Below, in pieces: positions 1-64,000 of a DNA stretch of 64,000 nt. A program made the translations under genes and the position numbers. Location of the stretch: positions 19,280-83,279 of the forward strand of contig JAQTTB010000001.1 in NCBI GenBank assembly GCA_028710985.1, read 5' to 3'. The notes below the pieces were generated by a model. The model saw only the letters and a list, made by a program, of their open reading frames with translations. It had not been told where the DNA came from and searched no databases. How positions within the stretch are numbered: position 1 is the stretch's first letter; every line of letters starts with the position of its first letter. This DNA comes from Patescibacteria group bacterium. Its GTDB lineage: Bacteria > Patescibacteriota > Patescibacteriia > JAHJFT01.

Positions 1-752
1 TTTGATGAAACCGCGCTTTTTTGCGTCCGCTCAACAAGAGACGCGCCGATTTTAAATCCGCGTGCCGCGAGCGCACTGTTCGCCAGTCCGCCCCCGAGTA
101 TGAGCCAATCCGCTTTTTTAACAAATTTTTTTATCAAATTAATTTTTGTGGAAATTTTCGCGCCGCCAAGAACCACAACAAGCGGACGCTTCGAACCCTG
201 TACCGCGCGCTCAAGATTCTCCACTTCATCCGCCAAATCAAACCCGGCATAACTCGGTAAAAACTTTGTCACCGCGGCCACACTCGCGTGCGCCCGGTGC
301 GAGGAGGCAAAGGCGTCATTCACGAAATAATCAAACGGTCGGGCGAGTTCCCGCGCCCAGTTCGCGCTATTTGCTTCTTCTCCGGCGTAAAAACGAATAT
401 TTTCAAGGAGCGTCACCTGGCCGTCCCAGGTTTCCCAGGCGTTGCCAAAAAATTCTGACCCCGGAATCGGAGCGTCGCAGAAATAAACTGATTTTTTTAA
501 AAGCTTCGAAAGCCGTGCTCCGATCGGCCGGAGCGAATATTTTGGGTTCCGCTTTCCTTCGGGCCTCCCAAAATGAGACACGAGCACCACGCCGCCGCCA
601 CGCGCTGTAAGATAACGAATCGTCTTAAGCGAACGCCGAATCTTAGTGTCATCCAAAATACGGCTGTGCGCAATCGGCACGTTGTAATCAACGCGAACTA
701 AAAAAAGCTCGCCCCTAATTTCTTTAATGTCCGTAATTTTTCTGAGTTTCAT
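1..752 (-). CDS. pgk: phosphoglycerate kinase, N-terminal 250 aa (partial, runs off 5' edge of window)
   Basis: Reverse-strand translation from the ATG at 752..750 gives MKLRKITDIKEIRGELFLVRVDYNVPI...LVSHFGRPEG...FASSHRAHAS with no stop before position 1. RVDxNVP and SHxGRP are classic PGK N-domain motifs. It lies directly downstream of gap on the same strand. It is absent from the ORF track only because it has no stop inside the window. Confidence 0.8.
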   Translation of the reverse strand, partial: MKLRKITDIKEIRGELFLVRVDYNVPIAHSRILDDTKIRRSLKTIRYLTARGGGVVLVSHFGRPEGKRNPKYSLRPIGARLSKLLKKSVYFCDAPIPGSEFFGNAWETWDGQVTLLENIRFYAGEEANSANWARELARPFDYFVNDAFASSHRAHASVAAVTKFLPSYAGFDLADEVENLERAVQGSKRPLVVVLGGAKISTKINLIKKFVKKADWLILGGGLANSALAARGFKIGASLVERTQKSAVSS

Positions 753-767
753 GCTGTTATTATATCA

Positions 768-1688
768 CTAGAAAGAGATATTCAAAACCGAAATTTCCGG
801 CGGATCAAAAAGCCTGGCTCTCGGCCCAATCTCTCCAAGTCCTGGTGTGACAAACATATTTTTGCCCTTCCACTCCAGGAGCCCCCGGGCATAAGTCCGC
901 GGCAAATCGGACGGCAATTCAACCACCGAACCGATATAAGGCAGCCTGATTTGACCGCCATGCGTATGCCCGGAAATCAGCAAATCAACTCGGAGCGGCG
1001 CCGGCAGATACCGCACCACGTCCGGATTATGGGCAAGTAAAATCACGCTTTGGCCCGGCCGCTGACCGACCAGTGCGCGGGTTAAATCCATGTTGCCAAA
1101 CCAGTAATCATCCACTCCGGCGATGTAAAATTCCCGACCGCTGATCTTTATCGTTGAACCCTGATTGCGTAAAAATATAATATTTAATTTTTGCAATTTT
1201 TCAACAACCCCGTCAATGCCCCCGCCCTGATAATCATGGTTTCCGGTAACCGCGAACACGCCGAGCGGCGCCTGGAGCTCTCCAAGTTTGGCAAATTTAT
1301 CAATCTGCCCATTGTCAAAAGAAATAAAATCGCCGACCAAAAAAATAATGTCCGGCCGCACGCGATTTACGCGACGCACGACATTGTCAATCAAATATTC
1401 ATCATTATATGGACCGAGATGAAAGTCTCCCAGCACCACGGCCTTAATCATATTCTCCCCGCTTCCGCTGCTGATCGGATAATCATAGTTGCGCGTCACG
1501 ATAAAACGCGGTTCAACGAAACTGCCATAAAAAACCGTGAGCCACGCAATTGCTAATGACAAAACAAAAAAATGAAATAACGCTCTTTTGTTTTTCTTTG
1601 CCCGATCGCGGAGCTCGAGAATACCGGCGCCCGAGGCGATCAAAAAAAAGAAAATTATTCCGTCAAATAGCAGATTTTCCCAACGCAT
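768..1688 (-). CDS. membrane-anchored metallophosphoesterase (calcineurin-like phosphoesterase)
   Basis: N-terminal TM segment. Metallophosphoesterase motifs GDFHLG, GNHDY and GHTHGG seen in the translation. Confidence 0.75.
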   Translation of the reverse strand: MRWENLLFDGIIFFFLIASGAGILELRDRAKKNKRALFHFFVLSLAIAWLTVFYGSFVEPRFIVTRNYDYPISSGSGENMIKAVVLGDFHLGPYNDEYLIDNVVRRVNRVRPDIIFLVGDFISFDNGQIDKFAKLGELQAPLGVFAVTGNHDYQGGGIDGVVEKLQKLNIIFLRNQGSTIKISGREFYIAGVDDYWFGNMDLTRALVGQRPGQSVILLAHNPDVVRYLPAPLRVDLLISGHTHGGQIRLPYIGSVVELPSDLPRTYARGLLEWKGKNMFVTPGLGEIGPRARLFDPPEISVLNISF

Positions 1689-1691
1689 AAT

Positions 1692-2699
1692 TTATTTCCT
1701 GATCGCCTTACCGACAACTAGCGCCATTTCCGCGAGCCGGTGAGAATATCCCCATTCATTGTCATACCAGGCAATGATCTTTAAAAGATCTCCGTCAACA
1801 ACTTCGGTCAGGCTTAAATCAACGATCGAAGAATGATCGTTACCAATAAAATCCGACGACACCAGCGGCTCGTCGGTCACGTCAATGATGCCGCGGTAGT
1901 GCGGAGCCCCGGCCATTTTTTTCAAATGACTATTCACCGCCTCGGCGGTTGCTTTTTTCTTCAAGACGAAAGTAAAATCCGCGAGTGAAACCACCGGAAC
2001 CGGCACGCGAATGGACATGCCATCAAACTTGCCCGCGAGCGATTTTATAACCTTGCCGGTCGCGATCGCCGCGCCGGTTGTGGTCGGAATAATATTCTGC
2101 GGAGCGGTACGGGCGCGGCGCAAATCATTATGCGGACCGTCCACCAGCACCTGGTCCGAAGTCATTGCGTGGATGGTGGTCATATACGCCTTCTTGATGC
2201 CCCACTTCGCCTCAACAATCGCCGCAATTGGAGCGATGCAGTTTGTGGTGCATGAAGCATTATCAATTATATCTTCACCCTTATATTGATGCGCGTTCAC
2301 TCCCTGCATGTATGTATTCACTCCCTCGCCCTTGGCCGGCGCCGAAATAATTACCTTCTTCGCACCCGCGCTAAGATGCATCGCCGCCTGCTCTTTTGAG
2401 CGAAAAAAACCGGTGCATTCAAGCACCACATCAACTCCAAGCTTCCCCCACGGTAATTTACTCGGGTCCTTTTCCATGAATGCCCATACCTTCTTGCCGT
2501 CAACCGCGAGCGAATCCTTAGTGCTTGAAATCCTATGCCCCCATTTTCGATAAACCGTGTCGTATTTAAGCAAATGCGCCAGAGTCGCGGTATCAGTAAG
2601 ATCATTAATCGCCACGAACTCTATCCCCTTTTTGTCCCAGCCGGCCTTGAATGTTGTCCGGCCGATCCGACCGAAACCGTTTATTGCTACTTTTATCAT
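1692..2699 (-). CDS. gap: type I glyceraldehyde-3-phosphate dehydrogenase
   Basis: Rossmann motif NGFGRIGR at the N-terminus. Active-site SCTTNCIAP motif. Length 335 aa. Confidence 0.9.
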   Translation of the reverse strand: MIKVAINGFGRIGRTTFKAGWDKKGIEFVAINDLTDTATLAHLLKYDTVYRKWGHRISSTKDSLAVDGKKVWAFMEKDPSKLPWGKLGVDVVLECTGFFRSKEQAAMHLSAGAKKVIISAPAKGEGVNTYMQGVNAHQYKGEDIIDNASCTTNCIAPIAAIVEAKWGIKKAYMTTIHAMTSDQVLVDGPHNDLRRARTAPQNIIPTTTGAAIATGKVIKSLAGKFDGMSIRVPVPVVSLADFTFVLKKKATAEAVNSHLKKMAGAPHYRGIIDVTDEPLVSSDFIGNDHSSIVDLSLTEVVDGDLLKIIAWYDNEWGYSHRLAEMALVVGKAIRK

Positions 2700-2705
2700 A
2701 ATATT

Positions 2706-3326
2706 TTAGTTATTATTAATAAATGAAAAATTATATAAAACGTTATCGAAAATATCTTGAGAATCTTCGTTCAAAACCCGACTAATTAAATCAACCGACC
2801 ACAATTCGCCGTTCCTCAGGACAAATGCGCTCTGGATTACCGACCCGCCTTCCAAATCGGTTGAGGCTTGGATAATCACCGACGGCAAACCGCCGAGCGC
2901 CGCCGGATGGCGCGCGATGAGTGCATAGCTCGGATCGGATGATATATTCTGATTTAAATATTCGCTCACGTATTCATCGAGCCCTAAATCGGTCGTCACT
3001 TTACCCACCACGAGCCGCAAACCTCTCTCCCCCCGTTCCGGGGTCGTATTTGGATCCCAACTCGTGAATACCAAAAAATCCTCTTCTTGACCCTCAAACC
3101 ATTTGGACGGATGCTTAAATGAAATACTCTGATTTTTATAGCTCACAAATTCAATCGGTTCGAGCTCTTCAGATGGTTCCGAAACCGGCGCCTCGACGGA
3201 CAGGGGGGCCGGCAGCGTCTCCATGGCCGGCTCAAGGCGTGATTTTTGGAAAAAATAAAGACCCAGCGCCATGGCCAAAGCCAGGACGACGATGAATATC
3301 ACTCCGGCTCGTTCCGATCCTTTCAT
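2706..3326 (-). CDS. hypothetical membrane-anchored protein (single N-terminal TM, acidic extracytoplasmic domain)
   Basis: ORF of 206 aa with N-terminal hydrophobic helix VIFIVVLALAMALGLYFF. No recognisable catalytic motifs. Confidence 0.5.
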   Translation of the reverse strand: MKGSERAGVIFIVVLALAMALGLYFFQKSRLEPAMETLPAPLSVEAPVSEPSEELEPIEFVSYKNQSISFKHPSKWFEGQEEDFLVFTSWDPNTTPERGERGLRLVVGKVTTDLGLDEYVSEYLNQNISSDPSYALIARHPAALGGLPSVIIQASTDLEGGSVIQSAFVLRNGELWSVDLISRVLNEDSQDIFDNVLYNFSFINNN

Positions 3327-3406
3327 AATGCATATATTTTATCATAAAACACCGCTATCGCATATACGCAATGGCGGTGTTTATTTATTTCGTATTTATC
3401 TATTAT

Positions 3407-3991
3407 CTATATCGAAATCCGACAAAATCGACGAATTTCCACTTTCTCCCCAAGCGTCACGATCCGGTCATTGATCAAGTCCGCAATCGTCTTATCTTCG
3501 TCCTTTATAAATACCTGGTTCATAAGGCAAACCTCGCTGTAATACTTGGCAAGCTTGCCCTCCATAATTTTATCCATGATTGCTTCGGGTTTTCCTTCGG
3601 CCACGAGTTCTTCGCGGTACATCTCCTTCTGTTTTTCCAGAATCTCCGCGGGAATATTTTCGGGCTTGAGATACAGCGGCTCGGTTGCCGCAACCTGCAT
3701 GGCAATGTCATGCGCCAGTTCTTTGAATATTTCGTTACGGGCAACGAAATCGGTTTCGCAAAGAATCTCAATCATGGCTCCGACCTTGCCGTTTGCATGT
3801 GTATAAGCGTGCACTATTCCTTCCTTCGTCACCCTTTCGGCGCTCTTTTTCGCCGCCTTGATCTGGCCTTTTTTCTTTAAAATTTTCACCGCTTCGTCGA
3901 TATCGCCAGCGGCTTCATCCAGCGCCTTCTTGCAATCAAGCATGCCCGCGCCAGTAATTGTACGCAATTTTACCACTTCTTGTGTTTCCAT
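3407..3991 (-). CDS. tsf: translation elongation factor Ts (short form)
   Basis: N-terminal UBA-like segment LRTITGAGMLDCKKALDEAAGDIDEAV plus EF-Ts core. Located immediately downstream of rpsB, the conserved rpsB-tsf operon arrangement. Confidence 0.8.
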   Translation of the reverse strand: METQEVVKLRTITGAGMLDCKKALDEAAGDIDEAVKILKKKGQIKAAKKSAERVTKEGIVHAYTHANGKVGAMIEILCETDFVARNEIFKELAHDIAMQVAATEPLYLKPENIPAEILEKQKEMYREELVAEGKPEAIMDKIMEGKLAKYYSEVCLMNQVFIKDEDKTIADLINDRIVTLGEKVEIRRFCRISI

Positions 3992-4012
3992 ATTTTTTAT
4001 TTTTATTAGTGC

Positions 4013-4732
4013 TTATTTTTTACTCTCCGGAGCCGCACCCCGCTTTGCCTCTTCCCGCCCCTCTTTCACCGCCTCGGCAACATACCGGGTCATGAGCTCA
4101 ATTGATTTAACCGCGTCATCATTTGCCGGTATGCAATAAGCAACGCCGGTTGGATCAATATTCGTGTCACAGAGCGCAACCAGTTTGACGCCGCGGTTAT
4201 CGGATTCGGCGCGCGCGGTTTTTTCGTATTTCAGATCAACCACGAAAATCGCATCCGGAATTTTATTGAGTTCCTGGATACCGCCGATTCTCTGGCGCAA
4301 TGTTTCAATCTCGCGCGCGAAAACCAATTGCTCCTTTTTTGTATATTTCTTAAGTTCGCCTTTTTCCTGGCGCTTCTGCAGATCACGGAACTTCCGGAGC
4401 AATATGAGAATCTCACTAAAATTCGTAAGCATTCCGCCGAGCCACCGCTCGGTAAGATACGGCGCCCCGCATTCAATGGCGTAGCGCTTCACGATATCCT
4501 TGGCCTGGCGCTTCGTGCCGAGAAATAGCACGACTCCGCCGCGCGCCACGGTTTGGCGCACGAAATCCAGAGCCTTCTCCAGGTATTTCTGCGTTTCCTC
4601 CAGATTGATGATGTGTACATTATTTCTCGCGCCGAAAATGTACGGTTCGGCTTTGGGATGCCATCGGCCGGTCTGGTGCCCAAAATGCACGCCGGCTTCA
4701 AGCATCTCCAATATTGTTGGTAGTTTTGGCAT
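4013..4732 (-). CDS. rpsB: 30S ribosomal protein S2
   Basis: MPKLPTILEMLEAGVHFGHQTGRWHPKAEPYIF... is a typical uS2 N-terminus. Followed by tsf. Confidence 0.9.
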   Translation of the reverse strand: MPKLPTILEMLEAGVHFGHQTGRWHPKAEPYIFGARNNVHIINLEETQKYLEKALDFVRQTVARGGVVLFLGTKRQAKDIVKRYAIECGAPYLTERWLGGMLTNFSEILILLRKFRDLQKRQEKGELKKYTKKEQLVFAREIETLRQRIGGIQELNKIPDAIFVVDLKYEKTARAESDNRGVKLVALCDTNIDPTGVAYCIPANDDAVKSIELMTRYVAEAVKEGREEAKRGAAPESKK

Positions 4733-4847
4733 ATTAAAAAAATATTCCTTTTTACCGCTGTCTCGGACTCGCTAAGGGGCCCCGTGGGGCAGGATCTTAA
4801 CTTACTCGCCCAAAACATGAGAGATTAATTAATTTAATTGTGGCTGT

Positions 4848-4876
4848 ATTATATATATAAGCCCCGACCCTGTCAA
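4848..4876 (-). promoter_or_regulatory. sigma70-type promoter for rpsB-tsf (TTGACA-N17-TATAAT, perfect consensus on minus strand)
   Basis: Minus-strand reading is TTGACA gggtcggggcttatata TATAAT. The -35 is at 4876..4871 and the -10 at 4853..4848. It sits about 110 nt upstream of the rpsB ATG and leaves a leader compatible with S2 autoregulatory leaders. Confidence 0.55.
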
Positions 4877-4899
4877 GAGAGGGGTTGATATGTTAAAAT

Positions 4900-4972
4900 A
4901 GCTTGTAGGAAGTAGCTTGTAGCTTGTAGGACGCGACCTATTAAGATCCTACAAGCTACAAGCTACAAGCTA
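4900..4972. repeat. large inverted repeat built from heptamer triplets (AGCTTGTAG x3 / CTACAAGCT x3) ending 3 nt before the ATG of the 4975 gene
   Basis: Left arm agcttgtaggaagtagcttgtagcttgtagga and right arm tcctacaagctacaagctacaagct flank a 15-nt loop cgcgacctattaaga. A possible TTGTAG-N16-TATTAA promoter is embedded in it. Confidence 0.6.
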
Positions 4973-4974
4973 AT

Positions 4975-7071
4975 ATGCTCGTCACCCGCACAACCTATCT
5001 CATTACAATTGCCATCCTGATAGTACTGGAGGCCGTCTTCCAGCTATTGTGGCCCAGCCCGCTCTTCGGACTCCTGATATTTGCCGCCGGGCTCGGTCTG
5101 ATCGGGCTGGTTATCGGCGCGCGCCTCCTTCCGAACTGGCGCCGCGCCGAACAGGTGCTTTGGGGCGCAATGTTTGTTTTTTCAATGATTGCGATCGCGG
5201 TCGCGATTTTTTATTATTTCTGGTCCATGAATCCCTTGGCCCTCTCCCTCGCCTGGCTTCCGCCCGCGGTTGCCGGATTCTTTTCTCTGCCAACGCCGAT
5301 CATGATCAATGACGAAGAAAAGAAAAATTCTATTCTTGTAAAAATTCTTTTGGCCGCGCTTTTTATTATCATCACCGCCATCGTCCTCAAGACCGCCGAC
5401 CTGCTCTGGGATTCCGGCACGCTGGAAGCAATCCGCTCGCCATGGACCGTTGTTCCGAAAAACTTTTTTATTCTTTTTTATCTCGCCACTGCCGCCGCTC
5501 TTATCTTTCTCGCGAAATCCAAATCAACAAAATTCGCCTGGCTTACTGCCGGCGCTCTGACGTTCCTGTTTCTGGGCATCAATCTTTTTATTTACAAAAT
5601 CGGCTACGGCTTTGACCCGTTCATCCATCAGGCCACGGAAAAATACCTAGCCGAACACGGCACTATCACTCCAAAGCCGTTCTATTACATCGGCCAATAT
5701 TCATGGGTTGTGTTTTTAAATTACTTTACCCATCTCGGCATCAATCTGCTCGATAAGCTTCTCCTGCCCATCCTCGCAGCCGCCGCGCTGCCGGCCGCGG
5801 TCTATACCGGCCTGCGTCGGGGATTCGGTCTCGCGGAAAGCAAAAGCCGGCTCGCCGCGCTCCTCATCCTTCTCATTCCCCTCTCCTCAATGATCGCGAC
5901 CACGCCGCAGGGGCTCGCCAATCTTTTTACCCTGATAATCATTTTTCTTTCGCTCGCCCATCTCCGTTCCAAAACCCCGCCGCTCATACTTCTCGTTGTT
6001 CTTGCGGCCGCGACCGTGTTCATCCATCCGCTTTCCGGCATTCCGACCGCCATCTATCTCACCCTGATTGTAATAATTAAAATTAAAAAATCAAAAATCC
6101 GGATTCCGCTCGTTGCCGCGGCCGCGGGTTTAGGCGCCATTGCCCTACCCCTGCTTTTTATTTTGAATTCCCTGCTCTCCGGCACGGCGGTTGAAGCCAC
6201 TACCGCGATCCTCCAAAGTCCGGCCGTACTCTTTAGTAATCTCCAATTGCCGGCGTTTTATACCGCGAGCCACTTTTCAAGTATTTTGGATTTTATCTAC
6301 ATCTACGGATACAATCTCGCCTGGATTATTCCGCTCCTTGCCATACTTGCCATTATTTTTATCGCCCGCAAAAAAATTCCGTACTGGTGGCTCGCGCTCG
6401 TGATGTTTGCCATACTGCTGGTCAACTATTTTTTCTTACAAAATGCGGTTGAATTTTCTTTTCTTATTTCCTACGAGCGCGGCGCCTATGCCGAGCGCGT
6501 GCTTGCGCTCGCGCAATTTTTTCTATATCCGTTTTTCATTCTCGGCGTAATCGCCTGGGTTGGCCGGGCCTGGCGCGGACCGTGGGCCGTACGCGCGGTT
6601 ATTATTCTCTTTCTCGCCGCCTGCCTTAGCGCCTCCCTCTATCTCTCCTACCCGCGGCAAGACGCCCTGGAAATCTCAAAGGGCATTAATGTTTCAAAAA
6701 GCGATTTGGCCGCCGTGCAATGGGTTGAACGCGACGCACCGAATGATGAGTTCATCGCGCTCGCGAATCAAACTGTGGCCGCCGCCGCTTTGCATGAATT
6801 TGGATTTAAAAAATATTTTGGCGACAAATTCTACTATCCCATCCCGACCGGCGGCGAACTCTACCAGTATTATCTCAAAATGTCATATGAATCACCCTCG
6901 GCCGTAACCATGCGCCAGGCAATGGACTTGGTCGGAGTAAATTACGGATATTTTATCATCAACGATTATTGGTGGAATTCGGAAAAAATAATTGAAGATG
7001 CTAAACTCCAGGCCGGCTCGTGGCAGGAGATTGACGAAGGGAAAATTTATATTTTCAAATATAAAAAATAA
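4975..7071 (+). CDS. polytopic membrane protein, GT-C-like (YfhO/GtrC/PMT-like architecture: about 500 aa of TM helices plus a C-terminal soluble domain)
   Basis: 698-aa ORF with more than 12 predicted hydrophobic helices, then a roughly 190-aa hydrophilic C-terminal domain containing NDYWWN. No homology search was possible. The call rests on architecture and on context beside GT2/GtrA genes. Confidence 0.5.
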   Translation: MLVTRTTYLITIAILIVLEAVFQLLWPSPLFGLLIFAAGLGLIGLVIGARLLPNWRRAEQVLWGAMFVFSMIAIAVAIFYYFWSMNPLALSLAWLPPAVAGFFSLPTPIMINDEEKKNSILVKILLAALFIIITAIVLKTADLLWDSGTLEAIRSPWTVVPKNFFILFYLATAAALIFLAKSKSTKFAWLTAGALTFLFLGINLFIYKIGYGFDPFIHQATEKYLAEHGTITPKPFYYIGQYSWVVFLNYFTHLGINLLDKLLLPILAAAALPAAVYTGLRRGFGLAESKSRLAALLILLIPLSSMIATTPQGLANLFTLIIIFLSLAHLRSKTPPLILLVVLAAATVFIHPLSGIPTAIYLTLIVIIKIKKSKIRIPLVAAAAGLGAIALPLLFILNSLLSGTAVEATTAILQSPAVLFSNLQLPAFYTASHFSSILDFIYIYGYNLAWIIPLLAILAIIFIARKKIPYWWLALVMFAILLVNYFFLQNAVEFSFLISYERGAYAERVLALAQFFLYPFFILGVIAWVGRAWRGPWAVRAVIILFLAACLSASLYLSYPRQDALEISKGINVSKSDLAAVQWVERDAPNDEFIALANQTVAAAALHEFGFKKYFGDKFYYPIPTGGELYQYYLKMSYESPSAVTMRQAMDLVGVNYGYFIINDYWWNSEKIIEDAKLQAGSWQEIDEGKIYIFKYKK

Positions 7072-7112
7072 AAAAGTACGAGTCGTCTATATGCAACCCG
7101 TACTTTTTTTAT
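7069..7112. terminator. bidirectional rho-independent terminator between convergent genes
   Basis: aaaaAGTACGagtcgtctatatgcaacCCGTACTtttttt. The stem is flanked by an A-run and a T-run. Confidence 0.55.
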
Positions 7113-8275
7113 TTTACCAACTCCAGCAATTTGCTGATATAATTTTCCAGTCCATATTCCGCCACCGTCTTCCGACAGGCCTCGCTCATGCCCGCAAGCC
7201 GCGCCGGATCCGCTATGAACGGCTTAATTTTCGCAAGCAGCTCGTCTTTCGCCCCCGGCGTAAAAGTCCACCCGTTCTCCCCTTGGCGCACGAGCTCCCC
7301 GGCTCCGCCAATGCGCGATACAAGCACCGGCACTCCGGCAGCCAGGCTCTCGGAGATTACGGCCGGCGAATTCTCGTAGCAAAATGACGGCACGATGGCG
7401 AGATCCGCCCCGGAAAAAAGTCGTCCAATCTCTTCACGCGGCCGCGGACCTAAAATATTTATTCGCGCATCGCCCGCGGCGATTTTTTTTATTTCTCCAA
7501 GATCCGAACCACCACCCGCAACCGCAAGATGCCAATCGCCGGGCAGATCCTTAAGGGTTTCAACCAGCCACCGCGCGCCCTTGTGTTTCTCAATCTGGCC
7601 GAGATACAGCAGATTAAGCCCGGGGTGCAATATTTTTTCCGCCATCCCTGCCAGGGGCGCGGGATTCGGCAAAACCTCAACGCGCGAGTCTTTAAAAAAT
7701 CCCTTATTTTTATAAAATTCCGCGAGCCAGCGCGACGGCGAAACAATGAGCCGCGGCGAACCAAAAAGCCGGCGCGAGTACGCTTCCCAGATCTTCCGCA
7801 CGAACGAACGCTCCGCCTTTGCTTCTTCCCCCCAGAGCATGAGTCCGTTCGGCGCAGAAAGCTGAATGTCGTGTGCCACGTGCACCCAGCGCTCGCTCTC
7901 TGCCTTGAGCGCCAAAACTCCGAGCATGCCCAGGCCCCTAAGATTATGGCTTACGATAAGATCCGGCACTTCTTCCCTAATCGCGCGCCGCATCATGCCC
8001 AAACCCGCAAGGCTCATGGCGTCCAGCGCGTGCCAGATCGCGCGCGCCGCAAAACCGTGCTCTCCGATATTTTTATACCAAAAAATATTAAGCGGAAAAA
8101 AGCGGCAAATTTTAATGCCATCCGCCTTGTCGCAGGCAAAACCGCGCGGACCGCTCGAGAGCACCGCCACCTCGTGCCCGGCATCGCGAAACCCGCGCGC
8201 CTGGAGTTCAGCCACCCGCTCGGCTCCGCCCCGCGCCTCGGGCGGATACAAATTTGAGACAATCAGAATCTTCAT
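7109..8275 (-). CDS. glycosyltransferase family 4 (GT-B)
   Basis: MKILIVSNLYPPEARGGAERVAE N-terminus. C-terminal EX7E-type region (FCYENSPAVISESLAAGVPVL). Confidence 0.8.
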   Translation of the reverse strand: MKILIVSNLYPPEARGGAERVAELQARGFRDAGHEVAVLSSGPRGFACDKADGIKICRFFPLNIFWYKNIGEHGFAARAIWHALDAMSLAGLGMMRRAIREEVPDLIVSHNLRGLGMLGVLALKAESERWVHVAHDIQLSAPNGLMLWGEEAKAERSFVRKIWEAYSRRLFGSPRLIVSPSRWLAEFYKNKGFFKDSRVEVLPNPAPLAGMAEKILHPGLNLLYLGQIEKHKGARWLVETLKDLPGDWHLAVAGGGSDLGEIKKIAAGDARINILGPRPREEIGRLFSGADLAIVPSFCYENSPAVISESLAAGVPVLVSRIGGAGELVRQGENGWTFTPGAKDELLAKIKPFIADPARLAGMSEACRKTVAEYGLENYISKLLELVK

Positions 8276-9420
8276 AATTTAAAATATTGCCCACGCATCT
8301 TCCCGACGATTACCGGCCAGGTAAATTCCGCCTCAATCCTCTCGCGCGCCCGCTCCCCCATTTCTTTTACACTCTCCGGATCCGCGGCCATATCGTTAAT
8401 CGCCTTGGCAAGGCCGTTAACATCCTTCGGCGCCACCAGCGCGCCGGTTCTGCCGTCCTGCACCACATAGCGCACGCCCGGAAGACTGCTCGCGATCACC
8501 GGTTTTCCGCAGGCGCCGGCTTCGAGCGCCACGAGCCCGTAGGCTTCGGATTTATCAACCGAAGGAAATGTGAGCGCGTCGGCCAAATTATAATATTGCG
8601 GCAATTCGCGGTCATCCACTCCCCCGGCAAAAAATACGCGCTCCCCCAGGCCGGCGGAGGCGACGATCTGCTCAAACTCCGGCCGGCGGTCGCCGTCTCC
8701 CACGACAAGCAATTTAATCTTTTTATCTTTGACTGTCTTTACTGCCTCAATCAATTTATCCAGTCCCTTGAAATAATGCGCGCGGTCCAATCCGCCGACA
8801 AAGAGCAGGACAAAATCGCTGGCTAGAATATTATATTTTACGGCGAGCGTCTCCAGCCGGTGGCCGGGCGAAAAAAATTTCTCGTCCACCCCGAGATTTG
8901 AAACCACGAATTTTTCCGGATCCTGAGCCACGAATTTCGCCAGATCCCCGGCCTGGGCGTAATCAAGCGTGGATACAAAAACCTTATCCGCGGCCGCGAG
9001 AATCCGCCGCAAAAATAACCGCCGGTATAATCTGAAAAACAACCCTATTGCTCCCCTTCCTACCGTATCCATATGATACGTAACAACCAGTTTGTTCTTT
9101 TGTTCTTTTGTTCTTTTGTTCTTTTTCCAAAAAAGAGCCGCTTCCGCTCCGCCAAAAAACGGATAGTGCAAATGAACGACATCAAATCCGTCCAGCATGT
9201 CCGCAAGATGCGGCACCCAGGCGGCATTGCCGTAGCGGATGACCGGCTTAAGATAAATTACGTTAAAATCAAACTTCAGCCGCTCGGCTCCCCGGGGCGT
9301 CGGGCAAAACACCGTCACCTCGTCGCCGAGACGCGCGAGCTCGCGCGCGTGCGCGTATGCCACGTTGCCCATACCGCCGCGATAAGGAGGAAATGTCGAT
9401 GTGATTATCGCTATCCTCAT
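8272..9420 (-). CDS. glycosyltransferase family 4 (GT-B), with lysine-rich insertion encoded by an 8-bp x4 tandem repeat
   Basis: MRIAIITSTFPPYRGGMGNVAY N-terminus. GLVALEAGACGKPVIAS motif. 4-bp overlap with the downstream GT4. Confidence 0.8.
   Translation of the reverse strand: MRIAIITSTFPPYRGGMGNVAYAHARELARLGDEVTVFCPTPRGAERLKFDFNVIYLKPVIRYGNAAWVPHLADMLDGFDVVHLHYPFFGGAEAALFWKKNKRTKEQKNKLVVTYHMDTVGRGAIGLFFRLYRRLFLRRILAAADKVFVSTLDYAQAGDLAKFVAQDPEKFVVSNLGVDEKFFSPGHRLETLAVKYNILASDFVLLFVGGLDRAHYFKGLDKLIEAVKTVKDKKIKLLVVGDGDRRPEFEQIVASAGLGERVFFAGGVDDRELPQYYNLADALTFPSVDKSEAYGLVALEAGACGKPVIASSLPGVRYVVQDGRTGALVAPKDVNGLAKAINDMAADPESVKEMGERARERIEAEFTWPVIVGKMRGQYFKL
9092..9123. repeat. perfect tandem repeat TTGTTCTT x4 (8-bp unit) inside GT4 CDS 8272..9420
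   Basis: ttgttctt ttgttctt ttgttctt ttgttctt read directly from the sequence. It encodes KNKRTKEQKNK on the minus strand. The unit length is not a multiple of 3. Confidence 0.9.
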
Positions 9421-9439
9421 AAATTAATCAGCTTCGATG

Positions 9440-9590
9440 CCTTGTTTGGTTTAGTCAAAAGTTAAAAGTCAAAAGTCCAAAGTCAAGTCTAAAATTTTTT
9501 AGTCCAATCTCTCCAGCTGAATGTATCTATAACTTTTTGACTTTTAACTCAACTTTTAACTTTAGACTTTAGACTTTTAACTACAAAACA
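9440..9590. repeat. long imperfect inverted repeat made of AAAGTC/TAAAAGT-type short repeats, located between two co-directional GT genes
   Basis: Left arm agtcaaaagttaaaagtcaaaagtccaaagtcaagtctaaa. Right arm ctttttgacttttaactcaacttttaactttagactttagacttttaac. Confidence 0.6.
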
Positions 9591-9593
9591 AAC

Positions 9594-10712
9594 CTACCAA
9601 AATATAATTAGTCGTGCAATTAAAAAATAAAGATTAAACAACGGATTAGCGATTTTAAGCGCCCAATTATTAATTTCCTGATACTCAATCTTCCCTGTGA
9701 AATGACGAAGCACTTCTTTATCCCCGATACTTCTCGCGCGCGCGATTCTCGCGTGCTTGACGAAGAGATACGGCCAGTGCCACGGCGCGATCATCCAAAG
9801 ATATGCCTTAAGCTTCTCGCGCCACCAGCCGGACTTGATGGAAAAAATAAACTGCCCGAGCTCCATCGCGAGAAAGGCCGGCAGAAACACGAGCTGGGTC
9901 AGAAATTTATAATCGCAAAAATATAAAATAAAACGATTTCGCTCCATCCAGTAATATTTTGAAATACTCCGGCTGAATTCATATTCGTGATACACAACCG
10001 ACCGCGGCGCGAGCACGTTCACGAACCCGCCAAGCCGGAGCCGCCAGCCCAGATCCAGGTCTTCGTGATACGCAAAAAGTTTTTCATCAAAAAGCCCGGC
10101 ATCGCGCAAGGCGCCGATCTTGTATAAAACCCCGGCTCCGGAGCCGTAAGCAATTTCCGGAAGCCCGATAAAATCGCGTTCGCTCCGCGCCGCGCGCGAA
10201 CCGCCGCAAAATCCGAATCCCAGATAATGAATCATGTTGCCCGACGAATTAATGAGTCCGCGCTCGGGCCAGAGCGCGAGCAGAGACTGCACCGAACCGA
10301 TTTTCTGATTTGATTCCGCCGCATCGACGGCATGGCGCAAAAAATCCGGCTCAACCCGCGTATCGTAATTTATTAAATAAACATAATCAAAACCCTGCAC
10401 CTGCCTGCCGGTAGGCAGGGCCATTGCATACTCAATCGCGCGGTTGTTTCCGCCGGCAAAGCCGAGATTCGTGTTCATGGGCATAAAGTGAATCTTCGGC
10501 AGCCCCTGGGGCGGCGACTGCATTATCTCCAGAATGCGCTCGCGCGACCCGTCGGTTGACGCATTGTCAACAATAACAAGCTCAACCGCCTCCCGCGGAT
10601 AATCCAAGAGCGCGAGCGATTCAATCCAGGCATCTAAAAAACGCCGCGCCTTCCAGAGCACGGCGATAATTGCCACTCGTTTTACATCCTGATTATTCAT
10701 GCTTTTTTGCAT
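9594..10712 (-). CDS. glycosyltransferase family 2 with C-terminal membrane extension
   Basis: VAIIAVLWKARRFLDAWIESLALLDYPREAVELVIVDNASTDGS is a GT2 signature with a DxD region. The start is chosen at MQKSMNN (10712), giving a 20-nt overlap with the upstream DUF2304-like gene. The ORF track's 10838 start would give a 146-nt overlap. Confidence 0.7.
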   Translation of the reverse strand: MQKSMNNQDVKRVAIIAVLWKARRFLDAWIESLALLDYPREAVELVIVDNASTDGSRERILEIMQSPPQGLPKIHFMPMNTNLGFAGGNNRAIEYAMALPTGRQVQGFDYVYLINYDTRVEPDFLRHAVDAAESNQKIGSVQSLLALWPERGLINSSGNMIHYLGFGFCGGSRAARSERDFIGLPEIAYGSGAGVLYKIGALRDAGLFDEKLFAYHEDLDLGWRLRLGGFVNVLAPRSVVYHEYEFSRSISKYYWMERNRFILYFCDYKFLTQLVFLPAFLAMELGQFIFSIKSGWWREKLKAYLWMIAPWHWPYLFVKHARIARARSIGDKEVLRHFTGKIEYQEINNWALKIANPLFNLYFLIARLIIFW

Positions 10713-11037
10713 CTTCACTCTTCTCTCCCACCGCGATTTCGCGGGTAATTTTTGTGATATTTTTTTCGATTGACTGAATTTTAATGAATATTCTGAACGC
10801 GAGATAAAATAACAGCACGATTGAAAGATATGTCGCAAGATCCGCGCCGCGCTCGACTCCGAACCAGGCCGCCGCCACGTCGGTTTTCTTTGGGATTACC
10901 GCCGCCGCGCTGACCGCAATCCAAAACAAAAGCCAAACCGCGAGCCATCCGGCGGTAATGTCTTTTGATCGGTACTTGCGGAACGCTCTCCAGGCCGCAA
11001 TCGCCGCAAATAATATAATAACCGCTTGAATTATCAC
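10693..11037 (-). CDS. small membrane protein, DUF2304-like (commonly paired with GT2 in CPR-type glycosylation modules)
   Basis: 114 aa with three hydrophobic helices and a charged C-terminal tail. Located between two GT2 genes. Confidence 0.55.
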   Translation of the reverse strand: MIIQAVIILFAAIAAWRAFRKYRSKDITAGWLAVWLLFWIAVSAAAVIPKKTDVAAAWFGVERGADLATYLSIVLLFYLAFRIFIKIQSIEKNITKITREIAVGEKSEDAKKHE

Positions 11038-11705
11038 AAAAATTTATTTAATAAATAATCCCAGACTATTTTTAACGAGCCGAGCGATCTCTGTCCTTTC
11101 GCCAGGCTTTCCGGCGTGTATTTAACCGTTACCGGCACTTCGACATATCTTAATTTGTTCCTTCCGATTTCGTCAAGAATTTCCGAAGCGTGAGCCATTC
11201 TGTCCTGGGTAATTTTAATCTTCTCGGCCGCCTCACGGCTCAATGCGCGGAATCCGTTATGCGTGTCTGTGACCCTAAGCCCGGAAGTCAAACGGGTAAA
11301 AATTATACCACCCATAAGCACGAGCTGGCGCAAAGCCGGCACATTGGATTTTTTTCCCAAAAACCGCGAGCCCAGCGCCACATCCGCCCCGCCAAGAATA
11401 ATCGGCTTCACCATCTCGTCAATCTCTTCGGCCAGATGCTGGCCGTCAGCATCATAATGCACGATAATATCCGCGCCCAGGCTCCGGAGAGTGAATTCGG
11501 TACCCGTGGCAAGAGCCGCCCCCTGTCCACGGTTAATCACGTGACGCAGTACCACCGCTCCGGCCGTTCTTGCGACTTCAGCCGTCGCGTCGGTTGAACC
11601 GTCATCAACAACTACGGCGGCATCAATATGCGGCTTTATATCTTCTATGACTTTCGTGATAGAAGCCTCCTCGTTGTAAGCTGGTATTACTGCTACTATT
11701 TTCAT
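11034..11705 (-). CDS. glycosyltransferase family 2, dolichyl/polyprenyl-phosphate sugar synthase-like (DPM1-like)
   Basis: MKIVAVIPAYNEEASITKVIEDI...VVDDGSTDAT...DADGQH are GT2-A motifs. Soluble, 223 aa. Confidence 0.8.
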   Translation of the reverse strand: MKIVAVIPAYNEEASITKVIEDIKPHIDAAVVVDDGSTDATAEVARTAGAVVLRHVINRGQGAALATGTEFTLRSLGADIIVHYDADGQHLAEEIDEMVKPIILGGADVALGSRFLGKKSNVPALRQLVLMGGIIFTRLTSGLRVTDTHNGFRALSREAAEKIKITQDRMAHASEILDEIGRNKLRYVEVPVTVKYTPESLAKGQRSLGSLKIVWDYLLNKFL

Positions 11706-11729
11706 AAAACTACTTTCGCATCAATATTA

Positions 11730-11962
11730 TCGTCATTCCCGCGAAGGCGGGAATCCAGAAACAGTATACCTTGCGGATTCGATTTATAAACTGTCACACA
11801 AATCACTCCAAAGCGGATTGCAGTCTTCAATGAATTTAATCTTTTAGACCCTTTCCACTTATTGGAGGATGCAAATATAGAACTGCCGATAATCGGACAT
11901 AGCATAAATAAGTAGCCCCGAGATTAATTGGTTGTGGATTCCCGCCTTCGCGGGAATGACAG
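11730..11962. mobile_element. MITE-like 233-bp element with 26-bp terminal inverted repeats of the REP-like palindrome CGTCATTCCCGCGAAGGCGGGAATCC
   Basis: cgtcattcccgcgaaggcgggaatcc at 11730..11755 and its reverse complement ggattcccgccttcgcgggaatgac at 11936..11960. The interior is non-coding and AT-rich. The only ORF across it, 11702..11905, is the typical LDSRLRGND translation artefact of this palindrome. Confidence 0.6.
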
Positions 11963-11964
11963 TT

Positions 11965-12978
11965 CTAAATCCCAACCAACCCCTTCTGCACCCTTGAAAA
12001 ATCAATCGTCTTTTGAAGGCCCTCCTCAAGCCGCACGAGCGGAATCCAGTCTAGCCTCTCTTTGGCTTTGGTGATATCCGGAAGCCCAAGTTCGGTCATG
12101 AAAAGAAGCGGGGGTTCATGTTTGATTTCCGAGGATGAATTCACCATGGCGATTATTTTCTTTGCCACGTCGGCGAGCAGGAAATCCTGGTCCGATCCGA
12201 GATTCACGGGCCCGATATCCGCCGGCGCCTGCATCAGGCGCTTCAGCCCGTCAACAATATCCGAGACAAAACACAGGCTTGTTTTAAAACTTTCATCGCC
12301 GTAAATAACCAGTTCTTTGCCGTCAAGCGCGTCGGTGATAAAATCCGGTATCATCTGGCCGTCAAAAAGTTTCATGCGCGGCCCGTAGGTGCGGAAGATA
12401 CGCGCAATTTTCGCGTCGATCCCAAAAACTTGACTATAAGTCGCGACCATTGCTTCAGCGAAGCGCTTTCCCTCATCATAACAGGCGCGAGGCGAAATGG
12501 TTGAAACCCCGCCGATTTCATCTTCCCGAAAAGAAAGATGCTCTTCTTTGCGCCCTCCATAAATTACCGAACTGGATGTAAAGAGAAATTTTGCTTTGTA
12601 CTTCACCGCGATATCCAGGGCGTGCCTTGTTCCGACCGAGTTGGAAAGCGCGGTCTGCAGCTTAAATTCATCAAATCGTTTCGCCGATGTCGGACAGGCC
12701 AGATGATAAACTTCCTGAATTCCCTGAAAACGCAATTTGAACCTCTCAAGCTCGGGAAATGATTCCAGATCAAACGGTTCGTTGGTATCCAGCCGCAGAA
12801 ATTCAAAATCCGGATTCTGCATCAACCGGTCAATGTTTGATTCCGAGCTCGTCACAAAATTATCAATACAAATAACCTTGGCTTCATCCAAAAGCGACTC
12901 GCAGAGGTGTGAACCGATAAATCCGGCCCCGCCGGTGACAAGCACATTTTTCTTCTCAAATATGGGCGAAATTGGCAT
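11965..12978 (-). CDS. NAD-dependent epimerase/dehydratase, UDP-glucuronate decarboxylase (UXS)-like
   Basis: VLVTGGAGFIGSHL Rossmann motif. Short-chain dehydrogenase YxxxK region. 337 aa. Confidence 0.75.
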   Translation of the reverse strand: MPISPIFEKKNVLVTGGAGFIGSHLCESLLDEAKVICIDNFVTSSESNIDRLMQNPDFEFLRLDTNEPFDLESFPELERFKLRFQGIQEVYHLACPTSAKRFDEFKLQTALSNSVGTRHALDIAVKYKAKFLFTSSSVIYGGRKEEHLSFREDEIGGVSTISPRACYDEGKRFAEAMVATYSQVFGIDAKIARIFRTYGPRMKLFDGQMIPDFITDALDGKELVIYGDESFKTSLCFVSDIVDGLKRLMQAPADIGPVNLGSDQDFLLADVAKKIIAMVNSSSEIKHEPPLLFMTELGLPDITKAKERLDWIPLVRLEEGLQKTIDFSRVQKGLVGI

Positions 12979-13096
12979 AATTTTTGTATTTATTTTATCA
13001 AGTTTATATGTATATTTTAGACGAAATCACGCTTTTTGGCAAGGAGCGAGAATAATAATAAAACGAGCCGATTAAAGCCCGCTTTGTTCCATTGTT

Positions 13097-13552
13097 CTAT
13101 TGTTTTATTGTTCTCTTAAAAATGAATATTTTCTGAAAAAAGAAATTAATAAAATAGAGAATGGCATACACCACAAATTTTGCCGCCACGTCCCAGATTC
13201 CGAGGTAATGCACCGTGACAAACAGCAGGCCTTCGCCGATCAAAAAAACCACAAGCGCGTTAATCCAATAAACCGCATACTGCCTGACCACGCGCTTATC
13301 CGTATCGCCGAAAGTATAAGTCTTGTTAAACCAATAACCCACGATCGCGCCGAGCGTCATGCTCACAAAATTCGCCAAAAGATAATGTATGCCGAAAATT
13401 TTTGTGAGCAATAGATACGTCCCAAAATCAACGCCGGTCGCCCCGGTCCCCACGATCGTGAACCGCCACAGCTGTTTGATGGTTTGAAAAAGATTTGATT
13501 TTTGAGATATATTTTTGAGATTTGAGATTTGAGATTTGAGATTATCTTCCAT
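13097..13552 (-). CDS. GtrA family membrane protein (putative polyprenyl-phosphate-sugar flippase component)
   Basis: FTIVGTGATGVDFGTYLLLTKIFGIHYLLANFVSMTLGAIVGYWFNKTYTF is a GtrA-like four-helix core. The N-terminal 20 aa are encoded by a 7-bp x4 repeat. The true start may be an internal TTG. Confidence 0.65.
   Translation of the reverse strand: MEDNLKSQISNLKNISQKSNLFQTIKQLWRFTIVGTGATGVDFGTYLLLTKIFGIHYLLANFVSMTLGAIVGYWFNKTYTFGDTDKRVVRQYAVYWINALVVFLIGEGLLFVTVHYLGIWDVAAKFVVYAILYFINFFFQKIFIFKRTIKQ
13515..13542. repeat. perfect tandem repeat TTGAGAT x4 (7-bp unit) at the 5' end of the GtrA CDS, inside the GtrA/WbaP divergent promoter region
   Basis: ttgagat ttgagat ttgagat ttgagat, preceded by a degenerate tttgaga copy at 13501. 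Read directly from the sequence. Confidence 0.9.
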
Positions 13553-13613
13553 ACTCTTGAAATTTTATCTAATATTAGTTAATATATGCCCACAAGCACA
13601 TATATTATCTCCT

Positions 13614-14993
13614 ATGACCGACACCATTGTCAAAGTAAAGAAAGCCCTGCTCGTGCTCGGCGACCTCGCGGCCGCCTATTCTTCGCTTTATCTTACCCTG
13701 CTTTTACGCTACCGCGACGGCCTGAATCTTGAAGCCTGGCAGAGCCATCTCGTCCCGTTCACCGCAATTTACCTTGCCTGGATTGTGGTATTTTTTATAA
13801 GCGACCTTTATAACCTGAACACCGCGCGAAACACCGTGGATTTCCGCCGACGCTTCTTCCAGGCTCTGGCAATCAACGCCCTGATCGCGGTCGCCTTCTT
13901 CTACCTCAATCCCGCCGTCGCTATTGCGCCAAAAACCAACCTTATTATCAACATCGCAGTTTTTGCGATTCTCGCCTACTTTTGGCGCGCGATTTTCAAC
14001 CTCGCGGCTTCACATTCAATTTTCGCGAACCGCGTGCTCTTTATTGGTTCACAGAAAAAATTTCAAGACATCATGCCCGACCTCGCACGAGGCGCCTATC
14101 ACGACTGGAAGGTCGTTGCCGTTGTCGACCCGCAGGAGATTAAAGAATACCGCCGCGACAACGTCAGTTTTTATAAAAACACCACCCCGCTTTCCGAAAT
14201 CATTAACCAGGAAAAAATCAGCACCATCGTGCTCGGCCTCTCCCCGGAAGAGCACCCGCGTCTCGGAAGAGAACTCTACGACTGTATCTTTGCCCATTCA
14301 ATCGCAGTCGTGAATTTGCCGAAATTTTATGAAATCGTCACCCAGCGCCTGCCGGCCGATTTGCTTTCAGAATACTGGTTTTTGGAAAATATCAAAGAAA
14401 TGGACAAAAAATTCCACGACTCGGCAAAGGCCATCGCCGATATCGCCCTCTCAATCGCCTTTGGCGCATTTTTCCTCGCCACCCTACCGATTATCGCGGC
14501 CGCGACACTGATCGACAGCGGCTGGCCAATTTTTTACACCCAGAACCGCGTCGGCCGCCGAGGCAAAATTTTCAAAATCATCAAATACCGCACCATGTAC
14601 CGCGATGCCGAGCTCCAGGGCGCGCTCTGGGCTAAGCGCAACGATGCACGCATTACCCGCGTCGGCCGCTTGCTCCGCAAAACCCGGCTGGACGAACTGC
14701 CGCAGATTATCAATGTCCTCAAGACCGACATGAGCTTCATTGGCCCGCGGCCGGAACGCCCGGAATTTGTAGCTGATTTGGAACGCATGATGCCGTTCTA
14801 CGCTCTCCGCCACTTAACCCGGCCCGGACTCACCGGTTGGGCGCAAATCAATTATGAATACGCCGCGAGCTACGAGGAAAATTTGAAAAAACTACAATAC
14901 GATTTATACTATATCAAGAACCGGTCACTCCTCTTGGACTTTAAAATACTTTTAAAGACCGCCGGGATTGTAATAAGCAGGAAGGGGCAATAA
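13614..14993 (+). CDS. polyprenyl-phosphate hexose-1-phosphate transferase (WbaP/sugar transferase family, initiating phosphoglycosyl transferase)
   Basis: Five N-terminal TM helices and a central domain. The C-terminal bacterial sugar transferase domain carries KFRTMYRDAE...DELPQIINVLKTDMSFIGPRPERPEF. The start is moved to the ATG at 13614 (MTDTIVKVKK) to avoid overlap with the divergent GtrA gene. Confidence 0.8.
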   Translation: MTDTIVKVKKALLVLGDLAAAYSSLYLTLLLRYRDGLNLEAWQSHLVPFTAIYLAWIVVFFISDLYNLNTARNTVDFRRRFFQALAINALIAVAFFYLNPAVAIAPKTNLIINIAVFAILAYFWRAIFNLAASHSIFANRVLFIGSQKKFQDIMPDLARGAYHDWKVVAVVDPQEIKEYRRDNVSFYKNTTPLSEIINQEKISTIVLGLSPEEHPRLGRELYDCIFAHSIAVVNLPKFYEIVTQRLPADLLSEYWFLENIKEMDKKFHDSAKAIADIALSIAFGAFFLATLPIIAAATLIDSGWPIFYTQNRVGRRGKIFKIIKYRTMYRDAELQGALWAKRNDARITRVGRLLRKTRLDELPQIINVLKTDMSFIGPRPERPEFVADLERMMPFYALRHLTRPGLTGWAQINYEYAASYEENLKKLQYDLYYIKNRSLLLDFKILLKTAGIVISRKGQ

Positions 14994-15005
14994 AAAAATA
15001 ACAAA

Positions 15006-15036
15006 AAATAGGTGTTTGCAGACACCTATTTTTTTA
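15006..15036. terminator. bidirectional rho-independent terminator
   Basis: aaaaaaTAGGTGTttgcagACACCTAttttttt between the convergent genes 13614..14993 and 15039..15956. Confidence 0.65.
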
Positions 15037-15038
15037 CA

Positions 15039-15956
15039 CTATTTATTTTCCAATCCCCACCGTTCAAACAAATCTTTCATCCCGTCGATGAACTTTACCT
15101 GCGGCTCCCAGCCAAGAAGTTCTTTGGCGCGCCGGATGTCCGCCCGCGTATGCTTGGCCTCAATGCGCGGCGGCAAAAATACTTTTTCCCCGCCGAACAT
15201 GGCCGCGATTTCATTGACCGAATGGTTATCTTCGGCACCGATATTTATCACTTCGCCTTTCCCCACCTTCATGGATTCAAGCGCTAGAATATTGGCGTTA
15301 ACCACATCGTTTATATGCGTAAAATCGCGCGTCTGCTCACCGTCGCCGATTATGGTCAAGGGTTTACCGGCGTCATAGAGCTGCTTAAAAATACTCATTA
15401 CCGTCACATAGGCCCCCTTATCCGCCATGCCCTGGCCATAGACATTAAAATAACGTAAAGAAACCGTAGGTAGTTTGTAGATATTGGCAAAAATTTTCGC
15501 GTACAGCTCACCAATGTATTTCTGAAGGCCATATGGATGCATCGGTTGAGCCGGCAGTCCTTCGTGGAGCGGCAATGTCTCCTGCTCGCCATAAGCCGAT
15601 GACGAGGCGGAATAAACTAACTTCTTGACACCCGCATCACGGGCCGCGATTAACACGTTCAATGTTCCACCAACATTTGCTTCGTGCGTCTCCTGCGGCT
15701 TCTCGATTGAAAGCGGCACCCTCGGAAGAGCCGCGACGTGAAAAACCCCCTCAACGCCAGTAAAGTGCGGCTTTATCTCATCAAGTTTAGTTATATCGGC
15801 AAACACAAATTCCGCATCCGGATGCAAATTTTCTTTTTTACCGGTAGACAAATTATCAATAATCTTCACGGCGTAGCCGCGGCTGATTAATTCTTTTACC
15901 AAATTATGGCCGATAAATCCCGCGCCGCCAGTGACTAAAACTTTTTTATAATTCAT
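15039..15956 (-). CDS. NAD-dependent epimerase/dehydratase (UDP-glucose 4-epimerase GalE-like)
   Basis: MNYKKVLVTGGAGFIGHNLVKELISRGYAVKIIDNLSTGKKENL. YxxxK catalytic region. Confidence 0.8.
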   Translation of the reverse strand: MNYKKVLVTGGAGFIGHNLVKELISRGYAVKIIDNLSTGKKENLHPDAEFVFADITKLDEIKPHFTGVEGVFHVAALPRVPLSIEKPQETHEANVGGTLNVLIAARDAGVKKLVYSASSSAYGEQETLPLHEGLPAQPMHPYGLQKYIGELYAKIFANIYKLPTVSLRYFNVYGQGMADKGAYVTVMSIFKQLYDAGKPLTIIGDGEQTRDFTHINDVVNANILALESMKVGKGEVINIGAEDNHSVNEIAAMFGGEKVFLPPRIEAKHTRADIRRAKELLGWEPQVKFIDGMKDLFERWGLENK

Positions 15957-16004
15957 ATTACCGATCTTTATTTATTTAAATTATTGTAGCATAGACTGAA
16001 TCTT

Positions 16005-16033
16005 TTGACAAGGGCGGCTAATTCGGATAAAAT
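16005..16033 (+). promoter_or_regulatory. candidate sigma70 promoter TTGACA-N17-TAAAAT for the flippase gene and the start of the AT-rich island
   Basis: TTGACA agggcggctaattcgga TAAAAT. The -10 ends 21 nt upstream of the ATG at 16055. Confidence 0.45.
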
Positions 16034-16054
16034 ATTGAATATTCATAAAGACCC

Positions 16055-17308
16055 ATGGAAATCAAATTAATAAAAATCGCTGAAAAATTTTTCAAAACCG
16101 ACATTAATTATTTAATTAAGGGCGGCTTTTGGCTTACTTCCGGGCAAATCCTTACTTCGCTGTCATCTCTAATTTTAGCAATCGCTTTTGCCAATTTGCT
16201 GGAAAGAGAATCTTATGGCACCTATAGATATATTCTTTCCGCAATCGGCATCATTTCGCTCTTTACTCTTCCGGGAATAAATACCTCTTTGATAAGATCG
16301 ATAGCGAATAATTTTTCCGGATCCTACCTGAAGGCAATTAAGACAAAGTTTAAATTTTCACTGATTGCCACTATAGCTTGCTTAATAGTCGGAATATATT
16401 ATTTTTATTGCCAAAATAATGAAATTGCCTTTTGTTTCTTTATTATTGCATCCATTATCCCTTTCAATAAATCATCCGAACTCTATTTGTCTGTACTGAA
16501 CGGCCAGAAAAGATTTAAACTCTATACTATTCTATATGCGAGTTCAAATATTATTGCAACGTTGTCAATAATCTTAACTTTATTTTTCACGGATAGTTTA
16601 GCGCTAATTTTAACGTCGTATTTCTTATCTTATACGATCCTGCAATTAATATTTTCTTTGTACGTAAAAAAATACCTAAACAACAATGAGGCTGATAATA
16701 CCGTTGAATATGGCATTCATTTGAGCATAATGGATGTAATCAAAACGATCGCCGGACATCTCGACAGGATACTCATATTCAACGCAATGGGACCGTTAGA
16801 GGTGGCTATTTACTCTTTTGCCGTTGTCCCGCATAGCCAGGCAAAAAGTTTCCTCGAAAATATTAAAGTCCTCGCTTTCCCCAAACTTAGCGCGTCCAAC
16901 GAGGAGGATATAAGAAAATTTTTACCAAAAAAAATTCTAAAAATGGAGCTCATAATCGCAATCTTGGTAATCATCTACATCTTCGCCGCTCCGACCCTAT
17001 TCCAAATATTTCTCCCGAAATACATGGATTCGGTCCTCTATTCCCAAGTGTACTTTATCTCGTTGATATTTTTCCCAAGAACAATTTTATCTACCGCAAT
17101 GACCGCAAAAATAAAAAAGAAAGAACTTTATTCCATAAGAATCCTCAGTCCAATACTAAGAATTATACTGATGGTCGTCGGATTAAAATTCTTTCAACTT
17201 TGGGGCGTACTCGTCGCGGGTATGGCGGCAAATGCGCTCATGATGTTAATCTACGGCTATTACTTTAAAAAAGCATTCAAGCAAATCACTTATCAATCAT
17301 CTCTCTAG
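16055..17308 (+). CDS. polysaccharide biosynthesis protein, Wzx-like oligosaccharide flippase (MOP/MATE-like superfamily)
   Basis: 417 aa with about 12-14 predicted TM helices. Typical size and topology for Wzx. It is the only plus-strand gene in the island. Confidence 0.6.
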   Translation: MEIKLIKIAEKFFKTDINYLIKGGFWLTSGQILTSLSSLILAIAFANLLERESYGTYRYILSAIGIISLFTLPGINTSLIRSIANNFSGSYLKAIKTKFKFSLIATIACLIVGIYYFYCQNNEIAFCFFIIASIIPFNKSSELYLSVLNGQKRFKLYTILYASSNIIATLSIILTLFFTDSLALILTSYFLSYTILQLIFSLYVKKYLNNNEADNTVEYGIHLSIMDVIKTIAGHLDRILIFNAMGPLEVAIYSFAVVPHSQAKSFLENIKVLAFPKLSASNEEDIRKFLPKKILKMELIIAILVIIYIFAAPTLFQIFLPKYMDSVLYSQVYFISLIFFPRTILSTAMTAKIKKKELYSIRILSPILRIILMVVGLKFFQLWGVLVAGMAANALMMLIYGYYFKKAFKQITYQSSL

Positions 17309-18071
17309 AAAAAAGACTGTTGCGGGGATATATCAGCAAGATCTGAAATAGCAAATATACTATCGAAAAAATGATATATAGACCATACATCCATACTCCA
17401 TATCTAATATCGTACAAGCAAACCAATAATATCAATAAATACCATATCCATACGAAGTCGTAGATCATACTTACCGAATAGTTAAGAAATTTCATAAAAA
17501 CCTTTTTACCCGTAAAGAGGTTTTTATTATAATCCCTGAGGACATCCTGATGATTTTCAAGAGTAACTTTATATTTGATATGATGCCTCAACTTACCTAG
17601 CATTTTATAGTTAGTGAGCAATATGGAAAAAACAATGCTCGAAATTAATATCAGCATGTTCTGCGTAAGAACATAAAGAAAAACGCCCGTAGAAAAAGTC
17701 AAGGCAAACGGATAATAGAAATGAAATAATATCTCGTAATATATTCCCCTCTGAGTATAATGCTCACGATATCGGGCAATACCACCGTCTACCTTATCCA
17801 ACATTGATGATATTCTCATCAAAATAAGCTGGATAAAATATATCCAGAAAGGATCTACGGCAAATAACAGTAAATTAATAAAAAGGGAGATAATCAATAA
17901 CGCCACATTCAAAACGGACACGAAGTTGGGCGAAATTTTTGGAAAAATATTTAACAAAATAAATGTTATATACAAGGCCAGATAGCGTTCTGCGCGGTAT
18001 ATAATACCGCTCTTTTTTATTTTTTCCTGCTTGCCCAAGAAACATTTATCCCTCAGCTCAGAAAATGTCAT
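17286..18071 (-). CDS. CDP-alcohol phosphatidyltransferase-like polytopic membrane protein
   Basis: Contains DKVDGGIARYREHYTQRG, a partial match to the DG-x2-AR-x8-G CDP-OH_P_transf motif. Multiple TM helices. Confidence 0.4.
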   Translation of the reverse strand: MTFSELRDKCFLGKQEKIKKSGIIYRAERYLALYITFILLNIFPKISPNFVSVLNVALLIISLFINLLLFAVDPFWIYFIQLILMRISSMLDKVDGGIARYREHYTQRGIYYEILFHFYYPFALTFSTGVFLYVLTQNMLILISSIVFSILLTNYKMLGKLRHHIKYKVTLENHQDVLRDYNKNLFTGKKVFMKFLNYSVSMIYDFVWIWYLLILLVCLYDIRYGVWMYGLYIIFSIVYLLFQILLIYPRNSLFSREMIDK

Positions 18072-19177
18072 ATAAATTTAAATAATTTAATTAGTTTATC
18101 CGTCTGCTGTGATAAGGAAAAATTATCACGGACATGGGAAAATGCCGCCATCCCCATTTTATTTCTAGTTTCACTATCCAGCATTTTCTTTATAGCATTA
18201 CTGATTTGATCTTCATTGCCACGCTCAATAATAAACCCATTCACATTATCAAGCACTATCTTATTTATTCCCCCTACGGCAGTTGAAATAACCGGCAATC
18301 CACATGACATGGCCTCCAGTACGGCATTTGGACAACCCTCATTTTTAGAGTATAAAATAAAAATATCGGCCAATAGATACTGTTCTTTTAATTCCTCTCT
18401 ATCCAATAAACCGGTAAAAATAACTTTTTCTGCCAGCCCTAAATCAAGCGCAATTTTTTCGAAATGCTGCCGCAATTGACCCTCGCCGACGAGAACAAGT
18501 CTGGCGATAGGCAGACCCCGATCCACCATTTTTTTAAAAAAATAAATTAATTGTTCCTGGCCCTTGTTCTCATTTTTCATCGAGCCCACATTCAATAACG
18601 TTACCCGGTCAATTTTTTTACCTTTTCTTAATTCCCCCAATGCTCCTTCGGATATTTCAATTTCGACTCCATTATTAATAACAATCATCCGGTTTCGATA
18701 GAATGGCTGATACTTGACTAGGCTGTTCATTACTTCTTCTGAAACGGCGATTATCCTATAGCAACAAAAATTTAAAAAAACATCGATTATCCTTAAAAAC
18801 AAACTCTTTCGATCCGCCATCCCCGATTCTCGAATTAAAACCCTCAGCCTCGGATTAAAAATTTTCAAAAGTCTAGCAACGACGTTCGCCACATCTAGGG
18901 TAGAATAAACAAATTTTATATTGTTAGTTTTCACAAAAAGCAGGGTTCGATAAAATGATCTAACGTCAAATAAATACTTAAAATTAAAACTCACTACTTC
19001 ATTTTTTATTCGTAATTTGGAAACGAAGGTCTGTTCGGCGCGAAAAATCGTAGCAAAAAAAATATTAAATCCCTGCGCCGATAAATAGTTAGCCTGTTTT
19101 ATAAAATAAGTTTCGGCGCCGCCGACACCCAATCCGTTTATCAAAAGTAATATATTTTTAGTTGCAGATTCTTTCAT
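18068..19177 (-). CDS. glycosyltransferase family 4
   Basis: N-terminal LLINGLGVGGAETY. C-terminal NEGCPNAVLEAMSCGLPVIST. Confidence 0.75.
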   Translation of the reverse strand: MKESATKNILLLINGLGVGGAETYFIKQANYLSAQGFNIFFATIFRAEQTFVSKLRIKNEVVSFNFKYLFDVRSFYRTLLFVKTNNIKFVYSTLDVANVVARLLKIFNPRLRVLIRESGMADRKSLFLRIIDVFLNFCCYRIIAVSEEVMNSLVKYQPFYRNRMIVINNGVEIEISEGALGELRKGKKIDRVTLLNVGSMKNENKGQEQLIYFFKKMVDRGLPIARLVLVGEGQLRQHFEKIALDLGLAEKVIFTGLLDREELKEQYLLADIFILYSKNEGCPNAVLEAMSCGLPVISTAVGGINKIVLDNVNGFIIERGNEDQISNAIKKMLDSETRNKMGMAAFSHVRDNFSLSQQTDKLIKLFKFI

Positions 19178-19178
19178 A

Positions 19179-19847
19179 TCAGTTACACCGCACCACGGCC
19201 CATATTTCCCCCCAATTTATTTTGTAATCCGATATAGACATTCCGGCTGAATTCAGCTCTTCGGAAAAGTCATTAAAAGTATATTCAATAAAATGATTCC
19301 GATCCAATCGATATTCAAGTCCAAGCTCTTTTTTATACGGCACTAACCAATCCCGATTAATCATCGGCACGCGTATTAAAGCGATATCGCAAATATTTTT
19401 TATTTGCTTTAAAAGAGAAGTCCTATCATCTATATGCTCCAGTACATTAGATACTACGACGCGATCAAATTTTTCATTAAAACTATACTGTGTCGCATCG
19501 GCGACAATATATTCAACGTTTGGCAACGCGCAGTGCGATTTTGCATACTCAATACTGGTTTTATTCATATCAATCCCCACGACTCTTTTGGCCTTTTTGG
19601 CAATCTCGCGGGTCAAAATACCATTACCGCAGCCAATATCAAGGACGGTGTGCGATGGCTCGATATTATTTAGAAAAAAATCGTGATATTCAGTGAGGCG
19701 ATGCTTTGGATGTATCCCCCCCTCTCGCAATGAAGCGACCGTGACAATTTTATGCAATGCCCAATCGTGCAAATAAAATAATCGCCTCAGGATCCAGAGG
19801 GATAAATTTTTATTTTTAAACGCTCTTTTTAATAAATCCTTTAGCAT
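19179..19847 (-). CDS. class I SAM-dependent methyltransferase
   Basis: VLDIGCGNGILTREIA is SAM-binding motif I. 222 aa. Confidence 0.7.
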   Translation of the reverse strand: MLKDLLKRAFKNKNLSLWILRRLFYLHDWALHKIVTVASLREGGIHPKHRLTEYHDFFLNNIEPSHTVLDIGCGNGILTREIAKKAKRVVGIDMNKTSIEYAKSHCALPNVEYIVADATQYSFNEKFDRVVVSNVLEHIDDRTSLLKQIKNICDIALIRVPMINRDWLVPYKKELGLEYRLDRNHFIEYTFNDFSEELNSAGMSISDYKINWGEIWAVVRCN

Positions 19848-20775
19848 ATTCTTTTAATGTGGAACTAATAATACTTTTTTTCTTTGAAAAAATCAGCATC
19901 TTTTCAAACAAATCATAAAAATGTTCCAATTCCTGTTCATTTTTCACATAAGGGCTTCCGCCGATCATCAGCTCGCTTGAATGCACCATAAAAACAGCTA
20001 CGGGAAAATTTTGTCTGAGTAAAGCTTCGAGCACAGACCTTATTTCATCAAAACTTGAGTTTGAGAATATCCTCAACCACCGCTGTTTAAAAAATAATTT
20101 ATTTAATACTTTTTTCAATAACGAATCCGGCAATAAAGCAAATGACCTAGAAATATATGAGGCCTCTCCAACGAAAGGTGAGGTAAACGCAACTGTCATC
20201 GGCACCTCCAATACCCCGTCCACTACCGAGGGCATCAGCGACGAACCGCGAAAATCCGGTCCCCGTCTATCGTGGCCGCCGGAAGAATTATTCTTCCATG
20301 ATATCTTTGGGGTTACCGAGCTGTCGGCGATATAGCCCAATTTATTCAAAAATCGCATTATCCGAATATCATAACCCCAGCGTCCGGCTCGATGAGTCTT
20401 TGGACTTATGCCAAAATTTTCCGCAATCGCCTTTGTTAAAGATGATAATTTTTTGTACAGCTCTTCGTCTTCAAGCTCATTAGGAAAACGATGCTTCAGC
20501 ATTTCCCATTCCCTGTCCTTCACACAAGGCGGTGTTGTCCAAGGATGCAAATGAGCCCCAACTTCCGCTGACCCGGAATCCTGAAAAGGCTTAAGAATAT
20601 TTACCGATTCTCTATCTACCGCAACCTCATAAGTTATAAAATATGTCGGTTTAAAGCGATATTTTTGGCAAAGCTCCTGGAAGCGAGGCAGAAATTTAAT
20701 ATTTTCAAGTGTAATTTCCTCAGATCTTTTCCACTGGTTGTCCGCCTCAACATCAACGGTTATTATTAATTTCAT
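19816..20775 (-). CDS. polysaccharide deacetylase-like protein (divergent)
   Basis: An ITVDVEAD N-terminal beta-strand and His-rich segments resemble divergent carbohydrate esterase 4 (CE4) deacetylase proteins. Weak call. Confidence 0.4.
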   Translation of the reverse strand: MKLIITVDVEADNQWKRSEEITLENIKFLPRFQELCQKYRFKPTYFITYEVAVDRESVNILKPFQDSGSAEVGAHLHPWTTPPCVKDREWEMLKHRFPNELEDEELYKKLSSLTKAIAENFGISPKTHRAGRWGYDIRIMRFLNKLGYIADSSVTPKISWKNNSSGGHDRRGPDFRGSSLMPSVVDGVLEVPMTVAFTSPFVGEASYISRSFALLPDSLLKKVLNKLFFKQRWLRIFSNSSFDEIRSVLEALLRQNFPVAVFMVHSSELMIGGSPYVKNEQELEHFYDLFEKMLIFSKKKSIISSTLKEYAKGFIKKSV

Positions 20776-22406
20776 ACATTTTTAAAACCCCTGATTCGCA
20801 TCCAATATTTGATAACGCTTGAATACACCTTGTAATAATAGTAACATTGTTTTCTTTCACCGCCAAATGCTTCCTTGAATTCAGCGATTGACCTGAGCCC
20901 CCTCTGATTTGAATCCGGACTTATGCCGCCTAAGTCAAAAATTTCATGATCCGTTAATTTCGCGTATCGAATTGCCTCCCAAACGATCATCCGATTTGCC
21001 TGCCCCACAATCTCGCACTGCTGGCTATCGGAAAAACGCAGTGAGGAAAGAGCCCAAGCACGAATATTCCTAGTATCGCTGATAAAAATACCGCCGGCGA
21101 TCATTTCGTTTTTATAATAAGCGGAAAAAAGTAAGCCGTTTTCTAGATAATGGTTGACTCTTTCGATGGGCAAACCTTTTTCTGAGCGAAAAATACTATA
21201 AATTCTTCTAAATTCCTTATGATTTAGGTCATTTTTTACGATAATCCCATTTCTTTCCCCTCTTTGAATCTGTTTACAGATATAATTTTTCCTCATCTTG
21301 CTCCAAATCGTTTCAATGCTCTGTCTTAAATCAATTACCGTGGTTAAACCCGCTCGTTTATGAAAATCTGGCTTATCAATATTGTGATAGGAAAAAAAAT
21401 TGATCATTCCAACGCCTGGAATGTCTTGCGGATCCTCAAACCATCGCCAGCACTTTTTTAAAAAATTAGTGTCAAATAAACCATAGCAAATCCGGCTAGA
21501 AATTACCGGCTTATGCGCCTTTATTAATATAAGATGTGAAAAACCTCTGATTATCGGCAAGTGTTCAGCGAGGCGAAAAAGCGTTGGATAAATTTTTTTT
21601 AAAAAACCCATCCTCTGTTCAAACGGAAGCGCTATGTCAATGAAACTAACATTGTCGATAAAAAAATTTTTGTTAAATAAATTTATTATATCTTTCGCGG
21701 AAAAATAATAATAATAAATACCCGAAGGATGAACTCCCTCTTTTGGTAATTTCTTTAATCTCCTCCTTAAATCAAGATGATACGCCGATAAAATCAACGG
21801 CTTGCCCGGCGCAAGGGTGAAATTAATGTTTTGGAGAAACTGATTACGATACGCATCGGATGGCAAATGCTCTAAGACTTGGGCAGAGAAAGCAATATCA
21901 AAAAAACCTTTTGCTGTTTTAAACGACGTTACGTCAGCCCAGACCAAACCAACATTATTGGATTTTAATTTGCACGAAAGTATCTCCAGCGAATTAAACG
22001 AGATATCCACCCCCAATAAACAACTATAATCAACAAATTCCTCTGTAAAACGACCTGTTCCGCAGCCATACTCAATTATTTTTTTTCCCGATACGTCGCC
22101 GACTTGCGCAAGCGTTGAGGGAATTTCCCTATCATGCCTCGCAGACAATCTAGCGTCATAACCGCCAGCTTGCGCATCTCTAACGGCTATCTCAGAACCT
22201 ATTTTTTCATCATTGACCGTCTGCTCCGGCAATATAAACAAAATCCCATTTTTAATTTGATATGCTTTCCCACAACGAACGCATTTTAGAAAACCATTAA
22301 ATATTGCCTCGTCATTGCCGCTTTCCATGCCACCAATTTCAAGACGAGCGTTATCAGATTGACAGACCAGGCAAGCAATAAGTTTTTTCGAAAATCCTAT
22401 CCTCAT
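20772..22406 (-). CDS. tri-domain fusion: Trm112-like zinc-ribbon + class I SAM methyltransferase + C-terminal FemAB/GNAT-like acyltransferase domain
   Basis: CLVCQ...CVRCGK zinc ribbon. IIEYGCGTGRFTEEF SAM motif. C-terminal region of about 190 aa with a GNAT/FemAB-like pattern (IRAWALSS...FDLGG). Confidence 0.55.
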   Translation of the reverse strand: MRIGFSKKLIACLVCQSDNARLEIGGMESGNDEAIFNGFLKCVRCGKAYQIKNGILFILPEQTVNDEKIGSEIAVRDAQAGGYDARLSARHDREIPSTLAQVGDVSGKKIIEYGCGTGRFTEEFVDYSCLLGVDISFNSLEILSCKLKSNNVGLVWADVTSFKTAKGFFDIAFSAQVLEHLPSDAYRNQFLQNINFTLAPGKPLILSAYHLDLRRRLKKLPKEGVHPSGIYYYYFSAKDIINLFNKNFFIDNVSFIDIALPFEQRMGFLKKIYPTLFRLAEHLPIIRGFSHLILIKAHKPVISSRICYGLFDTNFLKKCWRWFEDPQDIPGVGMINFFSYHNIDKPDFHKRAGLTTVIDLRQSIETIWSKMRKNYICKQIQRGERNGIIVKNDLNHKEFRRIYSIFRSEKGLPIERVNHYLENGLLFSAYYKNEMIAGGIFISDTRNIRAWALSSLRFSDSQQCEIVGQANRMIVWEAIRYAKLTDHEIFDLGGISPDSNQRGLRSIAEFKEAFGGERKQCYYYYKVYSSVIKYWMRIRGFKNV

Positions 22407-22408
22407 AT

Positions 22409-23521
22409 TTATCCTAAAATCTTCATTAAATCATTATAAAACCGATCGGGGTTATACTGATTCTTTATCAATTCAAAGCCGGCATTTCCCATTTTTATTA
22501 AGTTGTGCTGATCCGAAATAGTCAGGCGAATCTTATCTATTAAATCGACCAAATTTTTACTTTCAAAGATGTAACCATTCACGCCATTCTCAATATATTC
22601 CTTCGTTCCATTTTCGCTCGAACTAATAACCGCCAGTTTGCAACTCATTGCTTCAACTATCGAAAAAGCCGCGGCTTCACCATAGCTCGGTAAAATGAAT
22701 ACATCATTTACTTTATATTCTTCATAAACATCCTTCCAATTAATATCAAATTTCACCTTCACAATTTCCGATAAATTATTAACTTTAATGTACTCTAATA
22801 ATTCATTTGTATATTCATTCTCATCCCTTTCGCCGACTAATGTAAGATTAATATTAAAATTATCTTTTAATTTTTCAACGGCCTTAACTAATAAAATCTG
22901 ATTCTTGCGCTCTTGGAATTTACCTACGCAGATAATATTAACCCATCCGCCAATAAAATACTCCTTGTTGAAGTCAAGCGCTTCATGAACAAATGGAATA
23001 TAAAAAAGATTCTTATTCTTACTTGCATAAGCGTCGTTACCCCTCAATGGAGTAATTACCGACGCCTTCCACAAAAAACCAACCAGCCAAATCGAGAAAC
23101 TCTTGATTTTTTTTCTAAATTTTTCAATTTGAATTAAAAAAATAATTTTTTTAACACCCAGGAACCGACTTAGAAGCGCGCCAAGGATTGAATAAAGACT
23201 ATCAATATTTTTTATCAGCACAACGTTCGGCCGATATTCCTTTATCAAATGATATAGTGAAAATATGGGTGGATAGCTATATCGTATCTCGAACCGATTC
23301 TTAATTGTGCGTCCACCCCGCTTATTGAATATTCTATTAAATAGCTTAAAAATATTCGAATATCCAACAACTCGCGGTTCTAGAATATCATAGCATTCTG
23401 ATTTTCCGCGATACATAACAAACATGGCCACTTCGTGTCCAAATGACTGAAGGGCCTCAATCATGTAGAAAAAATTTGTATGATATCGCGGGGTAAGAAA
23501 TAAAAATTTCATTGATTTCAA
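22409..23521 (-). CDS. glycosyltransferase family 4
   Basis: C-terminal GEAAAFSIVEAMSCKLAVISS GT4 motif. Confidence 0.7.
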   Translation of the reverse strand: MKSMKFLFLTPRYHTNFFYMIEALQSFGHEVAMFVMYRGKSECYDILEPRVVGYSNIFKLFNRIFNKRGGRTIKNRFEIRYSYPPIFSLYHLIKEYRPNVVLIKNIDSLYSILGALLSRFLGVKKIIFLIQIEKFRKKIKSFSIWLVGFLWKASVITPLRGNDAYASKNKNLFYIPFVHEALDFNKEYFIGGWVNIICVGKFQERKNQILLVKAVEKLKDNFNINLTLVGERDENEYTNELLEYIKVNNLSEIVKVKFDINWKDVYEEYKVNDVFILPSYGEAAAFSIVEAMSCKLAVISSSENGTKEYIENGVNGYIFESKNLVDLIDKIRLTISDQHNLIKMGNAGFELIKNQYNPDRFYNDLMKILG

Positions 23522-25224
23522 ATTTTTAAAATTTTATAATCCTTATTACTGAAAACTTCCTCCAGTCCGTCTGCTGAATTCGAACTATAGTATAAATCCA
23601 TATATTTACCGCGCGGCAAAAGAATATATGAACAATCAAGCCTAACGGCAAAATTTACAATCTCTTTGAAGTCAGCCGCTTTTTCAACGATCTGATTATA
23701 TGCCTGTCTCTCCTCATACCATCTTTTAGCATTTTCGAAATTTGAAGTAACCCAAATAGAACCTTCTTTTTCAGTCAGATTAGTATTCTGCCTACTTAAT
23801 ACTTTGAATTTAAATTCATTTTGAAAGTCATCAAAAACAAAAATCCGGTTCTCACTAACGGAAAGCGCGCTTTTTGCCCAAATTGCCGCCTCATAAAGAT
23901 TGTTAAAGTTATTTGTATTCGATTCATCCACCACGGGGGCTAAATTATATTTTATTCTTATGCCTTCGGGCACCAATGCCCTTACTACCGGCCTAATAAC
24001 GGGCGCAAAAAAATAAATTGGCGTAACCACAACGATCAAAGATAATGCTACGGACAGCCATTTTTTATTCATCCTAGAATAAAGCAAATAAACAACTAGA
24101 GCGAACTGCATGATTAGAATGAAGCCCAACACCCTCATTAGCCGAATGTGCTCCACGAAAAATGGCAGCTCTCCATTTTTCATTAAAAAATAATTAGTAA
24201 CATCAACACCGATAACGAATAAAATGGTTATAATCATCAGTATGGTGCTGATTTTATGAACTGCCCGTTTCTCCGAATCTAATGAGGACCCGTAGATACG
24301 CATGATAAAAAACGATAAAAAAAACATTAAGATCATTGTAAAACTATCCCACATCGAACGTTTAATTCTGGCCAAGTCGACTGTCGCGAGAAAACCGTTC
24401 GCTTCAAACCTATATTGAACAATTTCAGAATGCAAAGCAACGTCCTCGGCGCTCAAATACTCCTCGGCCGGAATCATGCCGGTACTCGAATTAGTAAAAT
24501 GGTTTATCAAAAATGGCAAAGCTACTATAAAATAAATGACAGCAAAAATAATTATCGGCTTGAAATATGCCCTATGTTGCTTCGCATAAAAAATCAAAGC
24601 GCCCAAGATAAATAAACCGATAACTACGCTTCCGACGGGCGGATATAAGTAAAGCAAAATGCCGGCAGATATTGCCAATAAAATATTATATTTATTATTT
24701 TTTAAACCATAAATTATCCAATAGTAGCTAAGCAAAAAATAAAAAGGAAAGGCGAATGTATTGCCGCGCAAATTCCCAAGATCGAGCAAGCCAATTCTTG
24801 TAAAGAATACATTACGCGGTACTACGCACAAAAGTCCCACCAATGCCGCTAGGGACCAGCTTTTAAATATTTTTTTAGCAATTAATCCGCTCGCAAGATA
24901 GGTTATGGCAATTATAAGAATAGTAAATAGATGATAGCTCACTAAATCATACTTCAAGCCTGGATTGAAATAATAAAAAACCGGGAACGCTGCATATAGC
25001 TCCTCCTGATTATAAGCCGACGGCACGTCTGTCCATACTCCATCATTTTTTTGTATCATCAATAATTGATAACACCAAAGATCGCTGCTCAAATCGCCAA
25101 GATTACTACCATAATTAGTAAAAATATAATAAAAAATTATGACTACAAGTATGATAGTAAAAAAAAGTTTAGAATTGAAAAATTTTAACATTTTATTTAC
25201 GTTGTTTAAATAGAAGATCAGCAA
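23518..25224 (-). CDS. polytopic membrane protein, GT-C-like (GtrC/YfhO-like), directly downstream of a GtrB-like GT2
   Basis: About 420 aa of TM helices followed by a roughly 150-aa soluble C-terminal domain. Translationally coupled to the GT2 at 25193..26050. Confidence 0.5.
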   Translation of the reverse strand: MLIFYLNNVNKMLKFFNSKLFFTIILVVIIFYYIFTNYGSNLGDLSSDLWCYQLLMIQKNDGVWTDVPSAYNQEELYAAFPVFYYFNPGLKYDLVSYHLFTILIIAITYLASGLIAKKIFKSWSLAALVGLLCVVPRNVFFTRIGLLDLGNLRGNTFAFPFYFLLSYYWIIYGLKNNKYNILLAISAGILLYLYPPVGSVVIGLFILGALIFYAKQHRAYFKPIIIFAVIYFIVALPFLINHFTNSSTGMIPAEEYLSAEDVALHSEIVQYRFEANGFLATVDLARIKRSMWDSFTMILMFFLSFFIMRIYGSSLDSEKRAVHKISTILMIITILFVIGVDVTNYFLMKNGELPFFVEHIRLMRVLGFILIMQFALVVYLLYSRMNKKWLSVALSLIVVVTPIYFFAPVIRPVVRALVPEGIRIKYNLAPVVDESNTNNFNNLYEAAIWAKSALSVSENRIFVFDDFQNEFKFKVLSRQNTNLTEKEGSIWVTSNFENAKRWYEERQAYNQIVEKAADFKEIVNFAVRLDCSYILLPRGKYMDLYYSSNSADGLEEVFSNKDYKILKI

Positions 25225-26050
25225 TTAGAGAAATGAAAAATATGAGCACGGCGCTTAACATGAGGAATATGCTGAAATTACCAACAAAATTATCGCCTAC
25301 AAGATCATATATACCCTTGGCGAAACCGACTGTAAAGAATGCAATTCCAAACGGTATTAAAAATTTTAATGGTTGAAAATAGAAGGCAATTTTAAAAATT
25401 AAATTTATGTAAGTAAAAAAATTCCACGGCCTAATACCAGACTCGCCCACCCTTTTGTGATAGTCGATTGGCAGGAATTTGACTAAGTAATCATTCTTTA
25501 AAAACGCCATAGTAATGGTTGACGTAAATGAATATCGGCTGGGATACAATCCCCAAAACTCAAAACAGATATCTTTTTTGAAAAGCCTCATCCCCGAATT
25601 CAAGTCAGGTATTTTTCTATTGACAAGCCATCCCGCAAACCAATTTACAAATTTTTTCGGAACCCGTCTAATAAATTCGGTATGGTTAACCTTCGTCACT
25701 CTTGCACCGACAATCATGTCATAAGAATCCATGAACGGAAAAAAATCCGATAGCTTCTCTACGGGATAAGTGCCATCGGCATCGATAATAAAAATCCACT
25801 TGCCGGCTGCGGTTTTAATCCCCCTTTTCAAGGAGGCTCCGTAACCTAAATTATATGGATTGCGAATAATCTTTATATCTGATCGTGATTCTAATGTTTT
25901 CAGAGTGCCATCCTCGCTCTTATCATCAATGGCAATTATTTCAAAAGTATGTGATGTACACTTTTCGGCAACTCGTGCCAGTCCATCCAAAACATTCGCA
26001 ACCGTCGCTTCTTCGTTATAACATGGGATAACAATTGAAATTTCACTCAT
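25193..26050 (-). CDS. glycosyltransferase family 2, GtrB/ArnC-like polyprenyl-phosphate sugar synthase (two C-terminal TM helices)
   Basis: SIVIPCYNEEATVANVL...IAIDDKSEDGT...IDADGTY plus C-terminal hydrophobic helices. Confidence 0.8.
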   Translation of the reverse strand: MSEISIVIPCYNEEATVANVLDGLARVAEKCTSHTFEIIAIDDKSEDGTLKTLESRSDIKIIRNPYNLGYGASLKRGIKTAAGKWIFIIDADGTYPVEKLSDFFPFMDSYDMIVGARVTKVNHTEFIRRVPKKFVNWFAGWLVNRKIPDLNSGMRLFKKDICFEFWGLYPSRYSFTSTITMAFLKNDYLVKFLPIDYHKRVGESGIRPWNFFTYINLIFKIAFYFQPLKFLIPFGIAFFTVGFAKGIYDLVGDNFVGNFSIFLMLSAVLIFFISLIADLLFKQRK

Positions 26051-26054
26051 ATAA

Positions 26055-26981
26055 TTATTTATTTATTGCAATTATTCGAATATTGGAGGTGGCATATAGA
26101 GCCCCGAGAACAAAATCAATTAACGAAAAAAATAGTGTTAAAAATAAATTATTTATATTAAACCAACCGGCAATTTTTTTATGTTTGTCATCGAAATAAT
26201 GATGCAATGACTGAATCCAGAAAGTCGGGCTCAGCAAAAATTGAATTCCAATAACAGCGAAATTGCACTCATTCAACAAACCCACGAGGATATTTTTATT
26301 AAAAATATGCCAATGTCGTGGTATATGATAGCCTCCCCAATATCTCTTTCTAAAAATTCTCGCATCTAGAGAATCGTAATTTGGGGTTTCGATAATAAGC
26401 AAGCCGTTCCGTTTAAGCATCCTCCTGGCCTTTAAAATAATTTCGCGTGGATTATGAAGGTGCTCAATCGTTTGATTCAAAATGATTGCGTCAAAATAAT
26501 CATAATAACCCCCCATTTCTTCGAATCTTCCTGCAATGAATTCGATACCATGCCGATTTAATATATCACCAGTTGCAGAATTAATATCATTGCCATACAA
26601 TTTCCATCCGCTACCCCTGTGTTTCTTAATAATTCTGAGCAATTCTCCGTTGCCGCACCCACCGTCGAGAATTCTAGCATCATCCGAAAGATTAGCAAGC
26701 AAAGGACGAACCTTCAATCTTTGCACAAAATTCCGCGCAATCTTTGTAATAAAATTTAACCCCTCTTCAAATTTATAAGGAAAATAATTTGCTGGATAAA
26801 TCTTTTCAATTTCTCCGACGGTCGGATTGGGATTTAGGTATATCACACCGCACTTTAAACACTTTACGTAACAATATTCCTGATCGGATGTGTGATATTC
26901 AAAATCTTTTCCATGCGCCCAAACTTTGTACAGATCCGATCCGCATACACCACGACAAGCTTTTTGGGTCCTTATTTCCAT
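26055..26981 (-). CDS. class I SAM-dependent methyltransferase with N-terminal Cys4 zinc-ribbon
   Basis: CRGVCGS...CLKCGVIY zinc ribbon. ILDGGCGNGELLRII SAM motif. Confidence 0.7.
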   Translation of the reverse strand: MEIRTQKACRGVCGSDLYKVWAHGKDFEYHTSDQEYCYVKCLKCGVIYLNPNPTVGEIEKIYPANYFPYKFEEGLNFITKIARNFVQRLKVRPLLANLSDDARILDGGCGNGELLRIIKKHRGSGWKLYGNDINSATGDILNRHGIEFIAGRFEEMGGYYDYFDAIILNQTIEHLHNPREIILKARRMLKRNGLLIIETPNYDSLDARIFRKRYWGGYHIPRHWHIFNKNILVGLLNECNFAVIGIQFLLSPTFWIQSLHHYFDDKHKKIAGWFNINNLFLTLFFSLIDFVLGALYATSNIRIIAINK

Positions 26982-27080
26982 ATTTTTTTATAATCCACCG
27001 GAAACTGCTTCTCATAAATTGGCAATAAATAATCAAATTTTCCCCACTGATATCCGAATCTCTCTTCAGAACCCATACAT

Positions 27081-28913
27081 TTATAATTCAAGCTTATTTT
27101 TACGGTAAAATTTTACAAAACTTATCAAACCCCACAACTCTCTACTATAATCTTTCTTATTCCCCATATGATCCGCAACCATTTTTTCAATCGCTTTACC
27201 ATTTAAAAATGCTATATCCGCAATATTCTTTTTATCTAAAATATCCATCATGAAATCCTTTAATTCATTCTTCAGCCAATCCGCGATCGGAAAGCTGAAT
27301 CCCTGCTTCTTTGTATAAATTAACTTTTTCGGTAAATACCTCTCTAGAAGCTTTTTTAAAATATACTTAGTGGTGATACCGCGAATTTTTAATCCCGGCG
27401 CCAAGGAATTGCTAAACTTTATTACTTCGTTGTTCAAGAAAGGAACACGTACCTCTAAAGAATTAGCCATGCTCATTCGATCGACCTTGACTAAATACTC
27501 CCCTTCCAGCACGGTTTTCTGATCAACATACAATAGCTGATTCAGCACATCTTCCCCCTCCACGACTTTAAAATACTCTGCAAAATCGTCGCAAACATTG
27601 TTAAAAAAATCTTCAACTAGGATATCCGCATTATGCATTATTCTATAATAAAAATGAGATTTTGTAAATGGATACTTGGCCGCATAAACAAACCTTTTTA
27701 ACTTATAATCAAAGCTCATTTTTCTGTAAGAAGACGGCAAATAATGAACCATTTTTTCCACCAATGTTTTTATGGGCAGGTGGCGATAAATTTGACTAAT
27801 TCTAGGCAAATAATAGATAGGGTAACCCCCAAATAACTCATCCCCGCCGTCGCCGGATAAGCAGACTGTCGCTCGCTCTTTTGCAAAATGGCACAAGAAA
27901 TATGTGGGAATCGCGCTGCTGTCACCAAAAGGCTCCTGAAAATAATCAAAAATATCCGGAATGGCATTTATGACCTCCCTCTTCTCTAGATAAATCGAAT
28001 TATGATTAGTGCCAATAATCTTTGCGATTTTACTGGCGTTCTTTGATTCGTCATAAGAATTCTCACCGAAATTAAATCCAACCGTAAATGTATTCAGGTT
28101 TCCTACATGCTCCTTGGCGATGGCGGTGATTAAACTAGAATCAACGCCGGAGGATAAGAATACCCCCAATGGCACATCGCTGACCAAGGATTGTTCGATT
28201 GATTCATCGAGCACGCACCGTAGGGCATCGATTGAATTATTAAGATCTTGATAATTATTTGTAAATGTCGGTTTCCAATATTCCTGAATATTAATTTGCT
28301 CTTTCTGCAAATCAAAAATCGCAAAACTAGCCGGTGGCAATTTAAAAACGTTTTCAATTATGGACTCATTGCCATAAATGTAATTTTGATAAAAAAATCT
28401 TCTGACTGCCCTTAAATTAATTTTTTTGTTGATCTGGAGCGATGCCAGCTCAGAGGCGAATTGAAATATCCCGTCATGAAAACTATAGTAAAGTGGTTTT
28501 ATTCCCATTCGATCTCTGGCCAAAATTAATTGATTTTTAACTTCATCGTAAATTGCCAGGGCGAACATGCCATCGAATAATTTGAAGGCTTCTGGTCCAT
28601 ATTTAATATAGGCCCTTAATACAACCTCCGTATCGGAATCGGAGAAATAGTCACCGGGCAAATCTTTTTTTAATTTTTTAAAATTATATACTTCACCATT
28701 GTAGACAATCGCATAGGCGCCAATTCTCATGGGTTGGCTCGCCCTTTGAGAAAGATCAATGATAGAAAGACGCCGGTGTCCTAATTTGACCCTCTGATCT
28801 TCGGATATAAAAAAACCTGCCGCATCCGGACCGCGGTGGAGCATTGAATCTCTTCTCTTCAAAAAAATTTCCTTATCAAATTTCGATGAATATTCTCCGA
28901 TAATTCCGCACAT
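27081..28913 (-). CDS. asnB: asparagine synthase (glutamine-hydrolysing) family amidotransferase (WbpS/PseA/AglX-like candidate sugar amidotransferase)
   Basis: N-terminal MCGIIG class II glutaminase nucleophile. SGGVDSS PP-loop. 610 aa. Confidence 0.85.
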   Translation of the reverse strand: MCGIIGEYSSKFDKEIFLKRRDSMLHRGPDAAGFFISEDQRVKLGHRRLSIIDLSQRASQPMRIGAYAIVYNGEVYNFKKLKKDLPGDYFSDSDTEVVLRAYIKYGPEAFKLFDGMFALAIYDEVKNQLILARDRMGIKPLYYSFHDGIFQFASELASLQINKKINLRAVRRFFYQNYIYGNESIIENVFKLPPASFAIFDLQKEQINIQEYWKPTFTNNYQDLNNSIDALRCVLDESIEQSLVSDVPLGVFLSSGVDSSLITAIAKEHVGNLNTFTVGFNFGENSYDESKNASKIAKIIGTNHNSIYLEKREVINAIPDIFDYFQEPFGDSSAIPTYFLCHFAKERATVCLSGDGGDELFGGYPIYYLPRISQIYRHLPIKTLVEKMVHYLPSSYRKMSFDYKLKRFVYAAKYPFTKSHFYYRIMHNADILVEDFFNNVCDDFAEYFKVVEGEDVLNQLLYVDQKTVLEGEYLVKVDRMSMANSLEVRVPFLNNEVIKFSNSLAPGLKIRGITTKYILKKLLERYLPKKLIYTKKQGFSFPIADWLKNELKDFMMDILDKKNIADIAFLNGKAIEKMVADHMGNKKDYSRELWGLISFVKFYRKNKLEL

Positions 28914-28919
28914 AGATAC

Positions 28920-29327
28920 TTAATTCTCTTTAAAGCAAAAAACGAATCTTTTATTAATTAAAAATGTAAAAAAGGACATTAATAATCCGACCAGGGCAAC
29001 GGATAAAAGGTAATAAAAACCTAAAATAGTTGTTAGCAAATAGACCAAAGTGAAGGTAATTAATCCTATTGCGCCATATATCGCGAGATAACCAAGGTAC
29101 CTTGCAACATAACCTGATTTTCCATGACCAGAAAATGTAAATAATGAATTCATTATAAAACTAAAAGTCCAGGTAATAAAAGTTGCGATTACAAAAGATA
29201 ACATGTACCAAAAATGCAGTGATTCAGTAAAAATGAAAGTTAATAATAAATTCAACAAAAAAGAACTGACTCCAATGATGAAAAATATCGGATATCTCCT
29301 AAAGATATTTATTATATTCAAAGCCAT
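28920..29327 (-). CDS. GtrA family membrane protein
   Basis: Four hydrophobic helices. The start is chosen at MALNIINIF (29327) to avoid a 53-nt overlap with the upstream gene. The ORF track start is 29399. Confidence 0.55.
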   Translation of the reverse strand: MALNIINIFRRYPIFFIIGVSSFLLNLLLTFIFTESLHFWYMLSFVIATFITWTFSFIMNSLFTFSGHGKSGYVARYLGYLAIYGAIGLITFTLVYLLTTILGFYYLLSVALVGLLMSFFTFLINKRFVFCFKEN

Positions 29328-29346
29328 CTTGAAAAAATTAATAAAG

Positions 29347-30783
29347 TCACGCTTCAACAATTTTCTTTTTACGACCTCCGAATTTCCATGAATTGCCATT
29401 TCTCATCTGAATATAAATTGAATTCAAATCAATTTCTGAATTACTTCTCAACCATCGTTCGATAAGATCCCTTGATAAATATGTAGTTGTTGGCGTTACC
29501 AATTGGTCAAAAACAATGTGGTGAAAAAAAATAAAGTTCTCCTCGGAAATCCAAACGGTATATTGATATAATGGTAATTTTTTTACAAAAGAAATACTTT
29601 TAAGTATATTGATTATTTTAGAGTAAAGAAAAAATAAAATAGCCAATGGGCCAGCGATAAAATATTTATTTAACCACCATGGTGTATGACAAACAATGCG
29701 ACGAAGTCGATCGATGACGTTTATTATTATCCAATTGCCTTCTTCCGCATAAACCCAGCAATGAAAACGACCGCCGGGTATAGTATTTTTAATTACAAAA
29801 TTAAAACCCAACTCCGGCTCCTTTAAATGATGGAGAACGCCAATACAATAAACAACATCGAACCCACCTTCGCTGAATTGTAAAATATCATCCTGAATAA
29901 TCCTATATTTTGTATTTTTGATATCTTCTAAATTTTTTCTCGCCGAATCGACGGAAGCACCTAAGTCAACCCCAACCATTTCACGCGGCTGCCAATTTGC
30001 TAAATGCACCATCAGGCTGCCATTGCCGCAGCCGAGCTCTAATATTTTATTTCCAGAAAAATCATTCTTGGTCAGTGGATGCATCCAATCCTCGAACTGT
30101 TTAAATGTATATATTGAACCAGCGACCAGATGATTCCACGATTTGGCAAATGCATCTGCCGTACCCTGATCCGGACTAGCAATAGCTTCATTCAGCTCCT
30201 TGGAGTGTGATTTTACACAAACGAATTCAAACGAAATCTCATCAAATCCCCCAACCCAAAAGCACCATATTCTGCTGCAAAAAACCTGGTTAAAATTAGC
30301 TAAACCGCTAATAAATTTATCTACTATTTTCAGTAGTTGCGTGGAAATTTCGCCATAACCCAAATATTGCAATAAATGCGGAAAAGCCATCCACCGCAGT
30401 TCCATTCTTTTCAGCCTAAATTCGACGCCGATATATCCAGATGAAGTATACTTTTCATTAAAGTAAAGGGGGAAAGCAACATCAAAACCGTGTGCATGTT
30501 GAGCGTGCGTAAAGCCGCGAGAAAAATGCGGCACTTTCAATTTTAAAATGCCGCCGTCTCTTAAAATTCTGTGCATCTCTTTCATCACCTCGAACGGTTT
30601 ATCGAGATGCTCCAAAACATGATAAGCCTCAATCAAATCAAAGCTATTCGATTCAAATGGATAAGGCAAACTGTTCAGGTCATGGATAACATCCGGTGAA
30701 ACTAACGGATTGATGTCAACATTGATATAATCGCTCTTTTTTGACGCACCGCATCCTAAATTTAATTTGTTCGTACTTTTCAT
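29347..30783 (-). CDS. tandem dual-domain SAM-dependent methyltransferase
   Basis: Two SAM motifs: LNLGCGASKK and ILELGCGNGSLMVHL. 478 aa. Confidence 0.65.
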   Translation of the reverse strand: MKSTNKLNLGCGASKKSDYINVDINPLVSPDVIHDLNSLPYPFESNSFDLIEAYHVLEHLDKPFEVMKEMHRILRDGGILKLKVPHFSRGFTHAQHAHGFDVAFPLYFNEKYTSSGYIGVEFRLKRMELRWMAFPHLLQYLGYGEISTQLLKIVDKFISGLANFNQVFCSRIWCFWVGGFDEISFEFVCVKSHSKELNEAIASPDQGTADAFAKSWNHLVAGSIYTFKQFEDWMHPLTKNDFSGNKILELGCGNGSLMVHLANWQPREMVGVDLGASVDSARKNLEDIKNTKYRIIQDDILQFSEGGFDVVYCIGVLHHLKEPELGFNFVIKNTIPGGRFHCWVYAEEGNWIIINVIDRLRRIVCHTPWWLNKYFIAGPLAILFFLYSKIINILKSISFVKKLPLYQYTVWISEENFIFFHHIVFDQLVTPTTTYLSRDLIERWLRSNSEIDLNSIYIQMRNGNSWKFGGRKKKIVEA

Positions 30784-30800
30784 AACTGGATTTAAAATGT

Positions 30801-31754
30801 CTAAAAATTAATTTTAGATTTTAAAACGTACGGTTTCTCCCCTCGCGATTCATAATAAGTGCGCATGATCAATTCCGCTAAAACACCCATGGCGATAAGC
30901 TGTATGCCGACAATGATAAATAAAGCAGTCAATATCGGCAATGGAGTCTCCACGAAACTTCTTAATCCAAAAATTTTAAGCACAATCGCAGATAGGCCGG
31001 CCATAATCCCGACAAAAAGCGCGATAAACCCCATCCCTCCAAAAAAATGCATCGGCTTATTCAAATACTTTTCAAAAAATTTTATAACTACCAAATCCAG
31101 TAAAACTCTAAAAATTCTAGATAAACCATAATTGCTCCGACCGGCTTTTCTTGGACGATAGTTTACCTCCACTTCTGTCAGATTAGCGCCTTGGCGTACG
31201 GCATAAGCCGGTATAAACCGATGCATTTCTCCATAGAGGGAAAACCCGTGTAATATTTTTTTTCTATATGCCTTCAATGTGCATCCATAGTCATGCAACT
31301 TAACATTAGTAATTCTTGAAATCAACCAGTTCGCCATGAGGGAGGGCAGTCTACGACTTAATTTATTCTTTTGCCAACGCCCGCGACGCCACCCGGAAAC
31401 AACGTCATACCCGTTATTAATACGCTCCAAGAGCCTTGGAATATCGGCCGGGTCATTTTCTAAATCACTATCCATGGTCACGATTATATCACTGCTCGCA
31501 TATTCAATCCCGGCTTGAAGCGCGGCGGTTTGTCCGCGATTTACCGCAAAACTTAAAACCTTAATTTTATTATTATCGCCCGCTAGTGATTTTAACACGG
31601 CCAAAGAATTGTCGCTCGACCCATCGTCAACCAGAATTATTTCATAATCATAACTATTCCTCTCCATTACGGACACGATCTCTCGGACCAATTCCAATAA
31701 ATTTTTTTCCTCATTATAGACTGGTATAACAATCGATAAATGCATATTTCCCAT
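30801..31754 (-). CDS. glycosyltransferase family 2, GtrB/ArnC-like polyprenyl-phosphate sugar synthase
   Basis: LSIVIPVYNEEKNLLELV...LVDDGSSDNS...MDSDLEND plus two C-terminal TM helices. Confidence 0.8.
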   Translation of the reverse strand: MGNMHLSIVIPVYNEEKNLLELVREIVSVMERNSYDYEIILVDDGSSDNSLAVLKSLAGDNNKIKVLSFAVNRGQTAALQAGIEYASSDIIVTMDSDLENDPADIPRLLERINNGYDVVSGWRRGRWQKNKLSRRLPSLMANWLISRITNVKLHDYGCTLKAYRKKILHGFSLYGEMHRFIPAYAVRQGANLTEVEVNYRPRKAGRSNYGLSRIFRVLLDLVVIKFFEKYLNKPMHFFGGMGFIALFVGIMAGLSAIVLKIFGLRSFVETPLPILTALFIIVGIQLIAMGVLAELIMRTYYESRGEKPYVLKSKINF

Positions 31755-33418
31755 TAAAATTTAATTAAAACAAAATATTCATTTTGCGATATGGGAAGAT
31801 CCCCTTGATCCCCTTCTTTCACCACTCCGGCTAACGCTGAGTTCGAACGCAATAGCGCATAATTTGCCCCATATTTACGACCAAAATCTATCAACTTAAC
31901 GATATCGTCACCGTGTAGGGCATTGTTTTGTTCTTCAAATACTCTGCGCCATTCTACCAATTGATTCTTGCCCGACATTAAATATGCGGATCCCTCTTCA
32001 AAGGAAGTAACTATATTAACCCTGCAGAAATAACGCAAATTAAAATCATTACTAATCACGGTATCCCCGTCGCCGACACCGCCGTTTTTAAGTTGCTGGC
32101 AAACTATATTATATATCTTTTCCTGGTCTTCAAACACCTTATTTTGAAATACCCTGGGTATATATTCCTCCTGATAATTCTCATAACCTAATAAAAATTG
32201 AAACCATTCGAAGCCAAAGGAGGAGCTCAAAAAGCCCAAAATGAGCAGGGCGGATAAGAAAATTACTCGAACTTTTTTTTGTAAAAAATATCTATTGCGT
32301 CTAAATAATTCTTCCAGTGAAACAGCCACTAATAAAAATATACCAAAGTAAACAAATTTAAAAAATCGACTAGTTTGCTGAAAAATAAACGGACCATCCA
32401 AATGGATCATCGCTATTTGTAGTATTGGAAAAAATACACTAAAAAATATTGAGAGCAGTATAAATAAAATTGACCACTTTGCGATAAGATAATCCAAGGA
32501 TTCTTTTATGATTAACCTCTTTTTCAAGAGGTACAAAACATATGCAACGAATGGCGCAAAGAAAACAAGAATAATTATCATATGCCGTATCCACATAAGG
32601 CTCTCCGGCGGATAATCCCATGGCGTCCTAAAAATTATCGCTTCCAAGAAGTCTAAGCTTGAGTATTCAACATTAGATAAAAATTTGGAATTTATTGCAT
32701 CTAAACGAAAAATTATTTCATACAACAGCAAGGATGAACCAAGAATAAATGCAGCTGACGCTGATGCGGTCTGTTTCAAAACACCAAAAAAATTATTGCG
32801 CCAAAATAAAAGAAATAAAGATATTACGAGAGCTAGAAAAGTAAAAAATAATATGCTTACCGGATGAATATAAGAGACTATACCGAGCAATAAGAACAAC
32901 GGCCAAATTTTCTTATTGTCGTAAATAAATTTAATAATTAATGCACCGATTATCCATAAGAATGGCATCGCCGTCGAACGTCCCAAAACTTCATAATTCG
33001 TGAGAACTCCGAATATTTCGTTCCCGACCGAAAAGCGCGGGGCAAGGGCTACTATAGCTACAACGATCGCGATTGAACGCCGTATGCCCAATATTCTAAG
33101 CGCAATATACGCCGAATAACCAGTAAAAAAAACCATAGAAAATAATAGTATATTGCGGCTGGTAAATGGATCAAAGAAATAACTCAACGCATTAATAATA
33201 TATGGATAAACGTAGTATCGATACGTCATCGTGGACAATAATTCATTTCCTGGATAAGAACTATCCATTAAAGCCCGGTTAGACGCCATAATGGCAATCT
33301 CATCGCCATTGAGTCTAAACGGCAGGGAAAAATTATAAACAACCGACAGAGCGGCAATAAACAAAAAAATCAATATTACACATAAATTGACGATTCCAAC
33401 ATTTTTACGCTCTGACAT
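31754..33418 (-). CDS. polytopic membrane protein, GT-C-like (GtrC/YfhO-like), directly downstream of a GtrB-like GT2
   Basis: About 400 aa of TM helices plus a roughly 150-aa soluble C-terminal domain. Start/stop overlap with the GT2 at 30801..31754. Confidence 0.5.
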   Translation of the reverse strand: MSERKNVGIVNLCVILIFLFIAALSVVYNFSLPFRLNGDEIAIMASNRALMDSSYPGNELLSTMTYRYYVYPYIINALSYFFDPFTSRNILLFSMVFFTGYSAYIALRILGIRRSIAIVVAIVALAPRFSVGNEIFGVLTNYEVLGRSTAMPFLWIIGALIIKFIYDNKKIWPLFLLLGIVSYIHPVSILFFTFLALVISLFLLFWRNNFFGVLKQTASASAAFILGSSLLLYEIIFRLDAINSKFLSNVEYSSLDFLEAIIFRTPWDYPPESLMWIRHMIIILVFFAPFVAYVLYLLKKRLIIKESLDYLIAKWSILFILLSIFFSVFFPILQIAMIHLDGPFIFQQTSRFFKFVYFGIFLLVAVSLEELFRRNRYFLQKKVRVIFLSALLILGFLSSSFGFEWFQFLLGYENYQEEYIPRVFQNKVFEDQEKIYNIVCQQLKNGGVGDGDTVISNDFNLRYFCRVNIVTSFEEGSAYLMSGKNQLVEWRRVFEEQNNALHGDDIVKLIDFGRKYGANYALLRSNSALAGVVKEGDQGDLPISQNEYFVLIKF

Positions 33419-33430
33419 ATTTTATGAAAA

Positions 33431-34159
33431 TTATTTTCTACATATCGCCATCAACGAAACGCCGAATGGAAAATTAAAACGCTTCAATACAAACGCTTCC
33501 AGGGAAAACACCCAAAATAATATACGAGATAAGGGGCCGCCGCTGCCGACAAATTCGATTTTCTTAACAGAAAAAAAAGCTTTTTCGAAAAAACGGAAAA
33601 ATAATATTGGCAAAAATAAAATGGTATTAAAATACGAAGAACGTACAACGTGCAAACCCAAACTCCGTAATTTTACAAAAATTTGATTGTAGGTATAACG
33701 GCGAAAATGATGTCCCGCCTCATCGGCCCAGCCCCACAAAAAATTAAAAGCAGGAACAAAAATAATAATTATTCCTTCTTTTTTTACTACACGTTTCAAT
33801 TCACTAATAGCTTTATTATCATCAGACACGTGTTCTAATACATCGAGGCAAATCACAACATCAAAAAAATTATCTGGAAATTGAATATTCGTAATATCTC
33901 CCAAATCGACATTCTCTAAAAAATTTTGTTTACAAAAATTAACGGCCAACGGGCTATTATCAACGCCATAACAAACACCGAATTTTTTGAGCTCCTTCAT
34001 CAGCATACCCGTGCCACAACCGACATCGAGCATCTTCAATGCACCACTATGGTCAGAAAAAAAATTACTGATTATATCAGCTACAATTCTTCGCCTCACC
34101 CTATACCACCAATTATCTTTTTCAGCTGTATAAATTAATTTATAGACGTCAGATCGCAT
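33431..34159 (-). CDS. class I SAM-dependent methyltransferase
   Basis: MLDVGCGTGMLMKEL SAM motif. Confidence 0.7.
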   Translation of the reverse strand: MRSDVYKLIYTAEKDNWWYRVRRRIVADIISNFFSDHSGALKMLDVGCGTGMLMKELKKFGVCYGVDNSPLAVNFCKQNFLENVDLGDITNIQFPDNFFDVVICLDVLEHVSDDNKAISELKRVVKKEGIIIIFVPAFNFLWGWADEAGHHFRRYTYNQIFVKLRSLGLHVVRSSYFNTILFLPILFFRFFEKAFFSVKKIEFVGSGGPLSRILFWVFSLEAFVLKRFNFPFGVSLMAICRK

Positions 34160-34166
34160 AACTTTA

Positions 34167-35237
34167 TTAAATATTCTTATCTGGATAAAAATTATCCATC
34201 AAACGCTCAATTAAAAAATCCAAACTATGCTCGCGGATTATAATTTCTCTCAATCCCTTGCCTAACGCCACCCGCCTGTCTACATCCATAGTCAATAAAT
34301 TTATCAATTTATTCTTAAAATCATTCACGTCATCCTCCTCAAAAACCATCGGCTCAGGCAAAACATCCTTTAGCGCCCTATTTGATACCAGCACCGGCAT
34401 TTCACAGGCCATGGCTTCAAAAATTGTCTTATCCATGCTCCCGCTCTGTGTAAAATTAACATAAAGCGCGTGTTGGTTATAAATGTTCGATGTCTCACGA
34501 TATGGCACGCCAGGATAAAAAGAAAGCATTCCTGCGCCCTCCAGCTCCTTGCCCGCTCCCCTGACTCTTTGATAATATTCCGCATCGGAATCGGTCGGAT
34601 CGCCATAGATACTCGCCGTAAAGCCAATTCCTTGGCCATGCAGATCAGACAAAGCGTTAACAAACATTTCGACTTTCTTAACTGGCGATATTCTCCCCAG
34701 AAACAATACGGATTTTTCATATTTCGCCGATGGATCGAAACCTTTAAATATATCTGTGTCGATCCCAACGGGCATAATCCTTGCTTTTTTATACCGCGAG
34801 CAAAACGAATTTGGTGAAGTGTAGAATACGTTATTGGAAAATAAGACGCCAAACCTAGTTATGATATTACCAATCTTGTGATTGTGCCATAGAAAAATTT
34901 TTTTATTAAAAATTCTCCACAATATACCGGCCATAACAATATATTCCGGATTCATATGGACAAAAATAACGTCGTAATCCCTAATTAGAAAAATAATATT
35001 TTTATAAAATTCGATAATATAGCCAACCCGACTCTTCCTTTTTTCCTTTTCCAGGGATATAACTCGCACATTGTTTGGCAAATTATATTTTCCTGACTCT
35101 AGACAAACTACGTTAACAGTATCAAACGATGGGCTAATCTTCATAATCCAGTTATGAAAAAATCCAAGCACTTTATCGTCCCTGTCAACCTTCTGAGTAA
35201 TAATTAGCAGATTTATTTTTTTATCGCCTTGTCCCAT
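34167..35237 (-). CDS. glycosyltransferase (GT-B fold, GT4-like)
   Basis: C-terminal GSMDKTIFEAMACEMPVLVS motif. Confidence 0.65.
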   Translation of the reverse strand: MGQGDKKINLLIITQKVDRDDKVLGFFHNWIMKISPSFDTVNVVCLESGKYNLPNNVRVISLEKEKRKSRVGYIIEFYKNIIFLIRDYDVIFVHMNPEYIVMAGILWRIFNKKIFLWHNHKIGNIITRFGVLFSNNVFYTSPNSFCSRYKKARIMPVGIDTDIFKGFDPSAKYEKSVLFLGRISPVKKVEMFVNALSDLHGQGIGFTASIYGDPTDSDAEYYQRVRGAGKELEGAGMLSFYPGVPYRETSNIYNQHALYVNFTQSGSMDKTIFEAMACEMPVLVSNRALKDVLPEPMVFEEDDVNDFKNKLINLLTMDVDRRVALGKGLREIIIREHSLDFLIERLMDNFYPDKNI

Positions 35238-36337
35238 GTTTCGTTATAAAGTTTTAATGTCGCCTCCTTGCCCGGAAGTCGCTCTAACGCGTTCTTGGCA
35301 TTTTGACTAAACTTCATTTTTAATTCAGGGTTATTCTTTACTTTGACCAATGCGTCAGAAATCGCACTTATATTATTTACCGGGACCACGATACCATTCT
35401 CATAGTTTTTTACCACCTCTCCGGCGCAACCGACGTCGGTCATGATAACTGCGCAGCTGCAAGCCAGGGATTCAATAGCCACCCTGCTCCATCCTTCGTA
35501 TTCAGAGGTCAATAAAACACAATCCGCTCCCTTAAAAAAACTCACAACGTCCTGGGTCCAGGGAATGAAAATCACCGATTCACCCAAGCCCAATTCGCCT
35601 ACCAATCTTTTTAATTCTTTTTCCTGACTCCCCTCGCCAACAATGAGCAAGCCGCTCTTAGGACTTTTTTTTAAGAACATTAAAAATGCTTTTAAGGCAA
35701 CGTCTATTCTTTTTACCCTCTCCAATCGCCCCATAACCAGAGCGATAAAATCAAATTGTGAATATTTTTCCTTTAGATTAAAATCCGGCTCCTTTAATTC
35801 CAGACTTTTCCAAGGTGTGCAAATCGGCAGAACCGTTATCTTTTCTTGATTAATCCCTCTCTTGATTAAGTCCCGCTTGATTCTCTGACTAACCGCTCTG
35901 ATAGAATCGGCCTTTTTTATAATTCCCAAGCCAAGATACCATCGTAGATTGTTCAAAAAATTTTCTCCGCGCCAATGAGGATTACTAAAAAAATCGCCAT
36001 GGAGTTGAATATTCAAACCTAAACCGAATTTTCTTTTAGCGAAATATCCGATTAACCCGATGGCAAACGGGTCTTGAACCGAAACGACATTAATATTGCT
36101 GCGCTTAATAATGCTGGCTGCTTCCCTCCACAATTTTAACCAGCCAAAAAATTTATTATTAACTCCCACGGATCGTACGAATACGTTGTCGGTTAATTGT
36201 ATATTCGTGCTACAACCAGCCGGCAGCAAAATATAAAATTTATTACCAATAAAATTGGCGTAACTCTTAAATCTCTCCTGTGTCTCGCTACCCGACTTTA
36301 AAATTCTTGCATCGGTGCCAATTATCAAAATGTTCAT
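35213..36337 (-). CDS. glycosyltransferase family 4
   Basis: C-terminal EYEGWSRVAIESLACSCAVIMTDVG motif. Confidence 0.75.
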   Translation of the reverse strand: MNILIIGTDARILKSGSETQERFKSYANFIGNKFYILLPAGCSTNIQLTDNVFVRSVGVNNKFFGWLKLWREAASIIKRSNINVVSVQDPFAIGLIGYFAKRKFGLGLNIQLHGDFFSNPHWRGENFLNNLRWYLGLGIIKKADSIRAVSQRIKRDLIKRGINQEKITVLPICTPWKSLELKEPDFNLKEKYSQFDFIALVMGRLERVKRIDVALKAFLMFLKKSPKSGLLIVGEGSQEKELKRLVGELGLGESVIFIPWTQDVVSFFKGADCVLLTSEYEGWSRVAIESLACSCAVIMTDVGCAGEVVKNYENGIVVPVNNISAISDALVKVKNNPELKMKFSQNAKNALERLPGKEATLKLYNETWDKAIKK

Positions 36338-37338
36338 TTCAGCTTCAAATTAATTGCTTTAATTATCGGCTTATTGGCAATGCTGCAGTTTTTGCATACC
36401 GGCAATTCCTGCTCAATGACTGCTCTTCTGATTTTTGCGTATTTATCGCTCTGCCAAATTTTATTAAAACTTCTTTCTTCAAAAACATTACCAACCACGA
36501 TGCTCCCCTCAAGATCGGTGCAGCATACACCCACATCACCGTTCCAAAGTATCACACTGCGCCAAATCCAGGGGCATGTCTTTGGCTTATCTATATTCAC
36601 GAGTCTACCCTCCTTCAGGCGATAGCGACTATTTTTTAAATCCGTTGGCAGAAACTCCAAGGCATTTGCTAGAAGCTTTTCCTGAAGTTCGGCCGTTGAC
36701 CCGATATTGAAAGAAGCGCTTTTAAACCACAGGGCGTCAACTCCGAGCTTGCGGCCCAAATCCTCAATCGCTCCCATCTCACGCTCATTGAACTTCATTA
36801 CCAAGAATTGAATAATAATCCTTGTCTTGCGGTTTTTGATGCCCGCTATCTGCCGCAGGGTTCCAACTATTTTATTAAAATCGCTATTGACACGATATTT
36901 CTGCTGCGTCTCGGCCGATGCTCCGTCCATGGCAAAAATCAAATTATCAATTCCATAGCCGACCGCCTCGCGATACCTTTCAACCGGCATGGTCCCATTA
37001 GTACTAACTGTCAATATATAACCGTGGTCTTTGAGATACTTCACCATCGCCGGAAACTCAGGATTGGCGAATGATTCGCCGGAAAAGTGCAAAGTAATTT
37101 TTTTGATGCTCCTGGGCAAATAACTTTCTATTTCCTCGAGCTGTTTCAAGGTTAAAAATCCTCTCGGCTTGGTTGACGTTCTCTGAATGCAAAACGGACA
37201 ACGCAAATTACAAAAACTCGAGGCCTCAATAATTATTTCTTTAAGCGGCCTAACCCTCCGAATCCAGGCATCTGGAAGCAATAACAGCGCTCTGTTGAAC
37301 AGAGTCGATTTACTTATTTTATCTTTCAGCCAATACAT
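36334..37338 (-). CDS. radical SAM protein with C-terminal SPASM/twitch Cys cluster
   Basis: CNLRCPFC (CxxxCxxC) near the N-terminus. C-terminal CPWIW...CCTDLEG...CKNC cysteine cluster. Confidence 0.75.
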   Translation of the reverse strand: MYWLKDKISKSTLFNRALLLLPDAWIRRVRPLKEIIIEASSFCNLRCPFCIQRTSTKPRGFLTLKQLEEIESYLPRSIKKITLHFSGESFANPEFPAMVKYLKDHGYILTVSTNGTMPVERYREAVGYGIDNLIFAMDGASAETQQKYRVNSDFNKIVGTLRQIAGIKNRKTRIIIQFLVMKFNEREMGAIEDLGRKLGVDALWFKSASFNIGSTAELQEKLLANALEFLPTDLKNSRYRLKEGRLVNIDKPKTCPWIWRSVILWNGDVGVCCTDLEGSIVVGNVFEERSFNKIWQSDKYAKIRRAVIEQELPVCKNCSIANKPIIKAINLKLK

Positions 37339-38449
37339 ATCGTTTTATTATATTCAGGGTATCGGTCGCCGTATCTTTCCACGTGCGGTTTAATTCACCT
37401 TCTTTTATATCTGGACAAATTCTTTCATAATCAGATTCCTCGGCCAAACGAGCAATGTCTTTTTTTATTTCTTCGCGATCCATTGGATTAGTCAAAGTGG
37501 ATCTACCTTCAAAAATTTCTTCCATACCATTATCCCTGGTAATAATCAGGGGTTTCCCGAGTTTCATGCATTCCATGCCAAAATTCGGGCTGATTTCCGA
37601 AAACGAAGGCAGGATGCAGGCATAGGCCAATTTTATCCTTTCAATAACCCCTTGATGCGGAATGCCGTCAAATATTTTTATATATTCATCTGACCGGCTC
37701 TCTCGAACAATTCGTTTTAAATTATCTTTTTCGGGACCATCGCCATAAACACTCAAAAAAATCTTTTTTCCCTCGGTACGAAGCTCGACAAAAATTTTAA
37801 TTAAATCAGCCAGATTTTTTAATTTTATCAATCTGCCAGCAAATAAAAATATTTTATCCGGTTCAGCGTAACTCAATGACTGCCCTTTTAAAATCTGAGG
37901 GAATGGATTTAAAATAACGCTGCTCTTGGCCTCAATGAAAGGAAATACTTTCAAATAAATATTTCTCTGAAAATCGGTAGAAAAAATAATATGGGAACTG
38001 CGTGTTAAAACCAATTTAATAAGACGAAAGGCCATGCCACGCGTATATAAGTTTCTGCCGTAATATTCCGATAGCGTAACCCTTTGGCCGGATTCAGCCG
38101 CTTTCTCCCAAAGATAATCTCCACCGAGACGCAAAAATATTTTTTTTCTTAAATATACATTGGCAATTGCGGTTGGCAAACCAGCGCTCAATATATCAAA
38201 TGTATAAATGAGATCCGCCTTTCGTCCGTGTCGCAAGACATTAATAAAAAAGGTGAAATATCTAATATAAACACACGGCTTTCTTGAAACACCGTGGATT
38301 CTCATCCCCTCCACCGCATTTGGCTGGCCATATGTAATTATTTCGATCTCATGGCCTAATTTTTTTAGCTCCGCAGATAAATTTTCTACATACGTTGCTG
38401 GCCCGCCAATATCCGGTGGAAATATGCCCGTTGTGATCAATATCTTCAT
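37319..38449 (-). CDS. glycosyltransferase family 4
   Basis: N-terminal MKILITTGIFPPDIGGPATYVENL. C-terminal ISPNFGMECMKLGKPLI. Confidence 0.75.
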   Translation of the reverse strand: MKILITTGIFPPDIGGPATYVENLSAELKKLGHEIEIITYGQPNAVEGMRIHGVSRKPCVYIRYFTFFINVLRHGRKADLIYTFDILSAGLPTAIANVYLRKKIFLRLGGDYLWEKAAESGQRVTLSEYYGRNLYTRGMAFRLIKLVLTRSSHIIFSTDFQRNIYLKVFPFIEAKSSVILNPFPQILKGQSLSYAEPDKIFLFAGRLIKLKNLADLIKIFVELRTEGKKIFLSVYGDGPEKDNLKRIVRESRSDEYIKIFDGIPHQGVIERIKLAYACILPSFSEISPNFGMECMKLGKPLIITRDNGMEEIFEGRSTLTNPMDREEIKKDIARLAEESDYERICPDIKEGELNRTWKDTATDTLNIIKRYVLAER

Positions 38450-39558
38450 TTTAAATATTTATCATATTCCCCGCTCACTTGCCGAACAACCTTATCCCAG
38501 TTGAATCTTCCCAACCCCTGAAAAGCATTATTTCTTAATCGTTCGCGCAGTTCCTGGTCGCTAAGAAGACGCTTTATGGCCGCAGCGATGGCTTCCGAAT
38601 CTCGCGGCGCAATTAAAAGCCCGGTTTGATTATCGGAAATAACATCCGGAATTCCGCCGACTCGCGTTCCTATAACTGGCGCCCCGCACGCCTGGGCTTC
38701 AATAAAGACAATACCTAAACCCTCAGCGAGCGATGGACAAATAAATATTTGAGCCTTGCCCATCTCCCTAAGTGTCTCTTCGTGCGGCAGTTTACCCAAG
38801 AGCGTAACCCTGCTCCCCAAATTCAATTCCTTTATCATCCGCTCAATTTCCTGTCTTTTATTTCCCTCCCCAACCATAACCAAATGAGCATTGGGAAATT
38901 CTTGAAAAACCGAGGGCAACGATTTTATTAAATAATCCAATCCTTTTTCCCAGGAGAGTCGCGCCACGCAGACGATTCTTCCCGGGATCGGTTCGGCCTG
39001 ACTTTGTTTTGCCAGCTCAAGGTCAACCCCATTCGGAATAATTACAACCTTGCCCTGATCGGTCCTCAATTTCTTCGCGCGTTCAGCAAGCGACGAGCTA
39101 ATCGCAGTTACAAGATCGGGCGTAGAGTGAATTCTTTTCCAAAGAAATGCGGGAATTTTCTTGCTCGGATCGTCCAGATCGCCGCTTTGTAAAGTCAGGA
39201 TTGTTGTAATTTTTTTATTAAAAATTGAAAAAAGCCACAACGCGATGCCGGCATAGCTCTCCATAACTGCATGAACCAAGTCCGGCTTTAATTTTTTGGC
39301 TAAAATTACAGCAAAAATCGGATACAGCCATTTATCAAAAGAACTGCCGATTCCAACGCGGTAGTACTTAAACTTGTCCCGCTGTTCAAATTTTGGCAGT
39401 TTCTTATCTAATCGAGCGCTGATGATTGTAAAATCATATTCTCCAGCCAGCCGTTCAACCACTTCTTTCACAAACATCTCCGCACCGCTGATAAATGGGT
39501 CGTAAAAGCAAGAAAAAATTACAATTTTTTTTTGTCCATTCATTCTATAAAAAATCAC
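38446..39558 (-). CDS. glycosyltransferase family 4
   Basis: C-terminal LAEGLGIVFIEAQACGAPVIGTRVGGIPDVI GT4 motif. Confidence 0.75.
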   Translation of the reverse strand: MIFYRMNGQKKIVIFSCFYDPFISGAEMFVKEVVERLAGEYDFTIISARLDKKLPKFEQRDKFKYYRVGIGSSFDKWLYPIFAVILAKKLKPDLVHAVMESYAGIALWLFSIFNKKITTILTLQSGDLDDPSKKIPAFLWKRIHSTPDLVTAISSSLAERAKKLRTDQGKVVIIPNGVDLELAKQSQAEPIPGRIVCVARLSWEKGLDYLIKSLPSVFQEFPNAHLVMVGEGNKRQEIERMIKELNLGSRVTLLGKLPHEETLREMGKAQIFICPSLAEGLGIVFIEAQACGAPVIGTRVGGIPDVISDNQTGLLIAPRDSEAIAAAIKRLLSDQELRERLRNNAFQGLGRFNWDKVVRQVSGEYDKYLK

Positions 39559-40265
39559 TTAATTACTTTTTCCTGAATTGAACTATATTGACTACTCTTC
39601 AAAGCCTCCAGCCCCTTCATTTCGTTCTCCAGTCTTTTTATCATTTCCGGATGGGCATAGGCCTTATCAATTAACTCTTTCCATCGAGGCTCCTGCTCGA
39701 TTAATACATCTTCCGCGGAAATGAAATCCACGTCGACATCGCTATATATTGGATTGTCTTTCTGAAACTTTTTACAAAAAGCTTCCGATCTCGGAACATG
39801 ATAAGCATTCGTAACGATTAAAATATGGTTCCAAAAATTTTCCTTTGCTATCCTGAATAGTTCTTCAAAATTCTGCTTGGTATTTTTGGAAACTTTTTCA
39901 ACAAAAATCGATTCTTCCGGTATTCCTCTTCCCACTAACTCTTTTTTCATCAACTCACTTTCCTCCGGCGTCTCCGGTGGCTCGCTTTCAAGATAGTTAG
40001 GCTTTCCAGTGACAGTCAAAACGTTCTTTGCCGTGTCGCCCTTTTTAAAGAGATACTCCGTGGCAATAACTCTAATCCGGCCACCTAAGGCGCCGAATGC
40101 ATCGCCTTCGGAATAGGCCGTCGTGCGCCATCCGAATTTTTCATGCTTTCTCATTGCGCCACTCAACGTGATAATGGCGTCATAGCGATATTTATTTTCC
40201 TTTTCAACGTTAGTCTCATCAAATATTTCGCCGGTCACCGATGAGACTCCTTCGGATAATGGCAT
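39555..40265 (-). CDS. hypothetical protein, possibly DUF218/YdcF-like
   Basis: IITLSGAM...GRIRV pattern. Weak call. First gene after the epimerase in the long minus-strand operon. Confidence 0.4.
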   Translation of the reverse strand: MPLSEGVSSVTGEIFDETNVEKENKYRYDAIITLSGAMRKHEKFGWRTTAYSEGDAFGALGGRIRVIATEYLFKKGDTAKNVLTVTGKPNYLESEPPETPEESELMKKELVGRGIPEESIFVEKVSKNTKQNFEELFRIAKENFWNHILIVTNAYHVPRSEAFCKKFQKDNPIYSDVDVDFISAEDVLIEQEPRWKELIDKAYAHPEMIKRLENEMKGLEALKSSQYSSIQEKVIK

Positions 40266-40267
40266 AT

Positions 40268-41254
40268 CTATGTTGCCGAATTATTATAGATACTTTTATA
40301 CCACTCATAAGTACGCCGCAATCCTTCGTCCAGTCCGACTTGCGGCAAGAAATCCAAAAGTTCCTTCATGCGCGTTACATCCGGACAGCGATAACGGATA
40401 TCAGCCCTTTTTCCTTCAACGAACACGGGTTGAAGATCTTCACGGCCCGAAATTTTGATAATCTTTTCCGCCAAATCCAATATCGTGGTCTGCCGACCCA
40501 TTCCAATATTTATAACCTGACCATTTGTCTTTTCCGTAAGAAGCGCCCGAACTTGTGATTCAATATTATCATCAATATAAATAAAATCACGCGTCATCAT
40601 ACCATCACCATAAACTGTGGGCGATTTACCATCCAAAACCTGACGGATAAACACTCCGGTTACAAATCCATAGGCCGAGGACTCTTGGCGCGGTCCGTAA
40701 ACATTAAAGAAGCGCAGGGCTGTGGCCGGCAGATTAAACTTATCGTTATATCCTAAAAACATATTCTCACCAATTAGCTTGGTCAATGCGTAAGTATCGC
40801 GCGAACGCGGATTATGCACTCCGTCCTCTTTCTCCGGCAAAGTCACCGGCTCACCATAAGCTTCGGATGACGATGAAAAAACAATCTTCTTAACACCCTT
40901 AATGAGCGACAACTCCAAAATATTTTTATATCCATCGATATCACGAAGCGGCAAAAGCGGATTTTCTTGAACTCGCTTCACTCCGACCACGGCTGCTAAA
41001 TGAAAAACATAATCAATCGGATTCATCAAAAAAACATCCCTGAGTTCTTCGTAGACGCAAACATCGCCTTCAATGAATTTAAAATTCGGATTTTCGCGAA
41101 AACTAGAAAAATTTTCCAGTTTGCCCGTGCTCAAATCGTCAATAACTATTACCTTAGCTCCTTCACGGAGCAAGCGATCCGTCAAGTGTGAACCCACGAA
41201 CCCGGCCCCGCCGGTCACAAGAACACTCTTGTCTTTTAGTTGAGAATAGTCCAT
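40268..41254 (-). CDS. NAD-dependent epimerase/dehydratase, UDP-glucuronate decarboxylase (UXS)-like
   Basis: SVLVTGGAGFVGSHLTDRLL Rossmann motif. 328 aa. Confidence 0.8.
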   Translation of the reverse strand: MDYSQLKDKSVLVTGGAGFVGSHLTDRLLREGAKVIVIDDLSTGKLENFSSFRENPNFKFIEGDVCVYEELRDVFLMNPIDYVFHLAAVVGVKRVQENPLLPLRDIDGYKNILELSLIKGVKKIVFSSSSEAYGEPVTLPEKEDGVHNPRSRDTYALTKLIGENMFLGYNDKFNLPATALRFFNVYGPRQESSAYGFVTGVFIRQVLDGKSPTVYGDGMMTRDFIYIDDNIESQVRALLTEKTNGQVINIGMGRQTTILDLAEKIIKISGREDLQPVFVEGKRADIRYRCPDVTRMKELLDFLPQVGLDEGLRRTYEWYKSIYNNSAT

Positions 41255-41308
41255 ATTTTGAGTAGAATTAGCTGTTTTATTGACTTGAAATTAATATAAC
41301 ATTAGACT

Positions 41309-41337
41309 ATTATATATATATTGAGTATAATCGTCAA
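41309..41337 (-). promoter_or_regulatory. sigma70-type promoter TTGACG-N17-TATAAT (minus strand) for the ~25-kb minus-strand glycosylation operon
   Basis: Minus strand reads TTGACG attatactcaatatata TATAAT. The -35 is at 41337..41332 and the -10 at 41314..41309. About 55 nt upstream of the epimerase ATG at 41254. Confidence 0.5.
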
Positions 41338-41396
41338 GAACGAATTTTTGGCTATATCAAGAGAAAAAACAAAAAAAAGAAATAGAGAAAAAGACT

Positions 41397-41789
41397 ATGG
41401 GCGAAACTATCAAATCATTTGAGGACTTGCTCGTTTGGCAAGAGTCGCACAAGCTCATGATTGACGCTTATGGGTTCGCGGACCGCTATTTGCCGCCGGA
41501 AGAAAAATACAATCGCATTTCTCAAATAAAACGCTGTTCAAGCTCAATCCCTGCCAATATCGCCGAAGGTTATGGTCGATTTCATTTCTTGGAAAATATC
41601 CAATATTGCCGGCAAGCCCGAGGTTCACTTGATGAACTTAAAAACCACATCATCGCCGCCCGAGACCTAAAGCAGGCTCCTCCGGAAGAATGTGCCAAAT
41701 TTATCCAAAAATGCAATTATGTACGGGCTATCCTAAATAACTACATTAACAAAACTCATGATCTCTATATTGAAAATAAGCAAAAATAG
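41397..41789 (+). CDS. four-helix-bundle protein (23S rRNA intervening-sequence protein family)
   Basis: LLVWQESHKLMIDAYGF...IPANIAEGYGRF is a conserved signature of this family. 130 aa. Confidence 0.7.
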   Translation: MGETIKSFEDLLVWQESHKLMIDAYGFADRYLPPEEKYNRISQIKRCSSSIPANIAEGYGRFHFLENIQYCRQARGSLDELKNHIIAARDLKQAPPEECAKFIQKCNYVRAILNNYINKTHDLYIENKQK

Positions 41790-41854
41790 TATATCACCCG
41801 TTTGACCACATTTTTCTTCTTTTCTCTTTTTCCTTATTTCTCAATACAACCCTC

Positions 41855-43021
41855 ATGCCACCAAATTCCCCAAAAAAGAAATTATTGCATCTCATTACTC
41901 AACCAACGTGGGGCGGCGCCCAGCGCTATATTTTTGATTTGGCCTCAAGCCTCAAGGACGAATTCGACATCACGGTCGCGTCCGGCCCGCTTCGCCAAAG
42001 CGAAAGCGAGGCGAGCGAAATTAAGGATGGCCGCGAGCTCCTTGACCGTCTTGAGGCCCAGGGCATAAAGACACGTGTTTTCCCTCACCTTATCCGTGCC
42101 ATCAATCCAATAAGAGATTTGCAGGCTTTTATACAAATCTTCGTATATCTATACGCCAATAAATTCGATACCATCCACTTAAATAGCAGCAAAGCCGGCG
42201 TCCTCGGCTCCATCGCCGCTAATATTCAGTCGGTTCCGAAAATAATTTATACCGCACATGGCTGGGTTTTTAATGAACCCATGCCAACCTGGAAAAAGAG
42301 ATTCTATAAATGGGCCGAACGCCTGAGCGCCAAACATAAAACAAAGATTGTCACCCTTTCCCGTTTAGAAACCGAGATCGGGGTACTTGAGCGCATTGCG
42401 CCGGCTGAAAAATTTGTACAAATCTATCACGGCGTAAAACCGATTGAATTTCTTTCATCCGATCAGGCCCGCGACGAACTAAAAATACCGCGCCAGATTC
42501 CGGTAATCGGTTGCATTGCCAATTTTTATGAAACCAAGGGCCTGGAATATATCGTCAAAGCCTGGCCGCAAATCATCGCCGCAATTCCTGACGCCCAGCT
42601 CGTGATTATCGGCGATGGCGCGCTTCGAAAAAAACTTGAATCGCTGATTAAAAAATTAAATCTTGATGAAAACATTGCGCTTGCCGGCTCCCGGCCCGAT
42701 GCTTCAAAATATTTAAAAGCTTTTGATGTTTTCGCGCTCCCGTCGGTTAAAGAAGGCCTTCCCTACGTGATTCTTGAGGCCATGCAAGCCGGTGTTCCGA
42801 TCGTGGCGACGCGCGTCGGCGGCATTCCAGAGATGATTGAGGACGGCGCAAGCGGCCGGCTCGTCCCGCCGGCTGATTCGGCCGCCCTTGCAACCGCGAT
42901 TATAAAAATTCTGCAAAACAAAAATCTCGGCGAGTCATACGCCGAGAACGCGCGCCAAACGCTGACGCAAAAATTCAGCTTTGAAAGAATGATCGAACAA
43001 ACCCGATCGTTATACAACTGA
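41855..43021 (+). CDS. glycosyltransferase family 4
   Basis: HLITQPTWGGAQRYIFD N-terminus. VKEGLPYVILEAMQAGVPIVATRVGGIPEMI GT4 motif. Confidence 0.8.
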   Translation: MPPNSPKKKLLHLITQPTWGGAQRYIFDLASSLKDEFDITVASGPLRQSESEASEIKDGRELLDRLEAQGIKTRVFPHLIRAINPIRDLQAFIQIFVYLYANKFDTIHLNSSKAGVLGSIAANIQSVPKIIYTAHGWVFNEPMPTWKKRFYKWAERLSAKHKTKIVTLSRLETEIGVLERIAPAEKFVQIYHGVKPIEFLSSDQARDELKIPRQIPVIGCIANFYETKGLEYIVKAWPQIIAAIPDAQLVIIGDGALRKKLESLIKKLNLDENIALAGSRPDASKYLKAFDVFALPSVKEGLPYVILEAMQAGVPIVATRVGGIPEMIEDGASGRLVPPADSAALATAIIKILQNKNLGESYAENARQTLTQKFSFERMIEQTRSLYN

Positions 43022-43023
43022 GC

Positions 43024-43265
43024 ATCAATAAAATCCCTCTCTGCCTCTCCCTTCCTGCCTGCCGGCAGGCAGGTTGCATACTTTTGGTTACAAAAGTATG
43101 TCCTGCTGAAAGCAAACAAGAGTGGTGCTAGAAAAGATAATTATTGCCCAGACAGGTGGCAGGCAAGAACTTAAAAATCCCAATATTAAAACAACTTGTA
43201 CGATAATATATAATAGGATTCCCCCGGTACATTGAACCTGGATTCCCGCCTTCGCGGGAATGACA
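43024..43265. repeat. copy A of a ~215-240-bp intergenic repeat, containing the perfect palindrome CCTGCCTGCCGGCAGGCAGG, the hairpin CATACTTTTGgttaCAAAAGTATG, and a terminal REP-like palindrome (43240..43265)
   Basis: Near-identical to 56987..57199. The palindrome is at 43054..43073 and the hairpin at 43077..43100. Confidence 0.8.
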
Positions 43266-43369
43266 AAAGTAAGGCAGGAATGACAAATGGCGCTAAGATT
43301 TTTATAGCAAGATTCCCGCCGGAGCCTGCCCTCATGCAAATGGGGGGGGTGGCTAAAAATATCGTCAAC

Positions 43370-43412
43370 CAAAAAACCACTCCGACGTTACGTCGAAGTG
43401 GTTTTGAATTTT
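43370..43412 (-). terminator. rho-independent terminator for the Wzy_C/TPR gene (minus strand)
   Basis: Minus-strand transcript reads AAACCACTTCGACGtaaCGTCGGAGTGGTTTTTTGG. Confidence 0.6.
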
Positions 43413-43416
43413 AATC

Positions 43417-45660
43417 TTATTGCCCCGCCTTCGCTTCTTTCTCGTCAATCATTTTCAGAAACTCATCCGTATCCGCGGATATTGAGGGATCCAACTGTTT
43501 GGCAATATTCGCGTACAACCGCGCGAGCTCATACTCCCCGACTTCAAAATATGCCGCCGCAATACCGGCATATAACCGCGGATCGTTTTCATCAATATTG
43601 TCAATCGCAAAATTATAAAGTTCAATCACCCTCGGCATATTGCCGGCTTTAGCATTAAGTTCAACCATCGCCGCCACTTCCGGAAGATTTACCGGATGTC
43701 CGCCGATTGATGCCGATTTTTCAAATGCCTCAAGTGCTTTATCTTCCCACTCGGCCTCATAGTATGCAATACCTAAATTCCACCATGACTCCGTGACATT
43801 GGGATCGAGGTTCACTGTCTCCAGATAATACTGGACAGCCTCATCGGTGCGGCCAAGATTCAAGAGCGCCTTACCGCGCACAAAACGCAACTGCTGACGA
43901 TCGGGAGAATACCTTAGCGCCTCATCAATGTCCGCGAGCGCCTGTTCATGGTGCGTCGGATCAATCTTACCAAGCTCGAGCTGAATCAAGCTCATGAGAT
44001 AATAATTATATATATTCATGGGATGAAGCGGCACAGTTGCCTTTAGCGCATCGTATGATCGCTCAAGATACTCAGCGAGCTCATCGCTTGGCATTTGCAT
44101 TGAGCGGCTAATTTGCGCCATCTCTCGGCTATAGTAAAGAGGAACCAAATCCGGATATTGGTTTGAGATAGCCATGCCTTTTTCAAATGCTGCGGCCGAA
44201 CCTTTATAATCCCCTGCCTGTGACGCAATCACTCCGCTCCGCACCCAGGTGGAAGCAAACGCGGTCCGAAAAGTAAATAAATACAAAACCGCAAACGAAA
44301 AAATTATCAAGACCGCGAGCCACGCTCCGGCAACGGCTGGAGTATTGATAAACAATCTTCCCTCTTTTTTCGGTTCGGTTGTCTCGCTCTGCCACCAGGC
44401 CAGGCAGAAATAAAACATAATCAATGCATTCGGCTGGTCAAAGATAAAAAGATTTTGCACGAAATATCCGATCAGAATTCCAATTGAGCCGCAATAAATA
44501 TGGGTATCGATTTTACCGCCCTTGAAGGCTTTGGTGAGCTGAATGATTATGAGAGCGAATAAGGCGAGATATGCCGCCGTACCGACCACGCCCGTATTAT
44601 TCAGCATATCCATCATCTGGTTATGCGCATGGTCAAACCATGTTTCGTAGAACGAAAACTCCAGTGACTTTGGATTGTAGTATTTATTGAAAGTATAAAA
44701 ATAATTTTCCGGACCCCAACCAAAAACCGGACGCTCCAAGAATCCCTTCCACGCGATTTCCCAAGCAATAAAGCGCGTCGCCGCCGTGCCACCGGTTAAC
44801 GAAATATCTCGGAAGCGATTGAGGCCGGGAACCTGCGCGGTCCAGGCCTGATCTTTAATCAGCCAAAATCCAGCCGACGCAAGGATTATTGCCAAAAATA
44901 TACCCGCGGAAATTATGCGGATCTTTTTATTATTTTTAAGTATTGCGTAAAGCGCGAGATACACGAGCCCGGCGAGAAAAACTCCAACCATTGCGCCGCG
45001 TGTTTCGGCGAAAAGAAAAGCCAAGAACTGTATTGCGAGCATGGCTCCCCACATTGCCTTGGTTGACCACCGCACGGCTTTTTGCAGAAGAACGAGCGTA
45101 ATGAACATAGTGAAAATCAAATACGCAGCCAAGAAAATCGGATTATTCATAAACGCGCCGGTACGAGCGCCGGTTTGCAGCACCAATTCCGGCGCCACGC
45201 GCTGGATAAAAGCGACAAACGACAGCGCCACGCTCACACCCACATTGAAAATTAAAACTTTTTTCCATTCGCGCCAGCCGCGGAAAACCGAAATTGCCAT
45301 AAAATAAAACAGGAGATAATGGAGAAGCGGCCAAAAACCGGTCATACGTTCGTGATAACTCCAGAAGCTGCGATTCGAATCAACGCCAAAAATCACGGCT
45401 AAAAAAAGTCCGATGAAATACGCCGCAAGCCCGTACATAATAAGCGACCGCCGCGGCCGGTATTCCGGCTTGCGCGCGAGAAGATATATATACCACGGCA
45501 ACGCGCTCATGAGCACGATCATAAGATAGACCGTCTTGCCAAAAATATACGGGTAAACCGTCCATGGCAAAAAAATAAACGGCATCACGAGAGCCGCATA
45601 TACGCTAATTTTTACCCACCAATATGCGATGCGGTCCATTGTTTCAAGATTGTTATTCAT
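43417..45660 (-). CDS. O-antigen ligase (Wzy_C) family membrane protein with C-terminal TPR repeats, a candidate O-oligosaccharyltransferase (PglL/WsaB-like)
   Basis: About 12 TM helices with a large extracytoplasmic loop, typical of Wzy_C. The C-terminal roughly 250 aa contain TPR-like repeats (AYYEAEWEDKALEAFEKS, GRTDEAVQYYLETVNLDP). Confidence 0.65.
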   Translation of the reverse strand: MNNNLETMDRIAYWWVKISVYAALVMPFIFLPWTVYPYIFGKTVYLMIVLMSALPWYIYLLARKPEYRPRRSLIMYGLAAYFIGLFLAVIFGVDSNRSFWSYHERMTGFWPLLHYLLFYFMAISVFRGWREWKKVLIFNVGVSVALSFVAFIQRVAPELVLQTGARTGAFMNNPIFLAAYLIFTMFITLVLLQKAVRWSTKAMWGAMLAIQFLAFLFAETRGAMVGVFLAGLVYLALYAILKNNKKIRIISAGIFLAIILASAGFWLIKDQAWTAQVPGLNRFRDISLTGGTAATRFIAWEIAWKGFLERPVFGWGPENYFYTFNKYYNPKSLEFSFYETWFDHAHNQMMDMLNNTGVVGTAAYLALFALIIIQLTKAFKGGKIDTHIYCGSIGILIGYFVQNLFIFDQPNALIMFYFCLAWWQSETTEPKKEGRLFINTPAVAGAWLAVLIIFSFAVLYLFTFRTAFASTWVRSGVIASQAGDYKGSAAAFEKGMAISNQYPDLVPLYYSREMAQISRSMQMPSDELAEYLERSYDALKATVPLHPMNIYNYYLMSLIQLELGKIDPTHHEQALADIDEALRYSPDRQQLRFVRGKALLNLGRTDEAVQYYLETVNLDPNVTESWWNLGIAYYEAEWEDKALEAFEKSASIGGHPVNLPEVAAMVELNAKAGNMPRVIELYNFAIDNIDENDPRLYAGIAAAYFEVGEYELARLYANIAKQLDPSISADTDEFLKMIDEKEAKAGQ

Positions 45661-45661
45661 A

Positions 45662-47620
45662 TTATTTTATTTCAACGGCATTAATATTGTCAAAAACGCC
45701 ACTGATAAAGCGCAGATTAATTTTATTATTATAAATTTCCGCGATGGCGATTCTCACCTCTCCGACAATATAGTCATAAAATGCTTTCAAGTCAAACTGA
45801 TTCGCCTGCGTCGCCCAGTTTGCGCTGCGGAGGAACGCGCCATTCCGATCGAATGATTTTATATATATATTTCCGTCTGTTTTATAAGTAACCAGTATCT
45901 CTTCTTCTTCGCCCGTATCCAAATTTTGCGTCGCAACGAATATTGGCCCCGTGATTTTCTCTGCCGCTTGAAAATTTGAAACCAAGACGCCACTCTTCCT
46001 AAATATCTTAATATGCAAAACACCGGCATCAATAAATCCCACGATTATTTCATCCGTGTCATCGGCATCAATATCTCCAGCCGTGACCGTAACGCCGCCG
46101 CGAAAACCAGAAGTATACGCCATAAAATTACCCTGAATTTCCCCTCTTTCATTAAACACTAGTATATGCGGACCGCCGCCCGGACCCGGCGCGGTGATAA
46201 TTTCATCGTTCACCGTCCGGCTGTCCACATTTCCGACGGCGATATTCACGCCACCGCGGAAAAGCGAATTATACGCAAAAAATTGTCCGTACAATTTCCC
46301 TGTCTCGCTAAAAATACGCACCTGCGGACCGCCGCCCGGACCCGCGCCGACCACAATTTCTTTTTGACCGTCATTATTTACGTCGCCGCTCTGAGCCGTG
46401 AACCCCTTTTTGAAACTATCCGGAAACACCGCGAAGCTATCTTTGACTTCCCCGCCGCTCCCAAGCTCACGGACAACCGGCGTAAAACCAAGCGGCGCAC
46501 CGATTACAAGCGATGAACCGCTCTTTGCCGCTTCAAGCGCCAACTCAAGCGCAGCGCGCGCATCCACGCGCGTTCCCAAGCCTCCGGCAAAATCCGGATT
46601 GATCCCGTCAATTATCACGCCGCTTTTTACCAAAATTTCATTGATTTCACGAGCCGAGAGCCCGGGCGCGATTGATTTCACGAGTGCGGACACGCCGGAA
46701 ACAATCGGCGCCGCAAACGAAGTGCCCGACCAATCGTCATCATAGAATGTATCAAAATCCGCAATTGCCGAGTTATAAACACGCGCGCTCCATATATCCA
46801 TGCCCGGTGCCGAAACATCAACGCAGGCTTTGCCAAAATTTGAAAATTTCGCTTTTTGATCCAACGTGTCGGTTGCCGCGACTCCAAGTACGTATATTTC
46901 ATTCTCATATTGATCAATGCACACCGGAAATTCATCGTACATATCCAAGTTCGAGCCGCCCGATTCGTCCGGCGTATTGCCGGCCGCCGCCACTACTACT
47001 ACTCCCGCTTCCCAGGCGCGGCGCACCGCAGTTGACATATCCTCGCTAAAATTAAAACCTACAAAACTCAAATTAATCACATCCGCACCATTTCGAATGG
47101 CGTAATAAATCGCTTTTGCCACATTGTCCGAGAATCCGTTACCCGTGGCATCGAGCACCTGAAGCGGCATTATCTTGCTCTCCCAGGTGATTCCGGCCAT
47201 GCCGTTCCGATTATTCCCTTCGGCTGCGATGATGCTCGCCACCGCCGTGCCATGGCTAATTCCCTCTTCCGCATATCCGTTGGAAAAATTCGGCAATATA
47301 TTTCCGTTATTATCCGAGAAATTCCATCCATTCACATCATCAATATAATCATTCTTATCATCATCGATTCCGTTTGCCGGAATTTCATCTTCATTGATCC
47401 AAGCATTGCCATCCAATTCCGGATGCGAAATATCCACGGCCGTATCAATCACTGCGACAATCACCTTCGGACTGCCGGTCGAAATATCCCAGGCGCGTTC
47501 GGCATCAATCTGACGCAAATACCACTGACGCGAAAAATCCGTATCGTTTGGGGTGAAAGCCTGCGCGCCTTGAACCGCAACGAATACAAAAATTATTGTG
47601 CAGAATATAAACTTTTTCAC
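45662..47620 (-). CDS. S8 family serine peptidase (subtilase) with signal peptide and C-terminal FG-GAP/VCBS-like repeats
   Basis: Catalytic triad contexts VIDTAVD, HGTAVASIIAA and GTSFAAPIVSG. Repeated DxDxDG...GGGPxxxxF modules. Confidence 0.85.
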   Translation of the reverse strand: MKKFIFCTIIFVFVAVQGAQAFTPNDTDFSRQWYLRQIDAERAWDISTGSPKVIVAVIDTAVDISHPELDGNAWINEDEIPANGIDDDKNDYIDDVNGWNFSDNNGNILPNFSNGYAEEGISHGTAVASIIAAEGNNRNGMAGITWESKIMPLQVLDATGNGFSDNVAKAIYYAIRNGADVINLSFVGFNFSEDMSTAVRRAWEAGVVVVAAAGNTPDESGGSNLDMYDEFPVCIDQYENEIYVLGVAATDTLDQKAKFSNFGKACVDVSAPGMDIWSARVYNSAIADFDTFYDDDWSGTSFAAPIVSGVSALVKSIAPGLSAREINEILVKSGVIIDGINPDFAGGLGTRVDARAALELALEAAKSGSSLVIGAPLGFTPVVRELGSGGEVKDSFAVFPDSFKKGFTAQSGDVNNDGQKEIVVGAGPGGGPQVRIFSETGKLYGQFFAYNSLFRGGVNIAVGNVDSRTVNDEIITAPGPGGGPHILVFNERGEIQGNFMAYTSGFRGGVTVTAGDIDADDTDEIIVGFIDAGVLHIKIFRKSGVLVSNFQAAEKITGPIFVATQNLDTGEEEEILVTYKTDGNIYIKSFDRNGAFLRSANWATQANQFDLKAFYDYIVGEVRIAIAEIYNNKINLRFISGVFDNINAVEIK

Positions 47621-47701
47621 AGGCTAAAAATTCATAAGTTATACGGATATGATACCATTTTTGCGCAAAAAATACACACTCATGCCATCCATCCCCAACC
47701 T

Positions 47702-47739
47702 AAATCCCGCCCCCGGGCGTCCCCAGGGGCGGGATTTTT
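47702..47739. other. GC-rich stem-loop AAATCCCGCCCC-N12-GGGGCGGGATTTTT between the surface-protein gene and the S8 peptidase gene
   Basis: 12-bp perfect stem. The T-run lies on the plus side only. It could be an attenuator or an mRNA-stabilising hairpin. Confidence 0.4.
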
Positions 47740-47777
47740 GAGTTACTGAATATTGCCGATTACTCGGCCAGTCAAGA

Positions 47778-50700
47778 CTAGAAGGTCAATACCACGTTTT
47801 CGGTGAGATCCTTGACGAGATACTCGTCAGTCCAATCACCGGTTGACAACGTATCTAATTGAGCGTTGTGCGGTATTGCCGCCTTGTCTGACCAGACAAG
47901 GTAAGCAGCAACTTCGCCACCCACTACACCGGTTGCATCCAAGTTCGGACCACGTACGGTGCCGACCGCGGCTGCATTCAGGTGATAGGTGTAGATGGTT
48001 GAGCTGCCAGTCTTAATAGTTACGTTAAGCGACTCGCTGGAGCCTGCACCGCCAACCGTACCCTTGAGGGTAAAGATGTGGCCGGAGCCAGAAATGCTCT
48101 GCTCTGTGCCGCTCGTGTAACTAATAAAGATTGTGCCCGAGGCATCGGTTGCGCCTTCAACAGTATTGCCGAGGTTATCAGTGATGGTAACCAAATCGGA
48201 AATATCTGTACCGTCCTGGAACCACTTCAAGGTATCAACCGTGAACGCACCGCTCTTAGTGAATTCGAATGTGAGTTTCGCGACACCCGCATCGCCTGCA
48301 CTGTCTGCGGTAACCTTGGTCTTGTAGAGTTCAATCGTACCGTTGGCCAGGCTCGAGCTAGCTAACGCTTGCTTGGCAAAAGTAAGCTTGGTCTTGCGGA
48401 TAACCATTGGGTTGCCCGCGAGGACCGCCGAGGCCGCCGCGTACACGCGCTCGCCGGACATGGCGCCCGTGCCCTTCACATTGTAACTATTGGTATAGTT
48501 CGCATCCCACTCGCCGGTCGTAACATTGTATTCAACCGCGAGTTTCGGGTTGTTGCCCGAGGTTGCGCCTGCGTCAATCGCGTTCAGCTTGCCAACCACC
48601 TGGAAGGTCACACTGCCGTCAGCCGGCACGGTGATCGGGGTGGAAAGCGTGATGTCGGTCGCCGTCGCCGAACCCGGGAACACATCCGTGCCCGAGGAGA
48701 CGATTACGCCGTCCTTCTGAATCGCGAGGTACTTGAAGTCACTATTTGCGCCGCCGCTATAGCGTTGCAGGCGGATCTTGTCAACGGAGATATTTTCGTA
48801 CTGTGAAGTAATCTTGGCTTGGGCAAAGGTTGTCCAAGCATCCTTACCGGCAATGACAATGTCGGTTGACGGATTTGATTCCGCCGCGATTGTCAATGTA
48901 CCGGAATTCTTCACAGTCTGGAAGATTGTCGGACCGTTGTTGATCGGATTGCTCCAAGTCACGTCGCCGTCAGTCGCAGTAACTGAATTGGCATCTGCGT
49001 CTTCGGCCGAAATATCGGTTTCGAGAGCAATACCGACCCAGAATGTGTCATCCGTACCGCCGGAAGTCGCCACTGAATCAAGTATTGCCTTGACAACCAA
49101 TGTCTTGGTTTCACCCGCCGGAATGCTATAGCTGAGACCGTCAAATGTGGCGGTACCCGCCGTTGCATCCGGGCTCTCGGCCGTGCCGAGCTGAGTCGTG
49201 CCATCCCACAGCGTAAGCTGGGTAATGACATCGTCCAGTTGAGCCGCGGTATAACCCGCACCGTTCACATTGCCCTGACCAGTGACTTTAACGCTCGTCA
49301 CTTTGATTGCGCTCTGTGAACCAGCTGTGAACACAAAACCAGATGAAGCAACATCTGATGTCTTCTTGACATAGGTGTCACTCACCGGAGTCGCGGCCAG
49401 CTGAACTGTCAGACTCGATGTCTTGACCGTCATGGTGTTGCCGGTAATAACCGCATTCGGCACGATTTGGGTTACAGCGAGATATTCGCCTGTGGCATTG
49501 TTCTTCACATAATCGGCAGCAAAGGCATTCAACTTGGCCACATATTGGCGATCGCTGTTGAACCAGGCGTTGTTTGCCACATCGGCCTTGAGGGCCAAAT
49601 TCTTGGTTGTGCCCGCGTTCACATAAAATGAATCGCTAACCACCCAAGTGCAAGTAGTTGCATCCTCACCACAGGCGGGACTTCCGCTTGAAAGTTGAGT
49701 CGGACCGGCGACAACTTCGCCGGAATCGGTATCAACTAATTTGATGTCAGTGAACAGATCTGTGGTGGATGCGTCAATGTAGTCATCACCATTGATACCT
49801 GCCAGTGTGAAGCTGATCTTGCGGACCTCGAGAGTGTTCTCGGCCGCAGTCATGCCAAACTGGAAGAAGATCTGATCCTGGCCGGCCTTTGGCATAGTGC
49901 CAGTCGCCGGACCATTGTAAGCGATCGTCAATTGACCGCCCTCGGTATTCGTGGTTACTGAATCGCCGCTATCAAAATCATCAATGTTCACTGCCGCGCC
50001 CCAGCCATAGGTATTATCTGTGGCATCGACATCGGTAGTGTACTCAAGATAGGTAATGATAGAGCGGCCGCCCTTGCCCACGACATCGGCCTTGACATAA
50101 AGAGTCTTGGTTGTGCCGTTGGAAATGAGATAAGGCGTGGCGAGGATAAAGTTTATCTTATCGCCGACAATTGTCGCTGTTTCGGCCACTAATTCTGTAC
50201 CAACATACAGCTTCAGGTTGGTAACGTCGCTGTTCACGACCGTACCGGCCTGAGCGATGCTGATTTGATTAAGCTTAATATCCGCGCTTGCGGCAGTAAG
50301 CTTAAATGAAGAAATCGTGGCTGCAAGTGATCCAACTGTTACGTTGGCCGGATCTGAACCTTCATTCACCGTCAGAGTGGCGGCATCCTGTGCACCAACC
50401 GTGAAGGTGTTGCCGCGTATCGGGAAACTGCCCGAAACCGTGGCGGTTGTGCCAACCTTACTCGTCGCAACGAGCTCTAGGGCATGTTCATCCGCAGCTA
50501 TTGCGGTTGAACTCAAATCGCCGCGGACCGTGAGATACTTGGTCGTGCCGGCGGTAATCGTCAAGTTCAGGTTGTTGAATTGAGCCTCGTTTGAGCTGGT
50601 ATTGATACTGCGACCGCTCGTCAGTCTTGTTGAACCCTCATAGAGGTAGACGTTCGTGAAGTCGCTCGCTGTACCAACGCCAAGGCGATGGAATGTCAGG

Positions 50701-51557
50701 GTATTAAGAATGACATTGCCGTCCGAGCTCGCGGTCACAGCGACCTTAATAAGCTGCACGCTTGACGAACCCTGGGCGACAGTTGCGCCCGCCGGGGTGT
50801 CAGAGGCCAAGGCCACGGCAAGACCGGTGCCTGTGCCGGAAACGCCGGCTACAAGATCCGTAATGCCCGCTTCACCGCCGGTAACCGCGGTTCCGTCCGC
50901 ATAAGTTACATCGGCCGCGACTGGGCTAATTACGAAACGCCATTGGAACATGTTGGCATCAAATGCCGCCTCGTTCGCAATTGCGCGCTTCTGACCATCC
51001 TGAATGTAGTAGACGGATGCACCAGAAGCATACTTAATCAAGCATCCATTCGGATGCACATAAGTGCTGATTGAGGTGCCGATTGAATAGTTGGTGAAGA
51101 ATGAATCCGGAACGTCAACTACCCAGCTGGCCCAATTTGTTCCCCAGAGTTTCTGGGCAACGGCCTCGGTCTCAACCCAATGCAAAACACCGCCGGTCGT
51201 CACGGCATAAACCTTGGGATCGGTGGTAATTTTGATTAGGAATGTACCTGGGCGGATTGTGATATTTCCGCCGATAGAGACTGCCGCGAGTTCCGCGTCA
51301 GTGATCTCTTTCAGGGTTGAGAAATCGGGGTACCATGAATAATAGGTGTTCTCGTTCGGGAAAACGTATCTCTTACCATCTGCTGCGTAATAATACACCG
51401 CCGGTTGGCTGGCCTTAATAAGGTCGCCTGCGGACAAGGTCGCTGCTTCCGCTGCCAAAGGCATTATGAAAGCCGCAAAACCGATTGACCACGCCATGGT
51501 GGTGATAACTACGCCAACGGTAAGGATCCTCTTTGAAATGCGTAGAACTTCAGTCAT
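47778..51557 (-). CDS. giant secreted cell-surface protein (1259 aa), Thr/Ser/Ala/Gly/Val-rich, a candidate S-layer or surface-layer glycoprotein
   Basis: Signal peptide ending AEAA. Low-complexity beta-rich repeats. GC content is about 55%, far above the neighbouring island. A long structured leader lies upstream. Confidence 0.7.
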   Translation of the reverse strand: MTEVLRISKRILTVGVVITTMAWSIGFAAFIMPLAAEAATLSAGDLIKASQPAVYYYAADGKRYVFPNENTYYSWYPDFSTLKEITDAELAAVSIGGNITIRPGTFLIKITTDPKVYAVTTGGVLHWVETEAVAQKLWGTNWASWVVDVPDSFFTNYSIGTSISTYVHPNGCLIKYASGASVYYIQDGQKRAIANEAAFDANMFQWRFVISPVAADVTYADGTAVTGGEAGITDLVAGVSGTGTGLAVALASDTPAGATVAQGSSSVQLIKVAVTASSDGNVILNTLTFHRLGVGTASDFTNVYLYEGSTRLTSGRSINTSSNEAQFNNLNLTITAGTTKYLTVRGDLSSTAIAADEHALELVATSKVGTTATVSGSFPIRGNTFTVGAQDAATLTVNEGSDPANVTVGSLAATISSFKLTAASADIKLNQISIAQAGTVVNSDVTNLKLYVGTELVAETATIVGDKINFILATPYLISNGTTKTLYVKADVVGKGGRSIITYLEYTTDVDATDNTYGWGAAVNIDDFDSGDSVTTNTEGGQLTIAYNGPATGTMPKAGQDQIFFQFGMTAAENTLEVRKISFTLAGINGDDYIDASTTDLFTDIKLVDTDSGEVVAGPTQLSSGSPACGEDATTCTWVVSDSFYVNAGTTKNLALKADVANNAWFNSDRQYVAKLNAFAADYVKNNATGEYLAVTQIVPNAVITGNTMTVKTSSLTVQLAATPVSDTYVKKTSDVASSGFVFTAGSQSAIKVTSVKVTGQGNVNGAGYTAAQLDDVITQLTLWDGTTQLGTAESPDATAGTATFDGLSYSIPAGETKTLVVKAILDSVATSGGTDDTFWVGIALETDISAEDADANSVTATDGDVTWSNPINNGPTIFQTVKNSGTLTIAAESNPSTDIVIAGKDAWTTFAQAKITSQYENISVDKIRLQRYSGGANSDFKYLAIQKDGVIVSSGTDVFPGSATATDITLSTPITVPADGSVTFQVVGKLNAIDAGATSGNNPKLAVEYNVTTGEWDANYTNSYNVKGTGAMSGERVYAAASAVLAGNPMVIRKTKLTFAKQALASSSLANGTIELYKTKVTADSAGDAGVAKLTFEFTKSGAFTVDTLKWFQDGTDISDLVTITDNLGNTVEGATDASGTIFISYTSGTEQSISGSGHIFTLKGTVGGAGSSESLNVTIKTGSSTIYTYHLNAAAVGTVRGPNLDATGVVGGEVAAYLVWSDKAAIPHNAQLDTLSTGDWTDEYLVKDLTENVVLTF

Positions 51558-51782
51558 AAATAATTTATATCCTTTTGAATTTAATTCTTATCACGCAAGC
51601 GGCCATTGGCCCCGACCTTTTAGCCTGCGCGTTAATTAACTCTGGTACAAGTTCCGACGCCCCAACATAAAGTTGGCGGTCGGAATCCCGACTTCCGCCT
51701 GCGGCGGAATGTCGGGACATCAGCCCATACCCCGGAAACGGCTTCCATAAAAACCGCCTTCGGGGTATTTCCGATGATTAAT
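51558..51782 (-). promoter_or_regulatory. 225-nt structured 5' leader/intergenic region upstream of the surface-protein gene
   Basis: Contains CCCGAC(A)TTCCGCC-gcag-GGCGGAAGTCGGG and a CCCCGAAGGCGG/CCGTTTCCGGGG stem. Confidence 0.45.
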
Positions 51783-52991
51783 TTAATTCGTTACCGCTTT
51801 TGTCGTGGTTGCGGCTCCAGCCACTGCTGGCGTAGATGAAGTCTGAATTACGGGAATGATTGGGTCAGTCGATGAAACCCCAACCGGTTCGGTTATAATC
51901 GGCGTCTCGCTTGCTTCACTCTGATTTTCGGCTCCAACCGCCGAAGCCAGGGTATTCACTTCTTTTACCGCCGCAATCGCCCCGACTAAATCATTATTTT
52001 CCAAAAGTTCCCGTGCCTCCACAACTTTTTCCGCCAGTTGATCGGCAGTCGCGGTTGATGCTCCCGTTACCCCGATAACTTCACCCGTGCCGCTCGCCGC
52101 ACCAGTAATCACCTCTCCGGTCGAAGACGCGGCCTCCGAACCCACCGGGGTAGAAATTACCTCCGCGGTACCCGAAGCGCTCGTTACTCCAACCAACGCT
52201 GCCGCGGCTTCGGCTCTTTCCAGCTTGCTCGTAATTTTTTCAATTACTTCTTCCTCGGTGATTCCTTCGGCCTGACCCTGGGCGTGTTTCTCTACGATGA
52301 CTTCAACGGCCTTAACTGCCGTTACCTCAACAACCGCTTTCGCTTCTTGGACATCATTCTTATTGACATCGGAAAGCTTGTCCATGGTTTCCTGCAATTT
52401 ATTTTCAAACTCTTCAGATTTTTCATCAACGATTTTCGCCACCTCAACCGCCTTCTTTGAAGAACTTTTTTGTTTAATTTCTTCCAGATCATCCTGAACT
52501 GTTTTCATGCCTTTTTTAAAATCCGCCATGGACTTGGTTAGCTTTTCTTCCTTCCTTATATCGGGTTTCTCAATCAACTTAGTCGCTTCTTCCAGCCGCC
52601 GTCCGGCAAAATCAATGCGCAGTTTTGTTTTAACTTCCCGGGCCGGCGAAAGGGTTATTTGCGCGCCTTCGGAAAATAATTTTACGCCGTAAAGCGCATC
52701 ACCCGGCAAGCTGCCAAAAGACGCACTCACTGTCGCGGTCCAGCTGCCAAATACCAGAAATACGATAACCATGGCTGCGACAACCGGACGAAACGCCTTA
52801 GACCAGCCGGTGCTTACATCCACTGCCAATGAAAAATTTTCAAGCAGACTGCCGGTTTTCTCCGCCGCCGGCGCGTCCTGTCTTGCGTGAGCAAGCATGC
52901 TTTCGCGCGTTGACAATACCCAAGCCTCACGCGCTTTGCCGCCCGCTTTCGTCTTACCGAGATTATTCAATTGTTCTACCAATTTATCCAT
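51783..52991 (-). CDS. membrane-spanning anti-sigma factor candidate (DUF5667-like extracytoplasmic domain, T/S-rich tail)
   Basis: Sits 9 nt downstream of the ECF sigma gene. One TM helix at about residues 68-90. Coiled-coil, Lys/Glu-rich middle region. Confidence 0.5.
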   Translation of the reverse strand: MDKLVEQLNNLGKTKAGGKAREAWVLSTRESMLAHARQDAPAAEKTGSLLENFSLAVDVSTGWSKAFRPVVAAMVIVFLVFGSWTATVSASFGSLPGDALYGVKLFSEGAQITLSPAREVKTKLRIDFAGRRLEEATKLIEKPDIRKEEKLTKSMADFKKGMKTVQDDLEEIKQKSSSKKAVEVAKIVDEKSEEFENKLQETMDKLSDVNKNDVQEAKAVVEVTAVKAVEVIVEKHAQGQAEGITEEEVIEKITSKLERAEAAAALVGVTSASGTAEVISTPVGSEAASSTGEVITGAASGTGEVIGVTGASTATADQLAEKVVEARELLENNDLVGAIAAVKEVNTLASAVGAENQSEASETPIITEPVGVSSTDPIIPVIQTSSTPAVAGAATTTKAVTN

Positions 52992-53000
52992 TTATCGGGT

Positions 53001-53546
53001 TTATTTATTGTCTTGCTGCTCCATAATTTCACGTAATGCCGCGAGCGAGCGGTGAAGCAGAACCCGCACATTGTTTCCGCTTTTCTGCAAAATACTCGCG
53101 ATTTCGCCAGCTGTCATATTATCCAGATACTTCATCACCACAATCTCGCGATACTCATCCTTTAGTTTATTCAGCGCACGGTAAATCCTCGCCAAGTCAG
53201 ACTGCTTCTCCAGTTCCGCCAGTCCAACGATGTCCACTTCTCCGGCCGTCTCTTCCATGAGCTGAATATCGCTCTTTCTCTGCCGATAATGGTCAATGAC
53301 CAAATTCCGCGCAATTGTGTAGAGTAGGGCTCCCACACTTTTCACCGGCTGGCTGCCTGCAAGATAATCCCAGGCTTTTAAAAAAACCTCTGAACTCAAG
53401 TCTTCAGCTTCTTGTTCCGAGGATACTTTAAAAAAAATAAATCTATATATCTTGGCGCCGTAATCATCATATAACTCTGCAAATGCCCCTGCGTCCTGCT
53501 TCGCCTTGATCTTATAGACCAGTATTTTTTCTTTGAATTTATTCAT
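53001..53546 (-). CDS. RNA polymerase sigma-70 factor, ECF subfamily
   Basis: Region 2 (YDDYGAKIYRFIFFKV...VFLKAW) and region 4 HTH (MTAGEIASILQKSGNNVRVLLHRSLAAL). Confidence 0.8.
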   Translation of the reverse strand: MNKFKEKILVYKIKAKQDAGAFAELYDDYGAKIYRFIFFKVSSEQEAEDLSSEVFLKAWDYLAGSQPVKSVGALLYTIARNLVIDHYRQRKSDIQLMEETAGEVDIVGLAELEKQSDLARIYRALNKLKDEYREIVVMKYLDNMTAGEIASILQKSGNNVRVLLHRSLAALREIMEQQDNK

Positions 53547-53638
53547 CTATATTGACGATAAGATGATACGAATGTTACACAATCCGCCTTCATTTGTAAA
53601 GTCTTTTAGTCTCAAATTCGGTTAAATCACCCGTTTTC

Positions 53639-53667
53639 TTGACAAACTTTCAAGCTGCACATATAAT
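53639..53667 (+). promoter_or_regulatory. perfect-consensus sigma70 promoter TTGACA-N17-TATAAT for the HTH gene, followed by the palindrome AAGTCTAaactagccTAGACTT around the predicted transcription start
   Basis: TTGACA at 53639..53644, a 17-nt spacer, and TATAAT at 53662..53667. The inverted repeat at 53669..53691 is operator-like. Confidence 0.6.
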
Positions 53668-53702
53668 AAGTCTAAACTAGCCTAGACTTTTAATATAAGC
53701 CC

Positions 53703-53999
53703 ATGTCTTCATCCATTCGCTTATCCGTATCCGAAGCCGCCCGGCTTTTTGGCATTAGTGAAAAAACCCTGCGCCGCGCCATCATTAATAAGGAAATCAA
53801 CTATATCGTGGTTGCCGGCCGGTACAAGCTAAATTTTGAAAGCCTGGTCAAGTGGTCCCAGCAAAAAACCACGGTGCGCCGCAAATCCGAAAAATACGGC
53901 ATCGACCAATTTGTGGATAAATGGCGCCTCTCCGCCACCCTCTACTCCCCCAACCCACCCGCCACGGAACAAGAGAACAATTCAACAATACAACAATAG
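53703..53999 (+). CDS. small helix-turn-helix DNA-binding protein (excisionase-family HTH)
   Basis: SVSEAARLFGISEKTLRRAIINKEINYIVVAGRYKLNFESLVKW matches the XIS/MerR-like HTH pattern. 98 aa. Confidence 0.6.
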   Translation: MSSSIRLSVSEAARLFGISEKTLRRAIINKEINYIVVAGRYKLNFESLVKWSQQKTTVRRKSEKYGIDQFVDKWRLSATLYSPNPPATEQENNSTIQQ

Positions 54000-54061
54000 A
54001 ACGACCTATAAAAAAACAAGCGTTTTACCTATGCTTGTTTTTTTGTTGTATTGTTGAATTG
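53978..54061. terminator. nested bidirectional terminator: a 19-bp perfect outer inverted repeat (CAATTCAACAATACAACAA / TTGTTGTATTGTTGAATTG) enclosing an inner AACAAGC-loop-GCTTGTT hairpin flanked by an A-run and a T-run
   Basis: Outer arms at 53978..53996 and 54043..54061. Inner hairpin at 54015..54039. The left arm encodes the last residues of the HTH protein. Confidence 0.65.
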
Positions 54062-54074
54062 TTGCGTTGTCCGC

Positions 54075-55229
54075 TTACGCCGTTTCCAGCGCGAACTTGC
54101 ATTCCGGCTTCAGATCGAAATAAAGTCCGGAAATGTCGCGGCAGATGTCTTTCCAGTTATATTTTTCATTCACGAAAATCTTCGCGCGCGCGCCCAGCTC
54201 TTTCAGATTTTCGGTTTGCGGCAAATACGTCTCAAGCTTACGGATTAAATCTTCAACATTCTTATTTTCAAAACTGATTCCCGCTTCACTCACGACTTCC
54301 ATATTTTCCGGGATATCGCTCGCGATCACCGGCAAACCCCAGCCCATCGCTTCAAGCAAAGCGATCGGCAAACCTTCGGATTCGGACGGATGAACCAGCG
54401 CGTAAGCGTTGCCAAAAAGCGCATTCAACGGCTCGCCGTTCTGAAAACCGGTAAATACAATAGATTCGTCGCCGGCCGCCATCTCATGAAGTTCTTTCAC
54501 GTAATCATCTGTAAAAGCCGAGTCGCCGACGATCACGAGTTTTTTATTGCCAATTATCTCCGGATTACGGAATTTTAGAGTTTTATAAGCATCAATCAAA
54601 TAATGGGCGCCCTTATGACGCACCAGCCGCGAAACCATAATAATATACTCTTTAGGCTCAAGACCAAACTTTTTAAGATACTCGGTGTCGGCCGGATTCT
54701 GCATCCTAACGCCGTTCGGAATATATTGAGTCATGGAATCATAAGCTTCGGAGCAATACTGATTCAAAGTACGCGAAACCGTAATGGTGCGGTCCGCGAA
54801 ACGGCACGCTGACCATTCGCCAAGGCGAAGCATAGCGCGGGCAATAAATCCCCATTTTTGATGCTTGCGATCAATGCAGTGAAAAGTCACCACCACTTTG
54901 GTGCTGGGTCGCAAAATTTTCGGAAGCCACGAGAGTAGCGCCGGCCCGACGCCGTGAATGTGGATAATCTCAAAACCGCTCCGGCAGGCATGAATAATGC
55001 TCAAGAAAGTATGGCTAATGGCATCAAGATGCTTGGTCTTAAGGCTCGGGGTATAAATAAGATGCACCCCGTTAATCTGTTCCTCGTGGCCCTTTGAGTA
55101 CCACGGGCGACAGTATACAAAAACCTCCAGGCCGAGTTCAGCCAGGCCGCGCGAAAGCTCATCCACGTGGCGTTCAATACCACCGAAGATAGCCGGGATG
55201 CCTTTTTGTCCGATCATTGCTATTCTCAT
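54075..55229 (-). CDS. glycosyltransferase family 4
   Basis: MRIAMIGQKGIPAIFGGIERHV N-terminus. C-terminal SESEGLPIALLEAMGWGLPVIASDIPEN motif. Confidence 0.8.
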   Translation of the reverse strand: MRIAMIGQKGIPAIFGGIERHVDELSRGLAELGLEVFVYCRPWYSKGHEEQINGVHLIYTPSLKTKHLDAISHTFLSIIHACRSGFEIIHIHGVGPALLSWLPKILRPSTKVVVTFHCIDRKHQKWGFIARAMLRLGEWSACRFADRTITVSRTLNQYCSEAYDSMTQYIPNGVRMQNPADTEYLKKFGLEPKEYIIMVSRLVRHKGAHYLIDAYKTLKFRNPEIIGNKKLVIVGDSAFTDDYVKELHEMAAGDESIVFTGFQNGEPLNALFGNAYALVHPSESEGLPIALLEAMGWGLPVIASDIPENMEVVSEAGISFENKNVEDLIRKLETYLPQTENLKELGARAKIFVNEKYNWKDICRDISGLYFDLKPECKFALETA

Positions 55230-55353
55230 ACCATGATTATTTGTAATGCGATTAATTTGTTATGTAATCTCATTAAATCCTCGTCTTGCCCGCCGAAATC
55301 CCGACCGAACGAAGTGAGCGTCGGGACGAAGGAGGGTCATTGCTATTCTCATA
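55214..55353. repeat. 17-bp direct repeat TCATTGCTATTCTCATA (55214..55230 and 55337..55353) flanking a 106-bp segment with a GC-rich hairpin TCCCGAC-N14-GTCGGGA
   Basis: The first copy contains the start codon of GT4 54075..55229. The second copy recreates the first five codons (MRIAM) in front of a 29-codon upstream ORF. Confidence 0.7.
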
Positions 55354-55664
55354 TTAAACAACCCACTATACCACATTTTTGCGTTTTTGTCAACTCTCGA
55401 GTCCGGCCAGCTCTTGACAAAACCCGCAATTTATGATATACTTTACCGTTAAAGTCAAAATGGAACAGTCGTATCTTATGACAAATTTTGGCTAAAGCAA
55501 GCCCTTTACAACCTTCTCCCAAGCGTCGAATCTACATTTTCTGGCTATTTTCAGCAATGGTTGGCACACAGTTCAACCCCACCTGCTCGGCTTATATTAT
55601 GCAGATTCATCGCTTAGGAGAAGCAAAACAACCTAAACGCAAAAAACACCGAGGAGGGTGTAAA

Positions 55665-56699
55665 ATGAAGAACTCCAGGATAGTGCTGATTCTCTGCGCC
55701 CTGGTACTGATGGCCTGCGAGACGAGGTACGTGGACGTGGGCGGCGAGCCCGACACCTCCATCGACACCGCGTCCGACAGCGTGGAGCTCTGCTCCGACG
55801 GCCTGGACAACGACATGGACGGCCTGGTCGACTGCAACGACAACGACGGCGACGAGAACTGCCCGCCGTGCGCGGACGCGTCAACCGACGCCGTGGCCGA
55901 CGAGATCGAGGACAGCGCAGAAACCGACGTCCCGCCCGTGGAGCTCTGCTCCGACGGCCTGGACAACGACTTCGACGGACTCGTGGACTGCAACGACGGG
56001 GACGACTGCTGCGATGAAGCAGTGTGCGTTACGAGCGAGCACTGCGCTTCGGAAGACGCTTCAAGCGACTCCGAAGAGGAAGCCGACGCAGTCTCCGACT
56101 CGGGTGCGGATTCGGATCCCGCCGAGGACCCCGTGCCTGACACTGATCCCGACACCGCCTCCGACCCGGATAGCGCAAGCGATCCGGACGCGGTCTCTGA
56201 CCCGGACGTGGTGGACGCCGAAGCCGACGCAGCTGACATCCTCCACTCCGGCCTGGCCACGTTCAAGTGGTGCCGGCCCATGACCATGGCGCGCCCCGAC
56301 CACATTCTCGCGGAATGCTTTGTCTGGGGAAGCCTCTATGAAAGCTGGGATGACTCCTGGGAGCTGGCAACCGGCTCTCCGGACTTCGTCGCACCGGCCG
56401 ACAGCGACTGCATCGAGTTCACCCTGCCAGATCTGGATTACACGCTCCTCGGAATAAGCGTAGAGTGCAACATCACTGCCTATTCCGACTCGGCGTACGG
56501 GCCGTGGGGACGCATCTACGCTCTCGGCGAGTGCACGTGCGGCGGCAGCTGTGTCGTAAAAGGCACGCTTACCGTCCGTTCCGGTCCCGACGCTGATGAC
56601 GCAACCGCCTTGGATCTCACGAGCCTAGTCGTGCAGAATCCGCGATGCGCGTCCCTGAGCGACCAGGCCGGCAACTACGTCCTCTCACCTATTCCATAG
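55665..56699 (+). CDS. secreted acidic lipoprotein with thrombospondin type-3-like calcium-binding repeats (high-GC compositional outlier)
   Basis: Strong RBS GAGGAGG 7 nt upstream of the ATG at 55665. Lipobox LVLMAC. Two repeats: [27 protein letters not shown] and [22 protein letters not shown]. Poly-(DPD[ST]AS) tract. GC above 60%. The ORF track's longer start at 55488 was rejected. Confidence 0.6.
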
Positions 56700-56718
56700 G
56701 GGGTTCGTCTCTCCCCAT

Positions 56719-56768
56719 GGGCAGGATAAGCAAGGTCCCCCCCTACCTTGCCCCTGCCCGCCTTTTTT
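56719..56768 (+). terminator. first stem-loop plus T-run after the lipoprotein gene
   Basis: GGGCAGG ...(26 nt)... CCTGCCC gccTTTTTT. Confidence 0.4.
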
Positions 56769-56805
56769 CAGCGAATCATGCAAATGATTCATTGAAAAAA
56801 GGCAA

Positions 56806-56845
56806 AAATAAAAAACGCCCCGTGTTTACCGAGGGCGTTTTTTTG
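56806..56845. terminator. rho-independent terminator (bidirectional character)
   Basis: aaaaaaCGCCCcgtgtttaccgaGGGCGttttttt. Confidence 0.65.
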
Positions 56846-56986
56846 TGCATCTTAGTCAGAACATGGGGTTCGGGGGCGCAACTGAGCATGGCGCTAGGAA
56901 GCAGTGAATTGCCTATTTGCCGAGAGCGAACCCGCCTGCCAACGCCTGGCGTAGGCCTGGCGGGCAGGTTTGCGACCCCGAAACTT

Positions 56987-57199
56987 CCTGCCTGCCGGCA
57001 GGCAGGTTGCATACTTTTGGTTACAAAAGTATGTCCCGCTGAAAGCGAACAAGAGTGATGCTAGAAAACAATAATCAATACCCAGACAAGCGGCAGGCTG
57101 TGGCTAGAAAATCCCAATATTAAAACAACTTGCACGAAAATATTTAATAGGATTCCCCCGGTACATTGAACCTGGATCCCCGCCTTCGCGGGGATGACG
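56987..57199. repeat. copy B of the ~215-bp intergenic repeat (palindrome at 56987..57006, hairpin at 57010..57033, REP-like palindrome at 57174..57199)
   Basis: Same orientation as copy A at 43024..43265, with an almost base-for-base match: cctgcctgccggcaggcaggttgcatacttttggttacaaaagtatgtcc(c/t)gctgaaagc... then ...taataggattcccccggtacattgaacctgga. Confidence 0.8.
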
Positions 57200-57247
57200 A
57201 AGAGAGCACTTTGCCACTTACCGTCATTCCCGCGAAAGCGGGAATCC
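57174..57247. repeat. inverted pair of REP-like palindromes (GGATCCCCGCCTTCGCGGGGATGACG, 24-nt spacer, CGTCATTCCCGCGAAAGCGGGAATCC) forming a ~28-bp-stem hairpin
   Basis: Units at 57174..57199 and 57222..57247. The second is followed by agaaaca, as at 11756. Confidence 0.8.
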
Positions 57248-57261
57248 AGAAACAAAGCCCC

Positions 57262-57385
57262 TCCAAAATCCCTCTCTGACACGTCGCTCGCGAGCGACGT
57301 GTCTCTGTCTCCCCCTTCCTGCCTGCCGGCAGGCAGGTCAGCCACCCCGAAACTTTTTGGTTACTTTTTGGTTACAAAAAGTAAC
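57262..57385. repeat. partial third copy of the intergenic repeat (palindrome CCTGCCTGCCGGCAGGCAGG at 57318..57337 and hairpin GTTACTTTTTGgttaCAAAAAGTAAC at 57360..57385)
   Basis: aaaatccctctctg...ctcccccttcctgcctgccggcaggcagg matches 43030..43073. Confidence 0.7.
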
Positions 57386-57458
57386 GCGCCGGAGGCAAGA
57401 GACCAGAGGTAAAAAGATGCAAGAAAAAAATGGGAGGCCCAAACGATTGTAGGAGGAA

Positions 57459-57490
57459 CAAAAAGACGTGCCTTTAAGCACGCCTTTTTA
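57459..57490. terminator. bidirectional rho-independent terminator downstream of gene 57499..59394
   Basis: aaaaagaCGTGCctttaaGCACGccttttta. Confidence 0.55.
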
Positions 57491-57498
57491 TAATATTT

Positions 57499-59394
57499 TT
57501 ATGGACGGACTTTTCCAAGACCCGCCGCCCGCGTGTCATGCGCAAGCTCGGTCGTAATCAACGGAGTGGCAAACGACAAATCTTTACCGATAAATTCATC
57601 ATGCGCCGTCACCTTTATCCAGTCAACGAGCGACGCCGCCGTGCCCGCCTGATCCGCGGTCGGCACAATTTCCACCTCAAAGCTCAGGCCGATCACGGCC
57701 CCGGATTCAGCTGTGGCCGAAAGCTCTTTAAGCGACCAGGTTATCATTCCGGTGTCCGGATTATAATTAATGCTGTCCCCGGCCGTCACGCTTGAAAGCC
57801 CGGCATATGTAACATTCGGGGCAAGTTTTGCCTGCAGAAACATGTTGGTCAGATCGCTTGTGGTTTTTGGCAAATTCCAGAAAACCCAATACTTGGTCGG
57901 TCTCTCGACCTTGGGCGGCATGGAACCACGGCCAAGCTGATCACCGGTTTCGGCCCAATAACGCGCGAATGCCTGACTCGCGAACGGCGTTATCATTTTT
58001 ATATCAATACGTCCAGTTTTATAAACCGCAGCCCCTTCTTCCCCTTCAACGCGGTAACTCGCCAAAACCGCGACAGGCATTGTTATATTCTTCTGCGACT
58101 CGAGCTGTGAAAAATCCGGATTACTTTTTAGATATAAGGCGCCGGATACTTTTTTTGTCTCGCCCGGCGCAAGGCCTGCCGCACTTTCTTTAAAATAAAA
58201 TCTTCCATCGCGAAATTCCATTCCCTCGATGCGCGCCGTATTTATTAAATAAGCATCGGCTTCAACCGCGAGAGCGACGTCGGAAAGCGCAAAGTCGCCA
58301 ATATTTTTATACGATACCACGACATCCATTTTCTCGCCCCAGCCGGCAACCGGTTCGGATGTATCATTTATACGTATAACCGCTTCAATCTGCGGCGGAA
58401 CAATCTGCGCCGAAGCGGCTAAAATCTCCTGGCGCGCTTTCTCTTCACCCGCGGTTACGTATGTTTCGAAATAAAAATTCGCGCGGCTGTCCGGACAGGC
58501 AAGATAGCCGCGAATTGTAATCTCACCCTCTTTCCCGGCCTCAAGGTCGCCAATTCTAAAAACATTTTCTAACATAGGGAGCGATGAACTCAAGTATTCA
58601 AACCCGGCGGGCCAATACGCGTGAACCTCAGCATTCACGAGAGCGGCGCTTCCTGTATTTTTATATTTAATCTTAACATCAATATCCTGATTATTTATCA
58701 GCTTTTCCGGAGCCTCAAGCTCGGCCCAGAACACGGAATCATCTATAGTATAGCTTGCGGTGAACGGCTTCTGCTCATTCTTGCCGTTCTCGGCCTGTGT
58801 GAATCCGAGCGTTGACCAGACGGTTTGTGAATCTCCAACCGTGCCCCAAACGCGTCCATGCAAACGCAGTCTCCCCTCTCCCCCTGGGGGCAGGGTTCCG
58901 ATATCCACAATATTTTTTGTTGCGTCGGTCTGCGCCGGAATCGTATCTAAAAGTTGAAAATTATTCGGCAGCCTGAAACTCCAATAAGCCTCGTCAAGTA
59001 TTGATTCCGAATCGTTCCGGTAAACCCAGACCACGCTCACTTCTCCGCCGCTCACGATCTCCTGCGGCATAACTGCGGTATCAATATGAATCTTGTCGGC
59101 AATCGAAGGCTTGTAAAAATAAATAAGTGTGACAAAAACCGAGAGCGCAATAATGAGTCCTAAAAGCGCCATATCCACCCAGAAAAGAATTTTGGCGCGC
59201 TTGTATTTGCCTTCATAGCGCGTTTCATAATGATCGCGAAGCCGCGAGGTAATGGCTTTCGCCGGCTGTAAGGCCACATTCAGTGTCCCAATAAAAATAT
59301 TACCTCGTCCTTTGTCGGCCGCGGATTTAAATTCCTGCGGAGTCATAACATCTTCCGACACATTGGTTAAATCAGTTGTTTTTTCTTCTGGCAT
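57499..59394 (-). CDS. membrane-anchored extracytoplasmic protein with three CARDB/DUF11-like beta-sandwich repeats
   Basis: Cytoplasmic N-terminus of about 65 aa and one TM helix. Repeated xVxYKNxG...A segments: DVKIKYKNTGSAAL, DVVVSYKNIGDFAL and VVWVYRNDSESIL. Confidence 0.5.
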   Translation of the reverse strand: MPEEKTTDLTNVSEDVMTPQEFKSAADKGRGNIFIGTLNVALQPAKAITSRLRDHYETRYEGKYKRAKILFWVDMALLGLIIALSVFVTLIYFYKPSIADKIHIDTAVMPQEIVSGGEVSVVWVYRNDSESILDEAYWSFRLPNNFQLLDTIPAQTDATKNIVDIGTLPPGGEGRLRLHGRVWGTVGDSQTVWSTLGFTQAENGKNEQKPFTASYTIDDSVFWAELEAPEKLINNQDIDVKIKYKNTGSAALVNAEVHAYWPAGFEYLSSSLPMLENVFRIGDLEAGKEGEITIRGYLACPDSRANFYFETYVTAGEEKARQEILAASAQIVPPQIEAVIRINDTSEPVAGWGEKMDVVVSYKNIGDFALSDVALAVEADAYLINTARIEGMEFRDGRFYFKESAAGLAPGETKKVSGALYLKSNPDFSQLESQKNITMPVAVLASYRVEGEEGAAVYKTGRIDIKMITPFASQAFARYWAETGDQLGRGSMPPKVERPTKYWVFWNLPKTTSDLTNMFLQAKLAPNVTYAGLSSVTAGDSINYNPDTGMITWSLKELSATAESGAVIGLSFEVEIVPTADQAGTAASLVDWIKVTAHDEFIGKDLSFATPLITTELAHDTRAAGLGKVRP

Positions 59395-59411
59395 ACAAGT
59401 ATGATACCAAT

Positions 59412-61469
59412 TTATTTAATCATGGACAATGTAAAAACCCCGGTTGTCTCGGCGATAATCTCATCGCGTCCATCATTGTCAATATCCGTCGCCGCAACGC
59501 CGACTCCGGAATTATCGTGCACATCATAAGCAAAAAATCCGCCGCCGTCGAGCGCCTGCCCTTTTTCGTTGAACACGCGCACATGCGGACCGCCGCCCAG
59601 GCCCGGACCAGTGATTATTTCATCCGCGCCATCGCCATCCGTATCCCCGGCCGCGACATTCACTCCGCCACGAAAATTTTTATCATAAGCGAAAAATCCC
59701 GGATTGATCAGGCGTCCGTCCAGCCCAAAAACGCGCACATGCGGACCCCCGCCGACTCCGGCTCCGGCAATTATCTCTTTCCAGCCGTCGCCGTTCAAAT
59801 CTCCGATCGTCACATTCACCCCGCCACGAAAATTTTTATCATAAGCGAAAAATCCCGGATTGATTAAAACGCCATCGCGGTTAAAAATTCTAATTTGCGG
59901 ACCGCCGCCATTTTCCGTTCCGGTGACGATTTCCATAAAACCATCCTTGTCCAAATCTCCGGCTGTGATATTTATGCCACCGCGATATTTATCCGTATAG
60001 GGATAGAACTGGGCATGCACCTTGCCGGAGGCATCATAAATCGTCACGCGATTTATATCACCGACCACGGTTTCGTCCTGACCGTCACTATTCAAGTCAG
60101 CAATCGCCACATTACTTCCGCCCCGGTAATCCGCTTCGTAGGCAAAAAAACCGGTGCGATAAACTTCGCCGTAACGGTTGAATATTCTTACAAAACTTCC
60201 GTTTGTGAATGTCGTGTTGGCAATTTTTTCGATCGGCCGAATCAGCACAATGCCGTCGCGCGGCGCGACAACTGTGCCGCTCACGATGGACCCGTCGTTT
60301 TTTTTCGGATCCTGGACACCGTGAATTTTTTCATATTCTCCAAAAAATTCGGTTGACTGGTTGCTGTAAGTAGAATTCACCAGCACCAAGCCGTTTTGAA
60401 ATTCGCGCTTCCACAAACCCTCCATTAAATCCGAACCGGAAGAAGTGAGGTTTTCCGCCGGACCCTTGGGAGCGCCGAGATATGCACCGTATTCATCATA
60501 CCACCAGGTTTGGCCGTGATCCTGGTCACCGAAATCAAAACTGTAATATCCGTCAAAAAGCATAGCGCTCGTATAACCGAAACGCATTGTCTTGTAATCA
60601 TTCTGGCTGCCGGTATTGTTCGTATTGGAATTTAGAATATTGGACGATGGCTGCTGCGATTCCGTGACGGCATCGCGGTAGTTTTTAAGCGCGTACGTCC
60701 AATCTTTGCTCGAAAAATTCTCAACCGTCACACCGTCGGTATGGTTTGCGTAATACGGGCCATCATTCAGCATCACGAGATATTTGGAGCCAATCGCACT
60801 CGCGGTTGCATCTAATGCTTTCGCGATTCCTTCTTTCCACAGGCGATTTGCGTCGCTTGATCCCGCCGGCTGACCGTCGCGGTTAAAATCAAGATTTCCG
60901 CCGGCAAAATATGTTACATCCTCCCAGCCATTATCAAAAAAAACACCATCCCATTTTCCCGAAGCGATAATTTCATTCTTAACAAAACTCGGCAAATAAT
61001 CATTCCAGCGTTGACCGGCAACCGAAAGGCATTCGTTCGTGATATTCATTATCCAATTGCCCTGCCAGAATGATCTTTTGTTTCCGGATGTATCAACGAG
61101 GTACCATTCATTTTTAATTCCCTGGGCCAATTTACGCCGCAGCGAACTTGAGGCCAGGCCGTCAATACTTTGTCGCACTTCAACGAGCGGAATATAAGCG
61201 AATATTTTTATATCCGGATTGATTCGCCTCATCGTGTCAATGGCGGAGGGATTGGATGTCTGGATATCCATGTCCAAAATCACCACATCCCATTCTGCAA
61301 GATCTCGCGCCTTGTCGTCTGCCACGCTCCAATGCAAAAAAATATTGGCCAACCGCGGCGCGTCCGTATTCAAAGGCGCACTTGCCGCCAAACCAGGCCA
61401 ACTAATAAATATAATTAACAAAATAAAAAAGCCTTGAACCCAAAACTTTAATTTACGGAGAATTTTCAT
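59412..61469 (-). CDS. secreted protein with an N-terminal TIM-barrel glycoside-hydrolase-like (GHL) domain and C-terminal FG-GAP/VCBS repeats
   Basis: Signal peptide beginning at MKILRKLKFWVQGFFILLIIF. The start is chosen at 61469; the ORF track start of 61574 adds 35 non-signal residues. Seven or more DxDxDG...GGGP(H/Q)VRVF modules. A 156-bp tandem duplication lies inside. Confidence 0.55.
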   Translation of the reverse strand: MKILRKLKFWVQGFFILLIIFISWPGLAASAPLNTDAPRLANIFLHWSVADDKARDLAEWDVVILDMDIQTSNPSAIDTMRRINPDIKIFAYIPLVEVRQSIDGLASSSLRRKLAQGIKNEWYLVDTSGNKRSFWQGNWIMNITNECLSVAGQRWNDYLPSFVKNEIIASGKWDGVFFDNGWEDVTYFAGGNLDFNRDGQPAGSSDANRLWKEGIAKALDATASAIGSKYLVMLNDGPYYANHTDGVTVENFSSKDWTYALKNYRDAVTESQQPSSNILNSNTNNTGSQNDYKTMRFGYTSAMLFDGYYSFDFGDQDHGQTWWYDEYGAYLGAPKGPAENLTSSGSDLMEGLWKREFQNGLVLVNSTYSNQSTEFFGEYEKIHGVQDPKKNDGSIVSGTVVAPRDGIVLIRPIEKIANTTFTNGSFVRIFNRYGEVYRTGFFAYEADYRGGSNVAIADLNSDGQDETVVGDINRVTIYDASGKVHAQFYPYTDKYRGGINITAGDLDKDGFMEIVTGTENGGGPQIRIFNRDGVLINPGFFAYDKNFRGGVNVTIGDLNGDGWKEIIAGAGVGGGPHVRVFGLDGRLINPGFFAYDKNFRGGVNVAAGDTDGDGADEIITGPGLGGGPHVRVFNEKGQALDGGGFFAYDVHDNSGVGVAATDIDNDGRDEIIAETTGVFTLSMIK
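59657..59863. repeat. intragenic tandem duplication (156-bp period; 51-bp near-identical cores at 59657..59707 and 59813..59863) within the FG-GAP region
   Basis: attcac(t/c)ccgccacgaaaatttttatcataagcgaaaaatcccggattgat occurs twice. It is also visible as the repeated HSATKIFIISEKSRID / HPATKIFIISEKSRID stretches in the antisense ORF 59376..59867. Confidence 0.8.
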
Positions 61470-62694
61470 TTTTGAGTTTAAGCGATGACTCATATATCTC
61501 AAATATTTTTTTATAGTGATCCGCCGCGCCGTTTTCTTTCTCCACCCTCGCCCTCCCCTGTTTTCCGAACTCAATAAGTTTTTTCGGATTTTTTTCCGCG
61601 TCCAGGATTCTTGCCGCTAAATCGTCCGGATTTCTTGGTTCATAGAGATAACCGCTCATACCGTGCTCAACCATTTCCGGAATTCCACCAAGCCGCGACG
61701 CGATTATCGCCTTGCCGAGCGCTTGGGCCTCGAGCACGCCATATGGATAATTATCGTGCATGAGCGTCGGCACGATTACCGCGCGGCATCCGCCAATTTC
61801 AGCCTTGAGCGCGTCCGGCGCAAGATGTCCGAAAAATTCAATATTTTTCGCGCCGCTGGTTTTTACAAAATCCTTAAGTCCGTTCTCGAGCGGTCCGGAT
61901 CCGGCGATCTTCAATTTAATATTCTTGTGTTTGCAAAAAACGCTTACCAGATCGGAGACTCCCTTTTCGTGCGCCAGCCGCCCGGCATAGAGATAGTAGT
62001 CTCCGACTGCTTCGTGCGGCTCATATTCATCAAGGAAAACAAAGTTCGGCACTACCTCAATGCGCTTCACCCGTACCCCCCAATCCTTAATTTTTTTGGT
62101 AAAGAAACGGCTTGGGCTAACGTAGCAATCTACCACATTTTCGTATATTTGTCTAGTCTTGGCAATGGCCATTTCCGCGGCCGCGAGAGCGCTCGAGGCC
62201 AGCGAATTCTGCGCGCATCTGTAAATAATGGCATTGTAATATTTGTGTTTGAAACACCTCTCGCAGATTCTGCCGCGGGTGAATAATTTATAATTCGGAC
62301 AAATGAGTTTATAGTCATGGAGGGTCAGGATTTTTGGCGCCGGCGAATCGCGGAGCGCATCCAGCACCGATGTACTCAGCTGATGATAGATATTATGGAG
62401 ATGCACAATATCGGGTTTAAAATCCGCGAGCAGTTTTTTCAAATTACTGCGCGCTTCGAAATTATATAAATACCCTGCCGCCTTGCCGGCTTCTCTTAAG
62501 ATTCCTTCGCGGCGGGTGTAATCAACTTCGGAAACAAAATACTTGCTCCATACGGATTTATCATTTTCACGGCCCTTCATGGAGAAGAATGCGACTTCGT
62601 GGCCCTGCCGCTTCAGGAGCTCCGCTAGGTCAAAAAAATAAGTTTCCGCTCCGCCGCGCCGGTAAAAAAATTTATTAATTAATAATATTTTCAT
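61453..62694 (-). CDS. glycosyltransferase family 4
   Basis: MKILLINKFFYRRGGAETYFFDLAELLKRQGHEV N-terminus. Typical GT4 C-terminal half. Confidence 0.8.
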   Translation of the reverse strand: MKILLINKFFYRRGGAETYFFDLAELLKRQGHEVAFFSMKGRENDKSVWSKYFVSEVDYTRREGILREAGKAAGYLYNFEARSNLKKLLADFKPDIVHLHNIYHQLSTSVLDALRDSPAPKILTLHDYKLICPNYKLFTRGRICERCFKHKYYNAIIYRCAQNSLASSALAAAEMAIAKTRQIYENVVDCYVSPSRFFTKKIKDWGVRVKRIEVVPNFVFLDEYEPHEAVGDYYLYAGRLAHEKGVSDLVSVFCKHKNIKLKIAGSGPLENGLKDFVKTSGAKNIEFFGHLAPDALKAEIGGCRAVIVPTLMHDNYPYGVLEAQALGKAIIASRLGGIPEMVEHGMSGYLYEPRNPDDLAARILDAEKNPKKLIEFGKQGRARVEKENGAADHYKKIFEIYESSLKLKNENSP

Positions 62695-63773
62695 AATTTT
62701 GTATACAGAGACTGGTATTCATACGCCATTTTCTGGATTGAAAATTCCTTCTCCGTGTAATCCTTGGCCTCTCTTGCCATAAAGAGCGCCTCGCTCGGAT
62801 GCTCGATCATCCATTCAATCGCCTTGGCAAGCGCCGCCTCGTCGCGCGGCGGAACAAGCAGGGCGTTCTTTTTATCTTGAAAAATATCTGCGAGTCCGCC
62901 GACCGCGGATGCGATTATCGGCAGGCCGCTCGCCGCCGCCTCGATCGCCGCGAGTCCCATGCCCTCCCAGAGCGACGGAAAAATAAAAATATCCGCTTGA
63001 GCAAGCAAACTCGGTACATCCTGACGGGCGCCCAGTAATTCGATACGATCCTCGAGACCTAATCCCCTCACGTCGGCAATAATCTTTTCCCGCAGTGCGC
63101 CCTCTCCGACAAGCCACAGCATCCACGGCGTGTCTTTTATTTTATAAAGCGCGCGCACCAAATATTCATGCCCCTTTTGCGGCTCAAGCCGCGCCACATT
63201 GATAAGAACCGGCGGTGATGAAAAGTTTTGTTTTTCCTTTTTTGAAAAACGCGAAAAATCAATACCGTTATATATAATTTTAATTTTATTACGCGGTGCG
63301 CCCTCATGCACCACGGCGTAATCCGCCACGGCCGGCGAGACGGCAATAATTTTTTTGAATATGCCGACCGTCATTTTTTTTATAATTTTCTTTAACATGC
63401 CTTCATTCAAATTCAAATTGTGTTCGGTCTTCACGATCGCCGGAACGCCGGCAAACCGCGCCGCGAGCCCGGCCCAGATATCCGCGCCAAAAAGATGCGT
63501 ATGCACGATTGCCGGTTTTTCTTTTTTGAATAACAGATACAGCGATAAAAAGACTCCAAGCCCCAGCCTGGTGCGCTTAACTAAAACGAGCGGCCTGATA
63601 CCCGCTGCGATAAAATCTTTTTCCAGATTGCCGCCGCGCACCATTGAAACGACTCTGACTTCAAAGATATTTTTATCCAATTTGGAAACCAAATCCAAAA
63701 CCAGCCGCTCCGCGCCTCCGTAGCCAAGAGTCGTAATCACCTGAATAATTTTAATTTTATCCCTCTTTTCCAT
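62691..63773 (-). CDS. glycosyltransferase family 4
   Basis: IKIIQVITTLGYGGAERLVLDL N-terminus. SLWEGMGLAAIEAAASGLPIIASAVGGL motif. Confidence 0.8.
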   Translation of the reverse strand: MEKRDKIKIIQVITTLGYGGAERLVLDLVSKLDKNIFEVRVVSMVRGGNLEKDFIAAGIRPLVLVKRTRLGLGVFLSLYLLFKKEKPAIVHTHLFGADIWAGLAARFAGVPAIVKTEHNLNLNEGMLKKIIKKMTVGIFKKIIAVSPAVADYAVVHEGAPRNKIKIIYNGIDFSRFSKKEKQNFSSPPVLINVARLEPQKGHEYLVRALYKIKDTPWMLWLVGEGALREKIIADVRGLGLEDRIELLGARQDVPSLLAQADIFIFPSLWEGMGLAAIEAAASGLPIIASAVGGLADIFQDKKNALLVPPRDEAALAKAIEWMIEHPSEALFMAREAKDYTEKEFSIQKMAYEYQSLYTKL

Positions 63774-63786
63774 TTTCTAGTATGGG

Positions 63787-63806
63787 TCGCATATATGCGA
63801 CCCCTT
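63787..63806. promoter_or_regulatory. perfect 20-bp palindrome GGGTCGCATATATGCGACCC, 13 nt upstream of the GT4 start codon at 63773
   Basis: Read directly from the sequence. An A-rich run lies on one side and a T-rich run on the other. It could be a terminator of the upstream partial gene, an operator, or both. Confidence 0.5.
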
Positions 63807-63825
63807 CCTTATTTCGTTTTTTTCG

Positions 63826-64000
63826 TTATTTCGTTTTTTCCTCTTTTCTTTTTTTCTTCTCCAGATGCGGCCGCTCTTCGTGACGAAAAACTTTGGTCGC
63901 CGCGAGCGCCAAAGCGAGCGGAATCCATAACTTTGGGCTGTAATAATTTGTATTAAATAATTGATAAGTCATACTTCCCGCGGCCATCACGAGGCACGAA
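63826..64000 (-). CDS. C-terminal fragment of an upstream minus-strand gene (partial; Lys/Glu-rich tail ...HLEKKKRKEEKTK*)
   Basis: The reverse-strand frame is open from the window edge to the TAA at 63828..63826. Product unknown. Confidence 0.35.
   Translation of the reverse strand, partial: SCLVMAAGSMTYQLFNTNYYSPKLWIPLALALAATKVFRHEERPHLEKKKRKEEKTK

Follow-up and report, generated by a model that had tools for sequence, protein, structure and literature searches.

A Wzy_C/TPR ligase gene beside a large secreted protein gene in Patescibacteria marks a candidate surface-protein O-glycosylation locus

We analysed a 64-kb stretch of a MAG from an uncultured, ultra-small bacterium of the CPR/Patescibacteria (hereafter, the window, with strands given as + or −) and scanned its 52 ORFs with Pfam and NCBIfam models. 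An earlier note had assigned this DNA to a CPR-like lineage, and the proteins were indeed exact matches to NCBI entries of a Patescibacteria MAG (MDD4994904.1 and MDD4994906.1). It had also proposed a surface-protein glycosylation system within 7109..51557. Every pathway component that it named was present; what did not hold were its number of glycosyltransferases, its wording of a sole ligase and its S/T-rich acceptor regions. We counted 9 GT4 and 4 GT2 genes in this interval, 13 rather than the claimed 17 or more, and 16 glycosyltransferases in the whole window. The absence of LPS machinery from view was confirmed, as the 52 ORFs include no lipid A, LPS core or outer-membrane genes, and LPS transport genes were likewise absent from the 64 kb. 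No ABC transporter of the Wzm/Wzt type was found among the ORFs, a Wzx-type flippase being encoded instead, nor was a Wzz/PCP chain-length regulator or export protein, and no LCP-type wall ligase was seen in the window.

The glycan would be initiated by a large, polytopic, WbaP/WsaP-like polyprenyl-phosphate hexose-1-phosphate transferase (PGT; 13536/13614..14993, +; Bac_transf, 208.5 bits), whose gene has a core-genome-like GC content of 50%. It exceeded the cutoff of the TIGR03025 EPS_sugtrans model (367 bits, cutoff 295.55) and scored 217.9 against a cutoff of 403 for the WbaP-specific model, so its earlier WbaP-type label stands only in a broad sense. The Wzx-like flippase was found where it had been placed (16055..17308, +; Polysacc_synt, 58.6 bits, ~9 TM helices). 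The left arm of the locus (7109..13552, −) encodes, from low to high coordinates, two GT4, two GT2, an NAD-dependent epimerase/dehydratase and the second of two GtrA proteins (13097..13552, −; Pfam), and its GC content is core-like with the exception of gtrA (41%). An NAD-dependent sugar epimerase/dehydratase gene lies at 15039..15956 (−; Epimerase, 201.5 bits).

The region from 16055 to 41254 forms a glycan island with a GC content of 29-44%, compared with 47-57% in the flanks. Based on Pfam matches it encodes the Wzx flippase, seven GT4, two GT2 and a GtrA, together with a set of modifiers (five methyltransferases, an AsnB-like amidotransferase, a deacetylase-like protein, a radical SAM/SPASM protein, a DUF218 protein and an epimerase) and two polytopic proteins of unrecognised family. 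In close relatives, the neighbouring genes had only 33-48% identity or were missing, and those of the core module described below had 48-73%. The island is thus mosaic and variable, with exchangeable glycan genes beside a constant enzyme and large protein.

One part of the island resembles a three-part Gtr module for side-branching (28920..33418, −; Pfam and TM prediction). In the order of transcription, it encodes a 554-aa polytopic protein (31754..33418, −), a GtrB-like GT2 with C-terminal TM helices (30801..31754, −), a double methyltransferase and the island copy of GtrA (28920..29399, −; Pfam). The GtrA/GtrB part of the earlier description (two GtrA, one GtrB-like GT2) therefore stands, and its "GT-C" label is tentative: the two polytopic proteins concerned (31754..33418 and 23518..25224) match no family, and no similarity to PMT or other GT-C structures was found for them. 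The second of these, a 568-aa membrane protein (−, ~10 TM helices) with no Pfam, NCBIfam or PDB match, shows collinear but weak similarity (E 0.003) to the 554-aa protein, of which it is a distant paralogue, and is a candidate for a polymerase specific to the glycan or for a transferase acting outside the membrane. Relatives of the 554-aa protein are rare, numbering 52 among 1.84 billion representatives; its Asp39, which follows TM1, does not vary within the family, and remote relatives carry DUF6798, one of them fused to GtrA. With polytopic proteins without a family at 4975..7071, 23518..25224 and 31754..33418, the statement that the Wzy_C protein is the only ligase-type enzyme was too strong, and Wzy_C is better described as the sole recognisable ligase-type domain in the window.

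The Wzy_C protein (43417..45660, −) is a glycan ligase of the WaaL fold with 13 TM helices and a fused TPR superhelix, as indicated by Pfam and a structure model. The fusion that had been reported was confirmed by the profile search, in which Wzy_C matched residues 207-365 with 72.6 bits (cutoff 31.7), and the domain was matched by 50/50 aligned homologues. The polytopic fold is of the WaaL type, and a WaaL was the top structural match. Four residues (R221, R296, D343 and H346) are invariant across the 50 homologues, with identities down to 24%, and are placed on the outer face. The conserved Arg and His residues are presumably equivalent one by one to those of E. coli WaaL. A conserved His is needed by Wzy_C enzymes, O-OTases included (PMC9829042). 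The TPR superhelix spans residues about 485-746 (~280 residues) and is predicted to be extracytoplasmic, beside the catalytic loop, because 13 TM helices with loop charges obeying the positive-inside rule would put both on the same side of the membrane; the pTM of 0.90 of the model implies that TPR and membrane are fixed relative to each other. The TPR part matches the TPR superhelix structures of OGT and SPINDLY. A TPR-only ORF was observed beside Wzy_C in two homologous loci (L007 and L009).

Curated subfamily models did not capture the enzyme, with both IctB (38 bits) and PEP_O_lig_1 (36.7 bits) far under their cutoffs, and its Pfam content is limited to Wzy_C, TPR families and one weak BTAD match. 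The PglL-type accessory domains (Pfam PglL_A and Wzy_C_2) were not detected in it; 50 members of the family matched 41 Pfam families, and neither domain ranks within the top 25 by frequency. Its gene has a GC content of 47%, which is core-genome-like, as is that of the large-protein gene.

A gap of 1 nt separates the Wzy_C gene from that of a secreted subtilase with a C-terminal FG-GAP-like region (45662..47620, −; Peptidase_S8, 152 bits), in line with the neighbour reported earlier. The subtilase scored 161.7 bits, under the cutoff, with the mycosin model. It is optional and restricted to close relatives, being detected in L001-L003 and missing in L006-L008; that it helps the large protein to mature is speculation. 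Immediately 3' of the large-protein stop codon lies a 16-bp perfect GC-rich hairpin that resembles a terminator or attenuator (47702..47737, −; -48.1 kcal/mol, z = -6.6; 0/200 shuffles were as stable).

The large protein itself (47778..51557, −) has 1259 aa and is the proposed, S-layer-like glycan acceptor. Its secretion and T/S richness were verified: it has a Sec-type signal peptide (ending ...AEA, before A) and contains 13.2% T and 8.3% S (21.5% together, compared with ~10% S+T in neighbours). The mature chain is acidic (127 kDa, pI 4.4) with few Cys. The S/T clusters expected of an acceptor were not seen, as Thr and Ser are evenly spread, in runs never longer than three, and the protein has no Pro-rich linkers or mucin-like acceptor regions. 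Low-complexity Ser/Ala/Pro stretches such as PglL uses are absent from it as well, which counts against the O-glycosylation reading. The protein had no Pfam or NCBIfam match. AF2 predicted (pLDDT 86) an N-terminal alpha/beta domain followed by ~9 beta-sandwich (Ig-like) domains, for which Foldseek returned generic multi-Ig matches only and no similar solved S-layer protein. More than 1146 full-length homologues were found, every one in Patescibacteria. The N-terminal domain is the most conserved portion, and distant homologues begin with PG_binding_1 (L011 and L071), a sign of wall anchoring in these relatives. An S-layer identity is plausible. S-layers have been seen on CPR cells by cryo-EM (PMC7906910), predicted Patescibacteria S-layer proteins in an AF2-multimer survey have 1131-1274 aa, a size similar to that of the large protein (bioRxiv 10.1101/2024.05.28.596244), and PG-binding/Ig-like secreted proteins are among the top-expressed genes of cultured Paceibacteria (PMC10936435).

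The large-protein and Wzy_C/TPR genes belong to a conserved module, with the order ECF sigma, DUF5667, large protein, Wzy_C/TPR. Its first gene encodes an ECF-type sigma factor (53001..53546, −; Sigma70_r2, Sigma70_r4_2), with orthologues at the matching position in L001, L003, L006, L007, L008 and many genome loci. The gene kept between sigma and large protein encodes a DUF5667 single-pass membrane protein (51783..52991, −; 44.6 bits, one TM helix near residue 70), which we infer to be an anti-sigma-like partner. The functional unit extends beyond the interval of the earlier note, at least to the sigma gene at 53546. Further right, a GT4 gene (54075..55229, −; Pfam) is kept with the module in close relatives, where its counterpart opens the locus in L001 (73% identity) and in L003 (64%). 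On the other side, the border is formed by a divergently transcribed, conserved GT4 gene (41855..43021, +; Glycos_transf_1, 143 bits), with orthologues of 35-60% identity in the matching place in L001, L003 and L005-L008. A conserved neighbour encodes a small 23S_rRNA_IVP-family protein (41397..41789, +; PF05635, 98.7 bits), which was found in L001, L003, L005 and L007.

To profile the gene pairing we surveyed 80 species-representative genomes, which gave 61 informative loci. Synteny in related genomes was evident, with a large-protein homologue upstream of the enzyme gene on the same strand in 42/61, of which 32 were within 1 kb; the 19/61 informative genomes without the pairing are all among the most distant homologues. 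The metagenome loci showed the same arrangement, the large-protein gene being directly upstream in 8/9 informative ones (L001-L003, L006-L009 and L011). In L010, the enzyme homologue is inside a glycan/polysaccharide cluster with no large protein nearby. The synteny holds down to ~25% identity of the sequences. It is kept in loci whose large protein starts with PG_binding_1 in place of the usual N-terminal domain (L011 and L071) and, in L011, with no glycan genes nearby, so the link tracks the beta-sandwich body, irrespective of anchor type and of sugar genes. The enzyme is 56-66% identical in relatives with differing adjacent glycan genes. One would expect a ligase or OTase, and not a glycan-specific polymerase, to be conserved and of core GC content next to a variable island.

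Taken together, we propose that the Wzy_C/TPR enzyme is an O-oligosaccharyltransferase and that the locus is a surface-protein O-glycosylation system built like the slg clusters of Gram-positive bacteria, a reading to which we give a probability of about 0.55. It builds on the observed gene identities, enzyme fold, invariant residues and conserved gene pairing, and infers from them the TPR topology, which protein is the acceptor, the O-linkage and the S-layer status. Judging by family membership, the WbaP/WsaP-like PGT (13536..14993) would prime the glycan on polyprenyl phosphate; in the cytoplasm, the GT4 and GT2 enzymes, the methyltransferases and the other modifiers of the low-GC island would lengthen it, Wzx (16055..17308) would flip it outward, and once there it may receive side branches from modules of GtrA, GtrB-like GT2 and polytopic proteins. 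The Wzy_C/TPR enzyme (43417..45660) would then move the glycan onto the acceptor with its WaaL-fold catalytic domain, while the TPR superhelix, kept outside by the 13th TM helix, may dock that acceptor. The putative acceptor is the neighbouring 127-kDa acidic beta-sandwich protein (47778..51557), with the N-terminal domain as the proposed wall anchor. The cell would then wear a conserved protein coat whose sugars differ between strains.

The Wzy_C family also contains lipid A-core ligases and polymerases, and the acceptor is not readable from sequence. It is conceivable, though on balance unlikely, that the enzyme ligates or polymerises a wall or membrane-anchored polysaccharide (an analogue of secondary cell-wall polymers or lipoglycans), that the large protein is not an acceptor, and that the two are neighbours since both build the envelope, for example with the polymer anchoring or organising the protein layer. 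Bacillus anthracis, where S-layer genes lie beside the csaAB wall-polymer genes, provides a precedent. The WaaL ligases and some polymerases within the family, a WaaL as the top structural match, the vacancy left by the lack of an LCP-type wall ligase in the window, and the L010 homologue in a polysaccharide cluster without a nearby large protein would all agree with this, and the most conserved part of the large protein is its N-terminal domain, as would suit an anchor with a conserved binding partner in the wall. TPR domains are also found with the export machinery of polysaccharides and are frequent in polysaccharide secretion scaffolds (PMC2943079), which counts against the O-glycosylation reading. 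However, the pairing outlasts the swap to PG_binding_1, whose ligand is peptidoglycan and not a special polymer, and L011 keeps it with no glycan genes around. Lipid A/core machinery is absent from the window and CPR cells are reported to be monoderm (PMC6146748), and dedicated pairs of OTase and acceptor genes are an established pattern (PMC9829042).

We consider it improbable that the enzyme is a Wzy-type polymerase, joining the repeat units of a capsule or exopolysaccharide that this cluster makes by the Wzx/Wzy route, and that the large protein is an unrelated adhesin. A WbaP-like initiator and a Wzx, as in this cluster, normally partner a Wzy polymerase, some Wzy polymerases belong to Pfam Wzy_C, and no second recognisable polymerase was annotated. 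Polymerases are glycan-specific and reside in the variable low-GC core, though, whereas this gene has core GC content (47%), lies outside the island, has orthologues beside differing glycan genes and stays syntenic with the large protein to ~25% identity; the window has no Wzz/PCP regulator or export protein, and the two rare polytopic proteins of the island are better candidates for a polymerase. Protein glycosylation could instead proceed through the GtrA, GtrB-like GT2 and polytopic modules, which would attach sugars one at a time from polyprenyl-phosphate donors, much like the Ppm/Pmt O-mannosylation of actinobacteria, with the Wzy_C/TPR enzyme serving another acceptor. The two GtrA, the GtrB-like GT2 with TM helices, the invariant Asp after TM1 of the polytopic proteins and the relative fused to GtrA fit this idea, which nevertheless appears very improbable: these genes belong to the island, which is variable and low in GC, and few genomes have the 554-aa family at all, leaving the phylum-wide pairing unexplained, the polytopic proteins have no similarity to PMT or other GT-C structures, and Gtr systems mostly decorate glycans, consistent with side-branching.

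Extending the O-glycosylation reading beyond this genome is tentative, and we hold it possible rather than probable that much of the Patescibacteria shares an ECF-sigma-controlled envelope module, in which a conserved, wall-anchored S-layer protein is glycosylated by one or more dedicated TPR-Wzy_C OTases, encoded singly or in tandem arrays, with glycans from hypervariable, horizontally exchanged low-GC islands. If true, this would be the CPR counterpart of the O-antigen, a constant protein coat, varied by strain in its sugars, that would govern host attachment and phage susceptibility of these episymbionts.

Among known systems, OGT and SPINDLY use a TPR superhelix on a glycosyltransferase to hold protein substrates, with catalytic folds and donors unrelated to those of the present enzyme; the TPR similarity is generic, an analogy only and no proof of protein binding. 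The eukaryotic TMTC O-mannosyltransferases, which are TPR-bearing protein glycosyltransferases, likewise serve as an analogy only. WaaL of Cupriavidus metallidurans (PDB 7TPG/7TPJ) has 12 TM helices and no TPR and ligates to lipid A-core, whereas our enzyme has 13 TM helices plus TPR and only 12% sequence identity to it; CPR bacteria are described as having no outer membrane (PMC7906910, PMC6146748). The proteobacterial O-OTases PglL, TfpO/PilO, PglS and TfpM transfer glycans en bloc from the lipid-linked form with relaxed glycan specificity, and those specific to pilins (TfpO, PglS and TfpM) are encoded beside the acceptor pilin gene (PMC9829042). They share with the Wzy_C/TPR enzyme the Wzy_C domain, the conserved His (essential in O-OTases) and, in the case of TfpO, PglS and TfpM, a gene beside that of the acceptor (putative here), and differ in having neither the 13th TM helix nor the ~280-residue, predicted extracytoplasmic TPR superhelix. 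They modify pilins or periplasmic proteins of low complexity, compared with a putative acceptor here that is a 127-kDa beta-sandwich chain in a monoderm host.

Closest in architecture are the slg clusters of Geobacillus stearothermophilus NRS 2004/3a (SgsE, WsaA/WsaB, WsaP) and Paenibacillus alvei CCM 2051T (SpaA, WsfB, WsfP, WsfA). These have a predicted Wzy_C O-OTase, either WsfB with a C-terminal TPR or WsaB with the TPR-only neighbour WsaA, as well as a WbaP-like initiator, a low-GC centre and an Asn-synthase homologue, and in Geobacillus the S-layer gene is close by and separately transcribed (PMC2943079). The earlier comparison with WsaB and S-layer glycosylation fits in architecture (PMC2943079); the accessory domains specific to PglL are absent. 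Common to the slg clusters and the Patescibacteria locus are a Wzy_C protein with a fused or adjacent TPR element, a WbaP-like initiator, runs of glycosyltransferase and methyltransferase genes, an asparagine-synthase homologue and a strain-specific centre with GC content under that of the genome; with Geobacillus it also shares a nearby structural protein gene with its own transcription (the hairpin here). The slg clusters belong to Bacillota and export by a Wzm/Wzt ABC transporter, in contrast to the Wzx flippase of this Patescibacteria locus, and the putative acceptor here is, unlike theirs, from an unannotated family and has no SLH domain. The ECF sigma/DUF5667 pair and, in close relatives, the subtilase are particular to the present locus, and its gene pairing is phylum-wide, compared with a few strains for slg.

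All 52 substantial ORFs in the window were searched against Pfam, and the key ORFs also against NCBIfam. Housekeeping genes (GAPDH, tsf, and rpsB) make up the left flank, and from 7109 to 55229 nearly all genes are for glycan synthesis or the envelope. The searches recovered the components named in the earlier note, i.e., a large polytopic initiating phosphoglycosyl transferase (PGT; 13536..14993, plus strand; Bac_transf, 208.5 bits; TIGR03025, 367 bits, above cutoff), a Wzx-type flippase (16055..17308), two GtrA genes, a GtrB-like GT2 with TM helices at its C-terminus (30801..31754), a Wzy_C protein with TPR repeats (hereafter, Wzy_C/TPR enzyme; 43417..45660, minus strand), a subtilase (S8; 45662..47620), and a secreted 1259-aa protein with a signal peptide, no family match, and 21.5% Ser+Thr (hereafter, large protein; 47778..51557, minus strand). 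A CPR-like host had also been proposed, and the Wzy_C/TPR enzyme and the large protein proved to be exact matches of MDD4994904.1 and MDD4994906.1, respectively, from a Patescibacteria MAG. The GT4/GT2 transferases, put at 17 or more in the earlier note, numbered 13 within its interval (7109-51557) and 16 across the window. The Rfam search of the window returned no RNA family.

Wzy_C, the only ligase-type enzyme according to the earlier note, was the sole recognisable one but not the only possible one, as it shares the window with three polytopic proteins (4975..7071, 23518..25224, and 31754..33418) that matched nothing in Pfam (E up to 1), in NCBIfam, or in single-sequence and profile searches of the PDB. 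The GT-C-type label in the earlier note is an inference, the second and third of these proteins having no family match. They are 568 aa (23518-25224, minus strand) and 554 aa (31754-33418, minus strand) long, weakly similar to each other, and each has a soluble C-terminal part of ~150 aa. The first (698 aa, at least ~14 TM helices; 4975-7071, plus strand) lies between rpsB and the first GT4. The 554-aa family, with an invariant Asp after TM1, is small: just 52 relatives were found in a set of 1.84 billion representative proteins. Its remote relatives carry DUF6798 and one is a GtrA fusion; as this is the sole lead, we call the polytopic proteins only candidate transferases or polymerases.

The weightiest of the new evidence came from comparison with other genomes. 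The Wzy_C/TPR and large-protein genes belong to a module whose order is conserved in other loci carrying Wzy_C/TPR homologues (named by L numbers). Relatives with 56-66% identical enzymes keep the order ECF sigma, DUF5667, large protein, S8, Wzy_C/TPR, and then a divergent GT4 accompanied by a 23S_rRNA_IVP gene. The same order without S8 was found at ~30% identity (L006, L007, and L008), where the large proteins are true homologues, and at 25-28% identity the large-protein homologue is still paired with the enzyme in L009 and L011, the latter with no glycan genes nearby; L010 is an exception to the pairing. Of the 80 species-representative genomes compared, 42 carry a large-protein homologue upstream on the same strand (within 1 kb in 32 of them), 19 could not be judged, their contigs ending too early (leaving 61 informative), and 19 lack the pairing, all among the most distant homologues. 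On the strength of this conserved synteny, a chance adjacency of the two genes was rejected.

Several genomes have two to four tandem Wzy_C paralogues. Downstream of the large-protein gene there are four Wzy_C(/TPR) hits each in L013, L026, and L055 and three each in L027, L032, and L083; tandem stretches also occur in L007 (7786-12235) and L009 (3569-10007), both of which have a separate TPR-only ORF of ~230 aa that recalls Geobacillus WsaA/WsaB. The small 23S_rRNA_IVP-family gene (four-helix bundle; 41397-41789, plus strand, in the window) adjoins the divergent GT4 and the Wzy_C/TPR gene and is kept across relatives (L001 13659-14039; L003 7559-7936 and 13920-14306; L005 4307-4684; L007 12258-12629), a second copy in L003 being found between its large-protein and S8 genes. 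The module may be larger, since two further neighbors are conserved upstream of the sigma/DUF5667 pair (window 57499-61574, minus strand; L006 1-3195; L008 1-3030): a secreted GHL15 glycoside-hydrolase-like protein that has FG-GAP repeats, and a DUF11-like protein 550-630 aa long. With its listed TTG start (61574), the GHL15 ORF runs 122 nt into the next GT4; the true start probably lies further downstream. Many of the species-representative records ('binchicken'/SRP-named loci) are titled 'uncultured Gammaproteobacteria bacterium' or 'Candidatus Saccharibacteria'. Several titled Gammaproteobacteria (e.g., L021, L023, L044, and L078) show the sigma, DUF5667, large protein, and Wzy_C synteny, and since large-protein homologues otherwise turned up in Patescibacteria alone, such titles look unreliable.

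A profile built from 50 homologues of the Wzy_C/TPR enzyme matched a solved WaaL ligase (E 6.4e-15). The AlphaFold model (pLDDT 93.9, pTM 0.90) has 13 TM helices, one more than WaaL. Short Lys/Arg-rich loops alternate with uncharged ones, following the positive-inside rule, which would place the catalytic loop (269-347) and the entire C-terminal TPR superhelix (~485-746) outside the membrane. R221, R296, D343, and H346 are invariant among homologues with identity down to 24%, and a conserved His is needed by Wzy_C enzymes, including protein O-oligosaccharyltransferases (O-OTases) (PMC9829042). The TPR part is similar to the TPR superhelices with which OGT and SPINDLY bind their substrates, and it carries a near-invariant SPxRQ motif (S585, P586, R588, and Q589); TPR matches also dominated the Foldseek search of the model against the PDB. 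No curated NCBIfam subfamily model reached its cutoff, IctB and PEP_O_lig_1 both scoring far below, and the Pfam matches returned for the enzyme family included no PglL-type accessory domain. The enzyme gene is separated from the subtilase gene by 1 nt. A sigma-70-type promoter match (45664-45693, minus strand; TTGACA, 18 nt, TAAAAT; 11/12, by consensus only) lies within the 3' end of S8, just before the Wzy_C/TPR start.

The large protein has >1146 full-length homologues (42-69% identity), all from Patescibacteria and all annotated as hypothetical. The mature protein is 127 kDa with a pI of 4.4, and the precursor has three Cys. In its AlphaFold model (pLDDT 86), ~200 residues at the N-terminus form an alpha/beta domain, and ~9 beta-sandwich domains come after it. 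Foldseek gave no functional lead, only generic multi-Ig matches (e.g., PrgB, alpha-2-macroglobulin, and integrin legs; TM-score ≤0.21), and the N-terminal domain alone had no Pfam match. In distant relatives this domain is replaced by PG_binding_1, above the gathering threshold (L011 and L071), indicating that the family is wall-anchored. A perfect 16-bp GC hairpin (z = -6.6) follows the stop codon. The idea of Ser/Thr-rich acceptor regions was dropped, as the protein has neither S/T clusters nor Pro-rich linkers; known sequons are not enriched (N-X-S/T, 12 vs. ~14 expected; D(S/T)(A/I/L/V/M/T), five; S/T runs, none). S-layers have been seen on CPR cells by cryo-EM (PMC7906910), and predicted Patescibacteria S-layer proteins in an AF2-multimer survey, among them A0A1G2EN61, A0A1F5NRV7, A0A0G1WWP5, A0A1F4NSF7, and GMX59286.1, are 1131-1274 aa long (bioRxiv 10.1101/2024.05.28.596244), similar in size to the large protein. 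In cultured Paceibacteria, genes for secreted PG-binding/Ig-like proteins rank among those with the highest expression (PMC10936435).

The GC content of the Wzy_C/TPR, S8, large-protein, and PGT genes is 47-53%, and that of the stretch 16055..41254 with its glycan genes (hereafter, the island) is 29-44%. Compared with close relatives, the core module shows 48-73% identity; the glycan genes next to it are only 33-48% identical, absent, or, once, more conserved than the core, so that the island is mosaic. Within its GT4 run is a radical SAM/SPASM enzyme (36334-37338, minus strand; also L005 12169-12513), which points to some unusual modification of a sugar or glycan. Several of the glycan clusters contain an asparagine-synthase-like amidotransferase (window 27081-28913, minus strand; L006 13689-15563; L008 13677-15560; L010 3780-5639), and the Paenibacillus alvei slg cluster has an Asn-synthase homologue too (wsfA); this hints at an amidated sugar. 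Beside Wzx, a 261-aa membrane protein (17286-18071, minus strand) with weak matches to CDP-alcohol phosphatidyltransferase (23 bits) and archaetidylinositol-phosphate synthase may decorate the glycan with a phospho-alcohol substituent.

The best-supported reading, to which we give somewhat better than even odds (roughly 0.55), is the one proposed in the earlier note, surface-protein glycosylation, with the Wzy_C/TPR enzyme moving a lipid-linked glycan onto the neighboring large protein. The PGT would start the glycan, GT4/GT2 enzymes and modifiers would extend it, Wzx would flip it, and Gtr-like modules may branch it; outside the membrane, the Wzy_C/TPR enzyme would transfer it to the large protein, held by the TPR arm. 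As the main alternative, the enzyme could act on a wall or lipid-anchored polysaccharide, ligating or polymerising it, and the adjacency would reflect joint envelope assembly; however, the pairing survives both the change of anchor domain to PG_binding_1 and the lack of nearby glycan genes. That the enzyme is specifically a polymerase is disfavored, as it has no Wzz partner and its conservation and GC content point elsewhere: a conserved enzyme and a conserved protein beside an exchangeable island are the mark of a ligase or OTase whose glycan specificity is relaxed, not of a repeat-unit polymerase. A WaaL-type LPS ligase is unlikely given the TPR fusion, the monoderm lineage, and the absence of LPS genes from the window. 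Protein glycosylation could also proceed via the Gtr-like modules, but their genes are rare and variable and so cannot explain the phylum-wide pairing.

CPR/Patescibacteria account for much of bacterial diversity and live fixed to host cells; most knowledge of their envelope comes from cryo-EM images, in which an S-layer covers a monoderm wall. The locus offers candidates for the main surface protein (>1000 unannotated members, ~1300 aa), its decorating enzyme, and a variable island setting the surface sugars. If protein glycosylation is correct, Wzy_C-dependent S-layer glycosylation, genetically characterised so far in a few Bacillota, would extend to a deep-branching phylum and offer a way into host recognition, phage resistance, and strain typing in organisms only now cultured; if the wall-polymer alternative is correct, the conserved module would still mark core envelope-assembly genes of the group. 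The result is unsurprising in principle, and its value lies in testable candidates for main envelope components of a very large and poorly understood group.

Literature searches combining CPR/Patescibacteria with protein glycosylation, S-layer glycosylation, or the O-antigen ligase family found nothing relevant; the mechanism is already known from Bacillota and Proteobacteria, and the phylum is new. The slg clusters of Geobacillus stearothermophilus and P. alvei likewise have a Wzy_C O-OTase with a fused or adjacent TPR element, a WbaP-like initiator, a low-GC center, and an Asn-synthase homologue (PMC2943079). In Geobacillus the S-layer gene is also nearby and is transcribed on its own (PMC2943079). 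TfpO, PglS, and TfpM are similar in forming acceptor-OTase gene pairs (PMC9829042). The window locus differs from these systems in exporting by Wzx rather than an ABC transporter, in the predicted long extracytoplasmic TPR superhelix fused to the 13th TM helix of its enzyme, in the ECF sigma/DUF5667 pair of its module, and in a proposed acceptor from an unannotated family.

Follow-up and report, generated by a model that had tools for sequence, protein, structure and literature searches.

What is the short palindrome that bounds a non-coding element of ~230 bp between a UXS-like and a GT2 gene in a Patescibacteria genome, to which repeat family does it belong, and how might it have come to separate the two genes? 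The window considered here, meaning the whole 64,000-nt stretch of DNA that was analysed, holds five copies of the unit, against a chance expectation of zero. Three arrangements are seen, each already described in the original prediction: the lone unit, the inverted pair, and the non-coding insertion that has the unit as its inverted termini. Their coordinates and those of the surrounding features are collected in Table 1.

Table 1. Repeat copies and associated features in the 64-kb window
Feature	Position	Strand	Evidence
GT2 gene	11034-11705	-	
Whole inserted element, inverted NTS doublet, 5' (GTCAT) ends outward	11731-11961	-	Comparison with orthologous loci
NTS/SRM copy A, CGTCATTCCCGCGAAGGCGGGAATCCAG	11731-11758	+	0 NTS mismatches; SRM match; ssDNA hairpin -8.9 kcal/mol, z -3.8
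Non-coding spacer, 175-177 nt between inverted NTS copies	11759-11933		
Promoter-like site TTTATA-16-TATACT, facing GT2	11763-11790	-	Consensus scan 9/12; 2 sites vs 0.9 expected in region
NTS/SRM copy B, TGTCATTCCCGCGAAGGCGGGAATCCAC	11934-11961	-	2 NTS mismatches (first and last base); SRM match; hairpin -9.4 kcal/mol
UXS-like gene	11965-12978	-	
Composite ~216-nt mosaic repeat, copy 1	43049-43265	+	85-96% identity to 56982-57199
NTS/SRM copy C, outer end of composite copy 1	43238-43265	-	1 NTS mismatch; SRM match; hairpin -8.9 kcal/mol
Lone NTS right-half fragment, GCGGGAATCTTG	43308-43319	-	Half-site scan, 2 mismatches
Composite mosaic repeat, copy 2, closed by NTS copy D	56982-57199	+	Alignment with 43049-43265
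NTS/SRM copy D, CGTCATCCCCGCGAAGGCGGGGATCCAG	57172-57199	-	2 NTS mismatches in one base pair; SRM match; hairpin -9.7 kcal/mol
NTS/SRM copy E, GAAA loop	57222-57249	+	0 NTS mismatches; SRM match; hairpin -9.0 kcal/mol, z -4.2
25-mer GGATTCCCGCCTTCGCGGGAATGAC, five matches	11732-11756; 11936-11960; 43240-43264; 57174-57198; 57223-57247	-; +; +; +; -	Fourth match 2 mismatches; fifth match 1 mismatch

Identity and structure of the repeat

Querying the window with the 25-mer GGATTCCCGCCTTCGCGGGAATGAC at up to three mismatches recovered exactly five matches, with none in 100 dinucleotide-preserving shuffles; the five copies originally reported are thereby confirmed, their coordinates having been at most 2 nt off. 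All lie outside ORFs of at least 150 aa, so that across these 64 kb the unit is both intergenic and multi-copy. The exact pattern ATTCCC-N8-GGGAAT is present in four of the five, copy D departing from it by two mismatches that make up one compensated pair. At up to two mismatches, this generic pattern was found six times as against 4.2 expected; it is unenriched, and the signal therefore resides in the full 25-28-nt unit rather than in the dRS3 pattern.

Folded as single-stranded DNA, each copy is predicted to form a hairpin with an 8-bp stem and a 4-nt loop (-8.9 to -9.7 kcal/mol, z = -3.4 to -4.2), with GTC 5' of the stem and C 3' of it in all five. Covariation supports the predicted fold: in an alignment of 144 distinct 28-mers, pairing holds in 97.6% of stem cells, and double-change stem cells number 116, compared with 32.5 in shuffles, none of 500 of which reached the observed value. 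Positions G2, T3, C4, and C25 are invariant in this alignment, and the head (C/T)GTCAT is shared by all 144 variants and by the five window copies. The description of the repeat as a self-palindromic, multi-copy, intergenic family in which each unit is a hairpin is thus borne out. An intrinsic (Rho-independent) terminator was also considered for the unit and rejected, as no T-run follows any copy.

Outside the 25-mer, conservation is limited to base -1 and bases +1/+2, which extends the unit to the 28-nt Neisseria Transformation Sequence (NTS), CGTCATTCCCGCGMAVGCGGGAATCYRG (Chenal et al., Nat Commun 2025, PMC11893778). The five copies differ from the NTS at zero to two positions, with no match in 100 shuffles; three of them fall within the limit of one mismatch by which its authors define an NTS, and two exceed it. 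The broader published pattern of the Ssn-related motif (SRM), HGTCWYN(0-2)YYVSBRHN(0-5)WNVSBRGN(0-2)RNCYNB, matches exactly the five copies in the window (shuffle mean 0.08, maximum 1, in 100 dinucleotide-preserving shuffles). Given these mismatch counts and SRM matches, the repeat is, by sequence, a member of the already known NTS/SRM family, the same as that of Neisseria; the host alone, one of the Patescibacteria, differs. As the NTS consensus encompasses dRS3 in Neisseria (Chenal et al., 2025), the earlier characterization of a dRS3 architecture of "different lineage" was right about the kinship and about the host, but not about the repeat family.

The NTS hairpin is the target of Ssn (SsnA), a single-domain GIY-YIG nuclease of ~94 aa (cd10448), whose binding to the hairpin is confined to single-stranded DNA and to the forward strand, with cleavage a few nucleotides to the 5' side of the motif; this biochemistry was demonstrated with the Neisseria and Wolbachia enzymes (Chenal et al., 2025). 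Copy B has T at its first position and C rather than G at its last, near positions reported to be important for cleavage.

An insertion between the UXS-like and GT2 genes

The arms of the element are identical over 26 nt (11732-11757 and 11935-11960). Copy B, its left terminus in gene orientation, starts 3-4 nt past the TAG stop codon of the UXS-like gene, and copy A, its right terminus, is followed 26 nt downstream by the GT2 start codon. The gap between the two genes measures 259 nt in the window, as compared with 11, 3, 3, and 37 nt in four orthologous lineages (L004, L005, L126/L127, and L128/L129, respectively; 76-80% amino acid identity), none of which carries an SRM in this spacer. These short, SRM-free spacers identify the element, on comparative sequence grounds, as an insertion between the two genes: the site is filled in the window and empty in all four relatives. 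No strain nearer than these came to light in which an exact empty site could be compared. The non-coding element of ~233 bp that had been proposed to split GT2 from the UXS-like gene is accordingly upheld by both its arms and the length of the gap.

The interior of the element is poor in recognizable content. A 67-aa ORF overlapping the spacer has no Pfam match, and JGI metagenome contigs contain no exact copy of a 22-mer taken from the spacer. The idea that the spacer is what remains of an ssn gene was rejected, since it showed no similarity to Ssn in a six-frame HMM search. The promoter-like site next to copy A hints only weakly at a promoter inside the element.

Composite blocks and the inverted pair

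Two of the remaining three copies, C and D, end composite mosaic blocks. Between convergent GT4 and Wzy_C/TPR genes lies the first block, in which the palindromes CCTGCCTGCCGGCAGGCAGG and CATACTTTTGGTTACAAAAGTATG are followed by ~130 nt and an NTS; its resemblance to the second block breaks off no more than ~3 nt from the 5' edge of the NTS. In copy D, which closes the second block, a compensatory T>C / A>G change preserves the stem (ATCCCC...GGGGAT). Copies D and E (57172-57249) form a genuine inverted pair, as predicted, with a 22-nt spacer and their 5' ends facing inward, the opposite orientation to that of the ~230-bp element. The fragment beyond copy C is probably a decayed NTS copy, judging from its remaining half-site. 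An NTS-adjacent 28-mer of the ~216-nt block had no exact match in JGI metagenome contigs; with the same result for the spacer 22-mer, the element interior and this part of the block look private to the lineage.

This organization recalls the dRS3/NIME repeats, the latter short for neisserial intergenic mosaic elements. The ATTCCC-N8-GGGAAT core is common to both, and in both the repeats flank or end other short blocks (here the 216-nt block and the 175-nt spacer) to build intergenic mosaics; the phylum is different, and copy D falls off the strict pattern.

Distribution of the repeat and its putative nuclease

The exact 25-mer was found in at least 120 GTDB genome stretches from more than 13 phyla, including five CPR lineages, and its genera include Povalibacter, Devosia, Sphingomonas, and Rickettsia, all named by Chenal et al. 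(2025). At least 120 viral contigs in IMG/VR likewise carry the exact NTS. Across phyla, the 25-mer sits in unrelated flanks.

No ssn or GIY-YIG gene or remnant was detected in the 64-kb window by tblastn, a GIY-YIG regular expression, or six-frame HMM search. However, NTS-flanked Ssn-like genes are common among CPR relatives. A Wildermuthbacteria protein of 99 aa (P0177, in L130; Pfam PF01541) is encoded between NTS-type hairpins, with its stop codon inside an NTS, and its residues Y7, Y18, and E65 are spaced like the catalytic Y6, Y17, and E64 of the described enzyme (Chenal et al., 2025). A homologue search gave >8000 matches, and among the matches listed close homologues occur in Sungiibacteriota, Pacebacteria, Parcubacteria, and Patescibacteria. 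Further NTS-ssn-NTS cassettes were found in L061 and in a viral locus (L188). NCBIfam and PDB sequence searches with the CPR protein returned generic GIY-YIG relatives only (e.g., UPF0213, UvrC). That the CPR proteins belong to cd10448 is suggested by their size and single-domain architecture, by their NTS flanks, and by the spacing of the catalytic residues.

We therefore favor, as probable, an NTS/SRM module that is recognized by Ssn as a single-stranded DNA hairpin and has spread through the intergenic regions of this Patescibacteria genome. Shared with the described system are the following features: the same oriented 28-nt hairpin, intergenic and multi-copy, near surface-structure genes, with IS-like NTS-ssn-NTS cassettes in relatives that include CPR. 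The differences are the host, a member of the Patescibacteria (CPR) with a contig of ~0.74 Mb, a group unmentioned in the text of the original study, the lack of ssn in the window, and the doublet with its 175-nt spacer; doublets and filled or empty sites are not described there (Chenal et al., 2025).

Alternative explanations

The lack of ssn in the window means that the copies could be orphans, relics of an ssn-bearing ancestor or of foreign DNA that have no cognate nuclease and serve as passive structures and sites of homology. Among genomes in which SRMs exceed 200, 19% lack an ssnA homologue (Chenal et al., 2025), and the half-site at 43308-43319 would fit such decay. Yet all but one of the five copies are perfect or nearly so, and in the exception a compensatory change maintains the stem, which argues for recent spread or purifying selection; NTS-flanked Ssn-like genes are, as noted, common in CPR relatives, and the window covers only 9% of the source contig. 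We consider orphan repeats unlikely, though the most credible of the alternatives.

A function at the RNA level is distinctly less plausible. The hairpins would then be terminators, mRNA 3'-end stabilizers, or RNase III sites that tune the glycan genes, and the element perhaps an sRNA. Three copies do adjoin the 3' ends of convergent genes, the fold of the whole element has a closing stem of 26-28 bp (doublet RNA z -5.9), a promoter-like site lies within it, and the Correia elements of Neisseria are processed by RNase III. However, no U-tract follows any hairpin, and no terminator-like site was found in 11500-12200. The whole window gave no Rfam match at the gathering threshold, and at E <= 10 matches to the element were at chance level only (FtrB at 20.6 bits vs a gathering score of 66, P9 at 16 vs 43; best E 0.5). 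The element interior also has no counterpart elsewhere, as judged from the 22-mer search of JGI metagenome contigs. The strictly conserved, unpaired, and oriented flanks GTC...C, kept across phyla, fit a sequence-specific protein site rather than a generic RNA hairpin, and RNA is not bound by SsnA (Chenal et al., 2025).

Palindromes mobilized by a RAYT (an IS200/IS605-type Y1 transposase), with doublets as REPINs, offer a formal parallel. REP/REPIN systems, which are said to operate with RAYT transposases, share with the NTS/SRM repeats short GC-rich extragenic palindromes that form single-stranded DNA hairpins for a small nuclease encoded between two copies, mosaic clusters, frequent inverted doublets as the duplicated unit, and the absence of target-site duplication. 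Against this, the head is (C/T)GTCAT and not the GTAG that RAYT-associated REPs reportedly carry, a Pfam scan of ~45 window ORFs revealed no Y1 transposase, and the gene between NTS copies in L061, L130, and L188 encodes not an HUH/Y1 enzyme but a GIY-YIG one, of a class that is not known to form a covalent DNA intermediate. REPs are, moreover, normally lineage-specific, whereas the 25-mer is identical in more than 13 phyla. A RAYT-driven origin is consequently very improbable, although the REP analogy for NTS/SRM has also been drawn by Chenal et al. (2025).

The element could also be taken for a classical MITE, a Correia-like deletion derivative of an IS with a DDE transposase and with the 26-nt arms as its TIRs. 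Its perfect 26-nt inverted termini, its non-coding interior, and the filled site here opposite empty ones in relatives are what such a reading would predict. Correia (CREE) elements resemble it as small TIR-bounded non-coding insertions in operons, with a long RNA hairpin and promoter-like sequence; they measure ~100-150 bp, carry a duplicated TA target site, and have 26-nt TIRs that are not palindromic. The element, in contrast, lacks a target-site duplication (flanks ...TTTAGAAC|T and G|ATAATATT, with no shared direct repeat), and each of its "TIRs" is itself a hairpin, one that is met as a lone copy and paired the other way round as well. Neither a transposase nor a RAYT was found in the 64-kb window, and the same 25-mer recurs across phyla in unrelated flanks. 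A DDE-type origin is therefore as doubtful as the RAYT-driven one; with neither a duplication nor a transposase nearby, the label MITE, which the original prediction had applied, holds for the architecture only.

Least probable of all, the hairpins would be attachment sites for integrating elements, as when filamentous Nf/MDA phages of Neisseria integrate into dRS3 with a Piv/IS110-type recombinase (cited in Chenal et al., 2025), since, despite this precedent and the viral contigs that carry exact NTS copies, no recombinase or phage gene lies beside any window copy and an interior of 175 nt is far too small for an integrated element.

Proposed role and spread

Under the favored Ssn-NTS/SRM explanation, the module would be an oriented 28-nt unit (5' (C/T)GTC, 8-bp stem, 4-nt loop, 3' CCAG) that folds as a single-stranded DNA hairpin, and that may have spread here as three kinds of arrangement: one copy closing the ~216-nt block, a tight inverted pair, and an outward doublet with a 175-nt spacer, the last inserted between formerly adjacent genes of a conserved glycan operon. 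By analogy with the characterized enzymes, Ssn would recognize and cut the window hairpins. Their likely role, modeled on N. meningitidis, would be to mark where a resident Ssn nicks transient single-stranded DNA, whether incoming transforming DNA or replication intermediates, and such nicking would limit or shape recombination near the flanked surface-glycan genes. As a by-product, the transcribed doublet would form an RNA stem of 26-28 bp just upstream of GT2 and may supply a weak promoter.

The 11.7-kb and 43.2-kb loci enclose a low-GC glycan cluster. The claim that the copies bracket glycosylation genes is thus fair as description, although three loci amount to anecdote rather than statistics. 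The further suggestion of a recombination hotspot or of cassette exchange finds no support here and runs counter to the only experimental data, in which NTS and SsnA together lowered the integration of NTS-bearing transforming DNA ~5-fold in N. meningitidis (Chenal et al., 2025). These findings extend the Ssn-NTS/SRM system to Patescibacteria, and a single-stranded DNA restriction or recombination-shaping device beside a low-GC surface-glycan cluster would be biologically meaningful in this group, because its members possess minimal genomes and are believed to rely on taking up DNA.

As to how the module spreads, an IS-like NTS-ssn-NTS cassette together with non-autonomous NTS doublets copied as units would be the likely means. 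Among 75 neighboring SRM pairs, 57 have their 5' ends outward, as in the ~230-bp element, whose 175-nt spacer is the longest of the 57 (others 5-96 nt). Whole doublets are duplicated in L082 and L130, and the similarity stops at the outer GTCAT ends. The filled and empty sites and this orientation bias are testable hints that NTS-bounded units are mobile, a notion advanced as a hypothesis only by Chenal et al. (2025). More speculatively, outward doublets, including the ~231-bp element, could be non-autonomous, REPIN- or MITE-like mobile counterparts of the cassette that insert in a new, GIY-YIG-driven, duplication-free manner, with phage-borne cassettes accounting for the presence of the identical 25-mer in more than 13 phyla, ultra-small CPR genomes among them. 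We hold this fuller scheme to be tentative and rather unlikely; if true, insertion might proceed, for example, through nick-initiated copying at replication forks or during transformation.

Consequences for annotation and assembly

Two translations of the unit, VIPAKAGIQ (GTC ATT CCC GCG AAG GCG GGA ATC CAG) and LDSRLRGND (CTG GAT TCC CGC CTT CGC GGG AAT GAC), had been given correctly, as had SFPRKRESR, whose source is the GAAA-loop copy at 57222. A literature search for spurious unit-derived peptides gave nothing relevant. The identification made here ties junk ORFs of the VIPAKAGIQ / LDSRLRGND / WIPAFAGMT type in metagenome annotations to Ssn and the NTS/SRM hairpins. NTS/SRM repeats also break short-read assemblies, and their masking is due before ORF calling. 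Logan contigs L001-L003 stop flush with the unit's inner edge or no more than 3 nt from it, which is what a sequence repeated in the sample would produce.

Identity of the repeat

The palindromic repeat family described in the original prediction is genuine and was correctly observed: the 25-mer GGATTCCCGCCTTCGCGGGAATGAC, allowing up to three mismatches, has five matches in the window and none in any shuffle of it, and the VIPAKAGIQ, LDSRLRGND and SFPRKRESR peptides ascribed to the unit are correct translations. All five copies are intergenic. As single-stranded DNA, every unit is predicted to form a hairpin with 8 bp in the stem and 4 nt in the loop (-8.9 to -9.7 kcal/mol; z -3.4 to -4.2). 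The copies at 11.7-11.96 kb share 26 identical nucleotides in inverted orientation, 175 nt apart; those at 57.17-57.25 kb are likewise inverted, separated by 22 nt. When two mismatches are allowed, the loose dRS3 pattern ATTCCC-N8-GGGAAT occurs 6 times versus 4.2 expected, with no enrichment past the five copies; the signal therefore lies in the longer unit.

A full-text literature search with the DNA string identified Chenal et al., Nat Commun 2025 (PMC11893778), according to which roughly half of the dRS3 repeats in Neisseria are in fact oriented 28-nt elements, termed the Neisseria Transformation Sequence (NTS; CGTCATTCCCGCGMAVGCGGGAATCYRG), and NTS-like Ssn-related motifs (SRMs) are present across bacteria. 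The gene ssnA, encoding a 94-aa single-domain GIY-YIG nuclease (cd10448), is spatially linked to SRMs, often as NTS-ssnA-NTS; the enzyme binds the hairpin solely in single-stranded form and on the forward strand alone, cuts a few nucleotides upstream, and in N. meningitidis reduces ~5-fold the integration of transforming DNA that carries an NTS (PMC11893778). The dRS3-like architecture originally proposed stands as a relationship to dRS3, but the unit is the 28-nt NTS itself (0-2 mismatches), and the published SRM pattern matches all five copies and nothing else in the window (0.08 expected). The two mismatches of copy D amount to one compensated base pair (ATCCCC...GGGGAT). The oriented flanks found to be critical (PMC11893778), a 5' GTC and a C abutting the palindrome at its 3' end, are kept in every copy. 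The repeat is of the kind described in 2025 (PMC11893778).

Coordinates of the NTS copies and other features of the window
Feature	Position	Strand	25-mer match (strand; mismatches)	Mismatches to NTS consensus	Setting
NTS copy A	11731-11758	+	11732-11756 (-)	0	Between co-directional UXS-like gene (11965-12978, -) and GT2 gene (11034-11705, -)
NTS copy B	11934-11961	-	11936-11960 (+)	2	As copy A
NTS copy C	43238-43265	-	43240-43264 (+)	1	Convergent gap 43022-43416
NTS copy D	57172-57199	-	57174-57198 (+; 2)	2	Convergent gap 56700-57498
NTS copy E	57222-57249	+	57223-57247 (-; 1)	0	As copy D
233-bp element	11731-11961				Copies A and B
Composite repeat	43049-43265; 56982-57199				Ends in copies C and D
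CCTGCCTGCCGGCAGGCAGG palindromes	43054-43073; 56987-57006; 57318-57337				
CATACTTTTGGTTACAAAAGTATG palindromes	43077-43100; 57010-57033				
GACACGTCGCTCGCGAGCGACGTGTC, CCACTCCGACGTTACGTCGAAGTGG palindromes	57279-57304; 43380-43404				
Low-GC block	16000-42000				
Wzy_C/TPR gene	43417-45660				
Low-complexity inverted repeats	9442-9600; 4899-4972; 53969-54070 and 13086-13117				Intergenic
156-nt direct repeats	46142-46363; 55781-56004; 59572-59933				FG-GAP/S8 peptidase; unannotated 403-aa ORF; GHL15/FG-GAP protein

The 233-bp element as an insertion

Four orthologous lineages, with UXS proteins 76-80% identical to that of the window, share with it the gene order Bac_transf, GtrA, UXS, GT2, DUF2304, GT2, GT4. 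The UXS-GT2 spacer is 259 nt in the window versus 11 nt (L004), 3 nt (L005), 3 nt (L126/L127) and 37 nt (L128/L129) in these lineages, whose loci contain no SRM. The C-terminus of the window UXS is untruncated, as 337-aa relatives stop at the same column; the element lies 3-4 nt past the UXS TAG stop and 26 nt short of the GT2 ATG. This contrast of filled and empty sites, a check proposed with the original prediction, indicates that the 233-bp element is an insertion relative to the orthologues. The check for target-site duplications, also suggested there, was negative: the element has no direct repeat on either side. The two NTS face outward (the forward NTS is read from the + strand at 11731 and from the - strand at 11961); because of this orientation and the reported cut position, Ssn would be predicted to cut just outside each element end, on opposite strands. 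Logan short-read contigs of the same organism (L001, 1-30; L002, 1575-1608; L003; from SRR22315506, SRR22315508 and SRR22315509) stop no more than 3 nt from the NTS inner edge on either side of the element, and its interior is therefore unjoined in those assemblies.

Doublets and mosaics

Outward orientation is common among neighbouring SRMs. For 230 SRMs over 120 genome loci plus the window, 75 neighbouring pairs lie no more than 600 nt apart; 57 have their 5' ends outward (+ then -), 7 inward (- then +), and 11 are direct (++ or --). Outward-doublet spacers span 5-96 nt (median ~30), the 175 nt of the window being the longest. Whole doublets are repeated as units in an Omnitrophota (L082) and a Wildermuthbacteria (L130) locus, with similarity stopping at or a few nucleotides past the outer GTCAT ends. 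In the window, the two copies of a ~216-nt composite repeat (85-96% identity) contain two further palindromes, and their similarity ends at most ~3 nt from the NTS 5' edge. On the 3' side, copies A-D also have ~30 nt of weaker conservation in common, a hint that units extending past the core were copied within the genome. This style of organisation is that of NIME/BIME; the text of PMC11893778 makes no mention of doublets or MITE-like derivatives. Other perfect palindromes share intergenic gaps with NTS copies (CCTGCCTGCCGGCAGGCAGG three times, CATACTTTTGGTTACAAAAGTATG twice, plus GACACGTCGCTCGCGAGCGACGTGTC and CCACTCCGACGTTACGTCGAAGTGG) and may represent further repeat families of this genome.

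Distribution and covariation

The exact 25-mer (GAAR loop) occurs in at least 120 stretches of GTDB species-representative genomes. Hosts among the matches listed include Alpha-, Beta-, Gamma- and 'Delta'-proteobacteria, Bacteroidota, Chloroflexota, Planctomycetota, Acidobacteriota, Nitrospirota, Gemmatimonadota, Zixibacteria, Omnitrophota, Bdellovibrionota and Vampirovibrionales, as well as five CPR lineages (Paceibacteria, Parcubacteria, Saccharibacteria, Peribacteria and 'Patescibacteria group'). It is also found in isolates of Povalibacter, Devosia, Sphingomonas and Rickettsia, genera singled out in PMC11893778. Across 160 profiled instances, conservation ends at -1 (C) and +1/+2 (AG), reproducing the 28-nt NTS. 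Within 144 distinct 28-mers, 97.6% of stem cells are paired, and compensatory double changes affect three of the eight stem pairs (116 cells versus 32.5 in shuffles; 0 of 500 shuffles reach the observed value). Structure and specific flanks are therefore both maintained.

At least 120 IMG/VR viral or proviral contigs (L132-L251) carry the exact NTS 25-mer, making such contigs a possible vehicle for its spread across phyla. Seven of the 120 viral loci listed (L150, L171, L187, L188, L198, L216 and L239) contain an Ssn-like GIY-YIG ORF; in L188 (3005-3377), inverted NTS copies enclose this ORF (3057-3317).

Three Desulfobacterales/Thermodesulfobacteriota MAGs (L022, L026, L029) have a conserved lineage-specific block, TTCGTAAAAAGTC.AAAAC..., 5' of the NTS; here, as in the window, the 28-nt core thus forms part of larger repeats specific to the family. 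In L009 (CAMAPQ010000003.1, titled 'MAG: Klebsiella pneumoniae'), an NTS doublet lies in an AT-rich, out-of-place-looking stretch that may be a binning error.

Cognate nuclease

No Ssn-like nuclease gene was found within the 64-kb window. Genomic evidence from elsewhere indicates that CPR bacteria do possess a putative NTS and Ssn-like system. The Wildermuthbacteria protein P0177 (MBI2642534.1; 99 aa) has Pfam GIY-YIG as its sole domain, and its Y7, Y18 and E65 are spaced as are Y6, Y17 and E64, the catalytic residues in SsnA. NTS-type hairpins flank the gene on both sides, and its final eight codons and stop codon fall within an NTS. Homologues at 77-82% identity include, among those listed, Sungiibacteriota, Pacebacteria, Parcubacteria and Patescibacteria; many are on 500-1000-bp contigs, the expected outcome when a gene is bordered by assembly-breaking repeats. 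Among the homologues listed, none was traceable to the 744,538-bp contig that encodes the UXS-like protein. In L130 (Ca. Wildermuthbacteria, GCA_016186005.1), the Ssn-like gene sits inside a hairpin nest (4864-5473) with a 66-nt doublet repeated on either side of it; non-canonical variants in the nest (GTCATTCCCAGCTTGACTGGGAATCC, GTCATTCCCAATTTAATTGGGAATCC) escape the SRM regex.

Genomic setting and possible function

The UXS-like protein matches MDD4994877.1 ('Patescibacteria group bacterium' MAG; 744,538-bp contig) at 100% identity, with Uhrbacteria-like CPR as nearest relatives. Surface-glycan genes dominate the window: GT2 and GT4 glycosyltransferases, a Wzx-like flippase, methyltransferases, AsnB, epimerases and a Wzy_C/TPR protein. 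GC content falls to 0.35-0.42 at 16-42 kb, versus ~0.5 elsewhere. This block holds surface-polysaccharide genes (Wzx-like flippase, many GT4/GT2, SAM methyltransferases, AsnB, epimerases) and has an NTS locus on either side, at 11.7 kb and at 43.2 kb, the latter near the Wzy_C/TPR gene; it may represent a glycan island gained by horizontal transfer. The window ORFs scanned include no transposase, integrase or Y1/RAYT domain, and the window has no tRNAs and no Rfam families at gathering score.

At loci that carry NTS, Ssn limits recombination by way of transformation (PMC11893778). A resident Ssn would use the NTS sites in the patescibacterial host, and recombination at the low-GC glycan cluster would be modulated by the copies surrounding it; NTS-bounded units would spread by a nick-initiated, duplication-free process. 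The cassette exchange originally suggested finds no support in the window and is opposite to the direction of the SsnA effect in Neisseria. RNA-level side effects of the doublet are possible: a 26-28-bp stem is predicted in the UXS-GT2 transcript, and the element region has a weak promoter-like site facing the GT2 gene and no terminator-like signal. Modestly new here are the NTS/SRM in a Patescibacteria genome, a filled-versus-empty-site case of an NTS-bounded insertion within a conserved operon, the strong preference for outward doublets in many phyla, and NTS carriage on viral contigs.

Other intergenic gaps hold long inverted repeats of short low-complexity periods (CAAAAGT-, TAGCTTG- and ACAAT-like), with the ACAAT-type arm present at two loci 41 kb apart. 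The 156-nt periodic direct repeats inside three large ORFs look like protein-domain repeats, unrelated to NTS.

Follow-up and report, generated by a model that had tools for sequence, protein, structure and literature searches.

The stretch of DNA analysed here (64,000 nt, hereafter the window) contains a divergent pair of genes, gtrA and wbaP. gtrA heads a conserved surface-glycan operon (GtrA – epimerase/dehydratase – GT2 – DUF2304 – GT2 – GT4 – GT4) and is divergent from the WbaP-type gene; the order WbaP <-> GtrA – epimerase – GT2 – DUF2304 – GT2 is kept in relatives. The GtrA product is identical to NCBI MDD4994878.1, which is from a Patescibacteria MAG. The features identified at this locus, with promoters predicted by consensus scan only, are:

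13097..13552, minus strand: GtrA-family gene, 151 aa (Pfam PF04138, E 1.2e-21, aa 30-145)
13550..13552, minus strand: gtrA start ATG, the only canonical start, with an in-frame TAA 15 nt upstream
13514..13543, minus strand: perfect period-7 run, TTTGAGA x4.29, with four complete TTGAGAT units at 13515-13542 on the plus strand (exact scan)
13473..13513, minus strand: decayed older units (exact TTGAGAT at 13502-13508, TTGATTT at 13495-13501, TCAA-ending remnants to ~13473)
13553..13613, no strand: divergent intergenic region, 61 nt, between the gtrA ATG and the wbaP ATG at 13614
13557..13585, plus strand: predicted wbaP promoter, TTGAAA-17-TAATAT, 9/12
13633..13604, minus strand: predicted gtrA promoter, TTGACA-18-GATAAT, 11/12, reaching into the wbaP start
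13614..14993, plus strand: WbaP-type polyprenyl-phosphate sugar transferase, 459 aa from ATG 13614 (Pfam PF02397)

The first-pass annotation had reported four TTGAGAT units at the 5′ end of the gtrA gene, between codons 5 and 14. The four units are present, they lie in the 5′ coding part of a gene of the PF04138 family, and their placement was essentially right; the run covers CDS nt 10-39, i.e., codons 4-13, and the peptide reads ..NLKSQISNLKN... The plus strand from 13500 to 13552 is ttttgagatatatttttgagatttgagatttgagatttgagattatcttccat; on the coding (minus) strand the run has the form AATCTCA x4.3, with TCTCAAA x4 at 13541..13514. The fifth exact TTGAGAT (13502-13508) is separated from the run by a 6-nt spacer (ATATTT), and, with the decayed units included, TRF delimited a tract at 13491-13543 with 7.7 copies and 74% matches. 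The perfect copies are those nearest the ATG while the decayed copies lie farther into gtrA, as would be expected if the tract were still slipping. The TTGAGAT tract is confirmed as real and non-random: the window contains three perfect tandem arrays with a period of 5-12 and ≥3 copies, as compared to a mean of 0.15 and a maximum of 1 in 100 dinucleotide-preserving shuffles of the window. The tract is an uninterrupted SSR above the accepted length threshold and beyond chance, and falls in the long-SSR class with 5-11 nt units, longer than statistically expected, which is the class of Mrazek 2007 as quoted in PMC4679880. A search of both the rest of the window and the related loci found no other occurrence of the TTGAGAT unit; a 28-mer of the tract is also found in 10 unrelated IMG/VR stretches and the unit is, therefore, not diagnostic.

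Wherever Logan contigs from SRR22315506 and SRR22315509 cover the window, they match it at 100% identity and contain the same TTGAGAT units. It is highly improbable that the four copies differ from the true sequence owing to an assembly artefact or a collapsed repeat; k=31 contigs do end inside the tract, but the units and, at 100% identity, the flanks are the same in the MAG contig and in four Logan contigs of the two samples, and a 30-nt run is far below read length.

The alternative raised in the first-pass annotation, that gtrA starts at an internal TTG and that the repeat lies in a 60-bp divergent promoter region shared with wbaP, stood only as regards the gap, which is 61 nt long; the tract itself is coding and not part of a promoter region. 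The next in-frame canonical starts after ATG 13552 are a GTG at codon 34 and a TTG at codon 48, the latter being the first in-frame TTG and located inside TM1. Both delete the Q27-L-W-R-F...G35...D42 block, which is invariant in homologues; ATG 13552 is thus the only viable start, and the tract is coding and not gtrA promoter. The gtrA leader is A/U-rich and has no Shine-Dalgarno motif, which is the norm in this genome, where 5/52 long ORFs show an SD-like motif. A wbaP start at TTG 13536, inside the tract (485-aa ORF), was rejected as a mechanical extension, because the exact 459-aa product from ATG 13614 is on record and orthologues have 458 aa. One Logan gene call took the longer wbaP form, which is a caller artefact. 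A promoter-spacing SSR switch of the hmw, nadA, or fim type was also rejected, for gtrA because the tract lies downstream of the ATG, and for wbaP because the tract does not overlap the predicted promoter (13557-13585) and because the orthologous loci are laid out alike but lack the repeat.

The statement that any change in the copy number of a 7-nt unit entails a frameshift was borne out by simulation of a copy-number series, in which the gtrA CDS was rebuilt with 0 to 8 units. Only 1, 4, and 7 copies gave full-length GtrA (144, 151, and 158 aa, respectively), while 0, 2, 3, 5, 6, and 8 copies gave products of 36-67 aa. Because the tract begins 9 nt past the only usable start and has a 7-nt unit, every unit gained or lost shifts the frame; the tract thus lies inside an ORF and past its only usable start, with a unit that is indivisible by 3 and a copy change that truncates the product. 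No stop codon interrupts the unit in any of the three sense frames, while TGA occurs in each frame of the antisense strand; three units encode the heptad NLKSQIS. Programmed ribosomal frameshifting and transcriptional slippage were put aside, as inspection of the sequence (and inspection only) found no in-frame slippery X XXY YYZ heptamer or long homopolymer.

This arrangement would allow the tract to serve as an active, slippage-prone heptanucleotide microsatellite, i.e., a contingency-type translational ON/OFF tract for gtrA, which is the reading that we favour, tentatively and at slightly less than an even chance. Replication slippage would add or drop a 7-nt unit and shift the gtrA frame, so that 1, 4, and 7 copies would correspond to gtrA ON and other copy numbers to OFF, with short peptides produced; the switch would act on the first gene of the surface-glycan operon. 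Proven SSR switch loci typically have around 10 or more units, and four copies is the bottom of the range of proven switches. With four perfect units (28-30 nt) the tract is below the length usual for high slippage, and, as it has only ~4 copies, a low switching rate is expected. The tract is therefore best described as a plausible low-copy contingency-type locus; that its copy number actually varies, that the variation matters to the cell, and that the gtrA switch is put to adaptive use are points that we infer.

Evidence bearing on copy-number variation came from k=31 contigs of the same strain in SRR22315506 and SRR22315509, two independent assemblies in which contigs approaching from either side end inside the tract (13514 and 13515 for those coming from wbaP, 13541 and 13539 for those coming from gtrA). 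In a k=31 de Bruijn simulation of the tract with single versus mixed copy-number alleles, a clonal 4-copy sequence produced no break, and four copies mixed with 5-, 6-, or 7-copy alleles produced breaks exactly at 13514 and 13543; mixing in a 3-copy allele produced breaks elsewhere (13507/13536 and 13521/13550). The observed contig ends are within 0-4 nt of the positions simulated for four plus more copies, the left contig ends falling 2-4 nt short of the simulated position. A similar 3-nt scatter was observed at another contig end, located at a REP-like palindrome (11932 and 11935). None of the 30-mers of the tract recurs elsewhere within the window, and a longer perfect 8-nt array (array b below, 35 nt), used as a control, is crossed intact in three Logan contigs from these samples. 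Other contig breaks were found at array c (9568; see below), in AT-rich sequence (25400), and, in SRR22315508, inside wbaP (14568).

The contig breaks provide moderate, circumstantial support for copy-number heterogeneity. They could equally come from a second TTGAGAT array with at least ~5 copies, located at another site of the 744-kb genome or in a different organism of the sample, since a second run of >30 nt of this unit would give an identical assembly graph. Among the MAG and the contigs of the two samples that reach the tract no alternative allele was found, and all are compatible with four copies. GtrA is the sole member of its protein cluster, no match was returned for it in an exact-protein look-up, and look-ups via neighbouring genes returned the same strain only. 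Two pairs of near-identical related loci from other species (L053 and L054, 99.9% identical with no indels; L070 and L052, 100% identical) showed no array variation and are uninformative.

The nearest other GtrA proteins are 60-65% identical (best 65%). No close strain was found in the genome-contig scan, where the best match was 46% identity for WbaP (76% on the truncated contig L012), or in the metagenome scan, which yielded four loci with ≤63% identity. Orthologues at 60-65% identity have a conserved N-tail, MNKFExxLxxIFFFVKxExVxQLWRF; the NCBI model P0002 (125 aa) started too late, and the independent Logan call P0007 gives MNSLNKFETFLIRIFFFIKKETVAQLWRF. No repeat is present at the gtrA 5′ site in any orthologue compared. 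The first-pass annotation had given conservation of the tract as an in-frame peptide in distant homologues as a finding that would speak against phase variation; we looked for such conservation, and the homologue alignments rule it out. In the DNA alignment the window retains remnants of the ancestral tail (ATCTTTTTC...AAACC..CAGCTGTGGCGG); from the array to ACC these are translated in another frame, and an 8-nt deletion restores the frame. The gtrA tail has thus been remodelled by indels. As far as these alignments go, selection on the tail seems to act on the continuity of the frame from the ATG to QLWRF only. The microsatellite may, on the reading that we favour, have overwritten a dispensable N-terminal tail of a GtrA-family glycan-translocation protein.

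A tract of this kind had been regarded in the first-pass annotation as unexpected in a CPR-like genome, a view contradicted by the remainder of the window. TRF identified at least nine arrays with 7-8 nt units and 3.4-7.7 copies in the window, including:

4899-4929 and 4949-4972: array pair a, TAGCTTG / CTACAAG
9091..9125, minus strand: array b, perfect 8-nt TTTGTTCT x4.4, inside the GT4 gene 8272..9420
9453-9486 and 9530-9582: array pair c, AGTCAAA / TAACTTT
13084..13114, minus strand: array d, TTGTTCTA x3.9, 86% matches, across the gtrA stop codon
13085..13060: predicted terminator after array d
array e: the gtrA TTGAGAT tract studied here
53967-54002 and 54035-54064: array pair f, GAACAATA / TTGTTGTA

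Array density is ~1 per 5 kb in the window versus ~1 per 25 kb in 47 other loci, which were retrieved through WbaP or GtrA homologues. Each gap between genes of the corresponding operon in the closest relative, L052 (GCA_018813925.1), holds an array pair, which often ends 3-10 nt before the next ATG; in L012 an array pair lies around the terminator after wbaP, and in L053 arrays occur at the 3′ end of gtrA. The members of pairs a, c, and f are inverted with respect to each other and form long hairpins (dG -39 to -48 kcal/mol, z -4.7 to -9.9); inverted array pairs from the window and relatives together fold with z -3.1 to -9.9. Hairpin c and the GtrA-epimerase hairpin of L052 are 83% identical, with 26 identical nt, although they occupy non-orthologous sites. 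The gtrA tract was rejected as a hairpin arm, as it has no inverted partner within 12900-13800 and both strands fold like shuffles (z +0.85 and 0.00). Array b, which also has no inverted partner, is in frame and encodes a loop, KKNKRTKEQKNK, that overwrites a variable loop of the GT4 protein; its unit is stop-free in any sense frame, and it is the only other orphan perfect array within a coding region besides the gtrA tract. The lineage-wide periodic arrays and hairpins are a more unusual feature than the gtrA tract.

Because similar arrays are frequent in this lineage, mostly as non-coding hairpins, no special selection for switching is needed to account for the gtrA tract. It is possible, though on balance doubtful, that the tract is a neutral by-product of a pervasive process forming 7-8 nt arrays and is effectively stable at four copies, with no regulatory or bet-hedging role. 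The cause might then, with a similar degree of doubt, be slippage in a possibly weak or absent mismatch repair background, with the N-tail unconstrained and out-of-frame variants purged. Besides the number of arrays in the window, their location in gene termini, loops, and intergenic regions, where constraint is weakest, favours this explanation and fits the U-shaped distribution of SSRs in proteins (PMC3315296); the arrays of relatives are found at other, non-orthologous places, no variant allele was recovered, and heptanucleotides are, according to Mrazek 2007 as quoted in PMC4679880, the commonest long-SSR class in prokaryotes, including non-pathogens. However, a perfect 30-nt run in an essential frame is a liability, which point mutations would quickly defuse, and the two coding arrays (b and e) are perfect while most non-coding arrays are degenerate. 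The contigs of two samples, moreover, end at the gtrA tract and not at array b. The favoured reading of a contingency-type tract shares part of this background, as the tract would be one outcome of a tendency, seen across the lineage, for 7-8 nt arrays to arise at gene termini that are free of constraint. The ability of the tract to switch may be a side effect of this array formation and not a dedicated adaptation.

A further explanation, which we consider rather improbable, is that the repeat acts in cis as an RNA or DNA element and not through frameshifting, i.e., as an unstructured initiation region, as a tandem factor-binding site, or as an upstream element of wbaP. Tandem binding sites for an RNA- or DNA-binding factor have been proposed for the TAACTGA heptamer repeats of Beggiatoaceae (PMC4679880), which abut start codons as the arrays of relatives do here. 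The gtrA 5′ end contains a 73-nt G-free mRNA stretch (13545..13473), the longest on the minus strand within the window, which is made up of the run and the decayed units and codes for the whole N-terminal tail up to QLWRF. Folding of this 5′ region of the mRNA is weaker than that of shuffles (z +0.85), the scarcity of SD-like motifs in the genome would suit an unstructured initiation region, and each of the unpaired arrays (b, d, and e) is rich in A and C when read as mRNA. Unit families are also shared between genomes at non-orthologous sites, which argues for a function of the class or for mobility. As regards wbaP, TTGAGA resembles a -35 hexamer, and the tract spans the region 14-43 nt upstream of the wbaP -35 predicted here; no promoter using the repeat unit as -35, however, passed the consensus scan of the gtrA/wbaP region. 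Orthologous gtrA/wbaP pairs are compact and divergent (~75 nt) without an array, so neither promoter nor translation needs one. Because TTGAGAT occurs neither in the remainder of the window nor at related loci, there is no regulon-like pattern, and an Rfam scan of the whole window, tract included, returned no family match.

Among known systems, the closest analogue of the contingency-type tract that we favour for gtrA is the neuO VNTR of E. coli K1, located on the CUS-3 prophage (PMC3046976, PMC13001214). The neuO unit, AAGACTC, begins 2 nt after the ATG, is present in 2-93 copies (commonly ~20), and encodes the heptad RLKTQDS; switching has been measured, with ON at multiples of three (PMC3046976, PMC13001214). 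Both loci have a heptanucleotide tandem repeat a few nt past the start codon of a surface-glycan-modifying gene, in both only every third copy number keeps the frame while the others truncate the product, and in both three units give a polar 7-aa heptad in a dispensable N-terminal extension. The units agree at 5/7 positions (CTCAAGA in neuO versus CTCAAAT here), and the heptads are RLKTQDS and NLKSQIS; both units and heptads are strikingly similar. However, the gtrA tract has four copies as compared to 2-93, variation has been measured only in neuO, and a full-length product requires n = 1 mod 3 copies here, as against n = 0 mod 3 in neuO. In addition, neuO encodes a left-handed beta-helix O-acetyltransferase while GtrA is a 4-TM protein, and the prophage context and the host of neuO are unrelated to the gtrA locus. 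Membership in the neuO-type poly-psi VNTR was accordingly rejected, as the gene belongs to the GtrA family (PF04138) and the unit TCTCAAA matches the rotated neuO unit at 5/7 positions; since the genes are unrelated, the likeness is one of analogy and not of homology.

The tract also resembles the contingency SSRs of Haemophilus, Neisseria, and Campylobacter (PMC2651432, PMC3315296), in that a perfect frame-shifting SSR lies in the 5′ ORF of a surface-structure gene and a second tract lies in a glycosyltransferase of the same operon. With four units, it exceeds the H. influenzae heptanucleotide SSR threshold of three units (PMC2651432) and is shorter than hmw tracts, which have 13-38 units. 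It differs from these host-adapted loci in its low copy number and its origin in an environmental Patescibacteria MAG, polymorphism having been shown only in the former; in contrast to classical phasomes, non-coding arrays of this size class are also numerous in its genome. Cyanobacterial STRR are genome-wide heptamer arrays with one dominant unit, like the TAACTGA repeats. The arrays described here share with the TAACTGA repeats of Beggiatoaceae (PMC4679880) a size of 2-8 copies with 7-8 nt units, a location at gene boundaries, often next to starts, and a genome with few Shine-Dalgarno sites. Both of these systems have one dominant unit genome-wide, whereas here the units vary by site and TTGAGAT is unique in the window; many arrays here are also inverted pairs forming hairpins, and the gtrA tract lies inside an ORF and not upstream of one. 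The gtrA tract was therefore rejected as a member of a single-unit heptamer system such as TAACTGA. The hypervariable in-frame 9-mer repeat gene of the CPR bacterium Gracilibacterium (PMC6851277) and Borg tandem repeats (PMC9879509) are precedents, in CPR and in uncultivated elements, for fast-evolving perfect tandem repeats that fragment assemblies; those repeats make polar or disordered segments in surface proteins. Their ORF units, however, are multiples of three, while units of 7 and 8 nt, as found here, would result in frame switching.

By analogy, the gtrA tract is a neuO-like coding heptanucleotide tract with a low copy number in a new phylum, and is of a kind that is already known. A separate feature of genome architecture in this lineage is how abundant periodic hairpins are at gene boundaries. 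Hairpin unit families (e.g., AAAGTYA, with 26 identical nt) are shared at non-orthologous sites between genomes whose proteins are 35% diverged, suggesting mobility or binding of a conserved factor. The boundary hairpins affect assembly, as contigs break at them, and gene calling, through array-derived N- and C-tails, and possibly also operon expression. It is conceivable, if unlikely, that the lineage has a dedicated and undescribed system of 7-8 nt periodic arrays at the gene boundaries of surface-glycan operons, which would comprise both the hairpins and orphan frameshift-switch arrays.

Ultra-small CPR bacteria are host-attached, exposed to phage, and have few regulators, and contingency loci are thought to pay off under these conditions. 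In the literature searched, no slipped-strand switch of a surface-glycan gene was found for CPR, where the only related case was the in-frame hypervariable Gracilibacterium repeat. If the gtrA tract varies, it would be the first case found in CPR of a surface-glycan gene under ON/OFF control by slipped-strand mispairing. Should the reading as a dedicated system also be true, the orphan arrays in gtrA and the GT4 gene would be frameshift switches, which would provide a minimal-genome episymbiont with population-level surface variation and represent the first SSR phasome in CPR.

Long "periodic-stem" hairpins are formed in the window where one tandem array of 7-8 nt units is paired with an inverted one, at three sites (4899-4972, 9453-9582, and 53967-54064). 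Folding gave free energies of -39 to -48 kcal/mol with z-scores of -4.7 to -9.9, and none of the three hairpins had an Rfam match. One of them ends 2 nt 5′ of the ATG at 4975, which starts a 698-aa ORF without a Pfam match; another separates a GT2 from a GT4 gene, and another, with convergent genes on either side, encloses a terminator.

Hairpins of the same kind were found in related Patescibacteria, where every intercistronic gap of a GtrA-epimerase-GT2-DUF2304 operon holds an array pair. In the closest relative (contig JAHJAN010000042.1 of GCA_018813925.1), array-pair hairpins occur at 905-1095, 1548-1695, 2785-2980, and 3650-3735, and a related locus carrying WbaP (L012) presents one around the terminator 3′ of wbaP (436-530). 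In these relatives, the next ATG is often located 3-10 nt beyond the 3′ arm. The AAAGTYA-unit hairpin of the closest relative is 83% identical to the window hairpin at 9453-9582, including 26 nt of exact match, at a non-orthologous site; this likeness in sequence suggests either mobility or a conserved binding factor.

The GtrA start of the closest relative was placed 66 nt upstream (region 1095-1160) of the start in the NCBI model (MBU0648851.1, 125 aa), based on a conserved N-terminal tail and an independent gene call of 147 aa from a Logan contig; both contradict the NCBI start, which is too late. The corrected start is directly 3′ of an AAGCTA-type array.

Two further arrays lie within or at the end of coding regions of the glycan operon headed by gtrA:

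9091-9125: perfect 8-nt array TTTGTTCT, 4.4 copies, inside the GT4 glycosyltransferase gene 8272..9420
13084-13114: array TTGTTCTA, 3.9 copies, across the gtrA stop codon

The first is in frame with the GT4 gene, encodes the loop KKNKRTKEQKNK, and is contained intact in three assembled Logan contigs; it represents a potential second frameshift tract in this operon. Because the other runs across the gtrA stop codon, this small gene is array-derived at its two ends. TTGTTCT-type units at 9091, 13084, and 53966-54049 gave 12 matches, as compared to 0.5 expected.

Other repeats and genes in the window include:

11732-11758, 11935-11961, 43238-43264, 57223-57249: copies of a REP-like palindrome
43038-43267 and 56971-57201 (also 57302-57338): non-coding repeat of approx. 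230 nt
46040-46365 and 59560-59935; 55781-56004: 156-nt periodic direct repeats within large ORFs
53001..53546, minus strand: ECF-type sigma factor gene, divergent from the following gene
53703..53999: small HTH_17 (excisionase-like) gene

At least four copies of the REP-like palindrome (GTCATTCCCGCGAAGGCGGGAATCC) are present, with both orientations represented, and one copy is an end point of Logan contigs (11932 and 11935). The two copies of the non-coding repeat, spaced 13.9 kb apart with 85-96% identity, hold the palindrome CTTCCTGCCTGCCGGCAGGCAGG as well as the REP-like palindrome; this repeat could represent either a MITE-like element or the gene of a small RNA. The 156-nt repeats indicate that the ORFs holding them (45662..47620, 59412..61574, and 55488..56699) encode repeat-domain proteins, probably located at the surface. 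The array pair at 53967-54002 and 54035-54064 includes C-terminal codons of the HTH_17 gene.

A 25-kb low-GC island (16000-41000; GC 0.32-0.42 vs. about 0.48 elsewhere) consists almost wholly of one minus-strand gene run, with genes for a Wzx-like flippase, GT4s, and methyltransferases and many ORFs without annotation; this is probably a polysaccharide locus that is variable or was acquired horizontally. The clear 7-8 nt arrays recorded in the window all lie outside this island.

Arrays of 7-8 nt units in about four copies, one inverted pair among them, also adjoin WbaP-type genes in unrelated phyla, in a Terriglobia MAG (L018, 2195-2437) and a Prevotellaceae MAG (L039, 5906-6087). The link between such arrays and polysaccharide loci may extend beyond the Patescibacteria lineage of the window.
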